DNA from: Spirochaetia bacterium
Lineage (GTDB): Bacteria > Spirochaetota > Spirochaetia > CADAEX01
Assembly (NCBI GenBank): GCA_963662795.1
Contig: OY759746.1
Location: 1,888,001 to 1,952,000 of the forward strand
Length of the DNA stretch: 64,000 nucleotides
Direction of reading: 5' to 3'
Positions 1 to 64,000 of the stretch are shown here, in pieces. Positions within the stretch are counted from its first letter, which is position 1. Every line of letters begins with the position of its first letter. The position numbers and the translations under genes are program-made. The notes under the pieces are model-generated. The model worked only from the letters and a program-made list of their open reading frames with translations. It did not search any database and had not been told where the DNA came from.

Positions 1-35
1 TAGCAAATGAAAATGAGATATGTGCAATTGGTGGC

Positions 36-2774
36 GTGGAATTTAGAACAGAATATGGTGAAAAATCTGTTCATTTAATTGGTTTATTTCCTAATAAATA
101 TGAGCAATATGAAATGAATAGTAAAAATATAGAAGATTTAATACTTAATCCATTAGGTTTAACTGAGGTCAAAATTGTTGAAAAAGGAAAACAAAAAATA
201 ATTGATGAAGGGAAAAAAAATACATCAAATGAAAAAGCATTTAAAGAGGGAATGTTTCTAGTACAGGTTGATTTTAAAAAGGCTGCAAATTTAATCCACA
301 AATATGGTGGAATTGTGATTGTTCATGCAGGAACAAAAGAAAATAGTCTAGATAAAGAAGTTAAACATATTGGAAAACAAGGAGTTTCTATTGAAAACTG
401 TTTAGGCTCATTAAAAACTGAACTATTTACAGAAGGATATATTGATATCTGTGAAATTAGAAAAGAAAATGATGATGAGTTATTCTATTTAAAAAAATTT
501 GGAAAAGCTTCAATTGTAGCTTCTGATGCACATGAAATAAAAGAAATTGGTAGTAAATACTCGTGGATAAAAGGGGATCCAAGTTTTGATGGATTACGTT
601 ATTTATTAAATGAACCAGAAACTAGAGTAAATTTATCTGAAAAACCAGAGTTGTTTGAACGTGTACTTCAAAATGAAACAAAATATATTGAAGGATTATC
701 AATAAAATCTGAAGAATATTATGATAAAAGTAATGGAAAATGGTTTGATAATACAAAAATAGTATTTGGAAAAGAATTAACAGCAATAATAGGGAATAAG
801 GGTAGTGGTAAAAGTGCTGTTACAGATATTATTGGATTATGTTCAAACAGTAAGCATAGTCAGTATTTTTCATTTTTAAGAAAAGATAGATTTTTAGAAA
901 ATGGATATAGTGAAAATTATAAAGCAAAATTATATTGGGTAAGCAATATTAATAAGGATTGGAAAAGCTTAAGTCAAAAAGTTGATATAACAGAACCTGA
1001 TGAAGTTCAGTATTTGCCACAAGGGTATTTTGAAAAAATATGTAATGAAGTAGGAAATATAGATGAATTTAAAAAGGAAATAAATACTGTAGTTTTTCAG
1101 CATATACCCGAAGAAGACAAACACGGAATGAGTTCTTTTGATGATTTTATAGAATCTAAAAAAAAGTATATTCAAAAGATATTAATATCTAAAAAACAAA
1201 TATTAAATGAAATAAATATTGAAATAGTTAAATTGGAAGAAATGAGAAATCCAAAAACTAAATTGGAGATACTAAATAAAATAAAAAAGAAAGAAAATGA
1301 ATTAGAGGCATTGAAAAAACCAATTAAAGTAAATAAACCAAAAAAAAATACTGTAAATGAGTTAACTGATACTGCAGAAATGACAAAGTTAGCAAAGAAT
1401 ATTGAAAAATTAAAAGAACAACTTGAAGATATCAGAGATAGAATAAAAATAAATAATGATAAACATGAATTATTAAAACAATTTAAAAGGGAGGTCGAGG
1501 AAAAACAGGAAGATATCGATCATTTTATTAAATCTTATGAAAATAAATTCAAATTAATTAAAGAAATTAAAGTTAAAGAAATAATTAAATATGAAATAAA
1601 TGAAGAACCAATTATAAAGTTATTAGCAGAAATAAGGAAAAATATAGATTTAGACAAGAAATATATAAATGAAGAAAGTATAAAAGATAAAAATGAAAAA
1701 GAGATTAGTCTGGTTGTTAAATTAAAAGATAATGAGAAAAAATATTCAAAGTTACGATTAAAGTTAGATGAACCAAGCCGAAAATATGAAGACTATAAAA
1801 ATGCATTAAAAATATGGGAAGAAAAAAGTAAAAGAATACTAGGAAGTGTTAAAATACCAGATACATTAAATTATTATAAAGATAAAATAAATTATATAGA
1901 AAATATATTAGAAAAGGATATTGAAAAAAAGAGACAAAAACGAATAGAAATAGTAAAGGAAATATATAATGTAAAATGTGAAATAATTGATATATATTTA
2001 GAAATAAAAAAGTATATTGACAGAGTAATAAAAAGCAATCAAGACCATCTTGGTGATTATAATATTAATATAATATCTGAATTCATTTTACAGAATAGTA
2101 CCATAAAAAATATAATAAATTATATTAGTAAAAATGTTGTTGGAACTTATTATGGAATAGAATCTGCGGAAAATAAAATTAATACTTTATTCTCTACAAC
2201 TGATATAAATAATATTGATAGTATTATAAATTGTTTAAATAAAATAATAAAATCATTGGAAAGAGATGAAAGAAACGATTCTATGGAAATACGATATATT
2301 AATGATCAAATAATAAACTCACTTGAATTCTATAATTATATTTTTTCATTAGATTATTTAGATGAAAATTATGAATTAAAACTAGGAGAAAAAAAATTAG
2401 AAAAATTATCACCTGGAGAAAAGGGGGCTCTTTTAATAGTATTTTATTTATTATTGGATAAAAGTGAAAAACCATTAATATTAGATCAACCTGAAGATAA
2501 TCTTGATAATGAAAGTGTTTCAACGATACTTGTTCCATTTATAAAAGAAGCAAAAAAGCGAAGACAAATAATTATGGTTACTCATAACCCCAATTTGGCA
2601 GTATATGCAGATGCTGAGCAAGTAATACGAGTTTTTATTAATAAAGATATAGAAAATGAATTTAGTCATTCATCTGGCGGAATTGAAAATGAATATATTA
2701 AAGATCATATTATAAATGTTCTTGAAGGAACAATGCCGGCCTTTAGTAATAGAAGTAAAAAATATTCTAAATAA
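36..2774 (+). CDS. PHP domain + ABC/AAA ATPase (TrlF/Ppl-like defence protein), 5'-partial
   Basis: HAG and SDAH PHP motifs, Walker A GNKGSGKS, coiled coil, LSPGE signature, LILDQPEDNLD, VTHNPNL; frame is open back to the window start. Confidence 0.8.
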   Translation: MEFRTEYGEKSVHLIGLFPNKYEQYEMNSKNIEDLILNPLGLTEVKIVEKGKQKIIDEGKKNTSNEKAFKEGMFLVQVDFKKAANLIHKYGGIVIVHAGTKENSLDKEVKHIGKQGVSIENCLGSLKTELFTEGYIDICEIRKENDDELFYLKKFGKASIVASDAHEIKEIGSKYSWIKGDPSFDGLRYLLNEPETRVNLSEKPELFERVLQNETKYIEGLSIKSEEYYDKSNGKWFDNTKIVFGKELTAIIGNKGSGKSAVTDIIGLCSNSKHSQYFSFLRKDRFLENGYSENYKAKLYWVSNINKDWKSLSQKVDITEPDEVQYLPQGYFEKICNEVGNIDEFKKEINTVVFQHIPEEDKHGMSSFDDFIESKKKYIQKILISKKQILNEINIEIVKLEEMRNPKTKLEILNKIKKKENELEALKKPIKVNKPKKNTVNELTDTAEMTKLAKNIEKLKEQLEDIRDRIKINNDKHELLKQFKREVEEKQEDIDHFIKSYENKFKLIKEIKVKEIIKYEINEEPIIKLLAEIRKNIDLDKKYINEESIKDKNEKEISLVVKLKDNEKKYSKLRLKLDEPSRKYEDYKNALKIWEEKSKRILGSVKIPDTLNYYKDKINYIENILEKDIEKKRQKRIEIVKEIYNVKCEIIDIYLEIKKYIDRVIKSNQDHLGDYNINIISEFILQNSTIKNIINYISKNVVGTYYGIESAENKINTLFSTTDINNIDSIINCLNKIIKSLERDERNDSMEIRYINDQIINSLEFYNYIFSLDYLDENYELKLGEKKLEKLSPGEKGALLIVFYLLLDKSEKPLILDQPEDNLDNESVSTILVPFIKEAKKRRQIIMVTHNPNLAVYADAEQVIRVFINKDIENEFSHSSGGIENEYIKDHIINVLEGTMPAFSNRSKKYSK

Positions 2775-3009
2775 AATGATACTGAAATTAATAAAGTATA
2801 AATTATTAAAAATATATTATGAATAGCATACGTATGTTACCTTCTGCTAAAACTTTTCGTGATACAATTTGAGCAAGGTAAAAATTGAAAATATTTTAGG
2901 GAATGCGGCGTTGTATCTGATACATGTGTTATAAAAAGAAAAATAGAAACGGGGGAAGTCCGGCCTTGGCGTTGCCGTGCGGCCCTGGACAAGAAGCGAT
3001 GATACTGGT

Positions 3010-3178
3010 GGATAACAGAGGATAAAGCGCTTCACTCGGGGTACCTCGCTTGGGCTTCGCCACACATCGTAGGGTTTGAATTACAACTTCTAAAAAAAAC
3101 AAGTCTAGAGGGAAATAATACAGCTTTTTAACTTTCATAGTTATTTACGATGCGTCGCTTATCCTCAGGACGTTATGC
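3010..3178 (+). repeat. attC-like site 1 (host family, AGAGGATAA core)
   Basis: GGATAAC...CGCTTATCCTCAGGAC-GTTATGC. Confidence 0.85.
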
Positions 3179-3648
3179 GAAAGGCTGGCCGAAGAGGAAT
3201 AGGCTGGGGGCGGGGGAGAGGAAGACGCCGCCGTACATCGTGTGCGCCGAAGAAAAATTAATAAACTGTGATTTTTATAATCTGTAAGAGTGTTTGTATA
3301 AATTACCATTATAAAAGCAGAAAAAATGAAAATATAATTTTATTTTAGCAGTTCCTTCCGTTTCATTTGATTATGGCTTGGTTAATAAACAAAAAAAAAT
3401 AAATCGCATAAAATGTAATATATTTTTGTAAGTGAAAATTATTTGGGATAAAGGTGAAAATAAAACTCTTAAGCTTGAAAGATATATTTCTTTCAAGATA
3501 TTTGTGGATTTGATTCTGGGGCTAGTTATAAAGTTAATTTGCAAAATATTAACCTTGGAATATAGCTGATTATGATAATTTTCACCGTCTCACACTTCCA
3601 TGTGTTCGACGAAGACCGCCCCAGCCAAGAAGAGCCGGCCAGCCCATC

Positions 3649-3802
3649 GCATAACAGCGAATGGCCGGTTCCGGCTGTTTCTAAGGAAACAGCCTCCACC
3701 CAAATTGCCGAAGTAATACATGTTAAGAATAATGGAATAGAGTATAAACTTTTGGAGTGAAAAACACCATCGGCAACTTCGGTCATTCGCGAGACGTTAT
3801 AT
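3649..3802 (+). repeat. attC-like site 2 (AGCGAATG core)
   Basis: GCATAAC...CATTCGCGAGAC-GTTATAT. Confidence 0.85.
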
Positions 3803-3895
3803 GCAATACGACCCCAAGAGGACGCCGCCCGGACCTCCGGCCCACGGGCGAAGAAAATGGTATCTGCTGTATAATATACTTTATACATAAGATAT

Positions 3896-3925
3896 ATAGT
3901 TTTCTAGTTATTTAATATGTTATGA
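3896..3925 (+). other. Internal attI-like integration site in a carrier cassette
   Basis: ATAGTTTTCTAGTTATTTAATATG|TT, near-identical at ~29605-29630 and similar at ~62812-62832; the following GTTATGAGTC is the reverse complement of GACTCATAAC at 5626-5635. Confidence 0.65.
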
Positions 3926-3990
3926 GTCTAAGACGCGTCGATAGTTTTTTATATGAAGCAATTAAATTGATCTAAGGAGGGTCTGAAAAT

Positions 3991-5259
3991 ATGTATTTCA
4001 AAGCGGGAACTAGGAATATTGTTTTTGTGGTTGCATTTGTTCTATTGGCAGGCTGTACCACTATTGATACGAAGCCATTCGAACAGTTTAACTCCTCGTT
4101 AACAGAGTTAAATAAAGGGGCAACATCATCGCTTGATGTGACCATTCCTTTAGCGGAAGGGCGTTACCGGAAAGAAGTCGAGAGTGAATTAAAGCAAGGG
4201 AATGACGAGTTGTTACAGGAGCTTTATATACTGGCTAAAGCAGAGAATCCATTTTTCATATCTAAGCCACCAGTATTTTTAAAGGCGAAAAAATTTAAAT
4301 TAGGAATTTCGAAAGCCAACCTAGTTTGGTTGGAATACTCTAATCTTTTGTTACAACTTTCATCGAAAGATCTTGTCGATGATGAAAAGTTTTTGAAGCT
4401 ATCAGAAGAACTTAATAAAAATGCGTTCGACGCGGTTCAGTCGCTCAAAGATGAACCCAGCGATACATCTGCAAAAAATACGGCACTTTTTTCAGAGATA
4501 GCTATTGCAATGGCGAAAGAGTACATAAGAACAAAGCAGAAGAAAAAGCTTATGGAGTCTCTCGCTAACAATCAAGACAGCATTAGTGCCTATGTAGAGC
4601 ATATGCAAAGTGCGATAGTAACAATGGCGCAAAGCAGTACTCAGGAACACTCAGAAAAGCAGGAAAATTTAGCTAGAGATCTTTTAGGTTTGGTGGTTAG
4701 TAACGAAAACGGTAAGAACGATGCAAAAATACAAAAAATTATCGGGGATATGATTGATATCAAAACTACACATTCAGACCAAATGGTGTCTCTCCAGGCG
4801 TTGCATACAGCATATGGAAAAATACCTGGTGCCCATGAAGCGTTGGCAACGCGGTTGGCTAAATCAGATTCATCTATAGCTGCCATTAATGACCTGTTAG
4901 AAAAAGGAGTTCAGCTTCATACTTCTTACGAAGCGAAGGTAAAAGTTAATAAAGTAGAATTGGTGCAAGCTAAAGCAGATGCAGCGAGTAGTGAAGCTAC
5001 AACAGCTGAAATCACATATCAGCAAGCCAAGCTAAAATACACGCAAGCCCAATTTGAATATACCTTGGCACAAAATACTTCAGATGCAGATCCCGATAAC
5101 GAAATCAAAAAGAAAGATGCTGAAGATAAAAAGAAAATAGCTGAAGAGCTTAAATTAGAGGCTGATGGTCTAAAAAAATCTTCCGAAGCCCTAAGAGCGG
5201 CTGCGACGGCTATACAAGAAAGTGCTAACGAAATCAAAAACAGTATTATCAACAATTAA
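3991..5259 (+). CDS. Lipoprotein with long coiled coil (nested cassette)
   Basis: Signal peptide with LLAGC lipobox; helical Ala/Lys/Glu-rich C-terminus; AAGGAGG RBS. Confidence 0.8.
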   Translation: MYFKAGTRNIVFVVAFVLLAGCTTIDTKPFEQFNSSLTELNKGATSSLDVTIPLAEGRYRKEVESELKQGNDELLQELYILAKAENPFFISKPPVFLKAKKFKLGISKANLVWLEYSNLLLQLSSKDLVDDEKFLKLSEELNKNAFDAVQSLKDEPSDTSAKNTALFSEIAIAMAKEYIRTKQKKKLMESLANNQDSISAYVEHMQSAIVTMAQSSTQEHSEKQENLARDLLGLVVSNENGKNDAKIQKIIGDMIDIKTTHSDQMVSLQALHTAYGKIPGAHEALATRLAKSDSSIAAINDLLEKGVQLHTSYEAKVKVNKVELVQAKADAASSEATTAEITYQQAKLKYTQAQFEYTLAQNTSDADPDNEIKKKDAEDKKKIAEELKLEADGLKKSSEALRAAATAIQESANEIKNSIINN

Positions 5260-5270
5260 GGAGCTAAGAG

Positions 5271-5621
5271 ATGCCTATTTCCATGACAAAAAAACAAGAA
5301 ATAATACAGCAATTATTGGTTTTAAAAACAAAAGCGTATCAAGCGGAAGTTAAATTGTTGTTAAAACAAAAGCCTAACGAGGCCAACGATGTAAAGAATC
5401 ATGGTAAAGAGCTGTCCAGAAAGATTGATAACTTAATAGCAGAAACAATGAGTGACTGGATAGGAAATGCCGACAAACTTATTAGTGATGTAAAGTTGAT
5501 TAACAAAAAAGTACAACGTTCTATTAATGATATAAATAACAATGCAAATGTAGCTGGAAACGTTGTTAAGTTAGTCGGTTTCATTGATGAGGTAGTTGAA
5601 ATTGTTGACGGGATTACTTAA
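5271..5621 (+). CDS. Hypothetical helical protein, partner of the lipoprotein
   Basis: AAGGAG RBS, 11 bp downstream of the previous gene, same inner cassette. Confidence 0.75.
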   Translation: MPISMTKKQEIIQQLLVLKTKAYQAEVKLLLKQKPNEANDVKNHGKELSRKIDNLIAETMSDWIGNADKLISDVKLINKKVQRSINDINNNANVAGNVVKLVGFIDEVVEIVDGIT

Positions 5622-5628
5622 TTACGAC

Positions 5629-5761
5629 TCATAACATGTCGCTCGAGTAGTCCGCGCGGCATGCTATCACCAGCCGAGATTTTTGCTAGCTGCATCTTGC
5701 TTTTCATTAGAATATTAATCTTTTCAGCAGCACCACGCGGCAACTCAGCTCTGCGTTATGT
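5629..5761 (+). repeat. Canonical attC site (inner, non-host family)
   Basis: TCATAAC-ATGTCGC-TCGAGT...ACTCA-GCTCTGC-GTTATGT, classic R''/L''/L'/R' spacing. Confidence 0.85.
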
Positions 5762-5826
5762 TTATCAAAATTAGATAAATTGAGAGTGTTAGTTGAAATG
5801 GGTAAAAAGTAGTAGAAGGAAAAGTT

Positions 5827-7032
5827 ATGGGATGTAATCATGAAGAAATTGAATTATTAAATCCTTATGAGATAGTATGGAAGTATAGGTGTAAAAAATG
5901 TAAAGAAGTATTTATGTGTAGCTGTGAAGAAGATGTTGCAAGGTTTTATGTACCACATCAATTAGATAAAGGATGTAACTTAGAAACCCAAGAGCGAATT
6001 CCTGTTACATTGGGGTTTGTAGATAATATTTGCGATTCTTGTAGGGGGAATAAAAAGAAGCCTTTTCCCAAAGCGCCAATGATGGGTGCAACCAGCAAAA
6101 TACGAAGATATTATTGGAAAGAGATTTTATATATAAAAATAAGAAAAACTATTGAATTCGCTAAGAATAATAATTGTGATTCGTATGATGCTGTATTAAA
6201 AAAATATCCTGAGAAAATAGAACAATTTGAAAATGAGGCACTAAATGAAATAAAGGAATTACATGCTAAACATCCATTATATGAATATGAAGATATTTCA
6301 CAACAGGAAATAATTGAAAAATACAATATTGATATGATAGAATTTGAAGCTAATTATATAAAATCAGAAGAAAAAAAAGTAATCATTGAATATAAAAATG
6401 AAAAATATAATGTTGAGGAATTTATTAGAAGGAAGTATGAAGAAAAAGGCTTTAAAACACTTATATTAGAAAGTATTCCTTTTCATGTTTTGTTTGCTAC
6501 AATATTTAATAATATTATTCAAAATATTGATGATGAAAAAGTTAGACGTACAAGTTTTGGCGATCGAGAATATAGAGGAATAATGATAAGTGCATTACTT
6601 CCTTCTGACTTTGGGACGTCAGGGTATTACAAAAGAAAAAGAGAAATAATTGATAACTTTTTGAAGAAATTCACATCAAAAGAATTATTAATTGAAGAAT
6701 TTACTCAAAATTTAAATAATCCCATTAGTGAGAATTTAAGACAATATTTATGGGCAATAGATATTGAAAAAATAGAAATAGCCAGAAAACTTCTTGATAT
6801 CATAGATCATAATATCATGAAAAATATTTTACTTTATTTAATAAAGGATTACTGGAAGAATTATTGTGGATGGCCGGATTTGATTTGTTATACAGATGAA
6901 AAAGTATTATTTGTTGAAGTTAAATCAAGTACTGATAAACTAAGTGAAGATCAAAAAAACTGGATTGAGGGAAATTATAAAGAATTATCTATAGATTTTG
7001 AGATAGCGAAAGTTATAAGATTGAAAACATAA
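5827..7032 (+). CDS. VRR-NUC domain nuclease with N-terminal Cys-rich region (nested cassette)
   Basis: GWPDL...FVEVKSSTDKLSEDQKNW PD-(D/E)xK VRR-NUC motif; CxxC pairs. Confidence 0.8.
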   Translation: MGCNHEEIELLNPYEIVWKYRCKKCKEVFMCSCEEDVARFYVPHQLDKGCNLETQERIPVTLGFVDNICDSCRGNKKKPFPKAPMMGATSKIRRYYWKEILYIKIRKTIEFAKNNNCDSYDAVLKKYPEKIEQFENEALNEIKELHAKHPLYEYEDISQQEIIEKYNIDMIEFEANYIKSEEKKVIIEYKNEKYNVEEFIRRKYEEKGFKTLILESIPFHVLFATIFNNIIQNIDDEKVRRTSFGDREYRGIMISALLPSDFGTSGYYKRKREIIDNFLKKFTSKELLIEEFTQNLNNPISENLRQYLWAIDIEKIEIARKLLDIIDHNIMKNILLYLIKDYWKNYCGWPDLICYTDEKVLFVEVKSSTDKLSEDQKNWIEGNYKELSIDFEIAKVIRLKT

Positions 7033-7180
7033 CAAGCAAATCGAGCAGTCCTGACTATTGTCACGGTTTCTGCTAAAGCCGTTCCGGCTCCCTGCGTGAT
7101 CACCCTCCGCCTGCACTCAGGAACAGCGTCAATGCCATCGGATGGCTTTGACTGTCAGGCAGCTCATCTGGTAGTTATAC
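7027..7180 (+). repeat. Canonical attC site (inner, non-host family)
   Basis: ACATAAC-AAGCAAA-TCGAGC...GCTCA-TCTGGTA-GTTATAC; R'' matches the cassette start GTTATGT at 5755. Confidence 0.85.
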
Positions 7181-7254
7181 TGGAATATTTAGAAAAGAGG
7201 AAAAGTCCGGCCTTGGCGGTGCCGTGCGGCCTGGACAAGAAGGGGTCGTACTGC

Positions 7255-7446
7255 ATATAACAGCGATTATTTCGCTGCGCTCCCTGTGGTCGCTTGGGCT
7301 CCTGCCAGTTGAGCTGGCAGATCGCCATATTTTGTTTTCATAAAACCGGAACAACATGTGTTTTATGCTCTTCAAGTTTGTAAAAACCAAATAAAAATAT
7401 TTTAGAGTTTAGTCACAAAACATCGAATAATCGCGAGACGTTATCT
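7255..7446 (+). repeat. attC-like site 3 (AGCGATTATT core)
   Basis: ATATAAC...AATAATCGCGAGAC-GTTATCT. Confidence 0.85.
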
Positions 7447-7531
7447 GTAATACCGCCCAAGAAAATAGTGCGCCATCCTTGGCGCACAAGATATATAATA
7501 TTATTAAAGTGATAGTCAAAAGGAAAAAATT

Positions 7532-8431
7532 ATGAGGAAATTTATTTTATATTTAATTGTTTTTATTACAATAATTTCATGTAATAGTAATATAAGACCA
7601 GAGTTATATATGGAAAGTATTAACATTAATAATGATGAAAACAAATTAGTTATTACCCCGACAATTAAGTTTGAATACGATAGTGAAAAAAAGATGATTA
7701 AATGGTTAAATAAAGCCAGTGAAGAGAAATTTACTTTTCAAGTAGGGAATAAATACTTTTTTATTTTTAAAAGTATGAAATTCAATTTAAAGGATCATGA
7801 ACAATCAATTATAAAAACAAATAGGATACAATTAAGTTTTTTCATTGATGATGAAGAATTATATAAGAATATATTACCAACGATGTTAGAAAATAATAAG
7901 ATGATTGATTCAAATCAAGCTCCTCTTGAAATGGTTAATATTTCATTAGATGTTGATGGTAAGTGGATATTTTATGATTTAAACGAAAATATAGATCATG
8001 ATATGATTTATGAAAAATTATATGCTAAAATGATAAAATATTTAAAAAAAAATAAAAGTAGCGCATTGGCTATTTCAATACCAAAAATTAAAAAAGAATA
8101 TGAGAATAATCCTGCTACAGCAAATTATGTTTATAAATATCAGTTTATTAAATTTACTTCTGCAATCGAAAGTATTATATCGGAATTAAATCCAATTCTT
8201 GGAAATGGCTATATGATTGTCCTTAGTAATGGTGTTAAGTTATATGATAATTCTAGCGATATAATGTATTATAAAAATGGTGATTTAATTAATGTTTTTG
8301 GCATACTAAATGATGTTGAAAATTATACTGAAACAAAAAGCAAGTTTGTTGAGGCTAATATATTGAATACCCATAAAAACACTTTTTATCGAAATATGTA
8401 CTTTCAATTTTTTGAAAAAGGTGATATTTGA
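7532..8431 (+). CDS. Putative lipoprotein
   Basis: MRKF + hydrophobic stretch + IISC lipobox (spirochaete-style). Confidence 0.75.
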   Translation: MRKFILYLIVFITIISCNSNIRPELYMESININNDENKLVITPTIKFEYDSEKKMIKWLNKASEEKFTFQVGNKYFFIFKSMKFNLKDHEQSIIKTNRIQLSFFIDDEELYKNILPTMLENNKMIDSNQAPLEMVNISLDVDGKWIFYDLNENIDHDMIYEKLYAKMIKYLKKNKSSALAISIPKIKKEYENNPATANYVYKYQFIKFTSAIESIISELNPILGNGYMIVLSNGVKLYDNSSDIMYYKNGDLINVFGILNDVENYTETKSKFVEANILNTHKNTFYRNMYFQFFEKGDI

Positions 8432-8904
8432 TGAAAAAAAATATTCTATTGATTATTTTTATATTGATTTCGTCTAAAATATTTATTTATGCAATTGAAG
8501 GCACGTGGACTTTTACAAATTTATTTAGTCAAACAATCAAAGATGGTAAAGCAACTTTAGAACCACTGGATACTGAAATTATTAAGAGAATAGTATTTAT
8601 AGATAACAAATCAGATAATAATTTAACTATACAAAAGGCAGAAATTGAAATATTAAGTATTGAGAATGAATACAAAAAATATAATGCAAATTATATCGAT
8701 TTTAACACTCTGATACAAATATATATACAGGATATTGAAAAAATTATTTTAACTATATTTGTTTTTAAAGAAAACGATAACAAAATCTGGTATTCATATG
8801 CAATATCTCCTGATTATATATTAAAAGGAAAAATATCTGGAACACAAGAACATGATAGTATTTTTTTGAATATGATAGGGTTTATGTCAAAAACATTTTT
8901 TTGA
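8428..8904 (+). CDS. Putative secreted hypothetical protein
   Basis: MKKNILLIIF signal peptide; overlaps the upstream stop codon. Confidence 0.7.
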   Translation: MMKKNILLIIFILISSKIFIYAIEGTWTFTNLFSQTIKDGKATLEPLDTEIIKRIVFIDNKSDNNLTIQKAEIEILSIENEYKKYNANYIDFNTLIQIYIQDIEKIILTIFVFKENDNKIWYSYAISPDYILKGKISGTQEHDSIFLNMIGFMSKTFF

Positions 8905-8957
8905 CATAAATCACAATCGCCATCCATGGCGATTGTGATAGGAAAGGGCGGTACTAC

Positions 8958-9149
8958 AGATAACAGCGATTATTTCGCTGCGCTCCCTTTGGTCGCTTGG
9001 GCTCCTGCCAGTTGAGCTGGCAGATCGCCATATTTTGTTTTCATAAAACCTGAACGATATGTGTTTTATGCTTTTCAAGTCTGAAAAAACCAAATAAAAG
9101 TATTTTAGAGTTTAGTCACAAAACATCGAATAATCGCGAGACGTTATTT
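8958..9149 (+). repeat. attC-like site 4 (AGCGATTATT core)
   Basis: AGATAAC...GTTATTT. Confidence 0.85.
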
Positions 9150-9203
9150 GCAATAAACGCGCAAGAAAGGTGAAGCTCGCCGTCCTGGCTCGCAGGAAAT
9201 ATA

Positions 9204-10154
9204 ATGAAACAAAAACCATATATTTATCTTGATGAAAATATTATACAATATGTTCACGAGAAAAAAATAAAACTAGATGAAATTGAAAATGTTGAATGGA
9301 TATTTTCAGATGAACATTTAATAGAAATAGAGCGATCAAGAAATCTAGATATTTTAGATGTTTTAAAAGAGCTTAGAGCTAGAAGAATTAAAATTAAATT
9401 AAACGATAAATTTCAAATACTTAATGAAGCAATAATTGATGAATATAAAAATCCAAAAGAGATATATAAAGAATATAAGGATAATACTGCTTTTGCTGAA
9501 GAAATAAATATGGATTTTGCAGCACTTCAAGTTTTTATATTTGGAAATAAAGAAATAATTGATATTGAGCAATACGTTGACAAATATATCCTTTCAATAA
9601 AAAAGTTGATAAAACCAACATTTGAGTTTATTAATAATAAAAAATATGAATTCTCCTACGAATTAATGATAAATAAGTTAAAAAAAGATTTATTGAATAG
9701 TTTGAAAACTGCCTCAAAACAACTTAAACCTGTTGAAGAAATTAGAAAAAAAATAGTTAAGCTACCTCTATCAAATCTTGACGAAAAAAATGGGTTAATT
9801 ATTGATCAAATATGGGAAAAAATAATTGAAAATAATAATTTAATATTCACTAAAGATCAATTTTTCGGGAAGGAAAAGATGCCTTTTTATAATGGATGTG
9901 ATATATGGTCAACATTTTTAGGAATATCACAGTGTCATTCTGCTTTAAACTATTTGGGATATTGGCCTGATAAAGGATTGAAAAAAATAAGTAAAATACA
10001 TGGTATCAATAGTGATTCATCACATATTGGACATGCTGCATTTTGTGCAGGGATAATAAGTGCTGATGATAGATTATGTAAAAAAGCAAAAGCAATTTAT
10101 CAATATTTTAATTTACCAGTTGTAGTCATAAAAGTAGATATACTTAAGAAATAA
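9204..10154 (+). CDS. Hypothetical protein, possible PIN-like fold
   Basis: N-terminal YLDENII and C-terminal DSSHI...ISADDRL acidic motifs. Confidence 0.6.
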   Translation: MKQKPYIYLDENIIQYVHEKKIKLDEIENVEWIFSDEHLIEIERSRNLDILDVLKELRARRIKIKLNDKFQILNEAIIDEYKNPKEIYKEYKDNTAFAEEINMDFAALQVFIFGNKEIIDIEQYVDKYILSIKKLIKPTFEFINNKKYEFSYELMINKLKKDLLNSLKTASKQLKPVEEIRKKIVKLPLSNLDEKNGLIIDQIWEKIIENNNLIFTKDQFFGKEKMPFYNGCDIWSTFLGISQCHSALNYLGYWPDKGLKKISKIHGINSDSSHIGHAAFCAGIISADDRLCKKAKAIYQYFNLPVVVIKVDILKK

Positions 10155-10202
10155 TAATCAAGCTCAACTTCCATGTTTCGCTTGAGGAAGCGCGTTTACT
10201 GC

Positions 10203-10373
10203 AAATAACAGAGGATAATTCGCTTCGCTCGGAGTACCTCGCTTGGCCTGCGGCATATTTTGCTATCATTAAAGCAGTTCATATTCTGTTTTACGCTGTT
10301 TAAATATATTTCCCAATATTATTACGTTGAAAAAGGATTTAGCAAAACATCGCTTATCCTCAAGACGTTAGAT
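10203..10373 (+). repeat. attC-like site 5 (AGAGGATAA core)
   Basis: AAATAAC...GTTAGAT. Confidence 0.85.
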
Positions 10374-10426
10374 GCAATGTTCGGCTTGTAAAGCCTCGCC
10401 GTCCTGGCGAGGCAAGAGGAGGAAAT

Positions 10427-12223
10427 ATGAGATTACATTCACTAATTATAAAAGGGTTAAGGAGAATATCAAATATTAAGATAAGATTTGGAGACGCCAC
10501 TTTTTTAATTGGACCGAATAATTCTGGTAAAAGTACAATATTATTAGCAATAGAGTATTTATTACAAGCAAGTAAAAGGTTAGATGATAAAGAGTATTTT
10601 TCTATAATTGATGAAGAAACAGGAGAACAAAAAACAGCCACAAATACTATTATTTTAGAAGCTGAATTTCGTAATCTACCTCATGAATCTAAAGAATGGA
10701 GAGGGTTTAAAGGACGCCTTTTTAATTATGACCCAGAAGATACTAGTGAATCAGGAATTTCAATACAATATAGAAAGACTTATGAATTAGGTAATGATGT
10801 TGTGATTGAATTAAAAACTAAAAAAAGAATATTAAATGAAAAGTTTAAAAATTGTAAAAAGCCCCAAGATTACATTAATTTAGGTATAGATACTAAAAAA
10901 GTAAATGAATTGTTTTCTGATCTTGATAAAAATATAACAGTAAAAGAGCAAAAATTATTAGATGAATTAGATGATATTTGGGAGCTTGGAGAGGAAGATG
11001 AATGGTTTAAAAATCCTGGGGGGATTCCAGGTAATGTTTTAAGCCGTTTACCAAGATTTTTATTAATTCCCGCTGATACTGCAGCAAATAATTTAGAAGG
11101 ATCTGGAACAGGTGTTTTAAGTAAAATGTTGACAGAATTATTTGAGGATGTAAGAACAAAATCAGTTAATTATGAAAAAGCACAACATTTCTTGAATGAA
11201 TTAGCAAAAGAATTAGATCCAAACGATAATAATTCTGAATTTGGAAAAATGATTCTGGAATTAAATGATATATTAAAGAATATATTTCCAGAATCAAAAT
11301 TGTATGCTGATACTGATCTAAGTGATCCCGATAAAGTTTTAAAACCAACTTTTAGCGTTGAAATGTCAAGTAATGTAAGAACGACAGTTAATCGACAAGG
11401 AACAGGTATGATTAGATCTGCGGCTTTTGGTATTCTGCGCTATAGGCAAAAATGGATATCAAAAAGAAATTGTGATGAGTATAGATCCTTGATAGTTGCA
11501 TTTGAAGAGCCTGAATTATATCTTCACCCAAGTGCGGCAAATCAAATGAGAAATACAATTTATACTTTAAGTGGGTGCGATTCTCAAATAGTGGCAACAA
11601 CTCATTCTCCATATATGATAGATCTTTCAAGAAAGCCAAGACAAATACTCAATAGATTATTTTTTAAAAATGGTAATATAGAATGTATTCCATTTAATGT
11701 AAGTCGCGCATTTAAAATCTTACATGAAAATGATAAAACTTATGTTAAATTACTTTTAAAAATAGATGATTATCTTTCAAGAGTTTTTTTTACTAATAAA
11801 GTTGTTGTTGTTGAAGGAGATACAGAAGATATAGTAATTAGAGAAGCATTATCACGTCTCCCAGAAGATATTAGGACATCGATTTATGTTAATTATGAAG
11901 TAGTTAAAGCAAGAGGTAAAGCAACAATAATTGGATTGATTAAATACCTAAATGCTTTAGATATCCATCCTATAATTATTCATGATAGAGACAAAGGTGT
12001 TGAAGGTGCTGAAAAATATAATAAGGTAATATCAGAATTAATTAATGAAAAAAGCAAAATATTTGTTTTAGAAGAGTGTATAGAAGATATTCTTGGATAT
12101 AGTGCTCCATCAACAGAAAAACCTTATACTGCGTTTGAGTATTTAATTAAAAGAGGTAATGAATGGGAAAAATTACCTGAAAAATTAAAAGAATTATTAA
12201 AAAATGTATTTAATGAAATATGA
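10427..12223 (+). CDS. OLD-family ATP-dependent nuclease (ABC ATPase + TOPRIM)
   Basis: GPNNSGKS, QGTG, FEEPELYLHP, TTHSPY, VVVEGDTE, HDRD motifs. Confidence 0.85.
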   Translation: MRLHSLIIKGLRRISNIKIRFGDATFLIGPNNSGKSTILLAIEYLLQASKRLDDKEYFSIIDEETGEQKTATNTIILEAEFRNLPHESKEWRGFKGRLFNYDPEDTSESGISIQYRKTYELGNDVVIELKTKKRILNEKFKNCKKPQDYINLGIDTKKVNELFSDLDKNITVKEQKLLDELDDIWELGEEDEWFKNPGGIPGNVLSRLPRFLLIPADTAANNLEGSGTGVLSKMLTELFEDVRTKSVNYEKAQHFLNELAKELDPNDNNSEFGKMILELNDILKNIFPESKLYADTDLSDPDKVLKPTFSVEMSSNVRTTVNRQGTGMIRSAAFGILRYRQKWISKRNCDEYRSLIVAFEEPELYLHPSAANQMRNTIYTLSGCDSQIVATTHSPYMIDLSRKPRQILNRLFFKNGNIECIPFNVSRAFKILHENDKTYVKLLLKIDDYLSRVFFTNKVVVVEGDTEDIVIREALSRLPEDIRTSIYVNYEVVKARGKATIIGLIKYLNALDIHPIIIHDRDKGVEGAEKYNKVISELINEKSKIFVLEECIEDILGYSAPSTEKPYTAFEYLIKRGNEWEKLPEKLKELLKNVFNEI

Positions 12224-12269
12224 AATCGTAAAAGTACATCCTTGTACTTTTACGAAAGCCGAACACAGC

Positions 12270-12463
12270 ATCTAACAGCGATTATTTCGCTGCGCTCCCT
12301 ATGGTCGCTTGGGCTCCTGCCAGTCGAACTGGCAGATCGCCATATTTTGTTTTCATAAAACTGAAACAACATGTATTTTATGCTTTTCAAGATTTAAAAA
12401 AAACTAAATAAAAGTATTTTATAGTTTAGCCACAAAACATCGAATAATCGCGGGACGTTATCC
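12270..12463 (+). repeat. attC-like site 6 (AGCGATTATT core)
   Basis: ATCTAAC...GTTATCC. Confidence 0.85.
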
Positions 12464-12581
12464 ACAATGCCCCCACAAGATGCGATCGCCCGGACCTCCG
12501 GCCGACGGGCGAGGATATGCAGTAGGAGTAATATACAGTATAATAGTATATGTTAGAAGAACCATTCGGGCAGAAGAAAAA

Positions 12582-13139
12582 ATGAAAAGAGGACAATTTT
12601 TTATATTGATTTTGTCAATATTACTTATTTCCTGCACAAAGATGGAAAACGATGTAATTCTATTAGTTCCATATAGTCAACAAGAAAAATTAATTAACTA
12701 TTTTACTAAAGCCAGTATTAAAGTAAAAATTGATAATTCTTTGATGACAATTTCTTCTCCTACTGATAATGTATTATTAAACCTTCTTGATTTTCTATTT
12801 ACCAATATATATTTGAATAAAAGTAATTTAAATAATTCAACTACCACAAGAACTCAAGATGGATCATATTATAAAAGAAAATATCTTGAAATACTTCCTA
12901 ATTTAAAATACATAATAAGGGATGATTTGAGTAGCCCAAAGGCAGTATATGACCCAACACATCCGGATGCAATTAAAGAAGGTAAAGACAAAGGATATGT
13001 ATATTATCCAAATATAAATATTGATGATGAGGAAAATGATCTTATCAATAATGTATTTTTATATAATTCAATTCTTGAATACTTAAAAAGTAGAAACATA
13101 CCAGTTATGTCTATAGAAATTGATCCAAATAATATATGA
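12582..13139 (+). CDS. Lipoprotein with FlgC-like C-terminal segment (nested cassette)
   Basis: Probable start MKRGQFF...LLISC lipobox; YDPTHPDAIKEG..GYVYYPNINI resembles the FlgC rod-protein motif. Confidence 0.7.
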   Translation: MKRGQFFILILSILLISCTKMENDVILLVPYSQQEKLINYFTKASIKVKIDNSLMTISSPTDNVLLNLLDFLFTNIYLNKSNLNNSTTTRTQDGSYYKRKYLEILPNLKYIIRDDLSSPKAVYDPTHPDAIKEGKDKGYVYYPNINIDDEENDLINNVFLYNSILEYLKSRNIPVMSIEIDPNNI

Positions 13140-13200
13140 CGAGTATCATAAATATTTCTGAAACTGATAGGAATTAATGTTTTTTCAAATACTAAAAGAC

Positions 13201-13319
13201 TTCTAACTACTTTTACCTGATGTTTTCTTTATCACATTTTGTACTGTCGCTTCGCTTCTGACGCACAAAATGCGCCAAGCCCTTCGGGCACGAAAATACA
13301 GATTAAGCAAATGTAAAAT
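13201..13319 (+). repeat. Degenerate inner attC (second family, ...CAGGTTAAGTAAATGTTA type)
   Basis: TTCTAAC matches the inner start GTTAGAA at 12552; the body resembles 30360-30478 and 60660-60779; R' decayed to GTAAAAT. Confidence 0.65.
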
Positions 13320-13405
13320 ACCAATTACTTAAACAAGGAAATAAGGGAAGAAGTCCGGCCTTGGCTTCCAGCCGTGCGGCCCGGACAAGAAGTGGGGGCA
13401 CTGGT

Positions 13406-13557
13406 GGATAACAGCGGATAATGCGCTACGCTCCCTGCGGTCGCTTGGGCTTCGCCATAAAGCTGTATTTTGTTCTGGTGCAATATGAAAACAACCAGAA
13501 AAGCTGTTTATTGAAAATGATTCGACAGCTTCATCGCTTATCCGCGGGACGTTATCG
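13406..13557 (+). repeat. attC-like site 7 (AGCGGATAA core)
   Basis: GGATAAC...TTATCCGCGGGAC-GTTATCG. Confidence 0.85.
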
Positions 13558-13652
13558 GCAATGGCTGGGCGAAGAGAACACCGCCCGGACCTCCGGCCCA
13601 CGGGCGAAGAAAATATTCAAACCAAAACAATTATTAAATTAAAGGAAGTAGA

Positions 13653-14063
13653 ATGATGATTAAGAATTATTATTATTTTGTAGTAGGATTACTTTCAATA
13701 CTTTTTGCGATTACACATGCACTAAATGGACAAGCTGTAATTTTACCTTCTCTTGAAATTGAATTAATAAGTATAGAAATTAAAACTATATTCTTTTATG
13801 TGTGGCATATAATATCAGCTGAAAACATTTTGTTTGGAATAACTTTTTTAATTATGGCATTTTATAAGAAACAGGGAAAAGTCAGATTTACAGCATTTGT
13901 TATAGCTGGTTTAATGGTTTTACGATGGATTGTAATATTTTATGGAACTTTTATGTATAATCGTTCAGGACTAGGTAATATTACAATCGATACTATCGCA
14001 ATTATAATATTTACTGCCCTTATTCTTCTGGGAACAAGAGTTAAAGATAAAATAAAATCTTAA
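13653..14063 (+). CDS. Four-TM membrane protein
   Basis: Four hydrophobic segments; paralogue at 51521-51917. Confidence 0.75.
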   Translation: MMIKNYYYFVVGLLSILFAITHALNGQAVILPSLEIELISIEIKTIFFYVWHIISAENILFGITFLIMAFYKKQGKVRFTAFVIAGLMVLRWIVIFYGTFMYNRSGLGNITIDTIAIIIFTALILLGTRVKDKIKS

Positions 14064-14132
14064 AAAACTGGATACGCAAGAGCTGAAAATAAATAGAGGT
14101 ATATTTATTATTATGTCAGAGAAGAGGATAAA

Positions 14133-14684
14133 ATGAATACAGCATTGGTAATAATTGATGTTCAAAATGATTATTTTCCTGACGGGAGAAAAGAACTAAA
14201 AGGCAGTCTGGAAGCTTTAGAAAATATTCAAAAAGTTATTAAAAATTGCAGGGAAAAAGGTTATAAAATCATATTTATAAAACATATAGCAGTTAAACTA
14301 AATGCAACTTTTTTTATAAATGGAACAAGTGGAGTTGAAATTCATAAAGGAATAGAGCCCGAAGAAAATGATGAGATCATAATAAAAAATTATCCTAATA
14401 GTTTTCGGGAGACAGATTTAAAAGAAGTTTTAAATAGAAATCAGATCACAGATTTAGTATTTACCGGCATGATGACTCATATGTGTGTAGATACTACAGT
14501 TAGAGCAGCTTTTGATTTAGGATATAGCAGTATTTTAATTTCAGATTGCTGTGCAACTTTAGATTTAGCCTATGGAAATGAAATTATTAAAGCAAAAGAA
14601 GTTCAAAATGTATTTCTTGCAGCTTTGAATGGAACTTTTTGTAAAATAATGACAACAGAAGATTTTATAAAAGAAAAAGAATAA
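14133..14684 (+). CDS. Isochorismatase-family cysteine hydrolase
   Basis: ALVIIDVQNDYF, K..PNSF, GMMTHMCVDTTVRAA. Confidence 0.9.
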   Translation: MNTALVIIDVQNDYFPDGRKELKGSLEALENIQKVIKNCREKGYKIIFIKHIAVKLNATFFINGTSGVEIHKGIEPEENDEIIIKNYPNSFRETDLKEVLNRNQITDLVFTGMMTHMCVDTTVRAAFDLGYSSILISDCCATLDLAYGNEIIKAKEVQNVFLAALNGTFCKIMTTEDFIKEKE

Positions 14685-14768
14685 ACTCTGGTACAACAAA
14701 GAATTTGTAATAAAAGAAGTCCGGCCTTGGCGGTGCCGTGCGGCCTGGACAAGACGCCCAGCCACAGC

Positions 14769-14939
14769 CGATAACAGAGGATAATGCGCTTCGCTCCCTT
14801 TGGTCGCTTGGGCTTCGCCACACATCGTAGGTTTTGAATTACAACTTCTATAAAAAACAAGTTTTTGAAGCAAAATATTATAACTTCGAAATAATAATTC
14901 TTAGGCTCCGATGCGTCGCTTATCCTCAGGACGTTATAC
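14769..14939 (+). repeat. attC-like site 8 (AGAGGATAA core)
   Basis: CGATAAC...GTTATAC. Confidence 0.85.
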
Positions 14940-15009
14940 GTAATGGCCAGGCAAGAGAAAACCGCCCGGACCTCCGGCCGACGGGCGAGGATATGCAAAC
15001 TATTATTAA

Positions 15010-15525
15010 ATGAGGCTAAATATGCATGAATTATTATTAGAAATCATGATGGTTGAATATCAGAGAGAAATAGAGCGAAAAGCAAAACTTGAAGCTAAAG
15101 CTTTATCTTATGTAACGATTATTTCAATAATAATTTCTACTTCTCTAGTGTTAATGCTTTATTTTACATCTACATCTACATCTACATATACTGGTAAAAT
15201 AGTAAAAGTTTTATATTTTATAATGTTTTTGGGTGTTTTGGATTATTCAGTTTTTACAATAATATTTTCCTTAATCTCTATGAAAATGAGTAAAATGAAT
15301 ATTTTGGATATCAATGAAATAGAATTACTATGGAATAAAGATAAAGCTGATATTGAAGGGTCCGTTTTTAAAACAATAAAAAAAATAATTAAAGAAAATA
15401 GTGATTTTAATAAAAGAATAGAAAATAATAATGAGCTGTCATATATTTATTTATGGATAACAATGGTTTTTTATTTATTACAAATTGGATTTTCATTGCT
15501 TATAATTTTTGGAGGAATTAAATGA
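15010..15525 (+). CDS. Three-TM membrane protein
   Basis: Two N-terminal TM segments and one C-terminal TM segment. Confidence 0.7.
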   Translation: MRLNMHELLLEIMMVEYQREIERKAKLEAKALSYVTIISIIISTSLVLMLYFTSTSTSTYTGKIVKVLYFIMFLGVLDYSVFTIIFSLISMKMSKMNILDINEIELLWNKDKADIEGSVFKTIKKIIKENSDFNKRIENNNELSYIYLWITMVFYLLQIGFSLLIIFGGIK

Positions 15526-15677
15526 AAGATGTAAAAGAAAGTGTTTCTCAAGAAAAAGAAAAGAAACTGACAGAAGAAGAAAAGAAAACTGAAATACCTG
15601 GAAAAATTATGAAGACAGAATTTGTAAATTACAGTGAAAAAAATGATGACAATAATCATGACAATAATGAAATGTAA
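15522..15677 (+). CDS. Small charged peptide (51 aa), translationally coupled
   Basis: GGAGG RBS and ATGA overlap; MKDVKESVSQEKEKKLTEEEKKTEIPGKIMKTEFVNYSEKNDDNNHDNNEM; below the ORF-track cutoff. Confidence 0.55.
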   Translation: MKDVKESVSQEKEKKLTEEEKKTEIPGKIMKTEFVNYSEKNDDNNHDNNEM

Positions 15678-15842
15678 ATAATAATTGTTCTTGCATTTTG
15701 AATTAAAAAAGAATAGAAAGCGTTTAAAATATGAGCATTCAATATTTAATACCGCAAGATAGAATCATATTTTTAAAAATAATATGATGTATAAAACAAT
15801 TAAATTGCAGATATCATTAATAGATTATTATGTACCTGATAT

Positions 15843-17117
15843 CATAGGTGTCCAAAACAAGGACTATTAATTGCCTGAAATCCCAACTATAATGAATTAA
15901 GCTTGGACGGCTAATTCTTTACAGGAAAAGGAAATCAGGCAATGAGTTACAATAATACCATTTTAAAACAAATTCTACAAATAATTCCGAGACATGAATT
16001 TGAAAAATCTGTAAAAAAACATAAAGGGGACTTTGCTTCCAAAGGTTTTACCTGTTGGCAGCATTTTGTCTCCATGCTCTTTGCACAACTTTCAGGACAG
16101 ACCGGGTTAAGAGGCATTGAAAACTCTTTTGAATCAATCAGTAACCACCTTTATCATATGGGTGTAAAAAAGGTAAAACGCTCTACATTATCTTACGCAA
16201 ATAATAATAGAAGCTGTGAAGTTTATGAAAATGTTTTCACTGATCTTCTTGATAAGATATTATCCATGAAGAGAGCGCATAAACATAAATTTAAAAATCC
16301 TCTTTACAGTGTTGATGCATCAACTATTGACTTGTGTTTAAATCTCTTTCCATGGGCAAATTTCAGAAAATATAAAGGCGGAATAAAACTTAATGTAAAA
16401 CTTGACCATAGTGGATATATTCCAGCTTTTGTATCAGTTACAACTGCAAAAACACATGAAGTCAATTCCTTGAAAAAAATGGCTTTCAACAAAGGCGATG
16501 TCATCACGTTTGATCGTGGTTATACTGACTTTAAATTATTCGCAAATTATTGTAATACCGGTATTTATTTTGTTACCAGGTTAAAAAAGAATGCTGATTA
16601 TAAAATTGTCCAGAGAAAAGATACCTCCTCCTTTAAAAATATTACATCTGATCAGATCATAGAAATGAAAGGATTTTACACCAGTAAAAAATGCCCGTTA
16701 AAATTAAGACGAATCAGAAGCAGAGATCCTGAAACCGGTAAATATATTGTAATTCTTACCAATAATTTCCTTTGGTCTCCAACAACAATTGCTGCTGTTT
16801 ACAAAGACAGATGGCAGATTGAAATATTTTTTAAAACTATCAAACAGAACCTCAAGATCAAGAAATTCTTTGGTACTTCCAGAAATGCTGTAATGACACA
16901 AATCTGGATTGCCCTAATTGCTTTTCTGTTACTTCAGTTCCTTAAAATGTTTTCATGTAGAAAATGGACTCATTTTTCACTGATGAAATTGATTCCTGTA
17001 ATACTGACATCAAGAAAAGATATCTGGACTGTTCTCAATAAACCGCCTTCAGAACAGACTAAAAAAACTAGTTTCAATCTTCAACTGGAGCTGTTATGAT
17101 TGTTTTGGACACCTATG
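15843..17117 (+). mobile_element. IS4-family insertion sequence (1275 bp)
   Basis: Perfect 18-bp terminal IRs CATAGGTGTCCAAAACAA / TTGTTTTGGACACCTATG; 9-bp target duplication ACCTGATAT at 15834-15842 and 17118-17126. Confidence 0.93.
15942..17099 (+). CDS. IS4-family DDE transposase
   Basis: DUF4372-like N-terminus, VDASTI, FDRGY, YKDRWQIEIFFK (YREK motif). Confidence 0.92.
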   Translation: MSYNNTILKQILQIIPRHEFEKSVKKHKGDFASKGFTCWQHFVSMLFAQLSGQTGLRGIENSFESISNHLYHMGVKKVKRSTLSYANNNRSCEVYENVFTDLLDKILSMKRAHKHKFKNPLYSVDASTIDLCLNLFPWANFRKYKGGIKLNVKLDHSGYIPAFVSVTTAKTHEVNSLKKMAFNKGDVITFDRGYTDFKLFANYCNTGIYFVTRLKKNADYKIVQRKDTSSFKNITSDQIIEMKGFYTSKKCPLKLRRIRSRDPETGKYIVILTNNFLWSPTTIAAVYKDRWQIEIFFKTIKQNLKIKKFFGTSRNAVMTQIWIALIAFLLLQFLKMFSCRKWTHFSLMKLIPVILTSRKDIWTVLNKPPSEQTKKTSFNLQLELL

Positions 17118-17202
17118 ACCTGATATAATAATTAAATCTAAGTTAATAAAAAGTCCAGCCTTGGCTCCGCCGTGCGGCCTGGACAAGAAGCCTGGCCACT
17201 AC

Positions 17203-17393
17203 GTATAACAGCGATTATTTCGCTGCGCTCCTGATGGTCGCTTGGGCTCCTGCCAGTTGAGCTGGCAGATCGCCATATTTTGTTTTCTTAAAACCGGAAC
17301 AACATGTGTTTTTACTTTTCAAGATTGATAAAACCAAATAAAAATATTTTAGAGTTTCGCCACAAAACATCGAATAATCGCGGGACGTTATAC
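17203..17393 (+). repeat. attC-like site 9 (AGCGATTATT core)
   Basis: GTATAAC...GTTATAC. Confidence 0.85.
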
Positions 17394-17505
17394 GTAATGG
17401 CCAGGCAAGAGAAAATCGCCCGGACCTCCGGCCGACGGGCGAGGAAGAATTAGATGCTTTGTAATTTAATGAATACTTAAGAATTATTTTAAGGAGTATT
17501 TAAAT

Positions 17506-18372
17506 ATGCTATCTGCAGAAATACCCGATATTTTTAAAAGTGATGATAATTTGTTCCATTATACTACGAATGAAGTAGTTCTAGAACATATACTTAATGA
17601 AAAAGTAATTAATATGTCGCCAAGAATAAAATCTATTGATCCAATAGAATCTATCCAAACATCACCTTCAATGCAATTTGCTGATAAAGGGATAAGTGGT
17701 GAAAGACATAAATTATATATGGAAACAAAGTTAAAATTAATTAAAGAAATTGACACCGTTAAGCAAGTTTGTTTTTGCACGAATAATAAATACTTACATA
17801 AGCCTAAGCAGCCTGAATTGGAGTATTATGGATTTTTAAAACCAAGAATGTGGGATCAGTATGGAGAAAAATATAAAGGAGCTTGTATTTCATTTTCATT
17901 AAAAAAAATTAAAGAAAAAACTACCTATCCAAATAAACCTGTAGAGTATATTACCTTTAACGATTTATCTTTGAATAACAAATTGCGTCTTGACGGAAAT
18001 GAATTAGAAAAAATAGGTCAAGAAGCTTATATAAATAAATATATGAAAAATATTGAATCCATGTTTTTTAGAAAACATATTGACTACATTATGGAAGACG
18101 AATATCGTTTTATTTCTTACTTAAAAGATGAAGAAGATTTCATTAATATCGATAATTGTATAAATGGAATAATTGTATCAACAAATGATTTAACTAATTT
18201 TAAAATCAATGCATATAAAGAATATGCAAAGAAATTAAATATTGAAGTACTATTTTTATCTTGGAATGCAAAGGGTATAATAATACAGGATTTAAATGAA
18301 AAAATTAAAAATATAAATGTTTTTGAAGAAATACTTAGTAAAATATCTACTGATAAAAATACAAAAGAGTAG
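17506..18372 (+). CDS. DUF2971-like protein
   Basis: LFHYT, DPIE, VCFC, MWDQYG..YKGACI, K..DY..EDEYR motifs. Confidence 0.7.
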   Translation: MLSAEIPDIFKSDDNLFHYTTNEVVLEHILNEKVINMSPRIKSIDPIESIQTSPSMQFADKGISGERHKLYMETKLKLIKEIDTVKQVCFCTNNKYLHKPKQPELEYYGFLKPRMWDQYGEKYKGACISFSLKKIKEKTTYPNKPVEYITFNDLSLNNKLRLDGNELEKIGQEAYINKYMKNIESMFFRKHIDYIMEDEYRFISYLKDEEDFINIDNCINGIIVSTNDLTNFKINAYKEYAKKLNIEVLFLSWNAKGIIIQDLNEKIKNINVFEEILSKISTDKNTKE

Positions 18373-18452
18373 AATTGTAACTATTACTCGATAGTTTTTA
18401 AAGTCCAGCCTTGGCTCCGCCGTACGGCTTGGACAAGAAGCCTGGCCACTAC

Positions 18453-18606
18453 GTATAACAGCGAATGGCCGGTTCCGGCTGTTTCTAAGGAAGCAGCCTC
18501 CACCCAAATTGCCGAAATAATAAATGTTAAGAATAATGGAATAGAGTATAAACTTTTGAAGTGAAAGACACCATCGGCAACTTCGGTCATTCGCGGGACG
18601 TTATCC
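18453..18606 (+). repeat. attC-like site 10 (AGCGAATG core)
   Basis: GTATAAC...GTTATCC. Confidence 0.85.
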
Positions 18607-18702
18607 ACAATGCCCCCACAAGAGGACACCGCCCGGACCTCCGGCCGACGGGCGAGGATTTTAAATACAAAATAAATACTATTAAAATTATGGAGAATTG
18701 AA

Positions 18703-19560
18703 ATGACAGCTTCTGAAAGAATAAGTATTATTCGTAGTATTTCAACAAAGCTTGGTAAAGAAAATTATGCATTAATTGATTTAACCTTGAAAGAATTTAA
18801 TCTGCCCTATACTAATAATTGGCAAGGATCAGGTACAGATAATTATATAATTGATATGATAAGCGAGGCATCAGATGAAGCTTTGCTAAATATTGCTAAA
18901 CATTTAGGGTTAGCAAATGAATTGCAAAATACTGTTGTGCCAAGTTTTTGGTCTCCAAATGAAGTAAGAATATTTATTAGCCATATCGTAGAAATAAAAG
19001 ATAAAACAAGTAAGTTATCAAAAGAAATTGAAAAATATCATATAAAAACATTTGTTGCACATGTGGATATTGAGCCATCAAAGGAATGGTTGGAAGAAAT
19101 TGAAACAGCTTTATCAACAATGGATGGCATGATTGCAATTTTTTCTGATAATTTTATTAATAGTAAATGGTGTGATCAAGAAGTTGGTTATGCTATTGGT
19201 AGACGTGTTCCAATTGTTCCATTAAAAATAGAAAAAGATCCACATGGATTTGCAGGTAAATATCAAGCATTGCCAATTAAGGGGAAGCCGCATTCAGAGA
19301 TTGCTAATGAAATATTCCAAATAATTTTAAAAAATCCTGTAGTTGGACTTAAATTAACAAGTGTATTAATTAGAAAATTAAAAACATCACAATCCTGGTC
19401 TGAAACAAAGAATCTGTTGAGTCTAATTGAGCTTTCAAAATATATAACAGAAGATCATATTTCTTTATTGAAAGAAGCTATTAATGAGAATTCACAGGTT
19501 AAGGAAGCTTGGGGTGTCCCAGAAAGAATTTTAGAATTAGAATCGAGGTTGAAATCATAA
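18703..19560 (+). CDS. TIR domain protein
   Basis: RIFISH, FVAHVDIEP, SKWCDQEVGYAIGR with the catalytic Glu. Confidence 0.85.
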   Translation: MTASERISIIRSISTKLGKENYALIDLTLKEFNLPYTNNWQGSGTDNYIIDMISEASDEALLNIAKHLGLANELQNTVVPSFWSPNEVRIFISHIVEIKDKTSKLSKEIEKYHIKTFVAHVDIEPSKEWLEEIETALSTMDGMIAIFSDNFINSKWCDQEVGYAIGRRVPIVPLKIEKDPHGFAGKYQALPIKGKPHSEIANEIFQIILKNPVVGLKLTSVLIRKLKTSQSWSETKNLLSLIELSKYITEDHISLLKEAINENSQVKEAWGVPERILELESRLKS

Positions 19561-19701
19561 AGGTAATTAAATATTTGCAAATAAATTAGAATATTATAAA
19601 TGTTTTTTAAAGAATACAAGTGAGTAATTTCATGATATTCAAGAGGTTTTAGTCCGGCCTTGGCTCCGCCGTACGGCCGGACAAGAAGTGGGGGCACTGG
19701 T

Positions 19702-19852
19702 GGATAACAGCGGTTAAAGCGCTGCGCTCGCAAGCTCGCTTGGGCTTCGCCATAAAAGCGCTAATAAATACAGATTAGGTTTGAGATAATCAGTAGAACC
19801 TATTTATTTTAAAGAAAATGCGCCTTCATCGCTTAACCGCGGAACGTTCTCC
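19702..19852 (+). repeat. attC-like site 11 (AGCGGTT core)
   Basis: GGATAAC...CTTAACCGCGGAAC-GTTCTCC. Confidence 0.85.
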
Positions 19853-19993
19853 GAAATACCGCCCTAAGAGAACATCGCCCGGACCTTCGGCCGACGGGCG
19901 AGAGAATGATTACTTGAATAAAATTATTCAAACTTTTGTATAAATATAATTTTGTTATGATATGAATGATTTTTTAAGGAAAAAGGAATATTA

Positions 19994-20887
19994 ATGAATA
20001 ATCTTGAAAGATTAAGATTAGTATCACAAATTGCTTTAAAATTACAAGAAAATTATACTACATCGCAAATCAATATTTTCTTAACCGGTTTTGGCATTCA
20101 AAATACTGGCGAAACAATAGTACCGTCAAAAAGAGTTTATGTTGAAAATAAGCTTTCGAATATATCAGAAAAAATAATATTATCAATTGCAAAAGAACTG
20201 GAAATAGAAATTAAAAACAAAGTTGATAATAATTCTAAACATGAATTATTAGATGTTAAAGAGAGAATTGTTGAATATCTTTTGATTTTGGATGTACCAA
20301 CAATTGATTTAATTTTAGATGAATATAAAGCACCAACTCATTATTATGGTGATTTTGATGATAAAAAAAGTTATTGTAAATTTAAAATATCCGAGTTAGA
20401 AACAATTGAATTAAATGATTTATTAGAATATTTGCAAAAAAGAAAAAACAAAGTAAACAATCCTGGATTTTGGGTAGAAAATAAAATTAGAATATTTATT
20501 AGTCATTTAGCTAAAGATAAAAAGAAAGCAAGTATGTTGGCTTCAGAATTATTAAAATATGATTTAACATCATTTGTTGCTCATGAAGATATTGAACCAA
20601 ACGAAGAATGGTTGGTAAAAATTGAAGAAGCATTAATGACAATGGATGTATTATTAGTTTTAATAACTGAAGGATTTAAAGAAAGTAATTGGACTGCACA
20701 AGAAATTGGATTTGCCTTAGGACGTGGTGTTCCTGTAATTTCAATTAAAAATGGAATGGATTCATTTGGATTTTTTGGAAAAAGGCAAGCTGTAGTCGGA
20801 ACCGGAAGAATTGCTAAAGATATTATAAGAGATGTTGTAGAAATAATAAAAAAACTTCCAGAATTTCAAGATAGAATATCAAGATGA
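19994..20887 (+). CDS. TIR domain protein with duplicated helical N-terminal domain
   Basis: RIFISH, FVAHEDIEP, SNWTAQEIGFALGR. Confidence 0.85.
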   Translation: MNNLERLRLVSQIALKLQENYTTSQINIFLTGFGIQNTGETIVPSKRVYVENKLSNISEKIILSIAKELEIEIKNKVDNNSKHELLDVKERIVEYLLILDVPTIDLILDEYKAPTHYYGDFDDKKSYCKFKISELETIELNDLLEYLQKRKNKVNNPGFWVENKIRIFISHLAKDKKKASMLASELLKYDLTSFVAHEDIEPNEEWLVKIEEALMTMDVLLVLITEGFKESNWTAQEIGFALGRGVPVISIKNGMDSFGFFGKRQAVVGTGRIAKDIIRDVVEIIKKLPEFQDRISR

Positions 20888-20946
20888 AAGATTAGTCCAG
20901 CCCTTGCCTCCGGCCTATCGGTCTGGACAAGAAAGGGCGGTACTTC

Positions 20947-21116
20947 CGAGAACAGAGGATAATGCGCTTCGCTCCCTTTGGTCGCTCGGGCTTCGCCACA
21001 CATCGTAGGCTTTGAACCACAATTTCTATAAACAACAAGTTTTGGAAGAAATTATTACAACTTCGAAATATTCATTCTTGGGCTACGATGCGTCGCTTAT
21101 CCTCAGGACGTTATAT
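20947..21116 (+). repeat. attC-like site 12 (AGAGGATAA core)
   Basis: CGAGAAC...GTTATAT. Confidence 0.85.
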
Positions 21117-21245
21117 GCAATTAGGGCGCAACACCTCCCTCCCCAATAAACCTATTGATGATATTTTGGTAAGAGAATAAAATCCTCATGCCCCCTAAGA
21201 AAGCCCGGCGTCCTGCCGGGCTAAAAAAAAGATTAGGAAAGTATA

Positions 21246-24221
21246 ATGAAAAAAGAAGAAGGCAAAAAATTAATCGCTGAAAGAGTTGAAGATTTTGAGA
21301 AAAATAAGGCGATTTTAACAAAAAAAGGCCACGGAGAGACAAATATTCGCTCAAATTTCATAGATATTATGTATAAAGCCTTAGGGTGGGACATGAAAAG
21401 CCATTATGAAGTAGTTAGAGAGTATTCTCAAAGAGATAAATCTTCTTCTGGCGGGACAAAAAAAGTAGATTATGCCTTTAAAATAAATGGAAAACTTAAA
21501 TTTTTTATAGAAGCAAAAGAAGCAAGTGTAGATTTAGAAAAAGATAAAAATGCTATTTACCAGGCAAAAAGATATGCCTATTCTTCAAATGGAAAAGCAC
21601 CAATAGTAATTTTAACAGATTTTGAAGAATTCAGAGTTTTTAATGTTTTAAAAGCTCCAATAATTGATAATCCAGATAGAGATTTATTGCAAAGCCACTG
21701 TATGAGATATACAGATTATCTAGAAAAATGGGATTTGCTCTGGGATACATTTTCAAGAGAAGCTGTTGAGAAAGGAAGTTTAGATAAGTTAAGAGGAAAA
21801 ATTGATAAAAATACCAGAACAATGGATGTTGAATTCCTTGCACAGATTACAGAGTGGCGGGAGATTTTAGCAAAAAATATTGCAGTTAGAAATGAAAATC
21901 TTGAAGTTGACGAAATAAATGAAGCAGTTCAAAGAATCCTTGACAGGCTTGTTTTTATTAGAAACCTTGAAGACAGGGAAATTGAACCAGAAAATATGCT
22001 TTTTGAAAAAGCACATAAATCAGACAATGTTTATAAATCACTTATTCCTTTATTTAACTCATTAGATAAAACCTATAACGGACTACTTTTCAAAAAACAT
22101 TTTTCTGAAGAGATTGAAGTCGATGATAAGGCAATAAAAGATATAATTCGCCAAATGTGTTACCCTGTTTCTCCATTCCAGTTTGATGTTATTGAACCAG
22201 AAATACTTGGGAGAATATATGAAAAGTTTCTTGGAAGTAAAATCAGGTTGACAGATTCACACAGAGTAAAAATAGAAGAAAAAATAGAAGTAAGAAAAGC
22301 TGGTGGTGTTTATTATACACCTGAATACATAGTTGAATACATTGTAAAAAATACTGTAGGTAAAAAAATTGAAGGACTTAACCCGGAAGAAATTAAAGAA
22401 ATTAAAATTGTTGATCCTGCCTGTGGTTCTGGTAGTTTCCTACTTGGAGCTTATTCATATTTACTTGATTATCATCAGAAATGGTACTTGGCAAACCAGA
22501 AAGATAAAACATATCAAGCAAATTGGTATAAAACAAAAGATGGGGAAATAAAAGTAAAGCTCGATAAACGAGCTGATATACTTAGAAATAATATTTTTGG
22601 AGTAGATATTGATAAAGAAGCAACTGAAGTTGCAATAATGAGCCTTTATCTTAAAATGCTTGATGATGGTTTTGATAAAGGTCAACGAGATTTATTTTTC
22701 TTGAAGGGTTCTATACTTCCAGATATGAAAGAAAATATAAAATGTGGAAATAGTTTAATAGGTACAGATCTTTTTGATGATAGATTTGATTTTGACAGTA
22801 ATGATTTTAAAATAATAAAACCATTTGATTGGAATGTTCAGTTTTTTGAAATATTTTCAAATGGAGGGTTTGATTGCATAATTGGCAATCCCCCCTATGT
22901 TGATGTTAAAATATTACCGGACTCAATAAAAAAAATATTGATTGATAAATATAAATCTGCTTCTAATCGCTTTGACTTATATATTCCATTTATTGAAAGA
23001 TCCTTTTCATTAATTAATCAAAATGGAATAATTTCTTTTATTATGCCAACAATGTTTTTAATACGCGATTATGGTATTGGTATAAGAAACGTTATAAAAA
23101 ACAAATCTTATATTAAAGAAATTATACATTTTGGTACAAATCAAATATTTGAAAATGCGATGAATTACGTTGGTATTTTTTCTTTTATTAAAAATGAATT
23201 AGAAAATACGAATATTATAAAATATATAGATTGTAATTTTTCTCCTGATGAAATAGCCAAAGTATTAAACGGAGAACATGTCTTTGATAAAAAATATCTA
23301 AAGTATACAAATAATAAAGAAAACTATAATAATAAGGAATGGCATTTATTAAGTAAGCCTGAAGAAAAAATATTTTGCACTTTCAATAAATATAAACCAT
23401 TAGTGGAATATTTAGAATTTGCAAGTGAGGGCATTCATAGTGGAAAAGATGAAGTGTTTTTTATTAATGATAATAGTTTGTTCAGTGAAGGTATTGTATA
23501 TAAACTTGCAAAAGGTAAAGATGTTCATCGATATGAAAATGTCGATGTTAAAGAATTTAAACAGTATGTTATTTATCCTTATGATTTAAATACTGGTGAA
23601 GTAATATCTGAAAATGAATTGAAAAATAATTATAGACTCGTTTATGAATATTTAAAAAATTCTAGAGAAAAACTCAAGGGTAGGCCGTACTTTGATAGAT
23701 CATCAAAAAAATGGTATGAATTGTGGTGTCCAAGAAATCCATCATTATATATAAAGCCAAAAATAATTGGCCCAGAAATTACAAATTGTGGTAATTTTAC
23801 ACTTAGTTTAACACCTCTTTTTATAAATAATAAATTAAAATCATTAGTATTAAAGAATAATGTTAATGAAAAAATTGAATATATACTTGGATTATTAAAT
23901 TCAAAACTATTAGTATATTTACATAAATTGATTGCACCTCCCAAAGGGAATAATTATTTTGAAGTTAAAACTACGATATTAAGTAAATTGCCTATTAAAT
24001 CAATAGATTTTAAAGATTCAAATGAAAAAGAAAAACATGATAATATTGTTCTTTTAGTTAATCAGATGATTAATGTAAAAAAAGAACTATCTCTATCTAA
24101 AAGTGAAGCAGACAAATCAATCAACAACCAAAAAATAGCAATAATAGATAATAAAATTGATGAGCTTGTTTATGAACTTTATGAAATTTCTGATGAAGAA
24201 ATAAAATTTATTGACTCCTGA
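21246..24221 (+). CDS. Type IIG (Eco57I-like) fused restriction endonuclease / N6-adenine methyltransferase
   Basis: VDY..IEAK nuclease, GVYYTP, DPACGSG, IGNPPY, TaqI_C-like specificity region. Confidence 0.88.
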   Translation: MKKEEGKKLIAERVEDFEKNKAILTKKGHGETNIRSNFIDIMYKALGWDMKSHYEVVREYSQRDKSSSGGTKKVDYAFKINGKLKFFIEAKEASVDLEKDKNAIYQAKRYAYSSNGKAPIVILTDFEEFRVFNVLKAPIIDNPDRDLLQSHCMRYTDYLEKWDLLWDTFSREAVEKGSLDKLRGKIDKNTRTMDVEFLAQITEWREILAKNIAVRNENLEVDEINEAVQRILDRLVFIRNLEDREIEPENMLFEKAHKSDNVYKSLIPLFNSLDKTYNGLLFKKHFSEEIEVDDKAIKDIIRQMCYPVSPFQFDVIEPEILGRIYEKFLGSKIRLTDSHRVKIEEKIEVRKAGGVYYTPEYIVEYIVKNTVGKKIEGLNPEEIKEIKIVDPACGSGSFLLGAYSYLLDYHQKWYLANQKDKTYQANWYKTKDGEIKVKLDKRADILRNNIFGVDIDKEATEVAIMSLYLKMLDDGFDKGQRDLFFLKGSILPDMKENIKCGNSLIGTDLFDDRFDFDSNDFKIIKPFDWNVQFFEIFSNGGFDCIIGNPPYVDVKILPDSIKKILIDKYKSASNRFDLYIPFIERSFSLINQNGIISFIMPTMFLIRDYGIGIRNVIKNKSYIKEIIHFGTNQIFENAMNYVGIFSFIKNELENTNIIKYIDCNFSPDEIAKVLNGEHVFDKKYLKYTNNKENYNNKEWHLLSKPEEKIFCTFNKYKPLVEYLEFASEGIHSGKDEVFFINDNSLFSEGIVYKLAKGKDVHRYENVDVKEFKQYVIYPYDLNTGEVISENELKNNYRLVYEYLKNSREKLKGRPYFDRSSKKWYELWCPRNPSLYIKPKIIGPEITNCGNFTLSLTPLFINNKLKSLVLKNNVNEKIEYILGLLNSKLLVYLHKLIAPPKGNNYFEVKTTILSKLPIKSIDFKDSNEKEKHDNIVLLVNQMINVKKELSLSKSEADKSINNQKIAIIDNKIDELVYELYEISDEEIKFIDS

Positions 24222-24313
24222 CAATACGCCTCCGCACGTCCTGTGCTGCGGCGAGAAAGGGGGGCATGAGGATTTTATTAATAAAAAGATGATAAATTAT
24301 GCGCCCTAACTGC

Positions 24314-24504
24314 ATATAACAGCGATTATTTCGCTGCGCTCCCGATGGTCGCTTGGGCTCCTGCCAGTTGAGCTGGCAGATCGCCATATTTTGTTTTAAT
24401 TATACCAGAATAATTATTGTTAGATTCTTTTAAAGTTTGAAAACCCAAATAAACGTATTTTAGAGTTTAAGCACAAAACATCGAATAATCGCGGGACGTT
24501 AGCA
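24314..24504 (+). repeat. attC-like site 13 (AGCGATTATT core)
   Basis: ATATAAC...GTTAGCA. Confidence 0.85.
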
Positions 24505-24631
24505 GCAATACGTCCCCAAGATGCAATCGCCCGGACCTCCGGCCGACGGGCGAGGGAAATATATAGTAAAATCCTTAATATTTTAAGCAAAAAAGACAGT
24601 TTTTATATAATTCTATTTTAAAAATGTAGAG

Positions 24632-24660
24632 TTGATTTGATAAGTACAAAGTAGTAAAAT
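24632..24660 (+). promoter_or_regulatory. Putative sigma70 promoter of the methyltransferase (probably leaderless)
   Basis: TTGATT-17bp-TAAAAT with the ATG 6 nt downstream. Confidence 0.45.
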
Positions 24661-24666
24661 TAGCCT

Positions 24667-26136
24667 ATGGTCATTACAAGTACAGTAGAGATGAATAGAA
24701 CTCAGAGGATATTGCATAGCTCAGATACTCATAAATCATTATTTGGACAATATTTAACACCTAGTGTAATTGCTTCATTTATGTCTAAAATGGCCTTGCG
24801 CTATGGAATAAACACTGATGAATATGACATTTTAGATCCAGGTGCTGGGCAAGGTATATTAGGAATATCATTAGTTGAAGAATTATATAAAGATAATAAA
24901 AACAACTGTATTTCTTTAGATGCTTACGAAATAGATAATACAATAATTCATGATCTATCTAATCATTTAGAGTATCTTTCAACTAAAACAAATACACAAT
25001 ATAAACTTATTAAAGAAGATTTTATTAATTACGTATCTCATGAATTAAGTTGGAATATAAATAAAAAATACAATTATGTTATAATGAATCCTCCTTACAA
25101 AAAAATGAATGTAAACTCAATTCATCACAAGTTATTGAAAAATATTGGAATTGATACAGTAAACTTATATTCTGCATTTGTTGCTCTGGGATTAAAACTA
25201 TTAAAAACCGATGGAGTGCTCGTTGCGATAATACCAAGAAGTTTTTGCAACGGCAAATATTTTTTACCATTTAGAAAATTAATAATGGATTTATCAGAAA
25301 TTGTCCATATCCATTCATTTCATTCAAGAACTGAATCTTTTAAAGAAGAAAATGTATTGCAAGAAAATGTTATTATAGTTTTAAAAAAAGTTACACATAA
25401 AAAAAATATAGTAACCGTGAGTTTATCTAGCAATAGAGAATTATTAGATTATTCAGAAAAACAATTTCAAATTGGCAGTATTATTAAAAATGACGATGAA
25501 GAACGTTATATTAATATTCCTAACAAATTTTACAACAATGCTATTCAGTTAAATACAACAATTACTGAATTAGATATTAATATTTCTACAGGCCCTATTG
25601 TTGATTTTCGGATGCGCGATAAACTTTTATACGATTTTGAAGCAGAGTCAACACCTCTTGTTTATTCTGGACATCTTAAAACTAATTATGTAGAATGGCC
25701 AATTGCTTCTAAGAAACCAAATGCAATAATATTAAACGAAGTAGAAAGAAATAAAAATATTTTTAAATCTGGCTTTTATGTAATAATTAAACGTTTTTCA
25801 TCAAAAGAGGAAAAACGACGAATATGGCCAACTCTTATTAAAGATACTGATTTTAATGGAATGGATTTTACAGCAGAGAATCATTTAAATATTTTACATA
25901 ATAATAAAAATGGGCTTGATAGAAAAACTGCAATTGGATTATTTGTTTTTTTTAATACTAAATTTATTGATAACGTTTTTCGTGAATTTAGTGGGCATAC
26001 TCAAGTTAATGCAACAGATTTAAAAAATATAAAATATCCTAATATTCAGCAATTAAAAAGTATGGCTGAAATATATTTAAATGAACAAAACATTGATTAT
26101 GATAATATATTTGAAATGGTGATGAAAAGTGGCTGA
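24667..26136 (+). CDS. N6-adenine DNA methyltransferase, BsuBI/PstI type
   Basis: GQYLTP, LDPGAGQG, MNPPY, KRFSSKEEKRR, FSGHTQVNATDL. Confidence 0.9.
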   Translation: MVITSTVEMNRTQRILHSSDTHKSLFGQYLTPSVIASFMSKMALRYGINTDEYDILDPGAGQGILGISLVEELYKDNKNNCISLDAYEIDNTIIHDLSNHLEYLSTKTNTQYKLIKEDFINYVSHELSWNINKKYNYVIMNPPYKKMNVNSIHHKLLKNIGIDTVNLYSAFVALGLKLLKTDGVLVAIIPRSFCNGKYFLPFRKLIMDLSEIVHIHSFHSRTESFKEENVLQENVIIVLKKVTHKKNIVTVSLSSNRELLDYSEKQFQIGSIIKNDDEERYINIPNKFYNNAIQLNTTITELDINISTGPIVDFRMRDKLLYDFEAESTPLVYSGHLKTNYVEWPIASKKPNAIILNEVERNKNIFKSGFYVIIKRFSSKEEKRRIWPTLIKDTDFNGMDFTAENHLNILHNNKNGLDRKTAIGLFVFFNTKFIDNVFREFSGHTQVNATDLKNIKYPNIQQLKSMAEIYLNEQNIDYDNIFEMVMKSG

Positions 26137-27064
26137 TAAAATAAATGAAGCATTGAATATTTTAATATCTCTTGGAGTACCAAGAGAGCAACAGAATGAA
26201 CGAACAGCACTTTGTCTTTTAGCATTAACTAATATAAAAGAAAATACTGAATGGGTTAATGCTTCTAATCCATTAATTGGAATTACTCCAATGATGGAAT
26301 ATGCTAAAAATAATTTTAACCGTAAATATGCACCAAATAGCCGCGAAACTTTTCGTAGGTTTAGTATGCATCAACTGGTACATGCTGGTATTGCTTTATA
26401 CAATCCGGATAATCCTTCAAGACCTGTTAATAGTCCAAAAGCTGTTTACCAAATATCTCCAAAAGCTCTTGAGGTTATCAAAAAATATAAAACACCAGAA
26501 TATGAAGACAAATTAAAAGATTATTATATGGTTATTGGTTCTTTGTCAGAAAAATATGCCAAAGAAAGAAATATGTTAATGGTGCCAGTGTTAATTAATA
26601 ATAAAAAAGAAATACATTTATCTTCTGGTGAACATAGTATACTTATTAAAGAAATTATTGAGAATATGGCACCGCGTTTTTTACATAATTCAGAATTAGT
26701 TTATGTCGGAGATACTGGTGAAAAATGGGGTTATTTTGATAAAGTACTTGCAACCGAATTAAAAATAAATGTTGATGAACATGGAAAAATGCCAGATGTA
26801 ATATTCTATATACGTAATAAAAATTGGTTAATACTTGTTGAATCGGTAACCAGCCATGGTCCAGTAGACAGTAAACGCTTAATTGAACTTGAACAGCTTT
26901 TTAATGATATTTCAATTTATAAAATATTTATATCAGCATTTCCCACTAAACAAATATTAGCAAAATATTCAACTCAAATTGCATGGGAAACTGAGGTATG
27001 GATTGCGGATAACCCATCTCATATGATTCATTTTAATGGTAACAAATTTCTTGGGCCTTATTAA
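26129..27064 (+). CDS. BsuBI/PstI-family type II restriction endonuclease
   Basis: YAPNSRETFRR, HGKMPDV, ESVTSHGP, IAWETEVW, HFNG.KFLGPY. Confidence 0.92.
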   Translation: MADKINEALNILISLGVPREQQNERTALCLLALTNIKENTEWVNASNPLIGITPMMEYAKNNFNRKYAPNSRETFRRFSMHQLVHAGIALYNPDNPSRPVNSPKAVYQISPKALEVIKKYKTPEYEDKLKDYYMVIGSLSEKYAKERNMLMVPVLINNKKEIHLSSGEHSILIKEIIENMAPRFLHNSELVYVGDTGEKWGYFDKVLATELKINVDEHGKMPDVIFYIRNKNWLILVESVTSHGPVDSKRLIELEQLFNDISIYKIFISAFPTKQILAKYSTQIAWETEVWIADNPSHMIHFNGNKFLGPY

Positions 27065-27134
27065 ATTAATTTGATTTTTTCAGTCCGGCCTTGGCTTCCA
27101 GCCGTGCGGCTTGGACAAGAAGGGGACGTACAGC

Positions 27135-27325
27135 TGCTAACAGCGATTATTTCGCTGCGCTCCCTGCGGTAGCTTGGGCTCCTGCCAGTTGAGCTGGCAG
27201 ATCGCCATATTTTGTTTTAATTAAACCAGAATAATTATTGTTAGATTCTTTTCAAGTTTGAAAACACAAATAAACGTATTTTAGAGTTTAAGCACAAAAC
27301 ATCGAATAATCGCGGGACGTTATGC
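27135..27325 (+). repeat. attC-like site 14 (AGCGATTATT core)
   Basis: TGCTAAC...GTTATGC. Confidence 0.85.
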
Positions 27326-27438
27326 ACAATATCCACGCCAAGAAAAAACGCCCGGACCTCCGGCCGACGGGCGAGGAAGTTTATTTTAAATAAAAATATT
27401 TAATATAATTTAATAAAACTTTAATTGGAGGGAAAATA

Positions 27439-29244
27439 ATGAAACTAGAATTAAATCCTCGATTATTAACAGATATAATTGGTAAGGGGCAATATACACA
27501 GTTTAGATCAGTAATTGCCGAATATGTTGCAAATGCTTGGGATGCTGAAGCTAATTATATTAAAATTGAATTACCAGAAGATTTTACTAATAATCCAATA
27601 GTAATACAAGACAATGGAAAAGGAGTCGTAGTAGAAAAATTCTCAAGAGTTGGGTTTAACCAAAAAAGTGATTATTCAGTTACATTAGATTATAGACGTC
27701 CTCTTATGGGAATGAAAGGAATTGGAAGATTTGCTGGATTTGCTTTAGCAGAAAAAATAAAATACATTAGCAATAATGGCTTAGAAGAAATAGAATGCAT
27801 TTTTGAGCGTAAGCATTTATTAGAATTTAAAGATATTACAGAAGTTGATATACCTTTTAAAAAACGTGAACCGCTAGATGATAATATAGGAACAATAGTC
27901 GAATTATCAATAATTGATCAACAATATAAAATACCAACTCCAGAACAAGTAATAAGAGATTTACTACTAGATTTCGGAGCGGTTAAAGATTTTCAAATTG
28001 AAGTAAACGGAGAATTGTGCAAATATGATAAAGTTGAAGGAAATATAATTGAAATAGACGAAACTAATAGTATATTTGGGCACGTAAGTGGAAATATTAT
28101 AATTTCAAAAGCTAAAAGTAAAAAACTAGATCCTGGGATAATAATCCGTGTTAATGCAAGAAGAGTAGAAGGTCCAACTTTATTTAATATTGATAAAGAT
28201 GTTTCTAGCAAAATAATAAATCGTATATATGGCGATATCAATGCAGATGGATTAGAAGATATAATTACTTCTGGTAGAGAGGCTTTTATTCAACATGATG
28301 AAAGGTATGAAAACCTAGTTTATTTTATTAAAAATAAGCTCTCAGAAACTATTGATAAATATATAGATGATCCTGAAGAAAGTATTGAAGATATAATTTA
28401 TAATATTGATCGGTTTAAGAAAAGGTTAGATAGTAGTCCTCAACATATAAGAGACATTTGCCAAAGATATATAAAAAAAATATCTCCAAGGTTAGCAAGA
28501 GTTCGACATGATAGAGGTTTGTTAGAAATAATAGCTTTATTAATATTACGAGCAAGTGAAAATGCTGATATGTACACAATTTTAAATGAATTAGAAAAAA
28601 CAGAAAATACTGATATTAATGGTTTATCTAAAGTACTTTCCCATTGGGGATTTGGAGAAATTGTACATGCTACTTCTATGATTCAACATCGTTTAAAAAT
28701 ATTAACTCATTTTTCAAAAATTATTAATGATAAAAATACATTGGAATTACAGGAATTGCATAGAGTTTTAGAAAACAATATATGGATCATAGATGATAAA
28801 TATTCTTTATTCACAAGTAATCAAAGCCTTAATACAATAGCTAAAAAACTAGGAAAAGAATATGCCGGAGAATATCCTAGAAAACGACCAGATTTAATTC
28901 TAAAGCGAGATAGAAATGATATAATTCTTATAGAGTTAAAAGCTCCTAATGTAGAAGTAAAAATGATTGAAGTTACTCAGGCTTTGGAATATAGAACTGA
29001 ATTGAAAAAATTGTGTCCTGACGTCAGAGATATTCATGTTTTTTTAATTGGTAAAGATTATGATGAAACTAGTAGAGATAATTTTAAGGCAGGCAATAAT
29101 CAAAATGTTAATTTGCTTTCTTTAGATAGTTTGTCCCAAGATGCTGAAGCTAGATTAAGATGGTTAGCAGAAGCTTTTGAATTGCAATATTTAGAATTTA
29201 AAAATCAATATGACTATGATTTAAAAAAAGTTGAAGCATTATAG
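27439..29244 (+). CDS. GHKL (HATPase_c_3/MORC-like) ATPase fused to a C-terminal PD-(D/E)xK nuclease
   Basis: EYVANAWDA, QDNGKG, GMKGIGRFA; RPDL...IELKAP...QALEY. Confidence 0.8.
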   Translation: MKLELNPRLLTDIIGKGQYTQFRSVIAEYVANAWDAEANYIKIELPEDFTNNPIVIQDNGKGVVVEKFSRVGFNQKSDYSVTLDYRRPLMGMKGIGRFAGFALAEKIKYISNNGLEEIECIFERKHLLEFKDITEVDIPFKKREPLDDNIGTIVELSIIDQQYKIPTPEQVIRDLLLDFGAVKDFQIEVNGELCKYDKVEGNIIEIDETNSIFGHVSGNIIISKAKSKKLDPGIIIRVNARRVEGPTLFNIDKDVSSKIINRIYGDINADGLEDIITSGREAFIQHDERYENLVYFIKNKLSETIDKYIDDPEESIEDIIYNIDRFKKRLDSSPQHIRDICQRYIKKISPRLARVRHDRGLLEIIALLILRASENADMYTILNELEKTENTDINGLSKVLSHWGFGEIVHATSMIQHRLKILTHFSKIINDKNTLELQELHRVLENNIWIIDDKYSLFTSNQSLNTIAKKLGKEYAGEYPRKRPDLILKRDRNDIILIELKAPNVEVKMIEVTQALEYRTELKKLCPDVRDIHVFLIGKDYDETSRDNFKAGNNQNVNLLSLDSLSQDAEARLRWLAEAFELQYLEFKNQYDYDLKKVEAL

Positions 29245-29318
29245 ATAAAAGTCTATAAAATAATTAGTTAAGCCCTTGGCTCCGCCGTGCGGCCTTAACA
29301 ATAGGCGTGGATACTGGT

Positions 29319-29510
29319 GCATAACAGCGATTATTTCGCTGCGCTCCCTGTGGTCGCTTGGGCTCCTGCCAGTTGAGCTGGCAGATCGCCATATTTTGTA
29401 TTCATAAAACCGGAACAACATGTGTTTTGTGCTCTTCAAGTTTGTAAAAACCAAATAAAAGTATTTTAGAGTTTAGTCACAAAACATCGAATAATCGCGA
29501 GACGTTAGCA
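29319..29510 (+). repeat. attC-like site 15 (AGCGATTATT core)
   Basis: GCATAAC...GTTAGCA. Confidence 0.85.
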
Positions 29511-29604
29511 GCAATACGTCCCCAAGAGAACACCGCCCGGACCTCCGGCCCACGGGCGAAGAAAATAGTAACTGCTGTATAATATACTTTAAAAATAGAT
29601 ATAA

Positions 29605-29634
29605 ATAGTTTTCTAGTTATTTAATATGTTAGGA
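29605..29634 (+). other. Internal attI-like site (second copy)
   Basis: ATAGTTTTCTAGTTATTTAATATG|TTAGGA; similarity to 3896-3922 stops just after GTTA. Confidence 0.65.
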
Positions 29635-30365
29635 TGACTCTTAGGGTCAATGAAAATTATAAAATGAAAGACATAATAGAAATAACGAATAGTTTTAATA
29701 ACACTTTTACTGAATATGGCTGGATAGCAACAGATGATTTCTCTGTTTCAATTATGGAAAAGGCTTTAGAAACATATCGTAATAAAGGAATTGCTTCAGC
29801 CGAAGACTACTTTTGTTCAGTATTTAATGATCAATATTTTAGTACTTGTATACACCGAATGAAAGCAATATTGATTTTTAAGGGTAGAGAACGTCTGGTA
29901 GAATTTGCATATATTGATCATAAAGAAAAAAGATTTCATGCATCAATTCCTGTTGTACTAAGTCAAATTGATGGACTTGTTCATGATATTGCAAAACAAA
30001 GTTTCTATGAAAGATATGAGAGAACAAAAATATTTCAATATACAAGTAAGATTACAGGTTTAGTCTCGACCTTAGATAAAGTAGCTCAAAATATGAATCA
30101 ATGTAGAAAGCAAACAAATTTTACACCATTAAACTTTCCGTATCGAAATGGAATATTACACGGACGTGATATCAATTACGATTCAGAAATAGTATCTACA
30201 AAATGTTTTTTTAATTTATTTGCTCTTAGAACCTGGGGATTGTTTATACAAAATAATGAGTTCGATAAAATATTAAATCCAAAACAATATATTAAAATAC
30301 CTGGTTTCGTAGTTGGGGATAAAATGAAACTTTATATGGAAGAGGCATTTAAAGAAAAAGTTTAA
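29634..30365 (+). CDS. Hypothetical protein with HEPN-like RxxxxH motif (nested cassette)
   Basis: SQIDG...YRNGILHG. Confidence 0.6.
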   Translation: MTLRVNENYKMKDIIEITNSFNNTFTEYGWIATDDFSVSIMEKALETYRNKGIASAEDYFCSVFNDQYFSTCIHRMKAILIFKGRERLVEFAYIDHKEKRFHASIPVVLSQIDGLVHDIAKQSFYERYERTKIFQYTSKITGLVSTLDKVAQNMNQCRKQTNFTPLNFPYRNGILHGRDINYDSEIVSTKCFFNLFALRTWGLFIQNNEFDKILNPKQYIKIPGFVVGDKMKLYMEEAFKEKV

Positions 30366-30478
30366 CAACTGCTTAATTTTGATATTTTCTTTGTCGCATT
30401 TAGTGCAGTCGCTGCGCATACGCATAAAATGTAACAAGTTTTAAAAGTACTAAAATACAGGTTAAGTAAATGTTAGAA
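30360..30478 (+). repeat. Inner attC (second family)
   Basis: GTTTAAC...CAGGTTAAGTAAAT-GTTAGAA. Confidence 0.75.
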
Positions 30479-30504
30479 AGACGTTCCGTACAGGAAGGAA
30501 AGAG

Positions 30505-31104
30505 ATGGATCAAGTATTAATAATTATTTCTATAATAGGTGCAATAGTTACAGTAATTACATTCTCAGAAAAAATTACTAAAATTAAAAGTTTTCTGGTT
30601 AATTCATTTTCAAAAAAGAAAAATATTGAAATAAAAATAGTAAATAAAATGATTGAATACTATAATTTCTTTACCGAAAATATGGACAAAGAAAACTGTG
30701 AATTAAAATATTCAAAAATGGAAGATGAAATAGATTTTATTTTAAAAAATATTAAATACAAAATGGTTTTAAAATTTGATAACAAATTTATTGATAAATA
30801 TATGAAATATATAGGTTATAAAAAAGAATTTAGAACAACAGAAAATTTTTATAAATACAGTCATCTATATTTCAAAAATACAGACCTAATATTGGAATTA
30901 TCAAAAAGTACTTATAAAATTAAAATTGATAGATTAAATTTTCCATTAAAAGATATTTGGGGACAATTTCGAGCTAATCGTTTTATATTTTGTTCTCAAT
31001 ATAAAAAAAGGTGGGAAGGCGTACCTGAAATTGATAAAATATTTTTACAAGATATTGAAATGCCTATAAAATTATTAAAGATATACTATAATATAATTAT
31101 ATAA
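30505..31104 (+). CDS. Membrane-anchored hypothetical protein (nested cassette)
   Basis: N-terminal TM helix; GGAAGGA RBS. Confidence 0.7.
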   Translation: MDQVLIIISIIGAIVTVITFSEKITKIKSFLVNSFSKKKNIEIKIVNKMIEYYNFFTENMDKENCELKYSKMEDEIDFILKNIKYKMVLKFDNKFIDKYMKYIGYKKEFRTTENFYKYSHLYFKNTDLILELSKSTYKIKIDRLNFPLKDIWGQFRANRFIFCSQYKKRWEGVPEIDKIFLQDIEMPIKLLKIYYNIII

Positions 31105-31108
31105 GAAT

Positions 31109-31167
31109 TTTTAACAAATTGTTCAACTTGATTAGTCATTGCTTCATGAGTTAATAAAATGTTATAA
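31109..31167 (+). repeat. Short 59-bp canonical attC (inner)
   Basis: TTTTAAC-AAATTGT-TCAACT...AGTTA-ATAAAAT-GTTATAA. Confidence 0.65.
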
Positions 31168-31238
31168 AATTAAAATAGGGAAAGAAGTCCAGCCTTGGCT
31201 CCGCCGGGCGGCTTGGACAAGAAGCGGCTGGTACTGGA

Positions 31239-31410
31239 GCATAACAGCGGGTAAGAAACTGCGCTCGGAGTACCTCGCTTGGGCTTCGCCATATTTTGCT
31301 TTTAAACAACAAAAATAATTATTGTAATGTTCTTTTCAAGTTTTAAAAAAAGGACAAATGAGTATTATAGTTTTAACCGCAAAACATCTTTTACCCGCGG
31401 GACGTTCTCC
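31239..31410 (+). repeat. attC-like site 16 (AGCGGGTAA core)
   Basis: GCATAAC...TTACCCGCGGGAC-GTTCTCC. Confidence 0.85.
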
Positions 31411-31652
31411 GAAATACCGCCCCAAGATGCGATCGCCCGGACCTCCGGCCCACGGGCGAGGGAAGACGGGCAAACAATTGTGTCTAATTTTAAATCAAAA
31501 GTATCTTATCAGCATTAAAGGATTAGAATAATTAATCTAATGTAAAGAATGCTAAATAAATCTCAATAAATTATATTGAAATTAAAAAGATGTATTGTAT
31601 ATTAAGAGTTTTAAGTGTATACTGTTGAGTGTATACTTAAAGAGGTTGAATT

Positions 31653-31898
31653 ATGGAAATAAGCACAAAAGAGCTCAGAATAAAACCTGGTAGAATTATT
31701 GAAAAAGTCTCACATGGACAGGAAGTTGTGGTAACTTTTAGAGGAAAAGCATTAGCTAGAATAGTTCCTATGGCTAATCATAACAAAAGTATTGACGAGA
31801 AAGAAAAAGAAGAACTTTTTGGATTATGGAAAAACCATAAAGATATTGAGAATGTTGATAATTATGTAAGAAAGATGAGAAAAGGAAGAGAATTTTGA
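31653..31898 (+). CDS. Phd/YefM-family antitoxin
   Basis: ISTKELR...GQEVVVTFRGKALARIVP; overlaps a PIN toxin gene. Confidence 0.85.
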   Translation: MEISTKELRIKPGRIIEKVSHGQEVVVTFRGKALARIVPMANHNKSIDEKEKEELFGLWKNHKDIENVDNYVRKMRKGREF

Positions 31899-32272
31899 TA
31901 ATCGATACAGATGTTATAATATGGTATCTAAGAGGAAATGAAAAAGCAAAAGAATTAATATATAAAAATATACCATTTAAAATGTCAGTAATAACTTATA
32001 TGGAAATTGTGCAGGGGATGAAAGATAAAAAAGAATTATTGATATTTCAGAAACATATAAGAAAATGGGATGTTGAAATAATACAAATAGATACTGAAAT
32101 ATCTTCAAGAGCAATGTTTTTTGTAGAAGATTATTTTTTAAGTCATTCAATGGAATTATCAGATGCATTAATTGCAGCGACAGGAATACAGACAAAAGAT
32201 GTTATATTAACAGCAAATGATAAACATTATAAATTTATCCCTAACATACAACTGGAAAAGTTTAAACCTTAG
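31895..32272 (+). CDS. vapC: VapC PIN-domain toxin
   Basis: IIDTDV, E..G, SDALIAAT, LTANDKHY. Confidence 0.9.
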   Translation: MIIDTDVIIWYLRGNEKAKELIYKNIPFKMSVITYMEIVQGMKDKKELLIFQKHIRKWDVEIIQIDTEISSRAMFFVEDYFLSHSMELSDALIAATGIQTKDVILTANDKHYKFIPNIQLEKFKP

Positions 32273-32325
32273 AACGCCCAAGCCTTGGCGGTGCCGTGCG
32301 GCTTGGAAGAGAGGGGCGGTACTTC

Positions 32326-32496
32326 CGAGAACAGAGGATAAAGCGCTTCGCTCCCTCTGGTCGCTTGGGCTTCGCCACACATCGTAGGTTTTGAACTACA
32401 ACATTTATAAACAACAAGTGTTGGAAGAAGAATATTGCAGCTTTGAAATATTCATTCTTAGGCTACGATGCGTCGCTTATCCTCGGGACGTTATAC
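32326..32496 (+). repeat. attC-like site 17 (AGAGGATAA core)
   Basis: CGAGAAC...GTTATAC. Confidence 0.85.
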
Positions 32497-32650
32497 GTAA
32501 TGGCCAGGCAAGAGAAAATCGCCCGGACCTCCGGCCGACGGGCGAGGATATGCAATATTGTAATATTTGCTATGTGTTATTATGAAGAAAAATAGTTTCA
32601 AAACGTACCTTATTGGTTCATAAAATAGAAAATGAACTATAAAAGTACAA

Positions 32651-32680
32651 TTGACAAAAATAGAACCGATAAGGTACAAT
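32651..32680 (+). promoter_or_regulatory. Putative sigma70 promoter (probably leaderless)
   Basis: TTGACA-18bp-TACAAT with the ATG 7 nt downstream. Confidence 0.55.
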
Positions 32681-32687
32681 ATAGATC

Positions 32688-33323
32688 ATGAATGTAATAG
32701 CAGTAATTGCGGATATAGTAGATTCAAAACATATTATTGATAGGAGGAGTTTTCAGCTCGATTTGGAAAAGAAATTAAACATAATTAATAAAAAATCGGC
32801 TAAAAGTATATTATCTCCTTATACAATTACAATAGGTGATGAATTTCAAGTTCTATATAATTCAACAGAAACTCTTTTCGATGATATATGGGATATTATT
32901 GAAAGTATCTTTCCATATAAATTGAGGGTTTCTATAGGATATGATAAAATATTAACCCGAACTAATAAGGAACGAGCAATAGGTATGGACGGACCAGCTT
33001 TTCATTACGCTCGAGATGGATTAGAACGGCTAAAGAAACAAAAAAGAACAGTGATTCAAGTATTTAGTGCTGAGATACCTTCAATCGAATTAATAAATAC
33101 AAGTTTGTTATTAGTCTTTGATCAGGTGGAAAAGTGGAAAGAAAATACACTAAAAATATTTGTAAACATGTTGAGAAAAGAAGATATGCAAACTATTGCA
33201 AAAAATATTGCTATTTCAGAGAGAGCCGTATATAAGAGCATAAAAGCAAATAATTTAAAAACAATAAAAGATCTAATTGAAGTGATCAAGAACCATATTA
33301 AAATAGGGATAGAAATGTTATGA
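32688..33323 (+). CDS. SatD-family protein
   Basis: AVIADIVDS, TITIGDEFQ, MDGPAFHYAR, C-terminal HTH. Confidence 0.8.
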   Translation: MNVIAVIADIVDSKHIIDRRSFQLDLEKKLNIINKKSAKSILSPYTITIGDEFQVLYNSTETLFDDIWDIIESIFPYKLRVSIGYDKILTRTNKERAIGMDGPAFHYARDGLERLKKQKRTVIQVFSAEIPSIELINTSLLLVFDQVEKWKENTLKIFVNMLRKEDMQTIAKNIAISERAVYKSIKANNLKTIKDLIEVIKNHIKIGIEML

Positions 33324-34090
33324 ACAGTGTATATTTTTATACATTAATAATTATCATGTCAGCAAGATGTATATTCCAAAATATTGAAAAACCAGTGTCT
33401 TTTAAAAAAAGCATATTTATACTTTTCGTAGAAGTAATTTTGGTAGTCCCATTATGGTCTTCAAGAATTATATTTTTACTTCTATTTTTGGTCGCTCTAA
33501 ATGGAGTTATACTCTGGTTAGAAAATACAAAGCTTAATATTCATTTATCGCGGTTTTTAAGTTTTACTATTTTCACTGTTTTTTTGGCATCAATAACTGG
33601 TAATAATTTGATTATTCACAATTTTAGCCCGATTGCTATAAAATTATTTCAAAAGCTTAGTGAAAATAATCTAATACTAAATTTTGTTAATAATTTTGGA
33701 TCTGAAAAAATATTTATTTATTTATCAGGGCTGTTAATTATTACAAATGAAGTAAATAATTTTGTACGCTATATTCTATACTTATTGAGAGTCGAGCCAA
33801 ATGGAAGTGGGGATTCTAGTCAGCAAAATGAATATGTTAAGCAAGAAAAAAATGAAGAGCTGAAACGTGGAAAAATTATAGGTATTATAGAACGAATATT
33901 AATATTTGTTTTTACTCTATCAAACAACTTTGCTGCAATTGGATTTATTCTTGCAGCAAAAGGTTTTACGCGATTCAAAGAATTGGATAATCGTAATTTC
34001 GCAGAATATGTATTAATAGGTACTCTTTTATCTACTTCAATTTCAATTTTAACAGGACTATTATTTAGTAGATTATTATTGCACATATAA
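33320..34090 (+). CDS. DUF3307-like membrane protein (SatD partner)
   Basis: GKIIGIIER..IF, AAKGFTRF, AEYVLIGTLLS. Confidence 0.75.
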   Translation: MNSVYFYTLIIIMSARCIFQNIEKPVSFKKSIFILFVEVILVVPLWSSRIIFLLLFLVALNGVILWLENTKLNIHLSRFLSFTIFTVFLASITGNNLIIHNFSPIAIKLFQKLSENNLILNFVNNFGSEKIFIYLSGLLIITNEVNNFVRYILYLLRVEPNGSGDSSQQNEYVKQEKNEELKRGKIIGIIERILIFVFTLSNNFAAIGFILAAKGFTRFKELDNRNFAEYVLIGTLLSTSISILTGLLFSRLLLHI

Positions 34091-34192
34091 ACATTTTATA
34101 AATAGTGACAATTGGGGCAATTATCTAACATTCGACATTTTAGTCCAGCCTTGGCTCCACCGTGCGGCCTGGACAAGAAGCCTGGCCACTAC

Positions 34193-34345
34193 GTATAACA
34201 GCGAATGACCGGTTCCGGCTGTTTCTAAGAAAGCAGCCTCCACCCAAATTGCCAAAATAATTCATATTAAGAATAATGGAATAAGGATAAACTTTTGGAG
34301 TGAGAAACATTATCGGCAACTTCGGTCATTCGCGGGACGTTATAA
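34193..34345 (+). repeat. attC-like site 18 (AGCGAATG core)
   Basis: GTATAAC...GTTATAA. Confidence 0.85.
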
Positions 34346-34440
34346 GCAATGTTCCCGCAAGAAGGGACCGCCCGGACCTCCGGCCGACGGGCGAGGATAT
34401 GCAATATAATAATATATGTTATGTATATTTAGGGGAAAAA

Positions 34441-35883
34441 ATGAGTTATATAAGAAATGAAATAATAGATGAAGAAATTAATAATCATTATAAACCGCCA
34501 ATAATTACTGCTTCTGCTCAATCATTGCCTTTCAATAATATTGGTGATCGCGGATTTGAAATATTGATATATCGAATATTTAAAAATACTGATTATTTTA
34601 AGAAACAAATTCAATATGATAGAGTTGAACTGATGGAAGGAACTGCTGATAGAGGTAGAGATGTATGCCTTATTGATGAGCATAATAAGGTAAAAGGTGT
34701 TATTCAATGTAAAAACTATCAAGAAAAAATTACTAAACCCAAATTAATTAAAGAGATATTAAAGTTTTTAATATTTATAATTATTTCTGATGAAGAATAT
34801 TCCCTTTCCAATTATTTTATTGTTTCTCCTTCTGGAATTAATTCAAAAGCTAAAGATCTGATTAGAAATTTTTGTCAAAATATCAAAGTTGAGCCAATTG
34901 AAAAATATTTTAATGATTTAAAGGAAGAGTTTTCTTCATTTGAAGATTTAATATATACCAATTTAAAAGAAAAAATTAATGAAATGCTTGAGACAATTTC
35001 TGTAACTGAAATCAATGGTATTGATTTGACAGAAATATTATATAAATATCCAGATAATTTGGAAAATCATTTCAAGGTAGTTAATGTAGTCTCTATTAAA
35101 AAAAATGAAGAAATGCTTGATAACAAATTGAGAGAATTTGGATTAAAAACTTTGACTGATAATGATCTTCAGTTAATTCAAAAAAGAATTGGATTTCTTC
35201 CTGAAAATAAAAGATTTAGATTTATGAACGTAGACTTTTATGGTTTACCAGAAAATCTAATTGTTAAAAATAAAAGTAAGATGATTCCAGTAATTGAAAA
35301 ATTGATAAAAGTACAAGGTGATTTATCAAAAATACTTTTAGATTATATTAATAATGAGATACATGATCAGATATTTAATAGAATAACATTACCATATCTG
35401 ACCACTGGGAAAGTACATCCATTTTCAGTACAAGTTGCAAGTCCGTATATATATAAACTATCTTCAACAGCTTTATTGTCTAAGCAAATTCCGATTGATT
35501 TAGCAAAAAAAATGTATTCCAAAATACTAGAAAATAGAGAAAAATTGATTGAAGAAATTGAGAGAGAAATATTTGAAGTAGCAAAGAAATCGTTTCAAAA
35601 TGATTATTCAACGTTGAAAGGTACAGAAGCTTTAATTAAATACAAAATTAATGTGTTGAAAACTCATTTATTAAAAGGATTCATAAATATTGAAGACGTA
35701 GAAATTCAATACAAAAAGGACAAAGAGACTATACTGCCTATTATGAATGAAATCTATGAATATATTTATGAATCAATAGTGTCTCCTTTAACAATTGTTC
35801 TTCATGAAATATCCGTTTGGGAAGAACCAGACTTTCTAAATAAGGTTGCATCGGATAATAAGAAATTAAAAGACAATACATAA
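34441..35883 (+). CDS. Mrr-like restriction-endonuclease-domain protein
   Basis: FE.LI, DRGRD, IQCKNY; start reassigned from 34300 (inside attC) to 34441, after an AGGGG RBS. Confidence 0.72.
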   Translation: MSYIRNEIIDEEINNHYKPPIITASAQSLPFNNIGDRGFEILIYRIFKNTDYFKKQIQYDRVELMEGTADRGRDVCLIDEHNKVKGVIQCKNYQEKITKPKLIKEILKFLIFIIISDEEYSLSNYFIVSPSGINSKAKDLIRNFCQNIKVEPIEKYFNDLKEEFSSFEDLIYTNLKEKINEMLETISVTEINGIDLTEILYKYPDNLENHFKVVNVVSIKKNEEMLDNKLREFGLKTLTDNDLQLIQKRIGFLPENKRFRFMNVDFYGLPENLIVKNKSKMIPVIEKLIKVQGDLSKILLDYINNEIHDQIFNRITLPYLTTGKVHPFSVQVASPYIYKLSSTALLSKQIPIDLAKKMYSKILENREKLIEEIEREIFEVAKKSFQNDYSTLKGTEALIKYKINVLKTHLLKGFINIEDVEIQYKKDKETILPIMNEIYEYIYESIVSPLTIVLHEISVWEEPDFLNKVASDNKKLKDNT

Positions 35884-35995
35884 CAATTACATTCAACTGA
35901 ATATTTTATTTGTACAGGTAGAGTAATTACCTGAAAGTTTGAGAAGTCCAGCCTTGGCTCCGCCGTACGGCTTGAACAAGAAGCGGGAACACTGC

Positions 35996-36187
35996 TTATA
36001 ACAGCGATTATTTCGCTGCGCTCCCTATGGTCGCTTGGGCTCCTGCCAGTTGAGCTGGCAGATCGCCATATTTTGTTTTCATTAAACCAGAATAATTATT
36101 GTTAGATTCTTTTCAAGTCTGAAAAAGTCAAATAAAAGTATTTTAGAGTTTAGTCCCAAAACATCGAATAATCGCGGGACGTTCTCC
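35996..36187 (+). repeat. attC-like site 19 (AGCGATTATT core)
   Basis: TTATAAC...GTTCTCC. Confidence 0.85.
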
Positions 36188-36350
36188 GAAATACCGCCCT
36201 AAGAGAACGCCGCCCGGACCTTTGGCCGACGGGCGAAGAATGAAAATGATGAAAATATTATTATAACTCTATATTTTGTAAGAAAATATAAAAATGTAGA
36301 CATTTTAACTATTAAGTTCTATAATAAATATTATCCTAAAGGAGTTTAAT

Positions 36351-36692
36351 ATGATGGATGTTTTGGGTATAGAAAAAGTTCTATGTGAACTTTCCCAGCA
36401 TGCTAGTCTTGATTTAATTTCAGAAAAAAATAAGGAATATTTAATACGTTCAAATAAAAGACTCAAGGCATATCTTTTTAATGAAAAAGTTGATGAATCA
36501 ATTTTAAAAAATACAGAAGAGCCAATAGTTTTTATAAATAAAATATTTTCAGTTGAACAAAACGAAAAAAATACTTTAGAATATTTAAAAAAATTTGTTG
36601 AAAGTGTAGAAAATAACCAATTAGAAAATTATAAAAATATTTTTTTATATTATAAGAGAAGTGAATACAATAAAAATTTATTTTGTAGCTAA
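36351..36692 (+). CDS. Hypothetical protein (in frame with the next ORF)
   Basis: AAGGAG RBS; TAA immediately followed by an in-frame ATG. Confidence 0.65.
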   Translation: MMDVLGIEKVLCELSQHASLDLISEKNKEYLIRSNKRLKAYLFNEKVDESILKNTEEPIVFINKIFSVEQNEKNTLEYLKKFVESVENNQLENYKNIFLYYKRSEYNKNLFCS

Positions 36693-37862
36693 ATGGAAAT
36701 TAATGATGATTATATATTCCATTCTTTGTTAAGTACTCAAAAAATATTTAAAAAAATTGAAAAATATTATTTTACTGATTCAAATATTTATGAGTTATTA
36801 AAAAATATAAATATTGTTTTGAGTGATTTTCTCCAAAATTATAATGCTTATTCTCATTCTGATGTAATGGATATCGTTAATACTTTAAATGAAATCGAAG
36901 AATATATTGTCAATTCAGTACCAAAAAAATATCCAAATGAATTAAAAATATTGCTTAATTATATATGGAAAAATACTGTTGAGTTATCAGATTTAAATAT
37001 TCTGATTACACAAAAACCAAATTTATCCTATCACCATATGAAAGTTGACATTGTAAAAGATAATTATGTATTTTTCTGTATACCTAAACATTATAAAAAT
37101 GAAATATTATTGAATTCAATAGTACTTCATGAATTAGGTCATTATTATGATAAAAAAGATAATACAACTCCAATTATCCGTTCTGAAATAATTCCATTAG
37201 AATTAACACTTGAAGCAAAAAAACAACAAATTGATCCGATATCTTGGTACAGAGAACTATTTGCTGATCTTTTTTCAGTAAAGACAGGAAGTTTTAGTTG
37301 TTTCTTTTCCCTCTACGAAACAATAATAAATCATGATTTTGTTATTAATCAAATTACAGGATCAGATTCACATCCATACAGTATTTATAGATTTATATTG
37401 ATAAAAAATTATTTGATTCAAAAACATAAAGCTTTTTTTAACAAATCTAAATACGGGAAAAAGATAAATACACTAATCACAGATTGTGAAAAAAAATATG
37501 AAAATATATTGTTGTTAGATAATACAAAAATTGAAAAACTATATGGCTATTATCTATATGAACATTTTTTAGCAATTGAAAAAGGATTATTTGAAAGTAT
37601 TAAAGAAATTGAATTAAATAATGCTATAGATAGTTATATAGATCAAATAATACATCTAATCCCACCAAAAATTGTTAAAAACGATACTTTGATAAGTTTA
37701 GTAATATCGGGTTGGCTCGCATATTATTTTGAGAGAGATAAAATTGCTGAAAGAGCTAATATTGATAAAAATGATTTAGAAAATATCAGAAAAATTGTTA
37801 ATAATCTGATAAGAAAATCAATAAGAAATGCAGATGCTTATTCTCTTTGGGTAATTAAATGA
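36693..37862 (+). CDS. Putative HEXXH zinc metallopeptidase
   Basis: VLHELGH...ELFADLF...SHP. Confidence 0.65.
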   Translation: MEINDDYIFHSLLSTQKIFKKIEKYYFTDSNIYELLKNINIVLSDFLQNYNAYSHSDVMDIVNTLNEIEEYIVNSVPKKYPNELKILLNYIWKNTVELSDLNILITQKPNLSYHHMKVDIVKDNYVFFCIPKHYKNEILLNSIVLHELGHYYDKKDNTTPIIRSEIIPLELTLEAKKQQIDPISWYRELFADLFSVKTGSFSCFFSLYETIINHDFVINQITGSDSHPYSIYRFILIKNYLIQKHKAFFNKSKYGKKINTLITDCEKKYENILLLDNTKIEKLYGYYLYEHFLAIEKGLFESIKEIELNNAIDSYIDQIIHLIPPKIVKNDTLISLVISGWLAYYFERDKIAERANIDKNDLENIRKIVNNLIRKSIRNADAYSLWVIK

Positions 37863-38473
37863 AATTACTAAATTACGAAGGTTTAAATGAAAAAATTAAT
37901 AATTACAATGATTTGGAAAATAGTATTTTTATTGAACCTTTATTAGATGTAAGGCAAATATCTTCGGTTTGTGTAGATTTAAGATTAGATGTAAATTTTT
38001 ATGTTCCCGTAAAAACTAATGAATCATTAATTTCATGTTGTAAAGGTTCAGAAGATATTGAGAACTTTTTTGAAAGCACATACCGTAAAATTGGAGATAG
38101 TTTTATTATTTATCCAAATCAATTTATTATAATGAATACTTTAGAATATATAAGATTACCTAAAAATATACACGCAGAAGTTGTAATAAGATCTTCGTTT
38201 GAAAGATTAGGATTGTATTTATATTCAATTGTTCAACCAGGATATTCTGGAGTTCTAACCTTGAGTTTGAAAAGTAGTGCAGAAACTCCAGTAGAATTAG
38301 TAGTTGGATCAAGAATTGCACAAATTAAATTTTTTGATAATAAAAAAAATAAAAAATATTCAAGTTACAGTGAAAGTGCAAAGTATTTTTGTGCCGTTGA
38401 ACCTGAATTATCAAAAATATTCAAAGATGATGATATTGAAATACTTAATAAAATAAAAAATGTAAATGCCTAG
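37859..38473 (+). CDS. dcd: dCTP deaminase (trimeric dUTPase fold)
   Basis: VDLRL, TLEYIRLP, RSSFERLGL, VQPGYSG, RIAQI. Confidence 0.8.
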   Translation: MKLLNYEGLNEKINNYNDLENSIFIEPLLDVRQISSVCVDLRLDVNFYVPVKTNESLISCCKGSEDIENFFESTYRKIGDSFIIYPNQFIIMNTLEYIRLPKNIHAEVVIRSSFERLGLYLYSIVQPGYSGVLTLSLKSSAETPVELVVGSRIAQIKFFDNKKNKKYSSYSESAKYFCAVEPELSKIFKDDDIEILNKIKNVNA

Positions 38474-38535
38474 ACATTATTTAGTCCAGCCCTTGCCTCC
38501 GGCCTATCGGTCTGGACAAGAAAGGGCGGTACTTC

Positions 38536-38711
38536 CGAGAACAGAGGATAAAGCGCTTCGCTCGGAGTACCTCGCTTGGCCTTCGGTATATTTTACTATC
38601 ATTTAAATGAGAATAATTGAATAATTATCTTTTTTTATATTTTATTAATCAAACACAAGAGATTTCTATAGTTTAAGCCGTAAAACATCGCTTATCCTCG
38701 GGACGTTATCC
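38536..38711 (+). repeat. attC-like site 20 (AGAGGATAA core)
   Basis: CGAGAAC...GTTATCC. Confidence 0.85.
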
Positions 38712-38852
38712 ACAATGCCCCCACAAGAGAACATCGCCCGGACCTCCGGCCGACGGGCGAGGATTAGCGCAATATATAATAAATATGAATTATAATAAAG
38801 GTATTTAAAATTAGATGAATAATAAAAAGTTATAATTGCAAAGGAGAAAAAG

Positions 38853-39815
38853 ATGTGTATAGAAACAATAGCTAATTATTTAGATCAGTATCAGAATAGA
38901 TTTTATGACTATTCTCATAATGAACATATAGAACGCTGGATTTCTCAATTTAATAATCAAGATATAATAATAAATGAACTTGCCCACATAATGGATAAGG
39001 TTTTCATTGAAGAACATAATGAAACAACTTTTTTTGAAAATCTTTTACAAAATCCTAAAATTATTGCTGATATAGGACCCTCAGGGAGTTATTCAATTCT
39101 AAATATACAAAGGAATGGGATAAGTCAGACAATTTATTCTAGAAAAATGCAAGAAGTATTTAAAAATGTTCTTGATGAAGATGTTCCTATAAATGATTTT
39201 ACAAAATCTGTTTTGATATATGTGGATGATTTTATGTTTTCTGGTATGAAAGCAAGACATGATATTTTAAATTTATTTGAAGAAAATGAAAAGAAAAAAG
39301 TTGTATATATTTTTATTGGAATACACAGTAATGCAACTTATTATTTATCTAAAACATTTAAGAATGAAAAAATCAATAATACAGTTTGGCGCTGTATACC
39401 TTTTGAAAATACATTATTTAAAAAAGATTTTTCAGATGTTTTTTGGCCAAAAAATAATATTAGATATTACCAAGAAGTCATAAACTATAAAGAAAGGTAT
39501 CTGGACAGAGATTTAGAACTACGATCTGATTCTTCAACAAGCATAGGAAGTTTGGAGCTTTTTACAAGCAGTGAAAATAGGGAAATAATTGAAAATGAGT
39601 TTCTTTTAGCTGGAATAAAAATAATTAATGAATGCAATACGGATATACCCCCTCTAGGGGTATCAGCTTTTAAAGGTATTGGTTTTGGTGGTACTGCAAT
39701 GAGTTATCGAAACATTCCAAATAATACGCCAATATGCTTATGGTGGGGAAATCCAACTAATTCCGGAGGACTTGGTAATTGGTACCCATTAATGATGAGA
39801 AGAGTATATGATTGA
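38853..39815 (+). CDS. Phosphoribosyltransferase-like (PRTase-CE type) protein
   Basis: WISQF, IYVDDFMFSG, G.GG...RNIPNNTP..LWW. Confidence 0.7.
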   Translation: MCIETIANYLDQYQNRFYDYSHNEHIERWISQFNNQDIIINELAHIMDKVFIEEHNETTFFENLLQNPKIIADIGPSGSYSILNIQRNGISQTIYSRKMQEVFKNVLDEDVPINDFTKSVLIYVDDFMFSGMKARHDILNLFEENEKKKVVYIFIGIHSNATYYLSKTFKNEKINNTVWRCIPFENTLFKKDFSDVFWPKNNIRYYQEVINYKERYLDRDLELRSDSSTSIGSLELFTSSENREIIENEFLLAGIKIINECNTDIPPLGVSAFKGIGFGGTAMSYRNIPNNTPICLWWGNPTNSGGLGNWYPLMMRRVYD

Positions 39816-40419
39816 AGAAAGAAAATATATTAAAAGTGAAGTAATATCATTTTTTAAAACAGATGAAAAGTTCGGTGTTTTATCTAATATGAAAGGAAAA
39901 CAAGAAATACTTGTCAATGATATTTGGTTTTCATCATCAGAAGCTATTTATCAGGCTTTAAAATACCCAAACTACAAAAACATACAACAAAAAATAGCTT
40001 TTGAAAAAAGTCCAATATTAGCGAAGAAAATATCTATTAGTAATAAGCAATTTATTCGTAAAGATTGGTATGAAGTAAGAAATAATATAATGCGATTATG
40101 TATTAGAATACGATTACTACAATCACAAGAATTTTATGATGTTCTATTATCTACTTCAGATAAAACAATAGTTGAGATTTCTCGCAAAGACACTTACTGG
40201 GGATCAACTATTTCTGATAATAATTATTTAAATGGAAAAAATGTTTTAGGCAGATTATTGATGGAACTCAGATATGAAATAGTAAAAGGTGAAATATTAA
40301 AAAGAATATCACACATATTAAAAAATACTTCTAATATTATAATAAATGAGCGAGCAATAACTGAAAAAAGTTTGATTGAAGATTGTAAAAAAAATTATCT
40401 TACAATAATTTCACCATAA
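39808..40419 (+). CDS. NADAR-family ADP-ribosylhydrolase
   Basis: LSN, SSEAIYQALK, RKDW, VE...DTYWG, GKNVLGRLLMELR. Confidence 0.85.
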   Translation: MIEERKYIKSEVISFFKTDEKFGVLSNMKGKQEILVNDIWFSSSEAIYQALKYPNYKNIQQKIAFEKSPILAKKISISNKQFIRKDWYEVRNNIMRLCIRIRLLQSQEFYDVLLSTSDKTIVEISRKDTYWGSTISDNNYLNGKNVLGRLLMELRYEIVKGEILKRISHILKNTSNIIINERAITEKSLIEDCKKNYLTIISP

Positions 40420-40537
40420 TTCATTGTATTAATTTGTAAAGGTAAAGGATTAAAAGCAGAATAATTACATTGTAATTTTAAGAAGTCCGGCCTTGGCTTC
40501 CAGCCGTACGGCCTGGACAAGAAGTGGGGGCACTGGT

Positions 40538-40710
40538 GGATAACAGAGGATAATTCGCTGCGCTCGGAGTACCTCGCTTGGCCTGCGGCATATTTTGCTA
40601 TCATCAATCTTGAATAGTAAAAAGTTAAACTCTTTTCAAGATTAACAAAGCAGACATAAATGTTTTAGAGTTTAAACCGCAAAACATCGCTTATCCTCAG
40701 GACGTTATCC
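40538..40710 (+). repeat. attC-like site 21 (AGAGGATAA core)
   Basis: GGATAAC...GTTATCC. Confidence 0.85.
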
Positions 40711-40833
40711 ACAATGCCCCCACAAGATGCAATCGCCCGGACCTCCGGCCGACGGGCGAGGATATGCATTACATGATGTGTATAAAATAAAAGGAAATTA
40801 AAATATTATAGTTTTATATACATAGGGGAATTA

Positions 40834-42753
40834 ATGTTTATACCAATTGAAGAATATAATGAATTTTATGATCTCAAAGACATTTCAAGAAAAGAAATAA
40901 CGACAGACCTGATTGAGTCTATACGTACGTTTAGAGAAGAAGCTGATTTAGAAGAAATGATTTTAAATGCAATTTCTGATCCCAATAGAACACCACATGG
41001 GCCATCTGAAATAGTGGACATCATGACTTTAAATCTTTCATATAGAAAAAAAATGGGTCTTGCTGGCTTTGTTTTAAAAGGCTGTTCTTTTAAAACAGTT
41101 ACTCCTGAAAACTTATCTCACCAAGTTTATAGATTTAGGAAAATATCTGATTTGCAATTTGCTGTATTAGGACATATCGGTAATCTATTAGATCCCGCTA
41201 GAGAGGAGTTTATATCTACTGCGGAAGATTTGAGAGTTGATTATACTATAATAGATGCAAATGATTTTGCGAGAATGGCAATAGCTTATGGGATACTTTG
41301 TCCACATGATGGATTTAGAATAAAAGAAGGTAAATGTAGTTGCGGTTATCGTGTTAGTGGTGATAGTCTAAATTATTTACAAAAAGAAGCTTTAGAAAGA
41401 TTAAGAGACGTTCATGAACTTCAACAAGAATCAGGTTTAGTAATAATGCCTACTGGAAGTGGAAAAACTAGAATAGCCGCAATTGATTCAAAATCTTATG
41501 AGGCAAAACGTATTTTGTACATAGCGCATACGCATGAGATACTAGAAGGAGCAAAAAAAGAATTTGAACACATTTATGGGACTGAAAATGTATTTTTAGG
41601 TATTTCAAATCATGGAAGCGATAATTCCAATACTGTTAACTTATGCACAATCCAAAGCTTTTCAAAAAAAGAAGAAAAAGAAATACCAAAATATGATTAT
41701 GCAATATTTGATGAATTTCATCATGCTGCTGCTTCTAGTTACAAGAGCCTACTTAGTAAAATAAAACCTGAATTTCTTCTAGGCTTAACAGCAACTCCAT
41801 TCCGTGGAGATAAAGTTGATGTAATTGAGATATGTAATGGTAATGTAGTTGTCAATTTTGAATTAAGAACTGGAATTAATAATGAAATACTTGTCCCATA
41901 TCAATATCATGGATGTTTTGATTCGATTGATTATTCAGATATTAAACGAAAAGCATTAGGTTATACTATAAAAGACTTAGATAAAAAGCTTGTTATTCCT
42001 GAAAGAGATAAGGGAATAATCGATAAATGGATTAGTAAATCAAATAGACGACCAACCATTGCATTTTGTTGTAGTCGCAAACATGCTGAAAGAGTAGCTG
42101 AATCCTTCAAAAAGGCAGGTATTACTGCTGAACCATATCTCGGTGATACACCTTTTAATCAGCGATTATCAATAGCTGAGCGATTCAAAAATAGAGAAAC
42201 TGAAGTGATTTGTTCTGTTGATGTATTAAATGAAGGTGTAGATATCCCATTTGTTGAATGTTTGCTTTTCCTTCGCCCAACTGAATCTAAACGTATTTTT
42301 TTTCAGCAATTAGGTCGTGGTCTAAGAAAGTATCCAGGGAAAAAGAATGTCCTTGTACTCGATTTTATTGGTAATTTCTATAATGCATATAAAGTTGTCG
42401 AATACCTTAATTTGGAACCGGATGAAAAAATTAATTATTTTGATTCAAGAACATTTCGTACACCAAAAGAGTATTTAAATCTTCCGCTTGGTTGTAGTAT
42501 CGAGTTCGAAGATAGGGTAATAGATATTTTTGAGCAACAAATAACTGACCCACGAAATATTAATCGCCATAATATTGCACAAATATTGTTATTAACATAT
42601 GAGCGTACATCTAAGAGATTAGGGCATTATGCAAGTAAGGCTGAGATTGATAGATCTCAAATTCTACATAGTGGTTATTATTCAATCTTGTTCGGAACGT
42701 GGAAAAATTTTCAAAAACTTTATGAAAAACAAAATTATAATTCAAATAAATAA
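40834..42753 (+). CDS. SF2 DEAD/DEAH (ResIII-like) helicase with N-terminal nuclease-like domain
   Basis: MPTGSGKT, DEFHH, GLTATP, EGVDIP, QQLGRGLR; N-terminal EIVD...FVLKG. Confidence 0.85.
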   Translation: MFIPIEEYNEFYDLKDISRKEITTDLIESIRTFREEADLEEMILNAISDPNRTPHGPSEIVDIMTLNLSYRKKMGLAGFVLKGCSFKTVTPENLSHQVYRFRKISDLQFAVLGHIGNLLDPAREEFISTAEDLRVDYTIIDANDFARMAIAYGILCPHDGFRIKEGKCSCGYRVSGDSLNYLQKEALERLRDVHELQQESGLVIMPTGSGKTRIAAIDSKSYEAKRILYIAHTHEILEGAKKEFEHIYGTENVFLGISNHGSDNSNTVNLCTIQSFSKKEEKEIPKYDYAIFDEFHHAAASSYKSLLSKIKPEFLLGLTATPFRGDKVDVIEICNGNVVVNFELRTGINNEILVPYQYHGCFDSIDYSDIKRKALGYTIKDLDKKLVIPERDKGIIDKWISKSNRRPTIAFCCSRKHAERVAESFKKAGITAEPYLGDTPFNQRLSIAERFKNRETEVICSVDVLNEGVDIPFVECLLFLRPTESKRIFFQQLGRGLRKYPGKKNVLVLDFIGNFYNAYKVVEYLNLEPDEKINYFDSRTFRTPKEYLNLPLGCSIEFEDRVIDIFEQQITDPRNINRHNIAQILLLTYERTSKRLGHYASKAEIDRSQILHSGYYSILFGTWKNFQKLYEKQNYNSNK

Positions 42754-42869
42754 TTTCTAATAGATTATTAATAAGTGTAATTTGCTTAGATGGGTAATTA
42801 CTCTATATTAAAAAGAGTCCGGCCTTGGCTTCCAGCCGTGCAGCCCGGACAAGAAGTGGGGGCACTGGT

Positions 42870-43041
42870 GGATAACAGCGGTTAAAGCGCTACGCTCGGA
42901 TTACCTCGCTTGGCCTGCGGCAAACATCGTAGAGATTAAACTACAACTTTTAGAAGCAACAAGTTTTTAAATAAAGAAATTACATCTTGATATTAAATAT
43001 TCTTGGTCTACGATGCTTCGCTTAACCGCGGGACGTTATCC
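42870..43041 (+). repeat. attC-like site 22 (AGCGGTT core)
   Basis: GGATAAC...GTTATCC. Confidence 0.85.
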
Positions 43042-43159
43042 ACAATGCCCCCACAAGATGCAATCGCCCGGACCTCCGGCCGACGGGCGAGGATATGAAT
43101 AGAAATATTATAACGACTAAAACTTTTGAATAGCAATAATAAGAAAAAAGGTATAAGAA

Positions 43160-43696
43160 ATGAATTTAAAAACAAAACGCTTAATAATTTCAGATATTCA
43201 GAGTTTAGATATAAATGATGTTTATGAAATATATTCTGATAAGGAAGTATGTAAATACTTTGATTGTGAACCATTTACAAATATAAAACAGGCCGAGCAA
43301 CATATTTTAAATTGGATAGAAAAATCCAGACAGAAAAAGCAATTTAGATATTCAATACGTTATCAAGAAAAAACAATAGGAACTGTTGGCCTTTATAATA
43401 TTTATTGGCACAACAATCGTGCTAGCTTAGGATTTGATTTAAATCGAGAATATTGGGGAATGGGAATCATGTCAGAAGCAGTTAGCGAATTAATTAATTA
43501 TTGGGAAAAGGAATTTACTCTTAATCGGATAGAAGCTTTAGTAATGCCAGAAAATATAGCATCAGTGAAACTATTGTTAAAAAATGGATTTGAGTATGAA
43601 GGATTACTTAAAGAATATGAAATGTGGCCTTCAAAAGGGTATGTTGATCTTGCAATTTACAGCAAGCTATTGAAAAAATATAAAGAAACAGAATAA
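43160..43696 (+). CDS. RimJ/RimL-family GNAT acetyltransferase
   Basis: LKTKRL, YWGMGIMSEAV, PENIASVKLLLKNGFEYEG. Confidence 0.88.
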   Translation: MNLKTKRLIISDIQSLDINDVYEIYSDKEVCKYFDCEPFTNIKQAEQHILNWIEKSRQKKQFRYSIRYQEKTIGTVGLYNIYWHNNRASLGFDLNREYWGMGIMSEAVSELINYWEKEFTLNRIEALVMPENIASVKLLLKNGFEYEGLLKEYEMWPSKGYVDLAIYSKLLKKYKETE

Positions 43697-43806
43697 TTTG
43701 AATTAAAATATTGTGAATACGGATAGAGTGTTATAATAATAAAAGAAAATAAGAAGTCCAGCCTTGGCTCCGCCGTGCAGCCTGGACAAGAAGTGGGGGC
43801 ACTGGT

Positions 43807-43997
43807 GGATAACAGCGATTATTTCGCTGCGCTCCCGATGGTCGCTTGGGCTCCTGCCAGTTGAGCTGGCAGGAGCCATATTTTGTTTTCATAAAACTGG
43901 AACAACATGTATTTTATGCTTTTTAAAGTTTAAAAAACTAAATAAAAGTATTCTAGAGTTTAGCCACAAAACATCGAATAATCGCGAGACGTTATCC
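43807..43997 (+). repeat. attC-like site 23 (AGCGATTATT core)
   Basis: GGATAAC...GTTATCC. Confidence 0.85.
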
Positions 43998-44106
43998 ACA
44001 ATGCCCCCACAAGAAGCGATCGCCCGGACCTCCGGCCGACGGGCGAGAGAATCCAGAATAATGAATATGTTTAAAGAAAGCTGATGATATATAATGTAAA
44101 TAGTAA

Positions 44107-44760
44107 ATGGAGAATGATATGGGAATTGTTTATATTTTAACTAATGATGCAATGCCAGGAATAATCAAAATAGGAATAACTGATGGAACTGTTGAAGATA
44201 GAATAAAAAATCTTGACAATACTTCTTTGCCATTACCATATAGGTTTTATTTTGCTATTAAAAGTAGTAGATACAAGGATATTGAAAAATTAGCGCATAA
44301 TGCTTTTTCTGAATATAGGGTAAGAGAAAATAGGGAATTTTTCCGAATTGATCCGGAACGTGCAGTCTCAGCATTAAGGATATCTGGAGAGAATGAAATA
44401 AAATTAAAGAATGAAATGATAGATGAAAGTGGAAGTGTTGTAGAGAATAAAATCGAAGAAACAAAGTCATATAAAAAACGATTTTCTTTTGATAATGTAG
44501 GTATTCCTATCGGGGCAGAATTGGCATTTACTCGAGATGAGAGTAAAAAATGTATTGTAATATCAAATAGCGAAGTTGAATATAATAATCAATCTTATTC
44601 ATTATCAAAATTAGCAGATATATTTCTTACTGAAATGGGTTATAATTGGAAATCAGTACAAGGACCTGCATATTTTGAATATAATGGGAAAACACTTTAT
44701 GAACTTAAAAAAGAAATGGAAGAAGAAGTCTTAGAGATAGAGGAAGAAGAATCCAAATAG
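44107..44760 (+). CDS. T5orf172/GIY-YIG nuclease with RAMA-like C-terminal domain
   Basis: GIVYILTNDAMPGIIKIG, NREFF; SLSKLA...QGPAYFEYNGKTL. Confidence 0.8.
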   Translation: MENDMGIVYILTNDAMPGIIKIGITDGTVEDRIKNLDNTSLPLPYRFYFAIKSSRYKDIEKLAHNAFSEYRVRENREFFRIDPERAVSALRISGENEIKLKNEMIDESGSVVENKIEETKSYKKRFSFDNVGIPIGAELAFTRDESKKCIVISNSEVEYNNQSYSLSKLADIFLTEMGYNWKSVQGPAYFEYNGKTLYELKKEMEEEVLEIEEEESK

Positions 44761-44853
44761 CAAATGTTCAATTGTTTAATCCATTAATTTTTGAAAAAGC
44801 TAGTCCGGCCTTGGCTCCGCCGTACGGCCTGGACAAGAAGTGGGGGCACTGTT

Positions 44854-45044
44854 GGATAACAGCGATTATTTCGCTGCGCTCCCGATGGTCGCTTGGGCTC
44901 CTGCCAGTTGAACTGGCAGATCGCCATATTTTGTTTTCATAAAACCTTAACGACATGTGTTTTATGCTTTTCAAGTTTGAAAAACCAAATAAATGTATTT
45001 TAGAGTTTAGCCACAAAACATCGAATAATCGCGGGACGTTATCC
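44854..45044 (+). repeat. attC-like site 24 (AGCGATTATT core)
   Basis: GGATAAC...GTTATCC. Confidence 0.85.
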
Positions 45045-45169
45045 ACAATGCCCCCACAAGAGGAAATCGCCCGGACCTCCGGCCGACGGGCGAGGATGTA
45101 GTGCAATATGAAAAATGTACAGTATAATAATATATGTTAGGCGCAAATCATGTATCATGGAATACAATT

Positions 45170-46489
45170 TTAATGAAAAACAATACCATCTTTTTCTGAC
45201 AGTTTGAGGAGAATCACAGTGATGATTAGCCCAATGACTTCTGCAATTCCTACAGTAAACCAAATAATTGAATCTCCAAATAATACTGGTAATAGAGTGA
45301 TTGAAATAGGGGTTAGAACTAGAGATCTAATACAAACTGATATAACAGCATATTTTGTTCGTTTTGTGGAATAGAGATAAGTTGAAATCATCAAATTTAA
45401 TGAAAGAACAATATAAGCCCAGCTAAATTTGGGTAGTGCTTCAATTGTAATTTGAAGAAGGAAGTTGTCAGAATTAAAAAGTGGGATAATTTTGCTTTTA
45501 AAAGTTACCAACAATAGAAAAACTATTGCTGCACTTAGAAAGTTGATCAACATACCAGAATGGAAATAAAATTTGAGATCTTTTTCATTTTTACGACCAT
45601 AGCTTTGTCCGATTAATGGCTGCAACCCTTCAGATATTCCAAAGAAGATACCTATTGAAAATGATGTCAAAAAGGAAATAATTGAAAAAGCTGAAACAGC
45701 ATTATCACTAAGCGTTTTTATCAATATGTAATTCATACACAAAATTAACACTGGCATTCCAAATTGTGAGATCATTTCTGGCAACCCACGCATTAATACT
45801 TTTTTAAAGAGTAAAATTGATACAGAGAATCTTTTGATTCTCAAATTTCCCCGATTTAGGGCAAAATGGCTTAACAGAATTACAAGAGTACCAATTTGTC
45901 CCACCCCTGATGCAATAGCCGCTCCTTTGACTCCCATTTGCAAAGGAAATATGAATAGCCAATCTAGGGCAATATTCATTATGGTACCAATAATGACAGC
46001 AATGCTGACTAGTATCGGAGCGCCGTCATTCCGCACGAATCCTTGAAGGATTATAGAAATAATTGCTGGAAGGAAGAAAGCGCTGACAAAGAAAATGTAT
46101 TCGGATGTCATATCATGGAAAGTTTCGTTAGCGGCACTTAACGTTGCGATTTGATTGGAAAAGACCATACCCAGAATCATGATGATAACTGATATCATAA
46201 ATGATGCTGAAGTAGCGTGCATGAAAGCACTATTTGCCCCTTCAACATCGTTACGCCCAAGTCGTATTGCTGTAATGGTGATGCCGCCGATAGTCAACAG
46301 TATAGCAATGGCATTTGCCATAAGAGTGTATGGTAGTGCTAGGTTGACTGCACCTAAAGCAACGGCTCCAACACCGCGTCCAACAAAGATGCCGTCAACA
46401 ATGATATAAAGGAAAACAGAGCATGAACCAGCGACTGTAGGGATAATGTAACGGAACATGTTTCGAGTTCTAACGTTAATTTTCTTCAT
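45170..46489 (-). CDS. MATE-family efflux transporter
   Basis: IVDGIFVGRGVG, RNDGAP, NIALDWLFIF..GVKGAAIAS, GLQPLIG.SYG. Confidence 0.9.
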   Translation of the reverse strand: MKKINVRTRNMFRYIIPTVAGSCSVFLYIIVDGIFVGRGVGAVALGAVNLALPYTLMANAIAILLTIGGITITAIRLGRNDVEGANSAFMHATSASFMISVIIMILGMVFSNQIATLSAANETFHDMTSEYIFFVSAFFLPAIISIILQGFVRNDGAPILVSIAVIIGTIMNIALDWLFIFPLQMGVKGAAIASGVGQIGTLVILLSHFALNRGNLRIKRFSVSILLFKKVLMRGLPEMISQFGMPVLILCMNYILIKTLSDNAVSAFSIISFLTSFSIGIFFGISEGLQPLIGQSYGRKNEKDLKFYFHSGMLINFLSAAIVFLLLVTFKSKIIPLFNSDNFLLQITIEALPKFSWAYIVLSLNLMISTYLYSTKRTKYAVISVCIRSLVLTPISITLLPVLFGDSIIWFTVGIAEVIGLIITVILLKLSEKDGIVFH

Positions 46490-46491
46490 TT

Positions 46492-46947
46492 TTATTCTGC
46501 CTTACAAAGGATGGTTCTTGATTTTTCACGAAATATTTTCAAAAAATTCCGAAGAGATTGCAGCATTGCAATTCGATCTGCATCGCTCATTTCCATTAAA
46601 GTAGATTCTTCCAGTTGAAATATGATATCAAAGATTTTACTGGCAAAGATGCGACCGGATTCGGTCAATACGATTCTTTTACTCCGGTGGTCGCTTGTAG
46701 ATATCTCCAAAAAAATAAGTCTTTTCTTTATGAGTTCTTGCAGTGCGCTATTTACAGTTTGCTTGCTCATGGACCATTGGTCACATATATTTTTCTGACT
46801 GCAATAATCATCAGATTCATAGAGTGCATATAACACCCAATAACTACTGTCCGAGAGATTGCTTTGGCTTGCTAACTTTCTGTATATTGCGTCAGTCTCT
46901 TTCCAGAGAGAATTAAATTCATAAAGCTGGTCATGTAGTGTAGCCAT
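46492..46947 (-). CDS. MarR-family transcriptional regulator
   Basis: SQKNIC...SKQTVNSAL, DHRSKRIVLTESG. Confidence 0.88.
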   Translation of the reverse strand: MATLHDQLYEFNSLWKETDAIYRKLASQSNLSDSSYWVLYALYESDDYCSQKNICDQWSMSKQTVNSALQELIKKRLIFLEISTSDHRSKRIVLTESGRIFASKIFDIIFQLEESTLMEMSDADRIAMLQSLRNFLKIFREKSRTILCKAE

Positions 46948-46983
46948 ATATCCTCTTTGCCAATAATAGTCCGAAATAAGACC

Positions 46984-47012
46984 AATATAAAGACTTTTAT
47001 TTAACTAGTCAA
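46984..47012 (-). promoter_or_regulatory. Putative sigma70 promoter of marR-MATE
   Basis: Minus strand TTGACT-17bp-TATATT. Confidence 0.6.
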
Positions 47013-47094
47013 TAGGCAAATAAAAGAGAATAAAGAAAGTAAGTCCGGCCTTGGCTTCCCGCCGTGCGGCCTGGACAAGAAGTGGGGCACTGGT

Positions 47095-47266
47095 GGATAA
47101 CAGAGGATAAGGCGCTTCGCTCGGAATACCTCGCTTGGCCTGCGGCAAACATCGTAGATTTTGAACTACAATTGCTATAATTAACAATTTTTTGAAGAAA
47201 AATATTGCAACTTTGGAATATTCATTCTTGGGCTACGATGCGTCGCTTATCCTCGGGACGTTATCC
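47095..47266 (+). repeat. attC-like site 25 (AGAGGATAA core)
   Basis: GGATAAC...GTTATCC. Confidence 0.85.
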
Positions 47267-47357
47267 ACAATGCCCCCACAAGAGGACACCGCCCGGACCT
47301 CCGGCCGACGGGCGAAGATATTTAACCATTTTAAAAACACATAAAAAGGAGTTGTAA

Positions 47358-48398
47358 ATGACATATTCACAATATGTTGATATTTTTGAAGATGAGGTTA
47401 ATAAAATATTTTTATTATGGGAAAGCTCAGAGCTAAATGGATTTACAAAAGAAATGTTGTCTTATAAAGAAAATTTTTATAAAGCAATTAATTCACAATT
47501 ATTAGATTTAAATCAGATAAAAAGTGTTCAATTGCAATACATCAATTCAATAAAAAGTAAAATAATAAAAAGTGATATAGGAAATATTTTTGTCGATTTA
47601 AAAAATATAAAAGAGCAACTAATTGGACTAGAGAAATCAGTAATTTATCTAAGATTAAAAATTGATATAACAAAAGAGATAATAGATAAAATATGGAATT
47701 TGATGAATACGATTTTTAAAAAACGGGAAGACATTCAAGTAATTAATAATTTAATATTGATTCTTGAAGATTTTAATAAAAATATAAATAAAATGTTAGA
47801 GGCAAAGAATACATTGAAAAATATTTATAATTTAGTATACACTAAAAATAATACTAATAATAGAATCAGAATAGATTTTTATGACGATAATAATGATTTT
47901 AAGATTTTTTTGCAAAAAATAAATGCTATTAATCAAATCTATGAAGAAATTAAAATACTTTTTAAATTTAATAAACCCGAAGATGTTTTACGTATTAATA
48001 GAATAGAAACTGGATCGGAATCATTTGATTTATTTGGTAATAAATATATATTGGAATTTATTAGATGGTTTATAGAAAAAGTAACTGAATATCTCTTTAA
48101 AAATTTTACAGTAAATGGAAAAATGTCAAAGATATCTTCAAATATAGATATATTGGATAAAGAATTTGGTCTTTTAAAAAAAATAGAGGAATTTAATCGT
48201 GAGTTACAAGAATCAGAAAAAATCGATATTAGTAAAAGTAAAGAAGAGATATCTAAAACATTTGCTTTAGTAACTAAGCAAACATATGTTCTTATATCAA
48301 AAGAAACTAAAATAAAAATAGATAATAAAATGATTTCACTAAATGAAAGCATTAGAGATAAATATATTGAAGAAGCTGAGAAACTATATCTTCTGTGA
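47358..48398 (+). CDS. Hypothetical protein
   Basis: Cassette-filling ORF with AGGAG RBS; helical, RIETGS motif. Confidence 0.7.
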   Translation: MTYSQYVDIFEDEVNKIFLLWESSELNGFTKEMLSYKENFYKAINSQLLDLNQIKSVQLQYINSIKSKIIKSDIGNIFVDLKNIKEQLIGLEKSVIYLRLKIDITKEIIDKIWNLMNTIFKKREDIQVINNLILILEDFNKNINKMLEAKNTLKNIYNLVYTKNNTNNRIRIDFYDDNNDFKIFLQKINAINQIYEEIKILFKFNKPEDVLRINRIETGSESFDLFGNKYILEFIRWFIEKVTEYLFKNFTVNGKMSKISSNIDILDKEFGLLKKIEEFNRELQESEKIDISKSKEEISKTFALVTKQTYVLISKETKIKIDNKMISLNESIRDKYIEEAEKLYLL

Positions 48399-48456
48399 AA
48401 CTAAAGTCCGGCCTTGGCTCCGCCGTACGGCCTGGACAAGAAGTGGGGGCACTGGT

Positions 48457-48628
48457 GGATAACAGAGGATAAAGCGCTTCGCTCGGAGTACCTCGCTTGG
48501 CCTAGTGGCATATTTTGCATTCTTATATACAACACAATTATCAATATTTTGCTTACAATTTCGATAAAAACAAACAATTGAATCAATTAGTATTTTGCAA
48601 AACATCGCTTATCCTTGGAACGTTATCC
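48457..48628 (+). repeat. attC-like site 26 (AGAGGATAA core)
   Basis: GGATAAC...GTTATCC. Confidence 0.85.
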
Positions 48629-48741
48629 ACAATGCCCCCACAAGATGCGATCGCCCGGACCTCCGGTCGACGGGCGAAAGATTATGAACAAGAACTATTT
48701 TATTAAAAATTGCATGAACATAATATTAACAAGGAGAGAAT

Positions 48742-49497
48742 ATGGGAGAAGTAAATGAATCTGTTTATTTACCACTTGATAAAGCAATTAACTATCTTGA
48801 AGAAAACAAGCTATATGAAATAATAAATAAAGTAAATGAAATACAAAAAAAGCATCAAGGTACAAGACAAAGCAGGAATATCAGAAAAGGAATTATTGTT
48901 GATGAATTAGAAAAAATTGGAAAGTTTAAAGATTTCTGCGAACTCTATTGGAAAAATGGTTTCTCAGAAACAGGAATAAGAGCCATAAGAAAATATAAAA
49001 GTCATCTTAGTTTTCTTGGAGAATTAAATGAAATAGATGAAGAAAATACTGAAGGTTCTTATGATCAAAAATATAAAGAAAATATCTCGTATGAAGAATC
49101 AAGTTTTGCTTATGAAGATGATCTAAGAGATTATTTAGCTAATAATTTAAATATAATTGAATCAGGATTAACACTTTTTATTGACGAAAAAGGAATTGAA
49201 GGAGTTGAATACTCTGTTGATGACAATAATAAAAGAATAGACATTTTAGCATTAGATAAAAATAAAAAACCTGTAGTAATTGAATTAAAAGTAAGCAAAG
49301 GATATGAGAGAGTAATTGGGCAATGCCAGTATTATAAAAATAGAATAAAAAAAATATTAAAAGTCGAAGAAGTAAGAGTAATAATTATTGCACGTGAAAT
49401 TACTCAACACCTACAAACTGCTGCAATTGATTTGCCAAGTATAGAGTTATTTGAATATGAGTTGAATATAAAATTGAATAAAATCAATCCAGAATAA
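48742..49497 (+). CDS. NucS/EndoMS-like PD-(D/E)xK endonuclease domain protein
   Basis: EDDLRDYL, RIDILALD, VVIELKV, VIGQ..YY. Confidence 0.8.
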   Translation: MGEVNESVYLPLDKAINYLEENKLYEIINKVNEIQKKHQGTRQSRNIRKGIIVDELEKIGKFKDFCELYWKNGFSETGIRAIRKYKSHLSFLGELNEIDEENTEGSYDQKYKENISYEESSFAYEDDLRDYLANNLNIIESGLTLFIDEKGIEGVEYSVDDNNKRIDILALDKNKKPVVIELKVSKGYERVIGQCQYYKNRIKKILKVEEVRVIIIAREITQHLQTAAIDLPSIELFEYELNIKLNKINPE

Positions 49498-49591
49498 TAC
49501 TTTTATGGTAATATTTTAGAATAATAATTGTAAATAATAAGTCCAGCCTTGGCTCCGCCGTGCGGCCTGGACAAGAAGTGGGGGCACTGGT

Positions 49592-49761
49592 GGATAACAG
49601 AGGATAAAGCGCTGCGCTCGGAGTACCTCGCTTGGCCTGCGGCACACATCGTAGGATTTGAACTTTAACATCTAGAAACAACCACTTTTTAAAGAATAAT
49701 AAAACAGCTTTGAATATCAATGTTATCTTACGATGCGTCGCTTATCCTCGGGACGTTATCC
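49592..49761 (+). repeat. attC-like site 27 (AGAGGATAA core)
   Basis: GGATAAC...GTTATCC. Confidence 0.85.
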
Positions 49762-49846
49762 ACAATGCCCCCACAAGAGAAATCGCCCGGACCTCCGGCC
49801 GACGGGCGAGAGATAGAAAAATTAAATTATATTTTCTGAGGTTTAA

Positions 49847-51181
49847 ATGATTGAAATAGAAGAGAAAGAAGCTTTTGATCAAACAATAAATAAACTATAT
49901 TACCTGACATGTAAATATGGTATTAATAGAGTACGCCCAATTATTAAAAATAAATATTTTTTCAACCTTTTTTTGCGACAAGTTCATACAGGTTGGGAGA
50001 AAGCACAAAATATAATATTTGAAAAAATAATTACAAATGAACAAAATATCTCAGAATTGAAAATTGAATTAAAAGATGCAAAGGCCTGCAAAAATAAGAA
50101 TAACATTAATAAAATCAATGAGAATATCTCAAAGCTCAAATATCGTAAGTTGAAATTACAAATGGTAATAAACACAATTGCTTGGATAATTTTTAAATTT
50201 GATCATCATATTGTTAGAAGATTTTTTATAAACAATAGAATTGATAATATTAGTAAACAAGCATTAATTAAATGTAAAGATTTTGTAAATGAAATTAACA
50301 AAAACAAAATTAACTTTGCTATATATACCGATTTAACAACATTTATTCATGTTGGTGATGTATTATATATTGATAATGACTTACATAGAATAAATATTGT
50401 CGAAATAAAAGAAGGTAAAATAAATAGTATATGTCGAGAAATACTTGATTACCATTCTCATAATAATTTGTGTTTTAAAAAAATTGTAGAAAATCTCCCT
50501 AATGAAATTGGAAAACAATTATACAGAATGGCTAAACAAGATTGGAGAGCTGAAAAAGTTGTTGAGGCAATAAAAAATGAAGAAGGAATAGATATTTCTA
50601 CAAACTGTAAATTGAAAATATCAGAAAAAAGATATTATATTAATACTTACGAAGAAATTATCATTAAACTTTATAAAAAAAACAAATGGAAAAAATGGGC
50701 AATAGATATAATTGATGATTGCTTATTTATAGGTTTGTATTCTGATTATAGAATGGCAAGTACATTTGATTTTTGGGTTCAACAATACGATAAATATTCT
50801 ATTATTATTGATTATCGTACTGTTTATTCTGTTAATTTGGCAAGACCTCCTTTTTCATTGCAATTACCTGAAAATATTTTAAAAGATTTAGTTAATGAAA
50901 AAATAATTTTGAAAATGAGTCTATGGATTCCTAAATGGATTGAGATAATTAATTCAAAGTATAATTATAAGATAGAACTGGAAACAAAAAAAGAAACACG
51001 AAGATTATTGAATAAATCAAAGGACATTTTATTGTATAATGGACAAGCTTTAAAAATTATAAAAAATGAAAAAATTGGATATATGGGTTTTGGATTTATT
51101 TCTAAAATATTTTACGATTTTTATAAACCACTCGATTATGGAAAAGTATTTGATGATGAAACATATATACAAGTAGAGTAA
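49847..51181 (+). CDS. Hypothetical protein with possible PD-(D/E)xK motif
   Basis: DLTTFIHVGDVL...IVEIKEG. Confidence 0.6.
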   Translation: MIEIEEKEAFDQTINKLYYLTCKYGINRVRPIIKNKYFFNLFLRQVHTGWEKAQNIIFEKIITNEQNISELKIELKDAKACKNKNNINKINENISKLKYRKLKLQMVINTIAWIIFKFDHHIVRRFFINNRIDNISKQALIKCKDFVNEINKNKINFAIYTDLTTFIHVGDVLYIDNDLHRINIVEIKEGKINSICREILDYHSHNNLCFKKIVENLPNEIGKQLYRMAKQDWRAEKVVEAIKNEEGIDISTNCKLKISEKRYYINTYEEIIIKLYKKNKWKKWAIDIIDDCLFIGLYSDYRMASTFDFWVQQYDKYSIIIDYRTVYSVNLARPPFSLQLPENILKDLVNEKIILKMSLWIPKWIEIINSKYNYKIELETKKETRRLLNKSKDILLYNGQALKIIKNEKIGYMGFGFISKIFYDFYKPLDYGKVFDDETYIQVE

Positions 51182-51251
51182 TTACCAAACAATGTAAAAA
51201 GTCCGGCCTTGGCTCCGCCGTGCAGCCTGGACAAGAAGTGGGGGCACTGGT

Positions 51252-51422
51252 GGATAACAGCGGGTAAGAAGCTGCGCTCGGAGTACCTCGCTTGGGCTTC
51301 GCCATATTTTGCTATCATTAAACCAAAGATGTTATTGTTTTATTCTTTTCGAGATTAATATTCCAGACTTTAGTGTTTTGAAACTTTCTCGCAAAACATC
51401 TTTTACCCGCGGAACATTATCC
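51252..51422 (+). repeat. attC-like site 28 (AGCGGGTAA core), R' mutated GTT>ATT
   Basis: GGATAAC...GGAAC-ATTATCC. Confidence 0.8.
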
Positions 51423-51520
51423 ACAATGCCCCCACAAGAGGAAATCGCCCGGACCTCCGGCCGACGGGCGAGGAAATATTATCAAACATTAAGAGATATA
51501 AAATAAAAGGAATAAAAATA

Positions 51521-51917
51521 ATGATTAAGACTATTATTATTTAATTACAGGATTACTTTCTATTCTTTTTTCAATTACACATTCTTGGAATGGACAAGCT
51601 ATAGTTCTGCCAACTCTTGATATTGAAACAATGAGCGTAAATATAAAAACAGTATTCTTTTATGTATGCATATTATTTCAGCAGAAAACATGCTTTTTGG
51701 CTTTTCATTTATAATTATGTCATTTTACAAAGATTTGGAAAAAGTTAGGGTTACAGCATTTATTATAACGGTTTTAATGATTTTACGGCGGATTGTTATT
51801 TTCTATGGGACATTATTATATAATCCTTCTGGATTAAAAAATATATTAGTTGATTCAATAGCAATTGTAATTTATATTGCCATTATTATTTTAGGAACAC
51901 GGGTAAAGAATAAGTAA
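51521..51917 (+). pseudogene. Frameshifted paralogue of the 13653-14063 membrane protein
   Basis: Collinear with 13656-14063 from ATGATTAAG; two single-base deletions near 51530 and 51668 (could be sequencing errors). Confidence 0.65.
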
Positions 51918-51968
51918 ATATTAAAAATATTGATACACATACGTATATAATAGATAAAGGAGATCGAA

Positions 51969-52316
51969 ATGAAAGAGATTAAAGAAAATGCTGGTTTAGT
52001 TGCATATTGTGGTCTTTATTGTGGTGCATGTAAAGCATATTTAAAAGAAAAATGCAGTGCATGTTTAAATAATGAAAAAGCGACATGGTGTGAGATAAGG
52101 CTTTGTTGTAAAAATAAAAATATAAACAATTGTGCAGAATGTAAAGAATACTCTGATCCGAAAAATTGTAAAAAATTTAATAATATTATGTCAAAAGTGT
52201 TTGCATTACTATTTAAATCTGATCGAGCCGCTTGTATCGCGCAAATAAAAGAAATTGGGATTAGTGAGCATGCAAAGAAAATGACAGAGTTAAAACAGCA
52301 TACAATAAAAAGGTAG
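51969..52316 (+). CDS. DUF3795-family Cys-rich protein
   Basis: AYCGLYCGAC, C.IR.CC, CAEC. Confidence 0.8.
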   Translation: MKEIKENAGLVAYCGLYCGACKAYLKEKCSACLNNEKATWCEIRLCCKNKNINNCAECKEYSDPKNCKKFNNIMSKVFALLFKSDRAACIAQIKEIGISEHAKKMTELKQHTIKR

Positions 52317-52384
52317 AATAAAAAAGAAGAAGTCCAGCCTTGGCTTCCAGCCGTGCGGCCTGGACAAGAAGTGGGGGCACTGGT

Positions 52385-52555
52385 GGATAACAGAGGATAA
52401 TGCGCTTCGCTCCCTTTGGTCGCTTGGGCTTCGCCACACATCGTAGGTTTTGAAATGCAACATCAATAAACATCAGGTTTTAAAAGAAATAAATTACACC
52501 TTTATGTTATTCATTCTTGGGTTACGATGCGTCGCTTATCCTCGGGACGTTATTT
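52385..52555 (+). repeat. attC-like site 29 (AGAGGATAA core)
   Basis: GGATAAC...GTTATTT. Confidence 0.85.
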
Positions 52556-52776
52556 GCAATACCTTCGCGAAGAGAAAATCGCCCGGGCCCCTGGCCGACG
52601 GGCGAGGATGTGCAGGATAATAATGGTATATGTTGAATAGATACTTTAGGTGTGTGAAAACAGGTATTATCTAAATAAATACATAAAAGGCTTCTGATAG
52701 TTTAATGTGTTACCTGTTGATATAAACCAAAAAATGAACTATATTTAATAATATAATGGTTCATTTGGAGGTTTAT

Positions 52777-53031
52777 ATGAAATCTATTACCATACATGGA
52801 ATTGATAATGAACTAGATAAGAAAATTGCAGAAAAGTCTGTAGAATTTGGGTTAAGCCAGAACCGAACAGTTAAGCATATCCTGAAAAGTTCATTATTTA
52901 CTGATAAAAAAGTTTCTAAAAAGGATTCCTTTGCTGAGTTATTTGGTAAATGGTCAACAAAAGAGAAAGAAGAATTTGATAAAAAAATCAGTGATTTTGA
53001 AGTAATAAATGAAATGGACTGGAAAAAATGA
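52777..53031 (+). CDS. FitA-like ribbon-helix-helix antitoxin
   Basis: MKSITIHGID after a GGAGG RBS; overlaps vapC. Confidence 0.78.
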   Translation: MKSITIHGIDNELDKKIAEKSVEFGLSQNRTVKHILKSSLFTDKKVSKKDSFAELFGKWSTKEKEEFDKKISDFEVINEMDWKK

Positions 53032-53426
53032 CCAAGATATTACTTGATACAAATGCTTATAGTGAGTTTATGTCCGGAAACAAGTTGGTATTTGAATATA
53101 TTATAGAAGCAGAAATAATCTATGTATCAACCATAATGATCGGAGAACTGTTTGCAGGTTTTCAGGGCGGGAGAAAATATACAGAAAATAAAGAAGATTT
53201 TAAGAAATTCATCAGCAAAGATGGAATAAAAATATTGAATGTTACAATTGAAACATCAGAAATATTTGGAGAAATCAAGGCGGAACTAAGTAAAAAAGGA
53301 AAAATGATACCATTAAATGATATTTGGATTGCTGCTCATACAATAGAAACAGGTTCAAAATTAATCACATATGATTCACACTTTAAACAGATAAATGCTT
53401 TAAGAATTTGGGAAGAATATAAATAG
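53028..53426 (+). CDS. vapC: VapC PIN-domain toxin
   Basis: LLDTNAY, GEL..G, IPLNDIWIAA, LITYDSHF. Confidence 0.9.
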   Translation: MTKILLDTNAYSEFMSGNKLVFEYIIEAEIIYVSTIMIGELFAGFQGGRKYTENKEDFKKFISKDGIKILNVTIETSEIFGEIKAELSKKGKMIPLNDIWIAAHTIETGSKLITYDSHFKQINALRIWEEYK

Positions 53427-53557
53427 GGAAATTGTCCAATTACTGCTTCAATAGAGTCAACACTTTGCTTTTTATAGGTTAAGAAAGTATTAAAAAGAAA
53501 AGGAAGTCCAGACCTTGGCTCCGCCCTAACGGCCTGGACAAGACGCGAAGGTACTGC

Positions 53558-53730
53558 AAATAACAGAGGATAATTCGCTACGCTCGGAGTACCTCGCTTG
53601 GCCTTCGGCATATTTTGCTATCATTAAAACAGTTCATATTATGTTTTTACTCTATTTAAATATATTTCTTAAAAACTATCCTGTTGAAAAAGGTTTTAGC
53701 AAAACATCGCTTATCCTCAGGACGTTATTT
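53558..53730 (+). repeat. attC-like site 30 (AGAGGATAA core)
   Basis: AAATAAC...GTTATTT. Confidence 0.85.
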
Positions 53731-53805
53731 GCAATACCTTCGCGAAGAGAAAATCGCCCGGGCCCCTGGCCGACGAGCGAGGAATACAGTGTAAAGGATT
53801 AGAGA

Positions 53806-54309
53806 ATGTTTGAAATCAGGAAGCTTAATAAAGAAAAAGATCTTAATGATTTACTGTATGTAATTCAGGAATCATTTCTAACTGTCGCTGAAGATTTTAA
53901 TCTGACAAAAGAAAATGCTCCAACAAATCCGGCATTTATAACAATGGATAAATTAAAGGAATCAATTGAAAATAAACTTGATTTTTATGTTGCAACTGAA
54001 AGTAATAAAATAATAGGCTGTATAGGAGTGCAGCCAGGAAAAAAAGAAAAAGAATATTATATTGAGAGATTAGCAGTACTTCCTGAATATAGACACTCTG
54101 GTTATGGTAAAAAACTGCTGGATAAAGCATTTGATGAGATAAGAGAAAGAAAAGCAAGATATGTAAGTATAGGTATAATAAATGAAAATAAAGTTTTAAA
54201 AAGATGGTATCTTCAAAATGGATTCATAGATTACGAAACGAAAAAATATGATCATCTACCTTTTACAGTGTGTTTGATGGGTATGGATTTAGAAAAAAAA
54301 GAAATATAA
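53806..54309 (+). CDS. GNAT acetyltransferase
   Basis: ERLAVLPEYRHSGYGKKL, WY..NGF. Confidence 0.88.
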   Translation: MFEIRKLNKEKDLNDLLYVIQESFLTVAEDFNLTKENAPTNPAFITMDKLKESIENKLDFYVATESNKIIGCIGVQPGKKEKEYYIERLAVLPEYRHSGYGKKLLDKAFDEIRERKARYVSIGIINENKVLKRWYLQNGFIDYETKKYDHLPFTVCLMGMDLEKKEI

Positions 54310-54699
54310 ATGAAAATTGCAGAAAAACTAAAAGAAAAATCTAAAAAAATAAAAACCCAGCTTTTAACAGTTTATTATGCATATAAGAATCCAGAAATAA
54401 AGCTTCTGCCGAAAATTATTATTGGGATTGCGATAGCTTATGCATTAAGTCCAATAGATATAATTCCAGATTTTATTCCTGTAATAGGGTATTTAGATGA
54501 TTTAATAATAATTCCTGCATTACTTAGTATAGCAATAAAAATGATTCCAAAAGAAATAATGGAAGAATCAAGGGAAAGAGCAGAGAATGAATCAATAAAA
54601 CTAAAACATAATTGGGCGTTTGCAGTAATATTTATTTTAATATGGATTTATTTGATAGTAATAATTACTAAAATATTGTTAAAATTTATAAATCGTTAA
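54310..54699 (+). CDS. YkvA/DUF1232 membrane protein
   Basis: YALSPIDIIPDFIPVIGYLDD. Confidence 0.88.
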   Translation: MKIAEKLKEKSKKIKTQLLTVYYAYKNPEIKLLPKIIIGIAIAYALSPIDIIPDFIPVIGYLDDLIIIPALLSIAIKMIPKEIMEESRERAENESIKLKHNWAFAVIFILIWIYLIVIITKILLKFINR

Positions 54700-54767
54700 T
54701 AGGAAAGGATAAGAAGTCCAGACCTTGCCTCCGGCCTATCGGTCAGGACAAGACGCGAAGGTACTGC

Positions 54768-54959
54768 AAATAACAGCGATTATTTCGCTGCGCTCCCTGT
54801 GGTCGCTTGGGCTCCTGCCAGTTGAGCTGGCAGATCGCCATATTTTGTTTTCATAAAACCGGAACAACATGTGTTTTATACTCTTCAAGTTTGTAAAAAC
54901 TAAATAAAAGTATTTTAGAGTTTAGCCACAAAACATCGAATAATCGCGAGACGTTCTCC
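54768..54959 (+). repeat. attC-like site 31 (AGCGATTATT core)
   Basis: AAATAAC...GTTCTCC. Confidence 0.85.
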
Positions 54960-55129
54960 GAAATACCGCCCCAAGAGGACACCGCCCGGACCTCCGGCCA
55001 ACGGGCGAAGATAGAGCGAGTTAATAATTATTAAAATAGAAAATATATCAAAAAAAGAATAATAAAAAGCACGCTAAAAAGCTTGATAAATAATGCTAAG
55101 AATAGTATTAATTAACATAGGGTAGGAAT

Positions 55130-55387
55130 ATGAAGAATATTATAACTGCAAATGATCTAAAAGTAAGAGGAATCTCAATAATAGATGAAGTAAGCACTTC
55201 GAACCAGGAAGTTGTAATTACTGTTCATGGAAAAGATAAGTATGTAGTTTTGCCAATAGAGGAATACAATCAATTAAGAGAATATGAGCTTGATGCGGCA
55301 ATAAAAGAATCTCTGGAAGATATTAAAAACGGGAGAATTATTGAAGAGTCAATTGAAAAACATCTTAAGAGAATAAAAAGTGTATAA
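55130..55387 (+). CDS. Phd/YefM-family antitoxin
   Basis: ITANDLK, VVITVHGKDKYVVL..EEY. Confidence 0.82.
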   Translation: MKNIITANDLKVRGISIIDEVSTSNQEVVITVHGKDKYVVLPIEEYNQLREYELDAAIKESLEDIKNGRIIEESIEKHLKRIKSV

Positions 55388-55652
55388 AATTATCTATACA
55401 GAAAGCTATATAAAAAGGGCAAAAAAATTTGCTCAGAAGCATCCTGAGTTATTAAACCAGTATAAAAAAACACTTCAATTACTTGAGTTAAATCCTTCTC
55501 ACCCGTCATTAAGGCTCCATAAACTTGAAGGGAGAATTTCTGATTATTATAGTGTATCAATTAATATGACTTATAGAATAACAATAGATTTTTTGATAAA
55601 GGAAAAAGAAATAATCCCAATAACCGTGGGAAAGCACGAAGAAGTCTATTGA
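55380..55652 (+). CDS. RelE/YafQ-like toxin
   Basis: HPSLRLHKLEG, SVSINMTYRI, VGKHEEVY. Confidence 0.85.
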   Translation: MYKIIYTESYIKRAKKFAQKHPELLNQYKKTLQLLELNPSHPSLRLHKLEGRISDYYSVSINMTYRITIDFLIKEKEIIPITVGKHEEVY

Positions 55653-55689
55653 TAAAATGCTTTTTCAATATTTTTGAATATAAGGTAAA

Positions 55690-56250
55690 ATGAAAATACA
55701 TATTTTAGGCTCATCAGGATCTGGAACAACAACTCTCGGGAAACTAATAGCAGTAAAATATGGATTTCCGTGGTATGACTCAGATAATTTCTTTTGGGAG
55801 AAAACAGATCCGCCATTTACCAAAAAACGAATAAGAGAAGAGCGTATACAATTATTAAAAAAAGAACTTAATACGACTGATGCCTGGGTATTGAGTGGTT
55901 CAGTTATTGGCTGGGGAGATTTTATAAAAAATAAATTGGATTTAGCTATCTATTTATATGCTGAGTCAGCGGTGAGAATCAAGCGGTTGATAGAGCGGGA
56001 AAGAAGTATTTATGGAAATAGAATTGACCCCGGAAATGATATGTTTGAAATACATATTTCCTTTTTAGAATGGGCAAAAAATTACGAGACTGGCAATATG
56101 AATATGAGAAGCAGAATAAGTGAAAATGACTGGATGAAAGATTTGAGTTGTAAAATTATCAGAATAGAAGATGTAATGCCATTAAAAAGAGTAATTGAAA
56201 TTGTATCAAAAGAAATTGATTTATCATTATTAAAAAATACTGGTTTGTAA
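55690..56250 (+). CDS. P-loop kinase (adenylate kinase-like)
   Basis: ILGSSGSGTTTL, DSDNFFW, WVLSGS. Confidence 0.8.
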   Translation: MKIHILGSSGSGTTTLGKLIAVKYGFPWYDSDNFFWEKTDPPFTKKRIREERIQLLKKELNTTDAWVLSGSVIGWGDFIKNKLDLAIYLYAESAVRIKRLIERERSIYGNRIDPGNDMFEIHISFLEWAKNYETGNMNMRSRISENDWMKDLSCKIIRIEDVMPLKRVIEIVSKEIDLSLLKNTGL

Positions 56251-56347
56251 TAATTTATCTTAGGAATAATTTAACGGAAGATAAATATTACATAAAGAAT
56301 CCAAGCCTTGGCGTTGCCGTGCGGCTTGGAAGAAGGGGCGGTACTTC

Positions 56348-56520
56348 CGAGAACAGCGGGTAAGAAGCTGCGCTCGGAGTACCTCGCTTGGGCTTCGCCA
56401 TATTTTGCTATCATGAAACCAAAACAATTATCATTATATCTTTTCAAGTGTGATAAGAGCTGTCAAAGTATTTGAAAAAGTTTTAGCCGCAAAACATCTT
56501 TTACCCGCGAAACGTTCTCC
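56348..56520 (+). repeat. attC-like site 32 (AGCGGGTAA core)
   Basis: CGAGAAC...GTTCTCC. Confidence 0.85.
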
Positions 56521-56639
56521 GAAATACCGCCCCAAGATGCGATCGCCCGGACCTCCGGCCCACGGGCGAGGATAAGTTAAGAAAATAATACAACAAATGA
56601 GTGTGAAAATTGTTAAATGATTATTAAATAGTTGACAAC

Positions 56640-56668
56640 TTGACAATTAAAATAATTACAAATATAAT
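56640..56668 (+). promoter_or_regulatory. Consensus sigma70 promoter of the TA operon (probably leaderless)
   Basis: TTGACA-17bp-TATAAT with the ATG 6 nt downstream; tandem TTGACAA repeat may be an operator. Confidence 0.75.
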
Positions 56669-56674
56669 TAATAT

Positions 56675-56914
56675 ATGAAAACAATGCAAATAGGAGATTT
56701 TAAAGCTCAATTCTCAAAGGTTCTCGAAGAAGTAAAACACGGAGAGGAAATAATAATATCTTATGGTAAACAGAAGAAAAATGTTGCAGTAATAATTCCA
56801 TATGAAGAATACAAAGAAAAAAATAGAATTAAATTGGGCTTGTTGAAAGATAAGGCAAGTTATAAATTTAATAATGATTATGAAATGACTGAAGAGGAGC
56901 TTGTAAGTCTTTGA
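56675..56914 (+). CDS. Phd/YefM-family antitoxin
   Basis: FKAQFSKVLEEVKHGEEIII..G....VAVIIP. Confidence 0.85.
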   Translation: MKTMQIGDFKAQFSKVLEEVKHGEEIIISYGKQKKNVAVIIPYEEYKEKNRIKLGLLKDKASYKFNNDYEMTEEELVSL

Positions 56915-57309
56915 AATATCTCCTTGATACACATTATTTAATCTGGAGCATAATTGACCCGGATAAAATAGATAAAAAGAGGAAAAAGATATTATTGGAT
57001 GTGAATACAGAGAAATATATAAGTCAGATAAGCTTTTGGGAAATATCAATCAAATATTCACTTGGTAAGTTAGAATTAAATGGAATTACGCCTGAAGAGT
57101 TACTTGAAGCAGCAATTGAATCAGGATTTCAAATATTGGAATTGGAAACAAAAGTACTTGCAACATCGTATAAACTACCGAAGAAAGACAAGCACAAAGA
57201 TCCTTTTGACCGATTAATGATTTGGGAATGTATCTGCAATGATTATATTTTATTAACAGCAGATGAAAAAGTAAAAGAATATAAAGAAAACGGTTTGAAA
57301 ATAGTATAG
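56911..57309 (+). CDS. vapC: VapC PIN-domain toxin
   Basis: YLLDTH, SFWEISIK, HKDPFDRL, LLTAD. Confidence 0.9.
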   Translation: MKYLLDTHYLIWSIIDPDKIDKKRKKILLDVNTEKYISQISFWEISIKYSLGKLELNGITPEELLEAAIESGFQILELETKVLATSYKLPKKDKHKDPFDRLMIWECICNDYILLTADEKVKEYKENGLKIV

Positions 57310-57399
57310 ATAAAATACAATCTACAAATAAATAAATGAAAATAAGAAAGCCCCAAGCCTTGGCGGTGCCGTGCGGCTTGGGAGAAGGGGCGGTACTTC

Positions 57400-57570
57400 C
57401 GAGAACAGAGGATAATGCGCTTCGCTCCCTTTGGTCGCTTGGGCTTCGCCACACATCGTAGGTTTTGAACTACAACTTCTATAAACAACAAGTTTTGGAA
57501 GAAATATATTGCAACTTTGAAATATTCATTCTTGGACTACGATGCGTCGCTTATCCTCGGGACGTTATCC
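57400..57570 (+). repeat. attC-like site 33 (AGAGGATAA core)
   Basis: CGAGAAC...GTTATCC. Confidence 0.85.
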
Positions 57571-57734
57571 ACAATGCCCCCACAAGATGCGATCGCCCGG
57601 ACCTCCGGCCGACGGGCGAGGAAATATGCATAATCAAATATTAGAGATAAATCATTTTTAACTGTACTCAATAGGAATAAATATTTAAAATAATTATTAA
57701 AATACTTAAATATTATAGAAAGAGAGATTGATTA

Positions 57735-58484
57735 ATGACTTTTAAACAGAAAGATTTTTTAAAAACCTATGAAATATCTAGTAAAGTAATTGAATTAATA
57801 AATTCAAGTGAAAGTAATATTTATATTATTACTCCTTATTTGAAACCGTGGATTCAACTTGAAAGAACTCTTGAAATAGCTGCTAATAAGAAAAAAAAAG
57901 TAACCTTTATTTTAAGATCTGGTGAAGAAAAAAAAGACTTTGTTAAAAAATTGTATCAAAATTATGGTTTTGAAGTTTATATATATGAATATTTACATTT
58001 AAAATTATATACTGCAGATAATAAAGCAATTTTCTCATCTATGAATCTTTATGATAGTTCAAATGAAAAAAATATAGAAATGGGGTTAATAATTAATTTT
58101 TCACCAAAAGATTATATAACTTTTAAAAAAGAATATATTTATGAAAACATTTTTATGAGCAATCCACAATTTTACTTTAAAGGAAATTTTGAAAATGAGT
58201 ATTTTAAATATCAAAACAATGAAAAACAAGCGTTAAATGAATTTGGTAAAATTGGATATTGTATAGTTTGTGGTAAGAAAATTGATCATCTCAAAAATTC
58301 AAATAAATATGAACCTTACTATACCAGATGTGAAGAGTGTTATTTCAAAAATCCAAATCTAAATAATTATTATGATAAAAAAGTAAATTATTGTTATATT
58401 TGTGGAGAAAAAGGTAATTATATAATTGGGAAGCCATTTCATGAAAACTGTATTAAAACATTGAAAAGTTTAAGACCTTATTAA
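57735..58484 (+). CDS. Phospholipase D-like (HKD) nuclease with C-terminal zinc-finger
   Basis: ITPY, LHLKLY...SSMNL...NIEMG; C-terminal CxxC pairs. Confidence 0.78.
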   Translation: MTFKQKDFLKTYEISSKVIELINSSESNIYIITPYLKPWIQLERTLEIAANKKKKVTFILRSGEEKKDFVKKLYQNYGFEVYIYEYLHLKLYTADNKAIFSSMNLYDSSNEKNIEMGLIINFSPKDYITFKKEYIYENIFMSNPQFYFKGNFENEYFKYQNNEKQALNEFGKIGYCIVCGKKIDHLKNSNKYEPYYTRCEECYFKNPNLNNYYDKKVNYCYICGEKGNYIIGKPFHENCIKTLKSLRPY

Positions 58485-58594
58485 ATCTATTCATAATAAA
58501 TATAGGTGTACAGGTAGAGTAATTACCTGACAACGCAAGTAGTCCGGCCTTGGCTTCCAGCCGTACGGCCTGGACAAGAAGTGGGGGCACTGGT

Positions 58595-58767
58595 GGATAA
58601 CAGCGGTTAAAGCGCTACGCTCGGAGTACCTCGCTTGGCCTACGGCAAACATCGTAGGATTTTATCTACAGCTATTGGGAACATCAAGTTTTAAAAGAAA
58701 GAAATATTTAGATTTTTATTTATTATTCTTGGTCTACGATGCTTCGCTTAACCGCGGGACGTTATCC
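58595..58767 (+). repeat. attC-like site 34 (AGCGGTT core)
   Basis: GGATAAC...GTTATCC. Confidence 0.85.
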
Positions 58768-58855
58768 ACAATGCCCCCACGAGATACAATCGCCCGGACC
58801 TCCGGCCGACGGGCGAAGAGAATTGAATACCAATTGCACTACTAAACAAAGGTAA

Positions 58856-59761
58856 ATATATGAATGGATTAAATGGAAAAATATTTTATTCAAACACTTA
58901 GAGGACAATTCTTTTCCTGCTGTAAAAGAATTATATCATTATACAACAATTGAAAATTTCTGCAAAATTATTGAAAGTAAATCATTTTATGTTTTTAATT
59001 CTTATCATATGAATGATTATAAAGAAAACTATGTATTGATCGAAAAACTTAAGGAATATTTAAAAAATAGAAATGATATTCCAGAGGATTATCTGAATAA
59101 ACTTGATGAAACCATAAGGATAAAGTTTAGATTAAATACACCATATGTGTTTTGCTTAACTGAGTTAAATGATTCTTTATCACAATGGAGAGCTTATGGA
59201 AATGATGGTGAAGGAATTTGTTTTAAAATAGACAGTAAAAAGTTGGAAATGAAATATCGTTTGCCTTTTTCAGGCGTAGAAAAAGATAATAATTTATCAT
59301 TACACAATGTAATTTATAGTAATGAAGAGATTATAAATATCATTGAGGATATTCTCAATGAAAGTATTGAATTTTCAAAAACACGAGATGAAAATATTAA
59401 AAATATAGTCTTTGCTGAAAACGCATGTGCTTTAATGGTTAGATTTAGCCCAGTAGTAAAATTAAATGAATTTAGAGAAGAGAAAGAATGGAGAATTATT
59501 TACAATCCAGTTTGTATAAAAACCGACAGTATTCCATTTAATACTTTAGATAATAATAAAGACATTGGATTTGTTACAACAAATAACAATTTGAGATCTT
59601 ATTTTAAAATATCATTTACAAGTGATGAGTTTAAAGATATTATTTCTGCTATTTATATTGGTCCTAAAAGTAGAGTACACTATTATGAAATGCGAATATT
59701 ATTAGATATTAATGCATTAAAAAATACAGAAATATATCATTCAAAAATACCATATAGATAA
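58856..59761 (+). CDS. DUF2971-like protein (start uncertain)
   Basis: Frame is open from ATA at 58856 and includes LYHYTT...MNDYKE upstream of the called ATG at 59009; DSLSQWRAYG, FREEKEWR, IYIGP. Confidence 0.7.
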   Translation: MYEWIKWKNILFKHLEDNSFPAVKELYHYTTIENFCKIIESKSFYVFNSYHMNDYKENYVLIEKLKEYLKNRNDIPEDYLNKLDETIRIKFRLNTPYVFCLTELNDSLSQWRAYGNDGEGICFKIDSKKLEMKYRLPFSGVEKDNNLSLHNVIYSNEEIINIIEDILNESIEFSKTRDENIKNIVFAENACALMVRFSPVVKLNEFREEKEWRIIYNPVCIKTDSIPFNTLDNNKDIGFVTTNNNLRSYFKISFTSDEFKDIISAIYIGPKSRVHYYEMRILLDINALKNTEIYHSKIPYR

Positions 59762-59852
59762 TTATTTGTATAGGTAGAATAATTACCTGCCAGTTAAAAA
59801 AGTCCGGCCTTGGCTCCGCCGTGCGGCCTGGACAAGAAGTGGGGGCACTGGT

Positions 59853-60005
59853 GGATAACAGCGGTTAAAGCGCTTCGCTCGGATTACCTCGCTTGACCTT
59901 CGGTATAAAGGCGCAAAAAAAAATTGATAAGTTCTATGAAAGTAATTAAAACTTGTTGGTTTAAAATAAAAAACGCCTTCATCGCTTAACCGCGGGACGT
60001 TATAA
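59853..60005 (+). repeat. attC-like site 35 (AGCGGTT core)
   Basis: GGATAAC...GTTATAA. Confidence 0.85.
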
Positions 60006-60105
60006 GCAATGTTCCCGCAAGAGAAAACCGCCCGGACCTCCGGCCGACGGGCGAGGATATGCAGTATAATAATATAGACCCTACAGATGTGGAGAGATAT
60101 AGTAA

Positions 60106-60663
60106 TTGGTAAGAGTATTTATTGATAATAATGTTTGGGATATTTTTTATCAGTATTCTTTAGATTTAAATAGTGAGTTACCAATAAATGAATTTGATAT
60201 TATAATAACAAAAGAAGCGGAATTTGAAATTAAAGGAATGCCTGATAAGAAAAAGAAATATGCTGAATATCAAATAAAAAATCGTAATATAAGAACTGAT
60301 AAATTATTTGGATTTTTTAATGAGAATTATTTACTAAGTGAGCAACGAGTTGGTGGATATAGTACTTATGATAACAAGGTTGTTGGAGGAAGATTTATAA
60401 AAGATGATGAGTTTAAAATTATAAAAGAAGAAAGAAACGCATTAGGAAGTAAAAAGAAAAAAACGGGGCTTTATAATAATGAAGCAGATATAGCAATAGC
60501 TGCAAGATCATTAAATTCTATAGTATTGACTTGTGATAATAGAAAAGTACTTAAAAGAGCAAAAAATCGAAAAGGTTCAATGGTAATAGATTTAAGTGGA
60601 TTTAATAATACAATAACAATAAGGCAAATAATTTCTGAATTTATGAAAAAATATTTTAACTAA
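60106..60663 (+). CDS. PIN-like domain protein
   Basis: VFIDNNV, E..I, ADIAIAA, VLTCD. Confidence 0.62.
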   Translation: MVRVFIDNNVWDIFYQYSLDLNSELPINEFDIIITKEAEFEIKGMPDKKKKYAEYQIKNRNIRTDKLFGFFNENYLLSEQRVGGYSTYDNKVVGGRFIKDDEFKIIKEERNALGSKKKKTGLYNNEADIAIAARSLNSIVLTCDNRKVLKRAKNRKGSMVIDLSGFNNTITIRQIISEFMKKYFN

Positions 60664-60779
60664 AAACTATATCAACCTGACATTCTCTTTGACATGATTT
60701 GTGCTGTTGCTACACTCGTGACATACAAATCCTGCAAAGCCTTGCAGGCTAGGAAATGCAGGTTATCTAAATGTTAAAA
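60660..60779 (+). repeat. Degenerate inner attC (second family)
   Basis: CTAAAAACTATATCAACCTGA...CAGGTTATCTAAAT-GTTAAAA; resembles 13201-13319 and 30360-30478. Confidence 0.6.
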
Positions 60780-60874
60780 TTGTAAATTACAAATAATTAA
60801 ATAATTGTTTGAAAATGAAAGGAAGTCCGGCCTTGGCTCCGCCGTACGGCCTGGACAAGAAGCGGGAACACTGC

Positions 60875-61048
60875 TTATAACAGCGGTTCAAGCGCTTCGC
60901 TCGGAGTACCTCGCTTGGCCTACGGCAAACATCGTAGGATTTAAACAATAACTTTTTGAAACAACAAGTTTTTAAAAGACAATGAATAAAAGTATTGTGT
61001 TTACAATTCTTGATCTACGATGCTTCGCTTAACCGCGGGACGTTATAA
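60875..61048 (+). repeat. attC-like site 36 (AGCGGTT core)
   Basis: TTATAAC...GTTATAA. Confidence 0.85.
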
Positions 61049-61198
61049 GCAATGTTCCCGCAAGAGGAAATCGCCCGGACCTCCGGCCGACGGGCGAGAG
61101 ATTTAATACAATAAATGATTTTCTCTATTGCCAAAATATGATATAAATAAAAGTTCTGAAAGCTTAAATATTGTGCCATTAAATGCTAAAGGATTTCA

Positions 61199-61828
61199 AT
61201 GAATTATCAGCCTAATAATATTCAGTTTAATTATAATGGAACGGAAGAATTATTATTATCAGATTATAATGAGAATACAAAATATTCGGGCATAGATTTT
61301 GCCGAACAAAATAATTCAAATATTGCTTTTGAAAATTGTAATTTTAAATCTTGTAGATTTGATAGTTTAATGTTAGAAAATATAAAATATTCATCATGCC
61401 TATTTGAAAAATGTGAAATTATTTTAACTAAATTCAAAAATAATACCCTAAACGGTGTTAAATTTCTGGATTGTAAAATAATAGGGATTAATTTTACGGA
61501 ATGTAATGATTTTGGATTATCGCTTGATTTTGAAGGATCAATTCTTGACAGTGTTGTAATATTTGGAAAAGCATTAAAAAAAACAAATATTATTAAATGC
61601 AAAATAAAGAATTCATATTTTACTGACACTGATTTTAGAGAATCAAATTTCTCTGAAACTTACTTTGAAAAAGTAATCTTTCATAACTGCAATTTAGAAA
61701 AAAGTGATTTTAGAACAGCTTCAGGTTATGAAATTGATCCAAAAGATAACAAAATAAAAAATAGTAAATATAGACTTCCGGAAGCTCAATCGTTCTTAGG
61801 ATTTTTAGGGATAAAAATAGACTTCTAG
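61199..61828 (+). CDS. Pentapeptide-repeat protein
   Basis: Five-residue periodicity (FENCN FKSCR, TDFRE SNFSE, CNLEK SDFRT). Confidence 0.85.
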   Translation: MNYQPNNIQFNYNGTEELLLSDYNENTKYSGIDFAEQNNSNIAFENCNFKSCRFDSLMLENIKYSSCLFEKCEIILTKFKNNTLNGVKFLDCKIIGINFTECNDFGLSLDFEGSILDSVVIFGKALKKTNIIKCKIKNSYFTDTDFRESNFSETYFEKVIFHNCNLEKSDFRTASGYEIDPKDNKIKNSKYRLPEAQSFLGFLGIKIDF

Positions 61829-61851
61829 TTGTGGATAAAAAAGGAGGTTGA

Positions 61852-62445
61852 ATGTTAATATGCAATTCATTTTGTCCTGATGTGGATCAAGTAAAACATT
61901 TTCAAAAAAATAAGGTAAATAATGAAAATATCAAAATGATCATAATATCAGAATCAGTACCCAAAAATATAACGGATTATTTTGACGGGAAAGGAGTTCC
62001 TGCATTTATTAAGAATACAAATACTTTATTTAATCAAATCGGATATGATTATAAAACATATGATGACTATTTAAGTAATGGTATTTATTTAACAACGGCA
62101 ATAAAATGTATAAAAAAAGGATATTTAGTATCAATAAAAACAATAGAAGAATGTTCATATATTCTGGAAAAGGAAATAATGTCTTTTATTAATGTAAAAG
62201 TAATAATGCTGATGGGTGATTTTGCTATTAAATCTATAAATTACATATGGAAAAGAAAATATAAGCAAAAAGTATTACCAAACGGTGCGACTTATAAAAT
62301 TAGAAATGAAAAATATATATATAATGGAGTAAGGTTTATACCTTCATATACACAAACAGGAGATAGTTTTGGTATTGAAAAAAGTAAAGTATTAATGATG
62401 AAAGAAGATCTAGAACAAGGAATGAAAATAATTAAAGAAAAATGA
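61852..62445 (+). CDS. Uracil-DNA glycosylase superfamily protein
   Basis: IISES.P, YLTTAIKC, LEKEI, MLMGD.A. Confidence 0.75.
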   Translation: MLICNSFCPDVDQVKHFQKNKVNNENIKMIIISESVPKNITDYFDGKGVPAFIKNTNTLFNQIGYDYKTYDDYLSNGIYLTTAIKCIKKGYLVSIKTIEECSYILEKEIMSFINVKVIMLMGDFAIKSINYIWKRKYKQKVLPNGATYKIRNEKYIYNGVRFIPSYTQTGDSFGIEKSKVLMMKEDLEQGMKIIKEK

Positions 62446-62542
62446 ACAGGAAATATATATAGGTATAGTGTAATTACCTAACAGTTTAAGAAGTCCAGCC
62501 TTGGCTCCGCCGAGCGGCTTGGACAAGAAGCGGGAACACTGC

Positions 62543-62715
62543 TTATAACAGCGGTTCAAACGCTACGCTCGGAGTACCTCGCTTGGCCTTCGGCATATTT
62601 TATTATCATTCAATCAAAAAAATCTGTGTTTTCTTCTTTTCAAGTGTATTAAACAAACAAAAAAGATTTATAGAGTTTGAGCCATAAAACATCGCTTAAC
62701 CGCGGAACGTTATAT
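62543..62715 (+). repeat. attC-like site 37 (AGCGGTT core)
   Basis: TTATAAC...GTTATAT. Confidence 0.85.
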
Positions 62716-62811
62716 GCAATACGACCCCAAGAGGAAATCGCCCGGACCTCCGGCCCGCGGGCGAGAAAAATGATTAGCTTTATGAGACACTCTATATATA
62801 AAATCCATAGA

Positions 62812-62836
62812 TTTTTAGTTATTTAATATGTTAAAA
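62812..62836 (+). other. Internal attI-like site (third copy)
   Basis: TTTTTAGTTATTTAATATG|TTAAAA, in a cassette with the same start barcode as the carrier at 3796. Confidence 0.6.
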
Positions 62837-62923
62837 ACACAATAGTTTTAGATATTCATAAAGGGAGTGCTGTTTAGTACTGTATAGTTCAAAATTAACC
62901 CGGAGTGGATGTTCGTGGTGTAA

Positions 62924-63883
62924 ATGAGCTTGCTTCCATTACTCTTGGAAAGGGATGAAAATATGCCAAATAGTTATAACTTTACATTTAAACCAATAAC
63001 TGGATTTGACCTCAATGATGTAAAAGAAATTACTAAAAATTTAAATGCTGCTAGACCTGAAGATATTACTCCAAAAGAAGCTGAGCGCACCGTATCTCAA
63101 TTATCCGTTTATCATTTCCAGTGGCCATACAAAATGACAGGCCAGAATTTCCCAATGTGGAGGATAAGAACTAACGACTACATCTTGCAGCGGTTTAAAG
63201 AAGCAAAAGAACTGGGTTACCCTCAACAAGTAAATAAAATTGAATATGGTAGAGCAAACGCAGAAAAAGAAACAATGTTTTATGCAGCGTCCTCACCTTT
63301 CACCGCAAGCATGGAGACTCGTCTGACGGCAGGAAAATCCTTTCATTTAACTAAATTTGAAGTCAAAAAAGGTGATACTTTAAATGTTGGCATGATAGGT
63401 GAGCTTGACCGCTATTGGCGAACAGGGCAAACCATCACCGAGAATAAAACCTATACATATCACTACGATAAGTTCTTCGAAATACTGAAGCAAAAAAAAC
63501 AAGAAGAGCTGATAGAATGTTTTGCGATTATTGATGCCTTCTACGCCTCTTGGATGGAAAAAAAAGGCAAAGAGAATTACATCATGACAGCGGCGATTAC
63601 TAGGCAATTATTCAAAGATAAAACCTTCGACGCCCTATGCTATCCAAGTGTATTGGATGAGAATGGAGTTAATATTGTAATTAAGCCAACGTCATATGAC
63701 GATTTGATCAAACCTATAACTACCTCCACATATCTTGCCGGAGTATGTGGTGCAGATAAGAAATGGAGTATGCTACCCCTTGTAAAAGCTGAAAGCATTC
63801 AATCAAATGGTTTAATCATATGGCCAAAAGATGCTGAAGTTATTATTACGGAAAAGTTACATCAAGAGTCAATAGAGCTATAG
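62924..63883 (+). CDS. RES domain protein
   Basis: WRIR, GRAN....MFYAA....A..E, FDALCYPSV...NIVI. Confidence 0.78.
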   Translation: MSLLPLLLERDENMPNSYNFTFKPITGFDLNDVKEITKNLNAARPEDITPKEAERTVSQLSVYHFQWPYKMTGQNFPMWRIRTNDYILQRFKEAKELGYPQQVNKIEYGRANAEKETMFYAASSPFTASMETRLTAGKSFHLTKFEVKKGDTLNVGMIGELDRYWRTGQTITENKTYTYHYDKFFEILKQKKQEELIECFAIIDAFYASWMEKKGKENYIMTAAITRQLFKDKTFDALCYPSVLDENGVNIVIKPTSYDDLIKPITTSTYLAGVCGADKKWSMLPLVKAESIQSNGLIIWPKDAEVIITEKLHQESIEL

Positions 63884-64000
63884 TAAAATGGGAATTATAT
63901 TTATAGATTTTGCATAGAACCGAAATATCAAAAAAAGGGATATGTATTTATTGAAATAGTACACCTATGTATTAGTAAAAATATTAAACTTTAAGTCCCG

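Follow-up and report, generated by a model that had tools for sequence, protein, structure and literature searches.

A large chromosomal array of cassettes with complementary ends beside an I2-less relative of integron integrases in a Spirochaetia bacterium

Results

The window, i.e. the whole 64,000-nt stretch of Spirochaetia DNA that was analysed, lies within an array of ~186 cassettes on a single strand, which spans ~330 kb and makes up 8.4% of the genome. The array is headed by an intact ORF for a tyrosine recombinase of 339 aa, whose stop codon is followed after 152 nt by the GTT that starts the first cassette, and this cassette, too, pairs with its own end. Using a sequence rule for the sites (AAC, 1 base, a 7-nt arm, its complement, 4-6 nt, GTT) together with folding, 187 hairpin sites were located in the complete array, and all 187 have the attC-type layout of an imperfect hairpin with R'' (…AAC) and R' (GTT…), an L box, an unpaired spacer and extrahelical bases. 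A start-hairpin motif occurs 166 times between positions 1,850,162 and 2,180,018 of the genome, always on the + strand, and no second array was found elsewhere in this genome. Contigs from public sequencing runs break at the array repeats.

Window 1..64000, + strand: cassette array, part of the array at ~1,848,872-2,180,000 of the genome (G000:C1), from motif and site counts
Window 3014..62711, + strand: 37 AAC…GTT hairpin sites (attC-like bodies), located by the hairpin rule, which bound 36 complete cassettes

The first of the 37 sites in the window lies at 3014/3172 and the last at 62547/62709. The hairpin bodies are ~140, 160 or 180 nt long, and a 70-nt form can be found elsewhere in the array. 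Likely defence genes, among them restriction and OLD-family genes, are abundant in the cassettes of the window.

Most cassettes begin with ~20 nt that pair with their own last ~21 nt. The anatomy of these ends, referred to here as barcodes, is illustrated by one cassette:

12457..13412, + strand: example cassette, from GTT to AAC, with ends pairing 9/9 and 9/9
12457..12476, + strand: start barcode (R' box GTTATCCAC, loop AA, outer box TGCCCCCAC), pairing with 13392-13412
12477..12480, + strand: AAGA flank at the cassette start
12487..12511, + strand: GC-rich hairpin of the start module, with a 6-7 bp stem and a 13-nt loop
13353..13386, + strand: GC-rich hairpin of the end module
13387..13391, + strand: AAGAA flank at the cassette end, in the same orientation as the start flank
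13392..13412, + strand: end barcode (outer box GTGGGGGCA, loop CTG, R'' box GTGGATAAC)
13413..13550, + strand: hairpin body, consisting of an unpaired A, an L'' arm with a bulged base, a variable loop, an L' arm and 5 unpaired nt (GGGAC) in front of GTT

The stem thus has two 9-bp parts, the R box and the outer box, which are separated by a small loop; the pairing that had been predicted over ~20 nt is present, but the stem is not a plain 20-mer. On the start side the loop is AA in all 163 cassettes that pass the pairing test described below, and on the end side it reads CTG in 69 of them, CT in 61, CA in 25 and another form in 8. The spacer of the hairpin sites is asymmetric, with 1 unpaired nt facing 5. 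The direct AAGA flanks of the original prediction were recovered, AAGA or a form shifted by one base following the start stem on its 3' side in ~150/163 cassettes, and AAGAA (102 cassettes), AAGAC (15) or AGAAG (15) preceding the end stem on its 5' side, and so were the GC-rich hairpins beyond the flanks at both cassette ends. The start hairpin is followed by AGGA-like purine runs. Variants of the start module travel with the barcode types, and thus the barcode families share descent.

Two consecutive 9-nt blocks at the start of each cassette, the R box and then the outer box, were scored against the reverse complement of the cassette's own end. In the window 34/36 cassettes match at no fewer than 8/9 positions in both blocks, and 26/36 are perfect (18/18). 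This confirms the proposed own-end complementarity, with 34-35/36 cassettes and 17 start types lying close to the predicted '35 of 36' and 'about 16 variants'; the start motif given in that prediction occurs 41 times, compared with 7.5 expected. Over the entire array 163/186 cassettes pass, 134 of them perfectly, and there are 36 start types. A cassette starts with bases that are complementary to its own R'' and not to the preceding one, and here this complementarity extends to ~20 nt. The barcodes are cassette-specific, as predicted, and the variable positions match between a cassette's own ends at 14.0/15 positions, but at a mean of 8.1 (maximum 8.6) with shuffled partners (2000 shuffles). 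Moreover, when the 46 unique start/end combinations are compared, two to four Watson-Crick pair types are seen in each of the stem columns R4 to O9, requiring at least ~37 paired compensatory changes, in line with the covariation anticipated for these ends.

Two cassettes of the window pair incompletely:

29504..31245, + strand: the only window cassette with unlike ends (5/9 and 5/9), containing two ORFs
45038..47101, + strand: cassette pairing 9/9 and 6/9, whose end C/G-run is one base short

The former may be a fusion, and no relic site was recognised between its two ORFs. In the latter, which has long ORFs on the minus strand, the register is shifted because the C-run (in the reverse complement of the end) is one base shorter than in like-typed cassettes.

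The two strands of the stem are not equivalent. The pair at position 11 is fixed in 163/163 cassettes, the start contributing A and the end C, so that the coding strand has an A·C mismatch and the opposite strand G·T, and the remaining non-Watson-Crick pairs lean the same way (5 A·C compared with 2 G·T among unique combinations). In computed folds the bottom strand is favoured over the top strand in 137/144 circle-form sites (median -4.0 kcal/mol). DNA folding gives the circle form of the site a higher stability than the in-array form at all 106 junctions of unlike neighbours (106/106, median -15.2 kcal/mol), which bears out the prediction that the stem forms only in an excised circle, in a looped strand or at a junction between like barcodes. 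An example of such a junction is the following:

40520..40760, - strand: in-array junction of two same-barcode cassettes, fold of the bottom strand

It folds with -48.2 kcal/mol (z = -5.4) and contains a 21-bp outer stem, 4 unpaired nt and then the L stem.

The cassette boundaries behave like points of crossover, the identity of near-identical cassette copies ending exactly at GAC|GTT and AAC|A. The 5-nt spacer is associated with the type of hairpin body (0/2000 shuffles reach the observed value), and the body type is weakly associated with the upstream barcode (9/2000 shuffles), but not with the downstream one (461/2000), as expected for a crossover at G|TT. On the other hand, of 12 duplicated cassette families 5 have the same body 3' of the cassette, 6 have different bodies and 1 is mixed, suggesting, as far as can be judged from the sequence copies, that a cassette is loosely linked to its downstream hairpin body and not firmly tied to it. 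These differing bodies are not predicted by a simple bottom-strand crossover at G|TT alone; they call for a further exchange at AAC|A, for events on the top strand or for gene conversion.

The integrase matches PF00589 with 138 bits, and its catalytic R-K-H-R-H-Y residues (R197, K222, H287, R290, H313 and Y322) are invariant in an alignment of 12 homologues. It lacks the I2 insertion, its residues 235-258 (24 aa) standing opposite residues 173-238 (66 aa) of VchIntIA, i.e. 42 residues fewer, and TIGR02249 matches it in two pieces, skipping model positions 173-229. It scores below the cut-offs of the curated IntI models, reaching 200.1 bits with TIGR02249 (cut-off 265) and 129 bits with NF011946 (cut-off 435). 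In a tree containing no archaeal sequence it groups with canonical IntI, apart from XerC/D (SH-aLRT 100), and a branch with a support of 100 separates it from the XerC/D pair of its own genome. It was rejected as a member of the housekeeping Xer pair, as the genome has two other Xer genes, at 3.077 Mb (313 bits to XerD) and at 3.082 Mb (278 bits). The genome also contains a frameshifted canonical intI (412 kb), which could once have served the array. The integrase is co-oriented with the cassettes here and in 13 related loci, i.e. not divergent, and such a co-orientation of integrase and cassettes has been reported for Treponema integrons.

The N-terminal domain of the integrase appears to be HARP-like. 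The match of HARP (PF07443) to this N-terminus is below the cut-off (12 bits, E = 0.14, cut-off 25), HARP matches at E <= 10 are found in 10/11 homologous N-termini (best 5.8e-7), and for residues 3-55 a structure model predicts a beta-beta-alpha-beta-beta-alpha fold. None of 7 N-termini from Bacteroidota matches HARP.

A search of related genomes, as envisaged in the original prediction, found the same ends with the same asymmetry at position 11 following homologous integrases in other Spirochaetota and in Bacteroidota, where unrelated end sequences still pair. Homologues of the integrase are present in 118/401 sampled genomes of the phylum. In family f19 canonical IntI is found in 0/75 genomes and the I2-less homologue in 40/75, and four of these I2-less loci carry arrays with paired ends. 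At 13 loci in other genomes the A/G differences are co-oriented with the integrase in 94 cases versus 8, and 77/102 lie exactly at position 11. A chromosomal array with canonical IntI from the same phylum (locus L152), whose integrase scores above the IntI cut-off with up to 508 bits, shows own-end pairing of 6-9 nt (median 8, n = 14), and its next 9 nt match at 4/9 positions, i.e. at chance level (n = 14). The complementarity described here goes well past the 7-bp core, as had been claimed. The original prediction did not include the conserved strand asymmetry of the stem, the unusual integrase beside the array, the loose linkage of cassettes to the hairpins behind them or the presence of this design in many further genomes.

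Discussion

Based on the anatomy of the ends, their covariation and strand asymmetry, their conservation elsewhere, their position beside an integrase and the computed stabilities, we interpret the barcodes, with moderate confidence, as the outer portion of enlarged attC sites belonging to an integron-type system whose integrase has no I2. The single-strand fold of such a site would be one long imperfect hairpin that comprises, from base to tip, the outer box, the mismatch loop, the R box ending in AAC/GTT, the 1/5-nt spacer, the L stem with its bulge and the variable loop. The crossover would take place at ACG|TT, at the inner end of the R box, which would place everything 3' of it at the head of the next cassette in the array, so that each cassette begins with the 3' arm of its own site; the portion left at the head of the next cassette would be 20 nt, compared with 6 nt in classical integrons. 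The full stem would then re-form only in the excised circle or, by chance, between same-barcode neighbours, and selection on the excised form, i.e. the substrate for attI insertion, may keep the ends complementary while their sequence drifts. The position-11 pair and the 1-nt/5-nt spacer would mark the bottom strand as the strand that is folded and cut. The adjoining integrase would cut the array sites, the single-stranded fold being the active form, and the weakened in-array sites may favour cassette retention over excision, which would fit the size of the array. We speculate that the HARP-like domain might read the fork at the base of the stem. The AAGA flanks and the two GC-rich hairpins are not explained by this enlarged-attC model.

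The model also does not require the clustering of like barcodes. In the array 45/185 neighbours are like-barcoded, a threefold enrichment over the 15.3 expected (maximum 36 in 2000 permutations), and there are runs of 6-8 identical barcodes, as would follow if the barcodes were a code for partner choice, with the R box as the region of strand swapping (overlap) and like barcodes recombining best, so that cassettes are sorted into compatibility groups. The ~8 bp between G|TT and the mismatch would suit this, as they are within the range of overlap regions of tyrosine recombinases. However, 140/185 junctions join unlike barcodes, the runs are equally expected from batches captured in sequence at attI or from local duplication, and the cleavage geometry that the spacer suggests, which is taken from the canonical integron mechanism, would put the overlap beyond AAC, on its far side. 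Thus, the 'end-pairing code' of the original prediction is not demonstrated, and we regard partner choice as unlikely. It is very unlikely that the recombinase instead binds both ends as a duplex in the manner of a transposon, without any folding. The ends are formally 20-bp inverted repeats, and the integrase is without I2, which has been linked to single-strand recombination and is considered necessary for it in passages of PMC7790495, so that an I2-less enzyme might instead act on double-stranded DNA. Yet a sequence-reading protein does not explain 36 end types in which complementarity alone is kept, and the sole fixed difference between the ends gives a strand-specific A·C or G·T that is conserved across phyla. 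Likewise, a transposon or MITE bounded by terminal inverted repeats was rejected, as there are 36 different terminal sequences and the flanks …GAC|GTT and AAC|AG… show no direct repeat; no target-site duplication was seen flanking the cassettes.

The pairing could also act in RNA, the 5' and 3' ends of the transcript of each cassette forming a panhandle that directs the cutting of a long transcript to single-cassette mRNAs while the inner GC-rich hairpins protect the newly made ends. A 330-kb array needs some means of expression, and the stable hairpins just inside both barcodes as well as the AGGA-like purine runs after the start hairpin are compatible with such a role, but the fixed pair reads A·C and not G·U in the sense strand, the other non-Watson-Crick pairs lean likewise, and the stem ends exactly at the recombination boundaries, which makes this reading more improbable still. 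Least probable of all, in our view, is that the inverted ends are a by-product of cassette making that persists by descent and has no present function. The shared descent seen in the start-module variants that travel with the barcode types would be in accordance with it, but at least ~37 paired compensatory changes and a pairing that is kept across phyla with unrelated sequences and at a fixed mismatch position imply continuing selection.

Going beyond the enlarged-attC model, one may ask whether the arrays represent a second widespread integron class, in which a longer hairpin read by an I2-less integrase replaces I2 and the landmarks of extrahelical bases; we put this forward as a tentative possibility that is rather doubtful at present. 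The recognised features could then be the base of the hairpin, the fixed G·T/A·C position and the flanking fork, read in Spirochaetota through an added HARP-like domain that would bind forks. As the crossover would lie 20 bp inside the stem, in-array sites would be crippled and a full site would exist only on excised cassettes, and the resulting bias to capture and retention could explain arrays reaching 8% of a genome. The family might represent the I2-less intermediate that is missing from the evolutionary route of integron integrases to single-strand recombination, or else a solution of this problem reached independently.

According to passages of PMC7790495, integron integrases are thought to have gained single-strand recombination via the I2 helix, and a "lack of intermediates" is noted there; the large, intact, hairpin-based cassette array described here is headed by an I2-less relative of IntI. 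Standard integron detection, as outlined in parts of PMC9024848, uses the extra domain to separate IntI from other integrases. If the arrays are active, a big pool of mobile cassettes is now filed as nothing or as integrase-less arrays, recognition of folded single-stranded DNA without I2 can be tested with one cloned enzyme and synthetic sites, and the split stem is a simple physical reason for the great size of some chromosomal arrays.

A split ~20-nt own-end stem was not found described in the searchable literature, in agreement with the earlier impression that the architecture is not known from described integrons. The enzyme fits the description of the 'integron-like' subgroup of simple tyrosine recombinases (Smyshlyaev et al. 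2021, PMC8138268), and the relevant passages of that paper link the insertion-less members neither to cassette arrays nor to a site structure. In passages of Weinberg et al. 2017 (PMC5737381) the DUF1874 motif, which has several stems and recurs in consecutive intergenic regions, is suggested as an unusual kind of attC whose complexity exceeds that of a hairpin; unlike in the array described here, no integrase was seen at the head of the DUF1874 arrays. No Rfam family reaches its gathering score in the array, the one weak match being unrelated (E = 0.71).

As in classical integrons, a tyrosine recombinase and an attI-like junction head a one-strand cassette array with imperfect AAC…GTT hairpins, an unpaired spacer, a bulged base, a bottom-strand bias and a probable crossover at G|TT, so that each cassette start pairs with the R'' of the same cassette. 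In contrast, own-end pairing covers ~20 nt plus a loop here and 7 nt there, conserved modules make up ~70 nt of the head and ~60 nt of the tail of each cassette, the hairpin body does not appear firmly tied to its cassette, and the enzyme has no I2, a putative HARP-like N-terminal domain and an orientation shared with the cassettes. The cassettes also resemble IS200/IS605 and REP/RAYT elements, in that both ends carry subterminal hairpins of like orientation next to a short direct motif, but here the ends form inverted repeats as well, the enzyme belongs to the tyrosine recombinases instead of the HUH enzymes, and the units are arranged in tandem. Finally, the enzyme resembles archaeal XerA, which is its best NCBIfam model (214.5 bits, cut-off 220) and whose P. 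abyssi structure it aligns with end to end; nevertheless, the genome has a separate XerC/D pair, and in the tree without archaeal sequences the enzyme sits with IntI and not with bacterial Xer.

Paired cassette ends

The source genome, a single contig of 3.93 Mb with 39.7% G+C, contains 166 copies of the GC-rich 25-nt hairpin motif derived from the window, all on the plus strand and all between 1,850,162 and 2,180,018. A hairpin rule (AAC, one base, a 7-nt arm, its complement, 4-6 nt and GTT) in its simple form yields 187 sites within this span, i.e. an array of ~330 kb and ~186 cassettes that makes up 8.4% of the genome. Over the whole genome a stricter rule gives 65 plus-strand matches, 54 of them inside the array, and the 11 plus-strand and 12 minus-strand matches outside are single and scattered. 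This concentration implies that the genome has only one array. The window, G000:C1:1,888,001-1,952,000, lies entirely within it and comprises 37 sites and 36 complete cassettes. A general hairpin finder, which missed canonical arrays, recovered 34 sites in the window, and an Rfam scan returned nothing at the gathering score, its single weak match being to an unrelated family (E = 0.71).

Each cassette has GTT at its start and AAC at its end. The R' box comprises its first 9 nt, the outer box a further 9-nt block. According to the original prediction, both ends of a cassette are complementary to each other and vary in a compensatory manner, and both statements hold. In 34 of the 36 window cassettes both blocks pair at at least 8 of 9 positions (26 are perfect), as they do in 163 of 186 cassettes of the whole array (134 perfect), with 17 different start types in the window and 36 in the array. 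Of 15 variable positions, 14.0 agree between the two ends of a cassette, whereas 2000 rounds of partner shuffling gave 8.1 on average and never more than 8.6; each of the 15 variable columns exhibits 2-4 types of Watson-Crick pairs. The exceptions in the window are:

29504-31245, plus strand: cassette with unlike ends
45038-47101, plus strand: cassette with an end-barcode run one base short relative to like-typed cassettes

The region 45170-46947 has long ORFs (439 and 151 aa) on the minus strand, the barcodes being in the usual orientation.

The predicted ~20-nt stem thus pairs, but it is not unbroken, as a loop separates the two 9-bp blocks. The loop reads AA on the start side in all cassettes and CTG, CT or CA on the end side in 155 of 163, always with C first, so that every such stem has an A·C mismatch when read on the coding strand and a G·T wobble when read on the other. 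The analysis likewise confirms the co-directional AAGA flanks and, farther from the stem, the GC-rich hairpins. Past the barcodes, a complementary run of at least 9 nt was found in just 13 of 163 cassettes versus 2 of 163 non-own partners, a count that rules out a second helix as a general feature. A few barcode types (window 3172-3655; 1453-2376 in L089, the locus of the array integrase) show a second helix of 11-20 nt past the AAGA flanks. The loop sequence GTCCT recurs in several of the alternative hairpins at starts and ends; pairing of the start with the end hairpin was discarded, as the similar segments are, by eye, parallel rather than antiparallel.

A CATAAC…GTTATG inverted repeat of ~140 nt with GC-rich arms lies at 5625-5765, inside cassette 3796-7261. 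It is unlike the array's own types of body, i.e. of the attC-like hairpin between cassettes, and may represent an attC of foreign origin that would mark the cassette as fused or captured.

The array integrase

The stop codon of a co-oriented tyrosine recombinase gene (339 aa) is located 152 nt before the first cassette. Co-orientation of integrase and array is also reported for Treponema integrons. The first cassette, which we take to encode an antitoxin and a PIN-type toxin, already has GTT at its start, and its two ends are complementary. It is followed by six cassettes that uniformly have the most frequent barcode, type A; at other places in the array 6-8 successive cassettes share one barcode. 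Right after the integrase stop (L089:1316-1368, G000:C1 ~1,847,815-1,847,867) there is a small hairpin composed of an AAC, an 8-bp stem around an AT-rich loop and a GTT, which may act as a terminator or belong to the attI region as a site-like element.

The best NCBIfam model for the integrase is archaeal XerA (214.5 bits, cut-off 220); the IntI model matches in two pieces with 200.1 bits (cut-off 265). Relative to the canonical integrase VchIntIA, 24 residues stand in for the 66 that hold the IntI-specific insertion I2, and the alignment with P. abyssi XerA runs without a break. The catalytic residues are invariant in 12 homologues. For the first ~60 residues a β-β-α-β-β-α unit is predicted. 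The N-termini of 10 of 11 homologues match the Pfam HARP model (best E = 5.8e-7), that of the source genome's own integrase matches weakly (E = 0.14), and those of the Bacteroidota homologues do not match it (0 of 7). Foldseek with the whole protein returned recombinase cores only, VchIntIA and then XerA, and is uninformative on the N-terminal domain. A XerC/D pair is present separately in the source genome. Further recombinase genes are:

G000:C1:412371-413302 (outside the window; loci L001/L002): canonical-type intI, full IntI model, 176 and 196 bits
G000:C1:1881755-1882309, minus strand: tyrosine recombinase gene within the array, apparently cargo of a cassette
G000:C1:2050776-2051576, minus strand: tyrosine recombinase gene within the array, apparently cargo of a cassette

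The intI gene at 412 kb is frameshifted, has stop codons in its second half and is directly preceded by IS-type transposase genes; no hairpin array is nearby.

A tree from a quick search, rooted on nine Xer proteins and with branches assessed by SH-aLRT alone, unites eleven canonical IntI proteins with the I2-less enzymes and the Bacteroidota relatives of the latter in one group (support 100). It fixes no branching order between canonical and I2-less groups, so that I2 may have been either gained or lost. The closest relatives of the array integrase come from Spirochaetia metagenome bins.

Distribution in other genomes

Of 401 genomes sampled from the phylum, 118 have I2-less homologues (E <= 1e-50), often at a contig end, and 41, chiefly of other families, have canonical IntI; in one family, f19, 40 of 75 genomes have the I2-less type and none of the 75 canonical IntI. 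In three f19 genomes (L129, L130 and L137; G071:C2, G121:C2 and G369:C2) integrase and array reside not on the main contig but on a second, small one (~370-490 kb).

As L stems, the inner stems of the bodies, differ in other lineages, the strict hairpin rule finds almost no sites there, and arrays were located by paired-end detection instead. Paired-end cassettes lie downstream of a 54%-identical integrase in one Spirochaetia bin and, within the phylum, at another eight loci, where 20 kb contain 3-11 pairs versus at most 1.4 in shuffles. They also follow Bacteroidota homologues, including two Flavobacterium loci, with the same body layout (AAC, A, stem … stem, GGAAC, GTT). In 107 pairs from 13 loci, an A/G difference between the ends follows the direction of the integrase in 94 cases and opposes it in 8, and 77 of these 102 fall on position 11, the fixed mismatch position in the stem loop. 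In the one canonical IntI array of the phylum that was measured as a control (n = 14; located via direct repeats), 6-9 nt pair (median 8), and the 9 nt that come after them agree no better than by chance.

The system probably works like an integron, and by two tests that define the family as it is now detected, namely the cut-off of the IntI model and the presence of the I2 insertion, it falls outside. Passages of earlier work describe evolutionary intermediates as lacking (PMC7790495), integrons as few in Bacteroidetes (PMC9024848) and Treponema as the only spirochaete clade with integrons (PMC3607928). In the main texts of the openly accessible papers searched, extended own-end pairing, arrays tied to I2-less integrases and a fusion of a HARP domain to a recombinase are not described.

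Probable crossover point and body linkage

Near-identical cassettes at different places (18 pairs, 12 families) delimit the presumed exchange unit, their identity ending at …GAC|GTT on the left and at AAC|AG… on the right. The 5 unpaired nt before GTT vary with the body type (association reached in 0 of 2000 shuffles); body types in turn track the barcode upstream (9 of 2000) but not the one downstream (461 of 2000). In this polarity the array resembles classical integrons, whose bodies go with the cassette in front of them and which exchange at G|TT. Nevertheless, the link between body and cassette is loose: among the 12 duplicated families, 5 keep one and the same body downstream, 6 have different ones and 1 is mixed, and thus a classical single exchange at G|TT is insufficient. 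A completed exchange of the second strand at AAC|A, with two folded sites as partners, might account for this and would swap the hairpin heads; occasional top-strand events or gene conversion may do so as well.

A folded single strand as the likely substrate

Cassette sites reportedly have a 7-bp core, as described by Stokes and Hall. Most likely, the site is an enlarged attC in which the barcodes account for the outer two-thirds of the R-side stem. The crossover would be at the inner end of this stem, so that its 3' arm (20 nt) would be carried at the head of the next cassette and the full stem could form only in an excised circle or between like neighbours. Such confinement had been predicted, and computed folds agree: the median is -42.4 kcal/mol for the bottom strand in the circle form, i.e. 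the site rebuilt from a cassette's own two ends, and -29.2 kcal/mol for the in-array site between unlike neighbours, the circle form being lower at 106 of 106 such junctions. A like-neighbour junction in the array reaches -48.2 kcal/mol (z = -5.4), and the bottom strand folds more stably than the top strand in 137 of 144 sites.

Cleavage in integrons occurs on the bottom strand at AA|C, and extrahelical bases have a role in attC sites. By analogy, the 1-nt and 5-nt spacers may provide a 6-nt swap region on the bottom strand only. If sites are weak in the array and strong once excised, as we infer from the folds, capture would be favoured over loss. HARP domains bind forks, and we speculate that the HARP-like domain might read a fork at the AAGA flanks.

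Judged from sequence, a folded single strand appears favoured over a duplex repeat read by a protein, since pairing is conserved without conservation of sequence and since one strand-specific non-Watson-Crick position is fixed across phyla. Duplex terminal repeats, just like a functionless relic of cassette formation, fit the covariation poorly. An RNA panhandle is disfavoured, as it would have to accommodate the A·C pair on the sense strand. The data are consistent with barcodes acting as a compatibility code, as like neighbours occur in three-fold excess (45 versus 15.3 expected), but 140 of 185 junctions join unlike neighbours.

Cassette cargo

Large cassettes in the window encode, among others, an OLD-family ATPase-nuclease, a type IIG-like restriction-modification enzyme, an Mrr-like nuclease, a ResIII helicase and a VRR-NUC protein. 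Likely defence genes are abundant among the window cassettes, the candidates being:

Window 36-2771, 10427-12220, 21246-24218, 24667-26133, 27439-29241, 34300-35880 and 40834-42750: likely defence-gene cargo

Their domains comprise AAA_21/PHP, OLD-family AAA_15 with TOPRIM, an Eco57I/MmeI-like methylase-nuclease, HATPase_c_3, Mrr_cat and a ResIII helicase. Chromosomal integrons are said to store defence genes, and the cargo of the window is in line with this.

The public runs consist of contigs that break at repeated modules, in which circle junctions, empty sites and molecule starts or ends were all absent. In runs labelled as a second organism (X1, X4 and X9) some cassettes of window 12400-32000 are nearly unchanged, e.g. 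29602-31237 with 1 difference in 1636 nt in X4, and their neighbours have a depth of about zero. Hence, cassette content differs between the two organisms.

Follow-up and report, generated by a model that had tools for sequence, protein, structure and literature searches.

The window, the whole 64,000-nucleotide stretch of DNA analysed here, falls inside a cassette array of approximately 330 kb (G000:C1, ~1.848-2.18 Mb) in a genome represented by a single 3.93-Mb contig. At least 183 long attC-like sites were found in this array. These outer-unit sites are attC-like hairpins 140-180 nt long, flanked by GC hairpins, and their 20-bp R stem has a fixed irregularity at positions 9-11. Cognate outer ends were observed in 170 of 182 outer units (gaps allowed), over 36 different R' 19-mers, and the matched ends thus mark true units. 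One such unit, at 3797-7440, carries other cassettes and is referred to below as the carrier; all of its features given below lie on the + strand.

Anatomy of the carrier at 3797-7440

The carrier is preceded by an ORF-less cassette of 483 nt whose long attC (3649-3802; R'' GCATAAC at 3649-3655, R' GTTATAT at 3796-3802) gave a stem score of 24-25 between 3655 and 3796. It starts at a G|TT crossover (3796/3797). The outer R' core and its 13-nt extension (3796-3815, GTTATATGCAATACGACCCC) are cognate to the outer R'' core (7255-7261) and its extension (7242-7261, GGGGTCGTACTGCATATAAC), the two being reverse complements at 19 of 20 positions, and the claim of the sequence-only reading that matched outer ends make 3797-7440 one unit was borne out. 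Downstream of the R' extension we observed a 5' GC-rich hairpin (3826-3850; stem 3826-3831 with 3845-3850) that is common to most outer cassettes (module query positions 30-58 match array-wide), an extended -10-like element, TGTATAAT (3868-3875), that is a candidate promoter directed toward the cargo, and a conserved tail, TAGTTATTTAATATG (3905-3919), with the inner crossover between G3919 and T3920. Behind the cargo lies the purine-rich 3' remainder of the carrier (7175-7241), which begins with TTATACTGGAATATTTAG and contains a 3' GC hairpin (7205-7236). The carrier's own long attC (7255-7446) has L'' from 7262 and R' GTTATCT at 7440-7446, with 179 nt from 7261 to 7440, and the following cassette, an ordinary one with no module, starts at 7441. 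The carrier has the features of an integron cassette, namely attC-like bounds with R''/R' cores, paired L boxes and cognate ends.

Inner cassette 1 (3920-5755) contains ORFs at 3991-5259 (422 aa) and 5271-5621 (116 aa), neither of which had a Pfam match, and its attC runs from R'' TCATAAC (5629-5635) to R' GTTATGT (5755-5761). Inner cassette 2 (5756-7174) contains an ORF at 5827-7032 (401 aa) with a C-terminal VRR-NUC domain (PF08774, 47.3 bits), and its attC runs from R'' ACATAAC (7027-7033) to R' GTTATAC (7174-7180). As had been noticed from the sequence alone, the inner ends also pair, GTTATGAGTC (3919-3928) with GACTCATAAC (5626-5635) at 10 of 10 positions and GTTATGTTT (5755-5763) with AAACATAAC (7025-7033) at 9 of 9, and each inner unit ends in an attC (5635 to 5755 and 7033 to 7174). 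Both attCs fold on the bottom strand into hairpins closed by the R''/R' cores (MFE -21.8 and -25.1 kcal/mol), with a closed R box of 5-7 bp followed by a second stem; the fold z-scores against shuffles were modest (-1.86 and -1.93). The two inner units have the R''/R' ends, the bottom-strand hairpin with paired R and L boxes and, by the logic of the circular form, the complementarity to their own R'' of integron cassettes, and no functional integron integrase was found in the G000 genome. These observations support 3797-7440 as one outer cassette containing two canonical cassettes.

A carrier family with a common break point

A common 5' module of 123 nt was observed in 27 outer cassettes of the array. 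In each the R' core and a 17-nt extension are followed by the GC hairpin, TGTATAAT and then ...TAGTTATTTAATATG|TTA. The motif had 35 matches genome-wide at two or fewer mismatches, comprising 27 genuine copies, one chance match and seven outside the array; the chance match lies inside an attC at window position 3138. The sequence preceding the first inner GTT had been said to recur, and we confirmed exact repeats of TAGTTATTTAATATGTTA at 29614-29631 and 62816-62833, together with a fourth match at three mismatches; in shuffled sequences the average was 0.70 matches, and four were reached in 1 of 100. The module recurs far more often than expected by chance.

The second and third module copies of the window lie at 29504-29628 and 62709-62830, both on the + strand. 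The cargo and TATACTGG-type 3' remainder of the third copy run past the window end (62831-64330 in window numbering). The outer ends of the 29504 unit are non-cognate, with an R' of type GTTAGCAGC and a next R'' (31245) of type GTTATGCTC, and no cognate R'' was found for its first cargo start. The unit at 235233 likewise has non-cognate (hybrid) outer ends.

We aligned 32 module copies covering three genera as well as metagenomes, 27 of them from G000 and five from G005, G008, G011 and two metagenome contigs. Identity per column was mostly 0.8-0.9, also within TGTATAAT, up to ATATGTT(A) and fell to approximately 0.4 beyond it, in agreement with the earlier statement that similarity ends right after GTTA. 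The 60 nt upstream of the break were conserved as strongly as recombination cores, which suggests constraint on the site itself. Many further GTT triplets were observed close to the break point.

Past the break, each carrier holds cargo unrelated to that of the others, ending in short attCs with a canonical fold. A 3' remainder, TATACTGGAATATTTAG, recurs behind cargo at eight places in the array, five of them reading TTATACTGG and three having 1-3 mismatches in the first bases. Among the seven TATACTGG-type carriers from these eight places, 5' shells were 81-98% identical and 3' remainders up to 100% identical, while cargo HSPs were absent in 19 of the 21 pairs and spanned 23 and 32 nt in the other two. 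The carriers at 3796 and 134888, 131 kb apart, have shells that are 97.6% and 98.9% identical and cargo with no similarity, and so present one carrier with different cargo as the sequence-only reading had envisaged. In G011, which belongs to another genus, a carrier was found with an inner end cognate at 11 of 11 positions and with cognate outer ends. The nesting is real, as is the repeated capture at a single site, and the varied cargo in all 27 copies supports the break point as the point of recombination.

Chains of cognate inner ends were traced in 13 of the 27 carriers when a stem and two or fewer mismatches over 9 nt were required, 10 of them having zero mismatches, and another four have cognate inner ends by eye with 1-2 mismatches; a cognate inner R'' at two or fewer mismatches was not found for 10 of the 27. 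Of 182 outer units, 12 had a strong attC-like hairpin abutting the 3' shell, and 11 of these are carriers, compared to 2 of 157 when the control window was moved 400 nt inward. All cargo attCs found in carriers are on the + strand.

Two explanations would require no capture. Shell halves might have spread around existing cassettes by homologous recombination or gene conversion, or the succession of 3' shell, long attC and 5' module might be an alternating spacer cassette. The shells are indeed repeats of 80-100% identity, able to recombine homologously, and two units have mixed outer ends. However, the spacer reading requires adjacent carriers, and the 3796 carrier is flanked by the ORF-less 483-nt cassette and by an ordinary module-free one; moreover, the 20-nt matched ends link the two halves, 5' and 3', of one carrier and do not pair across the long attC. 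A break that always falls on the same base, bordered on either side by G|TT and accompanied by cognate inner ends, is not what homologous exchange would yield, and we consider this group of explanations very improbable. An assembly chimera or chance match is scarcely credible. The array is highly repetitive, and Logan unitigs break at repeats, with record 14 of run X3 covering only 3895-7203, but this contig has 0 differences from the window and runs across the inner junction at 5755. Past the two outer-inner junctions it continues for 24 and 29 letters, where 31 would have been required to count as bridging them. The single genomic contig also speaks against a chimera, as does an architecture that is repeated 27 times in G000 and found again in other genomes and metagenomes.

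Recombinase genes and the inner target site

The enzyme at the array head is a tyrosine recombinase, intact and without the IntI-specific insertion. It is encoded approximately 44 kb upstream of the 3796 carrier, with transcription pointing toward the array. In profile searches it scored 200 bits against TIGR02249 (cut-off 265) and left model positions 172-230 without a match, and its best family was NF040815 at 214.5 bits (cut-off 220). The alignment to canonical IntI had 33% identity and 53 gap positions, and the segment of the IntI-specific region was missing; an integrase with this additional domain was not found to serve the outer array. Long-attC arrays in G000, G011 and a distant MAG (54% identity) all begin with an intact copy of this recombinase gene in the orientation of the array.

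In G000 the classical intI is present as a pseudogene (G000:C1:412371-413302) split between two frames with two TGA and one TAG inside, located approximately 1.48 Mb from the 3796 carrier. G005, G008 and G011 have intact IntI genes that score above the cut-off (384-400 bits) and lie next to classical arrays. Eighteen attCs from these sister arrays matched G000 at seven places, all seven inside carriers (84-96% identity); the two inner attCs of the window were not among the places matched, and the same 18 attCs had no match in five sister-genome carrier loci. Full-length modules were observed only in genomes with a classical intI, intact or decayed (G000, G005, G008, G011), a co-occurrence resting on four genomes, with G002, which has neither, being a 270-contig draft. 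The involvement of two different recombinase systems had been overlooked in the sequence-only reading.

A single enzyme might handle both tiers, the inner site being a second kind of site for the head recombinase and classical IntI being uninvolved. The intact, co-oriented head gene in all three arrays fits this explanation, as does the persistence of 27 loaded carriers in a genome whose intI is a pseudogene. Against it, the attCs of the inner units belong to the short classical type, with close relatives next to IntI in the sister genomes, the head enzyme has nothing that aligns to the IntI-specific region, and full modules accompany classical intI in that small set of genomes. We judge a single enzyme to be improbable. 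Two recombinase systems are likely, with classical IntI acting on the inner units and the outer units belonging to the array headed by the insertion-less recombinase.

The carrier site had been described as attI-like, and we compared it with true attI sites. Local alignment of the module to three canonical attI regions beside intact intI in sister genomes scored 19-22, not above shuffles (17.5-19.2, sd ~3; 103-143 of 500 reached the observed score), and the only sequence in common was ATG|TTAT. No resemblance was seen by eye to the attI at the head of the G000 array (5 of 20 positions). A hairpin was not found over the inner crossover of the carrier (module tail MFE -5.1 kcal/mol, z -1.35), which is consistent with a target that may be recognised as double-stranded DNA. 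The site at 3905-3926 shares with attI a G|TT crossover with cassette insertion in one orientation; it has no adjoining integrase gene and no sequence kinship to the cognate attI, and it is attI-like by function only. The notion of an attI-like platform that captures cassettes was upheld in its nesting, fixed recombination point and varied cargo, and failed in its likeness to attI sequence.

Empty carriers, another expectation of that reading, did not appear in the material searched. There were none among the 27 carriers of G000 (shortest cargo span 1156 nt), and neither the six matches to the empty-carrier pattern in the same genome nor the one match in 19 further family genomes was an empty carrier. 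The junction-plus-shell pattern had 0 exact matches in metagenomes, where eight matches included four genuine carriers, none of them empty.

Insertion of cassettes at secondary sites is known from older work, and the break point might be an opportunistic hot spot of this or the attG type, an AT-rich GTT by a promoter at which selection for expression retains insertions. As outlined in bioRxiv 10.1101/2022.09.11.507474, IntI inserts cassettes at double-stranded non-att genomic sites with a GWT core, and those near a promoter are expressed and can be excised again. The carrier site resembles attG as outlined there in having a minimal GWT/GTT core, a presumably double-stranded target, little requirement beyond the core and no att-like structure; its dissimilarity to true attI, its lack of a hairpin and the lack of empty carriers also fit. 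However, attG sites in that account are scattered, non-conserved chromosomal positions used once each, whereas the carrier has one conserved position, within mobile repeats, in every copy and in several genera. The G|TT break falls at the identical nucleotide in every copy (27 of 27 in G000, 5 of 5 from other genera and metagenomes) despite the many GTT triplets nearby, and the strong conservation of the upstream 60 nt and the persistence of the module across genera likewise argue against a hot spot, which we regard as unlikely.

Proposed two-tier cassettes and known systems

We propose that the unit is a two-tier cassette, in which classical IntI-type cassettes were probably inserted into a promoter-bearing carrier of the giant array. 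The anatomy, the matched ends at two tiers, the common break point, the unrelated cargo in near-identical shells and the conservation across genera were directly observed. The outer unit 3797-7440 would belong to a multi-copy family of small, ORF-less carriers with a candidate promoter, each offering one fixed double-stranded target (...TTTAATATG|TTAT...) approximately 45 nt downstream of TGTATAAT. Classical short-attC cassettes, of the kind adjoining canonical IntI in sister genomes, would enter through recombination of their attC with the target at G|TT, in the reaction that also serves attI and attG sites, and two such insertions at the 3796 carrier would have given cassettes 1 and 2. Classical IntI presumably performed the inner insertions. 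The carriers may well remain mobile since they retain their own matched ends, by which carrier and cargo could still move as a single outer cassette.

Wherever in the 330-kb array a carrier resided, its cargo would also gain a promoter of its own. TATAAT was found at 3870-3875 and 29578-29583, as previously noted for the first two copies, while the third copy reads TATGAG. Conserved upstream of the break, TGTATAAT matches an extended -10 element and was missing from the list of a sigma-70 consensus scan because no -35 hexamer matches; judged from its sequence, it may be an active promoter reading into the cargo. The carrier, itself a mobile unit, seems to offer other mobile units a movable site for docking and expression. 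The nesting of cassettes in carriers is a new form of integron organisation. It is possible, though we advance this more tentatively, that two site-specific recombination systems are stacked here, in which integrase-less mobile 'attI plus promoter' cassettes of the giant array, run by an integrase relative lacking the IntI domain, capture classical IntI cassettes, an integron platform turned cassette. Distal genes of the array could then be expressed and moved as promoter-plus-gene packages.

A class 1-type integron platform (attI plus Pc) resembles the carrier in taking up cassettes successively at a fixed G|TT crossover, in orienting them so that an upstream promoter (a candidate in the carrier) reads into them, and in combining a constant left half of the site with variable cargo. 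The carrier differs in having no adjoining integrase gene, in being bounded by its own matched recombination sites in 27 copies of one array, and in a site with no sequence likeness to the attI of related IntI. Accessory direct repeats are present in attI1. ORF-less, promoter-containing gene cassettes (Treponema, oral metagenome; PMC6557892) are likewise small and supply promoters within an array, as the carrier with its candidate promoter may, but they act on the neighbouring cassette, and the abstract of that study reports no internal cassettes.

Like G000, sedentary chromosomal integrons of the Vibrio type have a very large array whose cassettes are co-oriented and whose attCs form families of similar sites, and the 'reverse' integrons of Treponema, as outlined in PMC3607928, share with it a recombinase transcribed toward the array. 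The G000 array differs from both in its ~330 kb, its 20-bp R stem with flanking GC hairpins, a head recombinase that lacks the IntI insertion, and a second tier of classical cassettes inside some units. IS elements and group IIC introns are known to target attC sites and, like the carrier cargo, place a mobile element at a recombination site within a cassette array; unlike the inner units, which are ordinary cassettes at a non-attC site, they carry a transposase or reverse transcriptase of their own and disrupt the attC. Two G000 carriers have an inner attC with an IS precisely at its R'.

Matched ends of the outer cassettes

The entire window lies inside a single co-oriented cassette array, within a genome that forms one contig of 3.93 Mb. 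This array extends from its first boundary, G|TTATACG at 1,847,951 (G000:C1, the source genome), to ~2.18 Mb, and a site scan of these ~330 kb, which missed a few sites, found at least 183 attC-like sites that are long (140-180 nt). Both the ~330-kb span and a count of at least 183 sites are very large for an integron-type array. Each outer cassette starts with GTT and a 17-nt extension, followed by AAGA and a GC hairpin, and finishes with a second GC hairpin followed by a 20-nt reverse complement of its own start. Examples of such end pairs, each forming a 20-bp R stem, include 3796-3815 with 7242-7261 and 7440-7459 with 8945-8964 (window coordinates; some below run past the window end).

Cognate ends, with a start reverse-complementary to the unit's own R'', were observed in 170 of 182 outer units over 36 different R' 19-mers. 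A gapped comparison was used for this count because many stems carry a 1-nt bulge and are undercounted by a Hamming-only comparison. The list of 183 sites is incomplete (sites near 79420 and 254533, for example, are absent), and the apparently non-cognate units at 76790, 92527 and 253053 are artefacts of sites missed in this way. Covariation over many R' types argues that the outer sites probably function in folded form, as hairpins whose R stem is 20 bp long, and the comparison shows matched ends to be a reliable mark of membership in one outer unit. At stem positions 9-11 the 20-bp stems share one fixed irregularity, a mismatch of A-C type in some and a bulge of 1 nt in others, which may be a counterpart of the extrahelical bases in ordinary attC sites. 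Nearly all outer cassettes have conserved GC-rich hairpins immediately inward of each end (e.g. 3826-3850 and 7205-7236), with purine-rich AAGA(G) adjoining on the + strand and no T-run after the hairpin.

Cassettes nested inside carriers

The sequence-only reading had described 3796-7446 as an outer cassette, or carrier, enclosing two smaller cassettes, and all strings quoted for this unit were located where it had put them. Long outer attC-like sites bound the carrier (3655 to 3796 and 7261 to 7440, stem-based scan), and the outer 20-mers at 3796-3815 and 7242-7261 are reverse-complementary at 19 of 20 positions. Inside the carrier, GTTATGAGTC (3919-3928) pairs with GACTCATAAC (5626-5635) at 10 of 10 positions and GTTATGTTT (5755-5763) pairs with AAACATAAC (7025-7033) at 9 of 9, with each inner unit closing in an attC-like site by the stem-based scan (5635 to 5755 and 7033 to 7174). 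The bottom strands of these inner attCs form hairpins closed by the R''/R' cores, with energies only ~1.9 sd better than shuffles. The reported recurrence of the 18-mer TAGTTATTTAATATGTTA was also borne out, with exact repeats at 29614 and 62816 (shuffled sequences gave a mean of 0.70 matches at 3 or fewer mismatches).

All cargo ORFs of this carrier are on the + strand. Inner cassette 1 (3920-5755) encodes proteins of 422 aa and 116 aa, neither of which had a match in a Pfam search, and the N-terminus of the 422-aa protein resembles a lipoprotein signal by eye. The 401-aa product of inner cassette 2 (5756-7174) has a VRR-NUC nuclease domain at its C-terminus (47.3 bits). Both cassette 1 genes were also observed in contigs of a cave metagenome (sequencing run X1) at ~93-94% identity, within 4084-5634, with 53 differences in 861 nt and 53 in 693 nt. 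This similarity ends at 5634, the last base before the R'' end, with different sequence beyond.

Nesting proved real and systematic. The 123-nt 5' module of the 3796 unit, which comprises in order R' plus extension, a hairpin, TGTATAAT and then ...TAGTTATTTAATATG, was observed in 27 copies in the array, and full-length copies were found in three sister-genus genomes (G005, G008 and G011). The 19-nt tail motif of the module was found in 8 metagenome contigs, four of them genuine carriers and four chance matches lacking the module. Across an alignment of 32 copies, column identity is mostly 0.8-0.9 through ATATGTT(A) and ~0.4 after it, the point at which each copy diverges. Nearly all of the 27 cargo stretches close, by eye, in a short attC whose R' (GTTATA.. 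or GTTAAA..) adjoins an A-rich spacer; after this come the 3' hairpin, which is conserved, and the cognate outer R''. In 13 of the 27 carriers, an automatic chain search that allowed up to 2 mismatches in 9 nt and required a stem identified inner cassettes whose R'' is cognate, 10 of these at 0 mismatches, while four further carriers had one at 1-2 mismatches by eye; neither approach found a cognate inner R'' in the remaining 10. A strong attC-like hairpin directly before the 3' shell (the carrier's own sequence downstream of the cargo) was present in 12 of 182 outer units, 11 of which are carriers, compared to 2 of 157 in a control with the search interval moved 400 nt inward. A carrier in G011 showed the same nesting, with an inner end cognate at 11 of 11 positions.

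An assembly artefact joining unrelated pieces could also produce nested ends. An independent short-read unitig (run X3) covers 3895-7203 with 0 differences and bridges the 5755 junction; its reach into the two shells, 24 and 29 nt, is below the 31 needed to count as bridging. Since the architecture also recurs 27 times here and is present in other genomes, an artefact is excluded for practical purposes. Readings as a "spacer cassette" and as a conventional flat array were rejected by cognate-end logic.

Carriers had been proposed to be mobile platforms, and the same carrier with other cargo was indeed found. The 3796 and 134888 carriers have shells that are 97.6% (124 nt) and 98.9% (267 nt) identical around unrelated cargo of 3255 and 3425 nt. 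Among the seven carriers with the end type of the 3796 carrier (GTTATATGCAATACGACCCC ... TATACTGGAATATTTAG), the 5' shells are 81-98% identical and the first 88-92 nt of the 3' shells are up to 100% identical, with no cargo similarity in 19 of 21 pairs and 23 and 32 nt in the other two. The first cargo unit is different in every copy, and the left junction itself must therefore have recombined on many separate occasions; exchange between attCs would not by itself swap the unit adjoining this junction. One 851-nt record of run X6 joins 3922 to 7174, and we tentatively read it as the same carrier type with other cargo of ~0.7 kb. In the hybrid units at 29504, in the window, and at 235233, the 5' and 3' shells belong to different types, a mixture that loss of the DNA from a carrier junction to some site downstream may have produced. 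The first cargo start in the unit at 29504-31404, TTAGGATGAC, was observed without a cognate R''.

The proposed internal docking site

The internal site of the carriers reads ...TTTAATATG|TTAT.... We considered this site as an attC-like hairpin and rejected that reading, as no stem extends across the crossover (MFE -5.1 kcal/mol, z -1.35), and the site is therefore not an attC. The earlier designation as attI-like held by behaviour, i.e. a fixed G|TT target used in one orientation, and failed by sequence. Three sister integrons have true attI sites with the sequences ...TATATG|TTATATACC, ...GTAATG|TTATCTACC and ...GTAATG|TTATATTCA, and beyond ATG|TTAT the similarity of the module to these three regions was not above that of shuffled sequence. 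No resemblance was seen by eye to the attI at the array head (...CTACTAGGAG|TTATACG). Because sequence resemblance to true attI sites is lacking, we use the term for behaviour only, and on this ground describe the site as a fixed, probably double-stranded G|TT target that takes cassettes in one orientation behind a promoter-like element. The attG sites described earlier (10.1101/2022.09.11.507474) are similar in behaviour, whereas the carrier site is one conserved site in a mobile repeat family. The promoter-like element, TGTATAAT (3868-3875), is conserved and oriented into the cargo; no -35 hexamer matched, and a consensus promoter scan does not list it.

Empty carriers, which had also been anticipated, were not found in the array, 20 family genomes, metagenome contigs or Logan contigs. 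The module was absent from all outer units below 800 nt in the array; the shortest of them are a 483-nt repeat without an ORF and some small ORF-bearing cassettes. A junction-to-3'-hairpin pattern across the 20 family genomes, including the source genome, gave six matches in the source genome and one in G011, all seven being cargo ends or unrelated cassette ends. The exact junction pattern gave 0 matches over the metagenome contigs, and the four genuine carriers among the 8 tail-motif matches were all loaded. No empty joint was observed in Logan contigs, a type of data that cannot show rare forms, and uncovered stretches in runs X1, X2 and X6 carry no weight either way.

We consider it probable that these units are ORF-less carrier cassettes of one mobile family, each bearing a promoter and a single internal site at which classical cassettes dock. 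No earlier description of cassettes inside carrier cassettes was found in the literature on nested cassettes and secondary-site insertion, and we file this arrangement as a new form of integron organisation as far as that literature was searched. Large chromosomal integrons have one platform promoter, and expression is generally assumed to be confined to the cassettes close to it, which has raised the old question of how hundreds of distal cassettes stay useful. If our reading is true, a multi-copy carrier that brings its own promoter along with a docking point would settle this question for the present lineage, and an insertion site with its promoter would be separable from the integrase gene and able to become mobile.

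Recombinases and the link to classical integrons

The recombinase gene at the array head (G000:C1:1846782-1847801; locus L004:1294-2313) is co-oriented with the array and intact, encoding 339 aa. Against the integron-integrase model its product reached 200 bits, below the cut-off of 265, and left model positions 172-230 without a counterpart; the best-matching family, NF040815, gave 214.5 bits against a cut-off of 220. The protein shares 33% identity with a canonical IntI of G011, with gaps at the IntI-specific segment. Recombinases like it also head arrays of long attCs in G011 and in a distant MAG from Spirochaetia (L040; 54% identity). The canonical intI of the source genome is a pseudogene (G000:C1:412371-413302) with a frame change near 412900 and two TGA and one TAG codons in frame, flanked by an IS-like stretch and an rRNA operon; no cassettes were seen in the 3.1 kb read around it. 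In each of G005, G008 and G011 the IntI is intact, scoring 384-400 bits, and a classical array of short attCs (57-183 nt) runs divergently from it.

A BLAST comparison of 18 attCs from these sister arrays with the source genome found seven places at 84-96% identity, every one inside a carrier. The inner attCs of the 3796 carrier were not among them, and the same 18 attCs had no BLAST match in five sister-genome carrier loci. These matches, and a head recombinase lacking the IntI segment, point to two recombinase systems, one per tier. Judged from these comparisons, cassettes of the inner tier resemble those of classical IntI integrons, with the outer tier belonging to a different, IntI-related system. 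Two kinds of cassette arrays are thus linked in one cell, which bears on cassette passage between integron types. Since the inner-tier enzyme is broken in the source genome, nesting may be a fossil there.

Several further features were observed in the carriers and their neighbors. A cargo protein of the G011 carrier (L125, G011:C1:3237212-3240244, minus strand) has a ..DEDEWWHFDYG.. stretch, which is reminiscent of D-Ala-D-Ala dipeptidases. Two carriers each have an insertion sequence placed precisely at an inner attC's R' (GTT|GAGGCTGTAGATAAAGTG...), one at G000:C1:2074500-2078100 (L140) and one at 257010, with its transposase split into DUF772 and DDE_Tnp_1_6 ORFs; an Rfam search of the IS-bearing stretch gave no match. 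Some outer cassettes have another, shorter leader (..GCAGTATAATAATATATG|TTA) after the 5' hairpin, with 10 matches in the array, including 12535-12552, 34401-34418, 45119-45136 and 60061-60078. At the junction at 34418, at least, the cargo start is cognate to an inner R'' (AATACATAAC at 35884), and a second carrier type with this shorter leader may exist. The 483-nt ORF-less outer cassette was present in four near-identical copies (3173-3796 and, outside the window, 65477-65960, ~79590-80072 and 256386-256869), three of which lie directly upstream of a carrier.

Follow-up and report, generated by a model that had tools for sequence, protein, structure and literature searches.

How can a gene that arrives in a chromosomal integron with a foreign attC site come to travel with the homogeneous attC set of its host? 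A cassette array in a Spirochaetia genome raises this question, because canonical attC sites lie there inside cassettes bounded by sites of another type. The original prediction held that foreign cassettes are captured behind a second leader type and that loss of their inner attC sites locks their genes into host-family wrappers, a route to homogeneous attC sets. Its observations were confirmed in part and its interpretation is partly supported: a few cassettes have indeed undergone capture, decay and locking.

An array of host-type cassettes

The window, by which we mean the whole 64,000-nt stretch analysed, is part of a 330-kb cassette array (genome positions 1,847,9xx–2,180,706) with 192 host-type sites, 37 of them on the plus strand of the window (Table 1). 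Each is an attC-like palindrome of 134–182 nt, with a pair of GC hairpins and arms of 20 nt that are specific to the cassette. R'' was located for 187 of the 192 sites, and in 155 of these 187 the bottom strand folds better. Of 124 informative cassettes, 118 had a tail arm that matched their own leader arm and 1 had a tail arm that matched the arm of the same site, which proves that host cassettes cross over at G|TT.

The array resembles a sedentary chromosomal integron (Vibrio superintegron) or a CALIN in being long and co-oriented with mostly one- or two-gene cassettes, in its homogeneous palindromic sites with ...AAC / GTT... cores, G|TT crossover and better-folding bottom strand, and in a cargo rich in defence and toxin–antitoxin genes (compare the extracts of bioRxiv 10.1101/2024.07.02.601686). 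Unlike in those systems, the conserved unit, site with arms and hairpins, spans about 330 nt, the arms pair across the crossover, and a second, canonical attC family is nested within cassettes rather than interspersed between them. The adjacent recombinase also differs: this 339-aa protein, the one recombinase next to the array that is intact, is encoded co-oriented with the cassettes, lacks the IntI-specific domain (IntI insertion) and scores 200 bits against an IntI cut-off of 265. It is a candidate for the enzyme that moves the host cassettes.

Table 1 Cassettes and sites in the window (numbered from its first nucleotide)
Feature	Position	Strand	Leader and docking site	Genes and inner sites	Tail
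3' part of T3 host cassette, arm class CCACAATATCATCGC	1..3172	+	docking site upstream of window, ATT replacing GTT	gene 36–2774; inner R' GTTATAA 2927–2933	recurrent wrapper text AAAAATAGAAACGGGGGAAG; hairpin 2957–2993
T3 host cassette, two nested canonical cassettes, arm class ATGCAATACGACCCC	3797..7440	+	hairpin 3826–3850; T3 3851–3921; docking G 3919	guest 1, 3920–5755: ORFs 3991–5259, 5271–5621, attC 5629–5761; guest 2, 5756–7174: ORF 5827–7032 (VRR-NUC domain, Pfam), attC 7027–7180	wrapper resumes 7175; hairpin 7204–7240; host attC 7255–7446
T2 host cassette, one locked-in guest	12458..13551	+	hairpin 12487–12511; T2 12512–12554; docking G 12552	gene 12582–13139 (lipoprotein-like); eroded attC 13200–13319, R'' CTTCTAAC 13200–13207, R' now GT 13313–13314	hairpin 13352–13390; host attC 13406–13557
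T3 host cassette, mismatched leader and tail arms (chimeric; own-arm score 3)	29505..31404	+	docking G 29628	first guest: ORF 29634–30365, attC 30360–30478, R' G 30472; second guest: ORF 30505–31104, short attC 31109–31167	hairpin 31186–31222
Host cassette, degenerate T2-like leader	32491..34339	+	leader 32545–32578; GTT 32576	SatD-like 32688–33323; 33320–34090	
T2 host cassette	34340..36181	+	T2 34394–34420; docking G 34418	gene 34441–35883 (Mrr-like); R''-like ATACATAAC 35876–35884	small hairpin about 35906–35930; tail hairpin from 35945
T2 host cassette	45039..47260	+	T2 45093–45138; docking G 45136	opposite strand: MatE 45170–46489, MarR 46492–46947	
Host cassette, T2-like leader	52550..53724	+	leader 52605–52634; G 52632	PIN toxin–antitoxin pair 52756–53426; heavily eroded attC remnant about 53435–53497	
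T2 host cassette, docking GTT lost	60000..61042	+	leader 60054–60076, ending ...TATAGACC	gene 60106–60663; inner attC 60654–60779	
T3 host cassette past window end	62710..64000	+	docking G 62830	gene 62924–63883 (RES domain); inner attC beyond window, about 64088–64245	
Host sites, R' G	3172, 3796, 7440, 9143, 10367, 12457, 13551, 14933, 17387, 18600, 19846, 21110, 24498, 27319, 29504, 31404, 32490, 34339, 36181, 38705, 40704, 43035, 43991, 45038, 47260, 48622, 49755, 51416 (ATT variant), 52549, 53724, 54953, 56514, 57564, 58761, 59999, 61042, 62709	+			

Guests begin at a docking site

The second leader type, here called T2, is a shortened version of a 75-nt module, T3, which ends ATATG|TT and directly follows the leader hairpin. 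T3 is carried by about 30 host cassettes from few barcode (arm) lineages only, and T2 by about 9 to 30 more, depending on detection: a pattern search gave 28 T3 and 9 T2 leaders and a profile search 31 and 30 of 192 leaders, the weakest T2-like ones matching at only 17–20 positions that include hairpin bases common to all leaders. A T3 21-mer (≤2 mismatches) occurs 25 times forward and never in reverse, with none for the reversed-pattern control. The window contains 13 copies of GAGGATRT (12 on the plus strand) against 3.4 expected, a number reached in 0 of 100 shuffles. All three predicted leaders with GTT and all three looser copies were recovered, the last of these (60054–60076) without GTT.

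Divergence among T2/T3 cassettes begins exactly past the G of ATATG|TT, and copies within one arm class always differ in their cargo start (7/7, 10/10, 6/6 and 3/3). In 11 of 23 cassettes, an R'' complementary to the 8 nt after the docking G lay in the final 200 nt, compared with 16 of 4,111 mismatched pairs; anywhere in the cassette, the exact reverse complement of these 8 nt occurred in 14 of 23, compared with 22 of 506 mismatched pairs. For 9 of the 23 distinct docking 8-mers, the cassette held no complementary R''. Chains of two guests can be traced through this terminal complementarity: in cassette 3797..7440, G|TTATGAG pairs with CTCATAAC (10 nt) and G|TTATGTT with AACATAAC (9 nt). G|TTAAAAA of the 62710 cassette pairs with TTTTTAAC (9 nt), and the first guest of the 29505 cassette fails to match the docking 8-mer.

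The same organization appears in metagenomes, where contigs L062 and L063 join host R', hairpin, T3 and new cargo; L065, which also has new cargo, begins within T3, its upstream context lying outside the contig. The L063 leader is an intermediate, a T2 prefix with a T3 tail. An empty wrapper, its docking site unoccupied, was found neither in this genome nor in 20 family genomes or the collection scans.

Inner sites resemble attCs of canonical integrons

By homology, the inner sites fall into the attC family that canonical IntI integrons carry in other genomes. Our own attC models hit 0 of 155 ordinary, 3 of 9 T2 and 19 of 28 T3 cassettes; some of the cassettes without a hit (9/28 T3 and 6/9 T2) hold other attC types, found by chaining. 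Three genomes, G010, G011 and G012, encode intact IntI flanked by attCs of this family, and a model built from their eight attCs gave eight matches here (E < 0.001, best 1e-25), all on the plus strand and within the array. G400, from another family, has a 41-site array adjoining a canonical IntI. A model from G400 alone gave 18 matches, likewise all plus-strand and within the array, which fell in 0 of 131 ordinary, 3 of 30 T2-like and 13 of 31 T3-like cassettes. A sensitive search of 180 3' regions returned nothing at E < 0.01 for ordinary cassettes.

One cargo gene links a guest to a free cassette. The gene at 12582–13139 shares 77% identity with a gene of a G400 cassette that lies between intact attCs, and DNA homology starts at G|TTAGAAG. 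A free-standing homologue of this kind had been proposed as a check on the original prediction. Where the G400 attC is intact, that of the 12458 cassette shows GT in place of GTT, a mutated L' and a mutated L''; judged by this alignment, it is the eroded orthologue. Its R'' CTTCTAAC is still complementary to G|TTAGAAG at 12552, and the site retains E = 1e-21 leave-one-out and 2.7e-12 against a foreign-only model, in line with the predicted erosion of R'.

Together, the G|TT divergence point, the terminal complementarity and the restriction of canonical attCs to T2/T3 leaders argue that the capture of foreign cassettes is real. Entry did not take place in generic host cassettes, as had been supposed, but at a special docking module of few wrapper lineages.

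Decay and copying of locked cassettes

Inner sites were found at several states. Of those predicted to be intact, 7027–7180 (154 nt; E = 4e-6 with a model of relatives' canonical-integron attCs alone) and 30360–30478 (E = 4e-10 against a model from another genome's array alone) hold up, and 5629–5761 is 133 nt long with a bottom strand of −21.8 kcal/mol (z = −1.8). The short site 31109–31167 has R'' TTTTAAC and R' GTTATAA and a homologue in a second short inner site, but its predicted fold is no better than that of shuffles (z = +1.4). The site at 60654–60779 had been misread as eroded in R''. It is a strong family member (E = 1e-31, and 1.6e-10 with the foreign-only model; z = −3.3, 0/200 shuffles as good) with TTTTAAC at 60654–60660 and intact R' GTTAAAA at 60773–60779, and it is the leader that lacks GTT. 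The region at 35876, like 31109, showed no folding advantage over shuffles.

Erosion took the form of GTT changing to GT, ATT or GGT, of mutated L boxes and of one central deletion. By eye, the 53435–53497 remnant retains ACTGCTTCA, has lost its centre and carries AGGTTAAGAAAGTATTAAAAAG in place of ...AAATGTTAGAAAG; attC models run on sibling copies of it gave a non-significant E = 0.43. Near-identical copies, with different neighbours, exist elsewhere in the array for three wrappers whose inner sites are eroded or absent, among them the 12458 cassette (second copy at genome 1851301) and the 45039 cassette (genome 1986103; 2,217 of 2,222 columns identical).

This genome's canonical intI, at 412 kb and without an adjacent array, is a pseudogene with a frameshift and stop codons. 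The inner sites would thus be orphaned, and their decay, which is probably neutral, resembles ordinary erosion rather than a conversion pathway.

Cassettes without a recognizable inner site

At the end of the predicted series stood three cassettes. The matching cores of the 34340 cassette are real: ATACATAAC is complementary to G|TTATGTAT over 9 nt (null 16/4,111, 0.4%), with no recognizable attC beyond it, as the following 70 nt show neither attC homology (E = 0.7) nor a fold (z = −0.7). The 32491 and 45039 cassettes, as predicted, lacked an inner site with every model run, and we found no evidence that they ever had one as last stages of decay. The 32491 leader matches the T2 model at E = 9e-5 over its first 20 positions only; that of the 52550 cassette matches at E = 7e-5.

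If T2 were a mere leader variant in 32491, 45039 and perhaps 34340, these cassettes would never have held a canonical guest and the series would be unrelated states placed in order. All three lack inner attC homology; a complementary R'' is absent from 45039 by count and from 32491, which lies outside the count, by eye; the 45039 genes run on the opposite strand and include a regulator of their own; and the 34340 cargo has no close homologue in 400 other genomes searched. We nevertheless regard this reading as very improbable, given the 9-nt terminal match of 34340 at the expected place, the cargo start TTAGGCG that 45039 shares with several guests (TTAGGCGGACGC, genome 2090144 and 2173782), and the exclusive association of canonical attCs with T2/T3 leaders.

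A two-tier array and the origin of its docking site

The array is probably best explained by two tiers, with guests at the T2/T3 docking site and later decay of orphaned sites. Host-type cassettes, with matching 20-nt barcodes and GC hairpins at their ends, form the first tier, recombining at the G|TT of their long attC-like sites. Guests inside T3/T2-bearing cassettes form the second. Ordinary integron cassettes, drawn from the pool of canonical IntI integrons in sister genera and another family, would have entered the docking G|TT, of an attI-like (delta-attI) or half-attC kind, singly or two in series, probably through an IntI-type integrase; conserved wrapper text and tail continue beyond the last guest's R'. 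With intI dead, inner sites would decay by point mutation and deletion, and once a guest had lost its GTT the host cassette could move only as a whole, and be copied so. Guest and ordinary cargo are compositionally alike (GC 0.279 versus 0.271, p = 0.56).

The docking site may descend from an attI, as the likeness of T2 (last 12 nt, median 11/12 to the G011 attI, null 8.7e-4) and T3 (10/12, null 0.013) suggests, a likeness of 12–16 AT-rich bases from eight comparisons. Profile searches with T2 or T3 missed the attI of G400 and G010–G012 (best E = 1.2 to 2.4, elsewhere). According to the extracts of PMC12901181, delta-attI sites in arrays of class 1/2 mobile integrons end ...AAAG|TTRRRY or ...AAATG|TTRRRY and are functional recombination partners for IntI. 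T2/T3 similarly end ...ATATG|TTA, and the cassettes behind them have canonical attCs. As those extracts describe it, delta-attI replaces attC at the cassette 3' end in a single-tier array, whereas the site here occupies the 5' end, within a cassette whose own sites are of a different family, and turns that cassette into the carrier of a mini-array.

This likeness could instead mean that a piece of a canonical integron, attI with its first cassettes, was packaged once or a few times as host-cassette cargo, without any insertion inside a host cassette. Within the window, the final 12 nt of the G400 attI match only ATGGTATATGTT, which falls exactly on the T2-like docking site of the 52550 cassette, and both the solitary canonical intI and the documented internal delta-attI sites would fit. 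However, the all-different cargo within single wrapper lineages (7/7, 10/10 and 6/6) implies docking-site turnover, or equally many wrapping events with identical ends, and chimeric wrappers are enriched among T3 cassettes (4/30 versus 1/157 others, p = 0.0025), an indication that recombination has occurred at inner sites in the array. Packaging is therefore improbable as the whole story; as an account of how the first wrapper arose, it fits the two-tier explanation.

Fused gene cassettes formed through attC loss were reportedly described by Partridge et al. in 2009. In the extracts of PMC4670013, they arise by partial or total attC loss. Internal attC loss likewise joins units that then move together, the predicted locking step; known fusions join two cassettes of the same tier in mobile integrons, whereas the outer sites that survive here are of a second family, and the guest thereby switches family. 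Recchia and Hall reportedly described the insertion of cassettes at secondary sites in 1995. The extracts of bioRxiv 10.1101/2022.09.11.507474 treat secondary and genomic sites (attG). IntI can insert a cassette at a simple G|TT-containing site outside attI and attC, and reversal is hard. Here, unlike in such insertions, the same site recurs in about 30 cassettes and in chains of two guests, and behaves as a favoured docking site rather than a chance target.

Scope of the conversion pathway

Capture followed by inner attC loss could be a general route to homogeneous chromosomal-integron attC sets, with most ordinary host cassettes being former captures whose traces are gone. The leaders are graded from T3 through the L063 intermediate and T2 to 17–20-nt prefixes (61/192 by profile), inner sites occur at several decay states and locked wrappers are copied as units. 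In cassette 2163488, the leader is T2-like and lacks GTT, a short attC remnant shows GGT, and the cargo shares 54% identity with a gene from a G400 cassette; 2033421 and 2059804, with no T2/T3 leader, carry cargo 57–60% identical to G400 cassette genes. We nonetheless consider so general a route unlikely. No T2/T3 trace exists in 131 of the 192 cassettes, none of which has a canonical attC match; the sensitive 3' search returned nothing for ordinary cassettes, and the weakest T2-like matches include universal hairpin bases. Docking-site wrappers are confined to few barcode lineages, and the route presupposes host wrappers, whose origin stays outside it. Decay also coincides with the dead canonical intI, and so may be peculiar to this genome.

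With about two-thirds of the cassettes traceless and the host wrappers presupposed, the claim about homogeneous attC sets is unsupported. Locking by attC loss stands for a few cassettes, through erosion and copied wrappers, and not as a conversion pathway: some guests, their own recombination site gone, now travel solely as part of a host cassette.

Host-type cassettes form a large barcoded array

The source genome is a single contig of 3.93 Mb with 39.7% G+C, and the window has ~27–34% G+C. The cassette array extends over ~330 kb, holds 192 sites, accounts for ~8% of the chromosome and has ~27% G+C as a whole, compared with 39.7% for the genome; presumably, it would rank among the largest cassette arrays. 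The GC-rich hairpin CGCCCGGACCTCCGGCCGACGGGCG occurs in 168 copies on the + strand (≤3 mismatches), 167 of them within 1.85–2.18 Mb, and in 7 copies on the − strand. Each copy belongs to an intergenic repeat of ~330 nt. It opens with a tail hairpin (AGTCCGGCCTTGGC...GGAC) and an arm of 20 nt; then come R'' (..ATAAC), L'' after a 3-nt gap, a variable centre, L' and, 7 nt further on, R' (GTTAT..). A second arm of 20 nt and the leader hairpin close it. R' was located at 192 sites and its partner R'' (AAC-NNN-L'' / L'-N7-GTT) at 187 of these, with a spacing of 134–182 nt.

These host-type sites, which bound the host cassettes or wrappers, have the architecture of attC sites: an imperfect palindrome with R''/R' and L boxes and a more stable bottom strand. 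As in attC sites, the bottom strand folds more stably in 155 of the 187 sites (mean −24.9 versus −22.5 kcal/mol), the arms mismatching as C.A in the top strand and as G.T in the bottom one. An Rfam search of the sequence returned no attC match and nothing at the gathering score; a permissive run gave one chance snoRNA match.

The arm that follows the G of R' (20 nt) is the reverse complement of the arm ahead of the AAC (20 nt) in the next downstream site, not in its own site. Of 124 informative cassettes, 118 matched their own leader arm over ~20 nt, and the same-site arm was matched in a single case. The arms thus pair within their own cassette rather than their own site, which places the crossover at G|TT and shows that each cassette has moved as a unit with its own barcode.

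Several irregularities accompany this pattern (see table for positions). One host-type R' reads ATT instead of GTT, and the two cassettes flanking it are probably fused. The last array site lacks R'' and emerges from an apparent coding region; the arm after its GTT (GTTATGCTCAATACCAGCC) matches the tail arm of cassette 29505–31404 and of the CCAGCCG barcode class. Minus-strand open reading frames of 60–71 aa lie within the conserved centre (TCGCCATATTTTGTTTTCAT...) of the longest host-site class, ~179 nt, and are probably repeat artefacts. A gene-less host cassette of 624 nt, in which an atypical GC-rich leader (GGCTGGGGGCGGGGGAGAGG...) replaces the usual hairpin, is present in three or more copies. 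In the commonest barcode class, a small AT-rich hairpin, TGTACAGGTAGAGTAATTACCTGACA, stands ahead of the tail hairpin in many cassettes, often running on as ...ACAGTT. We rejected it as a mini-attC relic and treat it as part of the wrapper, since it has no R'' partner and accompanies one wrapper lineage.

Defence-type genes are abundant in the cargo and include OLD-like AAA_15/TOPRIM, two TIR-domain proteins, Eco57I-type and BsuBI/PstI restriction-modification, a HATPase_c_3 protein, PIN/Phd pairs, Mrr-like and a ResIII helicase. One host cassette also contains a DDE_Tnp_1 transposase gene (IS element).

Elsewhere in the family, the host-type hairpin has 4 copies in G014, of the same genus, and 4, 15 and 7 copies in genomes of another genus (g3), and it was not found in the other 15 family genomes.

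Positions of the features discussed. Window positions are local; cassettes are named by their start.
Feature	Window	Genome	Observation
Cassette array		1,847,9xx–2,180,706	last site at 2,180,706
Tyrosine recombinase, 339 aa		1846782–1847801	L004:1294–2313
Canonical intI pseudogene		412035–413302	beside rRNA operon
Host-type R' altered	51414–51416		ATT
Minus-strand open reading frames	7175–7390, 8911–9093, 29239–29454		60–71 aa
Gene-less host cassette	3173–3796	1953478, 2144387, others	624 nt
AT-rich hairpin, examples	35906–35930, 57530–57555, 58720–58745		
Defence-type genes	10427–12223, 18703–20887, 21246–29244, 31653–32272, 34441–35883, 40834–42753		
DDE_Tnp_1 transposase gene	15942–17099		in host cassette 14934–17387
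Two consecutive guests	3920–5755, 5756–7174		in cassette 3797–7440; end matches 10 and 9 nt
Barcode-mismatched T3 wrapper	29505–31404		
Inner sites matched by foreign-only models	7017–7086, 13191–13314, 30352–30483, 60654–60776		
Docking GTT, G to A (T3 leaders)		1887637, 2064698, 2110033	
Docking GTT, other changes		1964791, 2008444	
Docking GTT lost (T2 leader)	60054		
Inner R' lesion	13313		GT
Inner R' lesion		2093923	ATT
Inner R' lesion		cassette 2163488	GGT
Inner R' lesion	53435–53497 and siblings		GTATT plus central deletion; read by eye, not significant by profile (E = 0.43)
Near-identical second copy, different neighbours	12458	1851301	1044 identical columns of 1094 / 1133
Near-identical second copy, different neighbours	45039	1986103	2217/2222
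Near-identical second copy, different neighbours	52550	2100499	1175/1175

A docking module within host cassettes carries nested guests

The original prediction described a second leader type, and this leader is present where it had been placed. Termed T2, it is a shortened version of T3 (AAGAAAATAGAATCTGCTGTATAATATACTTTATACATAAGATATATAGTTTTCTAGTTATTTAATATG|TT), which is a longer module, and both forms lie directly 3' of the leader hairpin. A pattern search identified 28 T3 and 9 T2 leaders, and profiles assigned 31 T3 and 30 T2-like leaders among the 192, the weakest T2-like matches spanning 17–20 positions only and including hairpin bases common to all leaders. With up to two mismatches, a T3 21-mer occurs 25 times in forward and never in reverse orientation in this genome, and once, at two mismatches, in 19 other family genomes; a host-type array in G011, from a sister genus, has one T3-like leader. 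The exact 21-mer had no record in the species-representative collection, from which records of the window's own genome may be excluded, and was present in four metagenome contigs. Two of these (L062 and L063) show host R', hairpin and T3 followed by yet other cargo, a third (L065) begins inside T3 and also carries other cargo, and the fourth is unrelated. The leader of one metagenome contig fuses a T2 prefix to the 3' half of T3, which links T2 and T3 as forms of one module.

Leaders are conserved through ATATG, and beyond it 29 leaders with intact GTT have 23 different 8-mers. The reverse complement of this docking 8-mer, an R'' ending in AAC, recurs within the host cassette itself for 14 of the 23 8-mers, versus 22 of 506 mismatched pairs; in the final 200 nt before the tail hairpin, the counts are 11/23 versus 16/4111. 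From the complementary R'', a palindromic site runs to a new G|TT, after which either a second guest (as in cassette 3797–7440) or conserved wrapper text follows, for example G|TTATACTGGAATATTTAGAAAAGAGGAAAAG or G|TTATAAAAA..AATAGAAACGGGGGAAG and then the tail hairpin. The G|TT of T2 and T3 is thus a point at which cassettes have been inserted, with first bases that complement their own R'', and T2 and T3 are candidate attI-type sites.

Within each barcode class, the cargo starts behind T3 all differ (7/7, 10/10, 6/6 and 3/3), which indicates that the same wrapper received many different guests. Leader and tail barcodes disagree in 4 of 30 T3 cassettes and in 1 of 157 others (p = 0.0025), which fits recombination between wrappers at inner sites. 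An unoccupied T3 wrapper was not found in this genome, in 20 family genomes or in collection scans that included metagenome contigs.

No fold into attC was predicted for T2 or T3. The perfect TATAAT raised the possibility of a promoter, which we rejected for promoters with a −35 element: a two-hexamer scan found no sigma-70-like site in 3780–4000 or 12440–12600. We also rejected T3 as the attI of the canonical intI pseudogene at 412 kb, as a 9-nt identity seen by eye failed and the T3 profile had no match there or at the intI loci of relatives. Although T2/T3 profiles recovered no canonical attI, the last 12 nt of T2 match the G011 attI at a median of 11/12 positions (null 8.7e-4 among 4610 other GTT-ending array 12-mers) and those of T3 at 10/12 (null 0.013). 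For the last 12 nt of the attI of G400, whose genome belongs to this class and to another family, the sole window match (≤1 mismatch) is the T2-like docking site 52623–52634. Because eight comparisons were made, we regard this likeness to attI as suggestive. Short attI remnants inside class 1 and 2 integron arrays work as recombination sites (PMC12901181), and they are the closest known thing to T2/T3.

Inner sites belong to the attC family of canonical integrons

An attC finder that needs R-box pairing within one site misses the array sites, because R' belongs to the next cassette, and an L-box prefilter was noisy. In an energy scan of the AT-rich window, only GC-richer attC sites stood out from the background; bottom-strand folds of the inner sites gave z = −1.8 (5629), −2.0 (13199), −3.3 (60655), +1.4 (31109) and −0.7 (35876) against shuffles. 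Energy scan and box-based finders were replaced by family profiles and a terminal-complementarity test.

Three sister-genus genomes (G010–G012) encode intact canonical IntI (384–400 bits), each divergently flanked by attCs of ~106 nt with the form xxxxAACAATCAGTTGGAGCAG...ACAGCTCAACTGGGCGTTxxxx. A profile of eight of these attCs gave eight matches in the present genome at E < 0.001 (best 1e-25), all on the + strand and in the array; weak matches (E 0.2–0.7) included two at other places of the genome and one on the − strand. In G400, a canonical IntI of 431 aa, with ..KYPAAQYEWTWYWLFPS.., adjoins a 51-kb array of 41 sites of a related attC subfamily, in which the host-type hairpin and T3 are both absent. 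The G400-only profile gave 18 matches here, again all on the + strand in the array, distributed over 0/131 ordinary, 3/30 T2-like and 13/31 T3-like cassettes. Iterated profiles matched 0/155 ordinary, 3/9 T2 and 19/28 T3 cassettes, and when 180 3' regions were searched with higher sensitivity, every one of the 23 matches at E < 0.01 fell within T2 or T3 cassettes.

Genome-wide, models built only from these foreign genomes recognized ~18 to 25 inner sites, which are thus homologues of attCs flanking canonical intI. The foreign-only matches and the split by leader class identify the second family as the ordinary attC family of IntI-type integrons of this class, and in this genome it occurs only behind the docking module. 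Many guests also share with the G400 canonical cassettes a 5' leader after G|TT, TTNNNNGGACSCTTCGSGCAGAGGA, which is a small GC hairpin with a Shine-Dalgarno-like run behind it.

One guest has an intact counterpart elsewhere. The true gene start in the T2 cassette 12458 is at 12582, the start in the open reading frame list falling inside the hairpin. The gene is 77% identical to a G400 gene that lies there between two intact attCs (E = 1e-26 and 2e-36), so a search for cargo homologues as free cassettes, proposed with the original prediction, succeeded. The two DNAs are alignable from exactly the crossover, which reads ...CAGGTTAAGCAAATG|TTAGAAGGACCCTTCGGGCAGAGGAAAAAATG in G400 and ...CAGTATAATAGTATATG|TTAGAAGAACCATTCGGGCAGAAGAAAAAATG here. 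The attC behind the gene is orthologous to the G400 site and differs from it in three respects (AACAACTGCTTCAACCTG to AACTACTTTTACCTG, CAGGTTAAG to CAGATTAAG and GTT to GT). It scores E = 1e-21 in a leave-one-out profile and 2.7e-12 against the G400-only profile. With these scores and the intact orthologue, this cargo does occur with a canonical attC and its remnant is better than shuffled sequence.

Three more cassettes carry cargo 54–60% identical to G400 cassette genes, one T2-like (2163488) and two ordinary (2033421 and 2059804); at the latter two, which have no T2/T3 leader, no boundary homology was seen. For the cargo of cassette 34340 (34300–35883), no homologue was found at E ≤ 1e-40 in 400 other genomes. 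Guests are not compositionally foreign, an idea we rejected on the G+C of guest and ordinary cargo (0.279 versus 0.271), and the word 'foreign' applies to their site family, not to gene composition.

The recombinase beside the array lacks the IntI-specific insertion

A tyrosine recombinase of 339 aa is co-oriented with the cassettes, its stop codon lying ~150 nt before the first one. It scores 200 bits on TIGR02249 (cut-off 265), and among families it scores highest as XerA-like, with 214.5 bits (cut-off 220). It is 33% identical to a canonical IntI of a sister genus, and alignment with the G011 IntI shows ~40 aa to be absent, covering ...KYPNAGKEWGWFWVFPS..., the IntI-specific insertion. As for the host-type tier, no IntI with the IntI-specific additional domain adjoins the array. 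The sole canonical intI is a pseudogene with a frameshift and stop codons, far from the array, and no cassette array was found beside it. The array also poses a question for the bench: could a recombinase that lacks the IntI domain mobilize composite sites obeying attC rules, or would this take a canonical IntI acting in trans?

Guests erode and are copied within their wrappers

The original prediction ordered the inner sites into a decay series, whose members fared differently. At 13201–13319, R' is eroded as described, with GTT reduced to GT in a site that remains well recognizable. By contrast, the site said to have lost R'' (60660–60779) runs from 60654 to 60779 with a usable TTTTAAC and an intact R', and its lesion sits in the leader. 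At 34418 and 35876, the sole remainder is a 9-nt terminal match. Cassettes 32491 and 45039, placed last, indeed have no inner site, and nothing found in them marks a former guest. Further lesions affect both docking and inner sites (see table). Model-detectable inner sites are commoner in T3 (19/28) than in T2 (3/9) cassettes, and a lesion is present in each of the three T2 cases.

Three cassettes whose inner sites are eroded or absent have near-identical second copies between different neighbours, which indicates that they were copied whole as host cassettes. The proposed locking of a guest into its wrapper is thus real. The sequence of capture, decay and locking finds independent support in a handful of cassettes, part of it from the intact orthologue in G400. 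With a dead canonical intI in this genome, orphaned sites are expected to erode with or without conversion. That capture followed by attC loss is the general origin of homogeneous attC sets, as originally proposed, we consider unlikely: 131 of the 192 cassettes have no docking module, none of these 131 bears a canonical attC trace, and the model presupposes host wrappers.

Discussion

The observation behind the original prediction is largely right and well above chance: the array has two tiers, and its docking site is borne on cassettes. Tentatively, and as one possibility, a few host cassettes may act as portable, integrase-less mini-integron platforms whose attI-like docking site recruits canonical cassettes of other lineages. 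A second system, with the 330-nt composite barcode-arm sites and possibly the neighbouring Xer-like recombinase without the IntI domain, would shuffle whole mini-arrays, and decay of inner sites would move genes between cassette 'currencies'.

Outside subscription journals, we found no paper on cassettes of one attC family nested at a docking site in those of another, nor, among the papers listed, the phrase 'nested cassette'. An unidentified 'native mechanism of cassette genesis' is discussed in PMC8352920. Cassette genesis and the likeness of attC sites within one chromosomal integron are open questions on which this array bears. It amounts to a natural experiment in which all the intermediates occur together in a single genome: the in-cassette docking site, fresh nested guests with intact sites, guests with single-base GTT lesions and locked guests copied as host cassettes. 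The original of one guest, still intact, lies in an integron of another family. Annotation pipelines that assume one attC family per array would mis-segment such arrays. Genes can pass between attC families without building a new site, which does not imply that this is the main route. If true, the two-tier reading would give a concrete, testable way for a chromosomal array to naturalize foreign cassettes.
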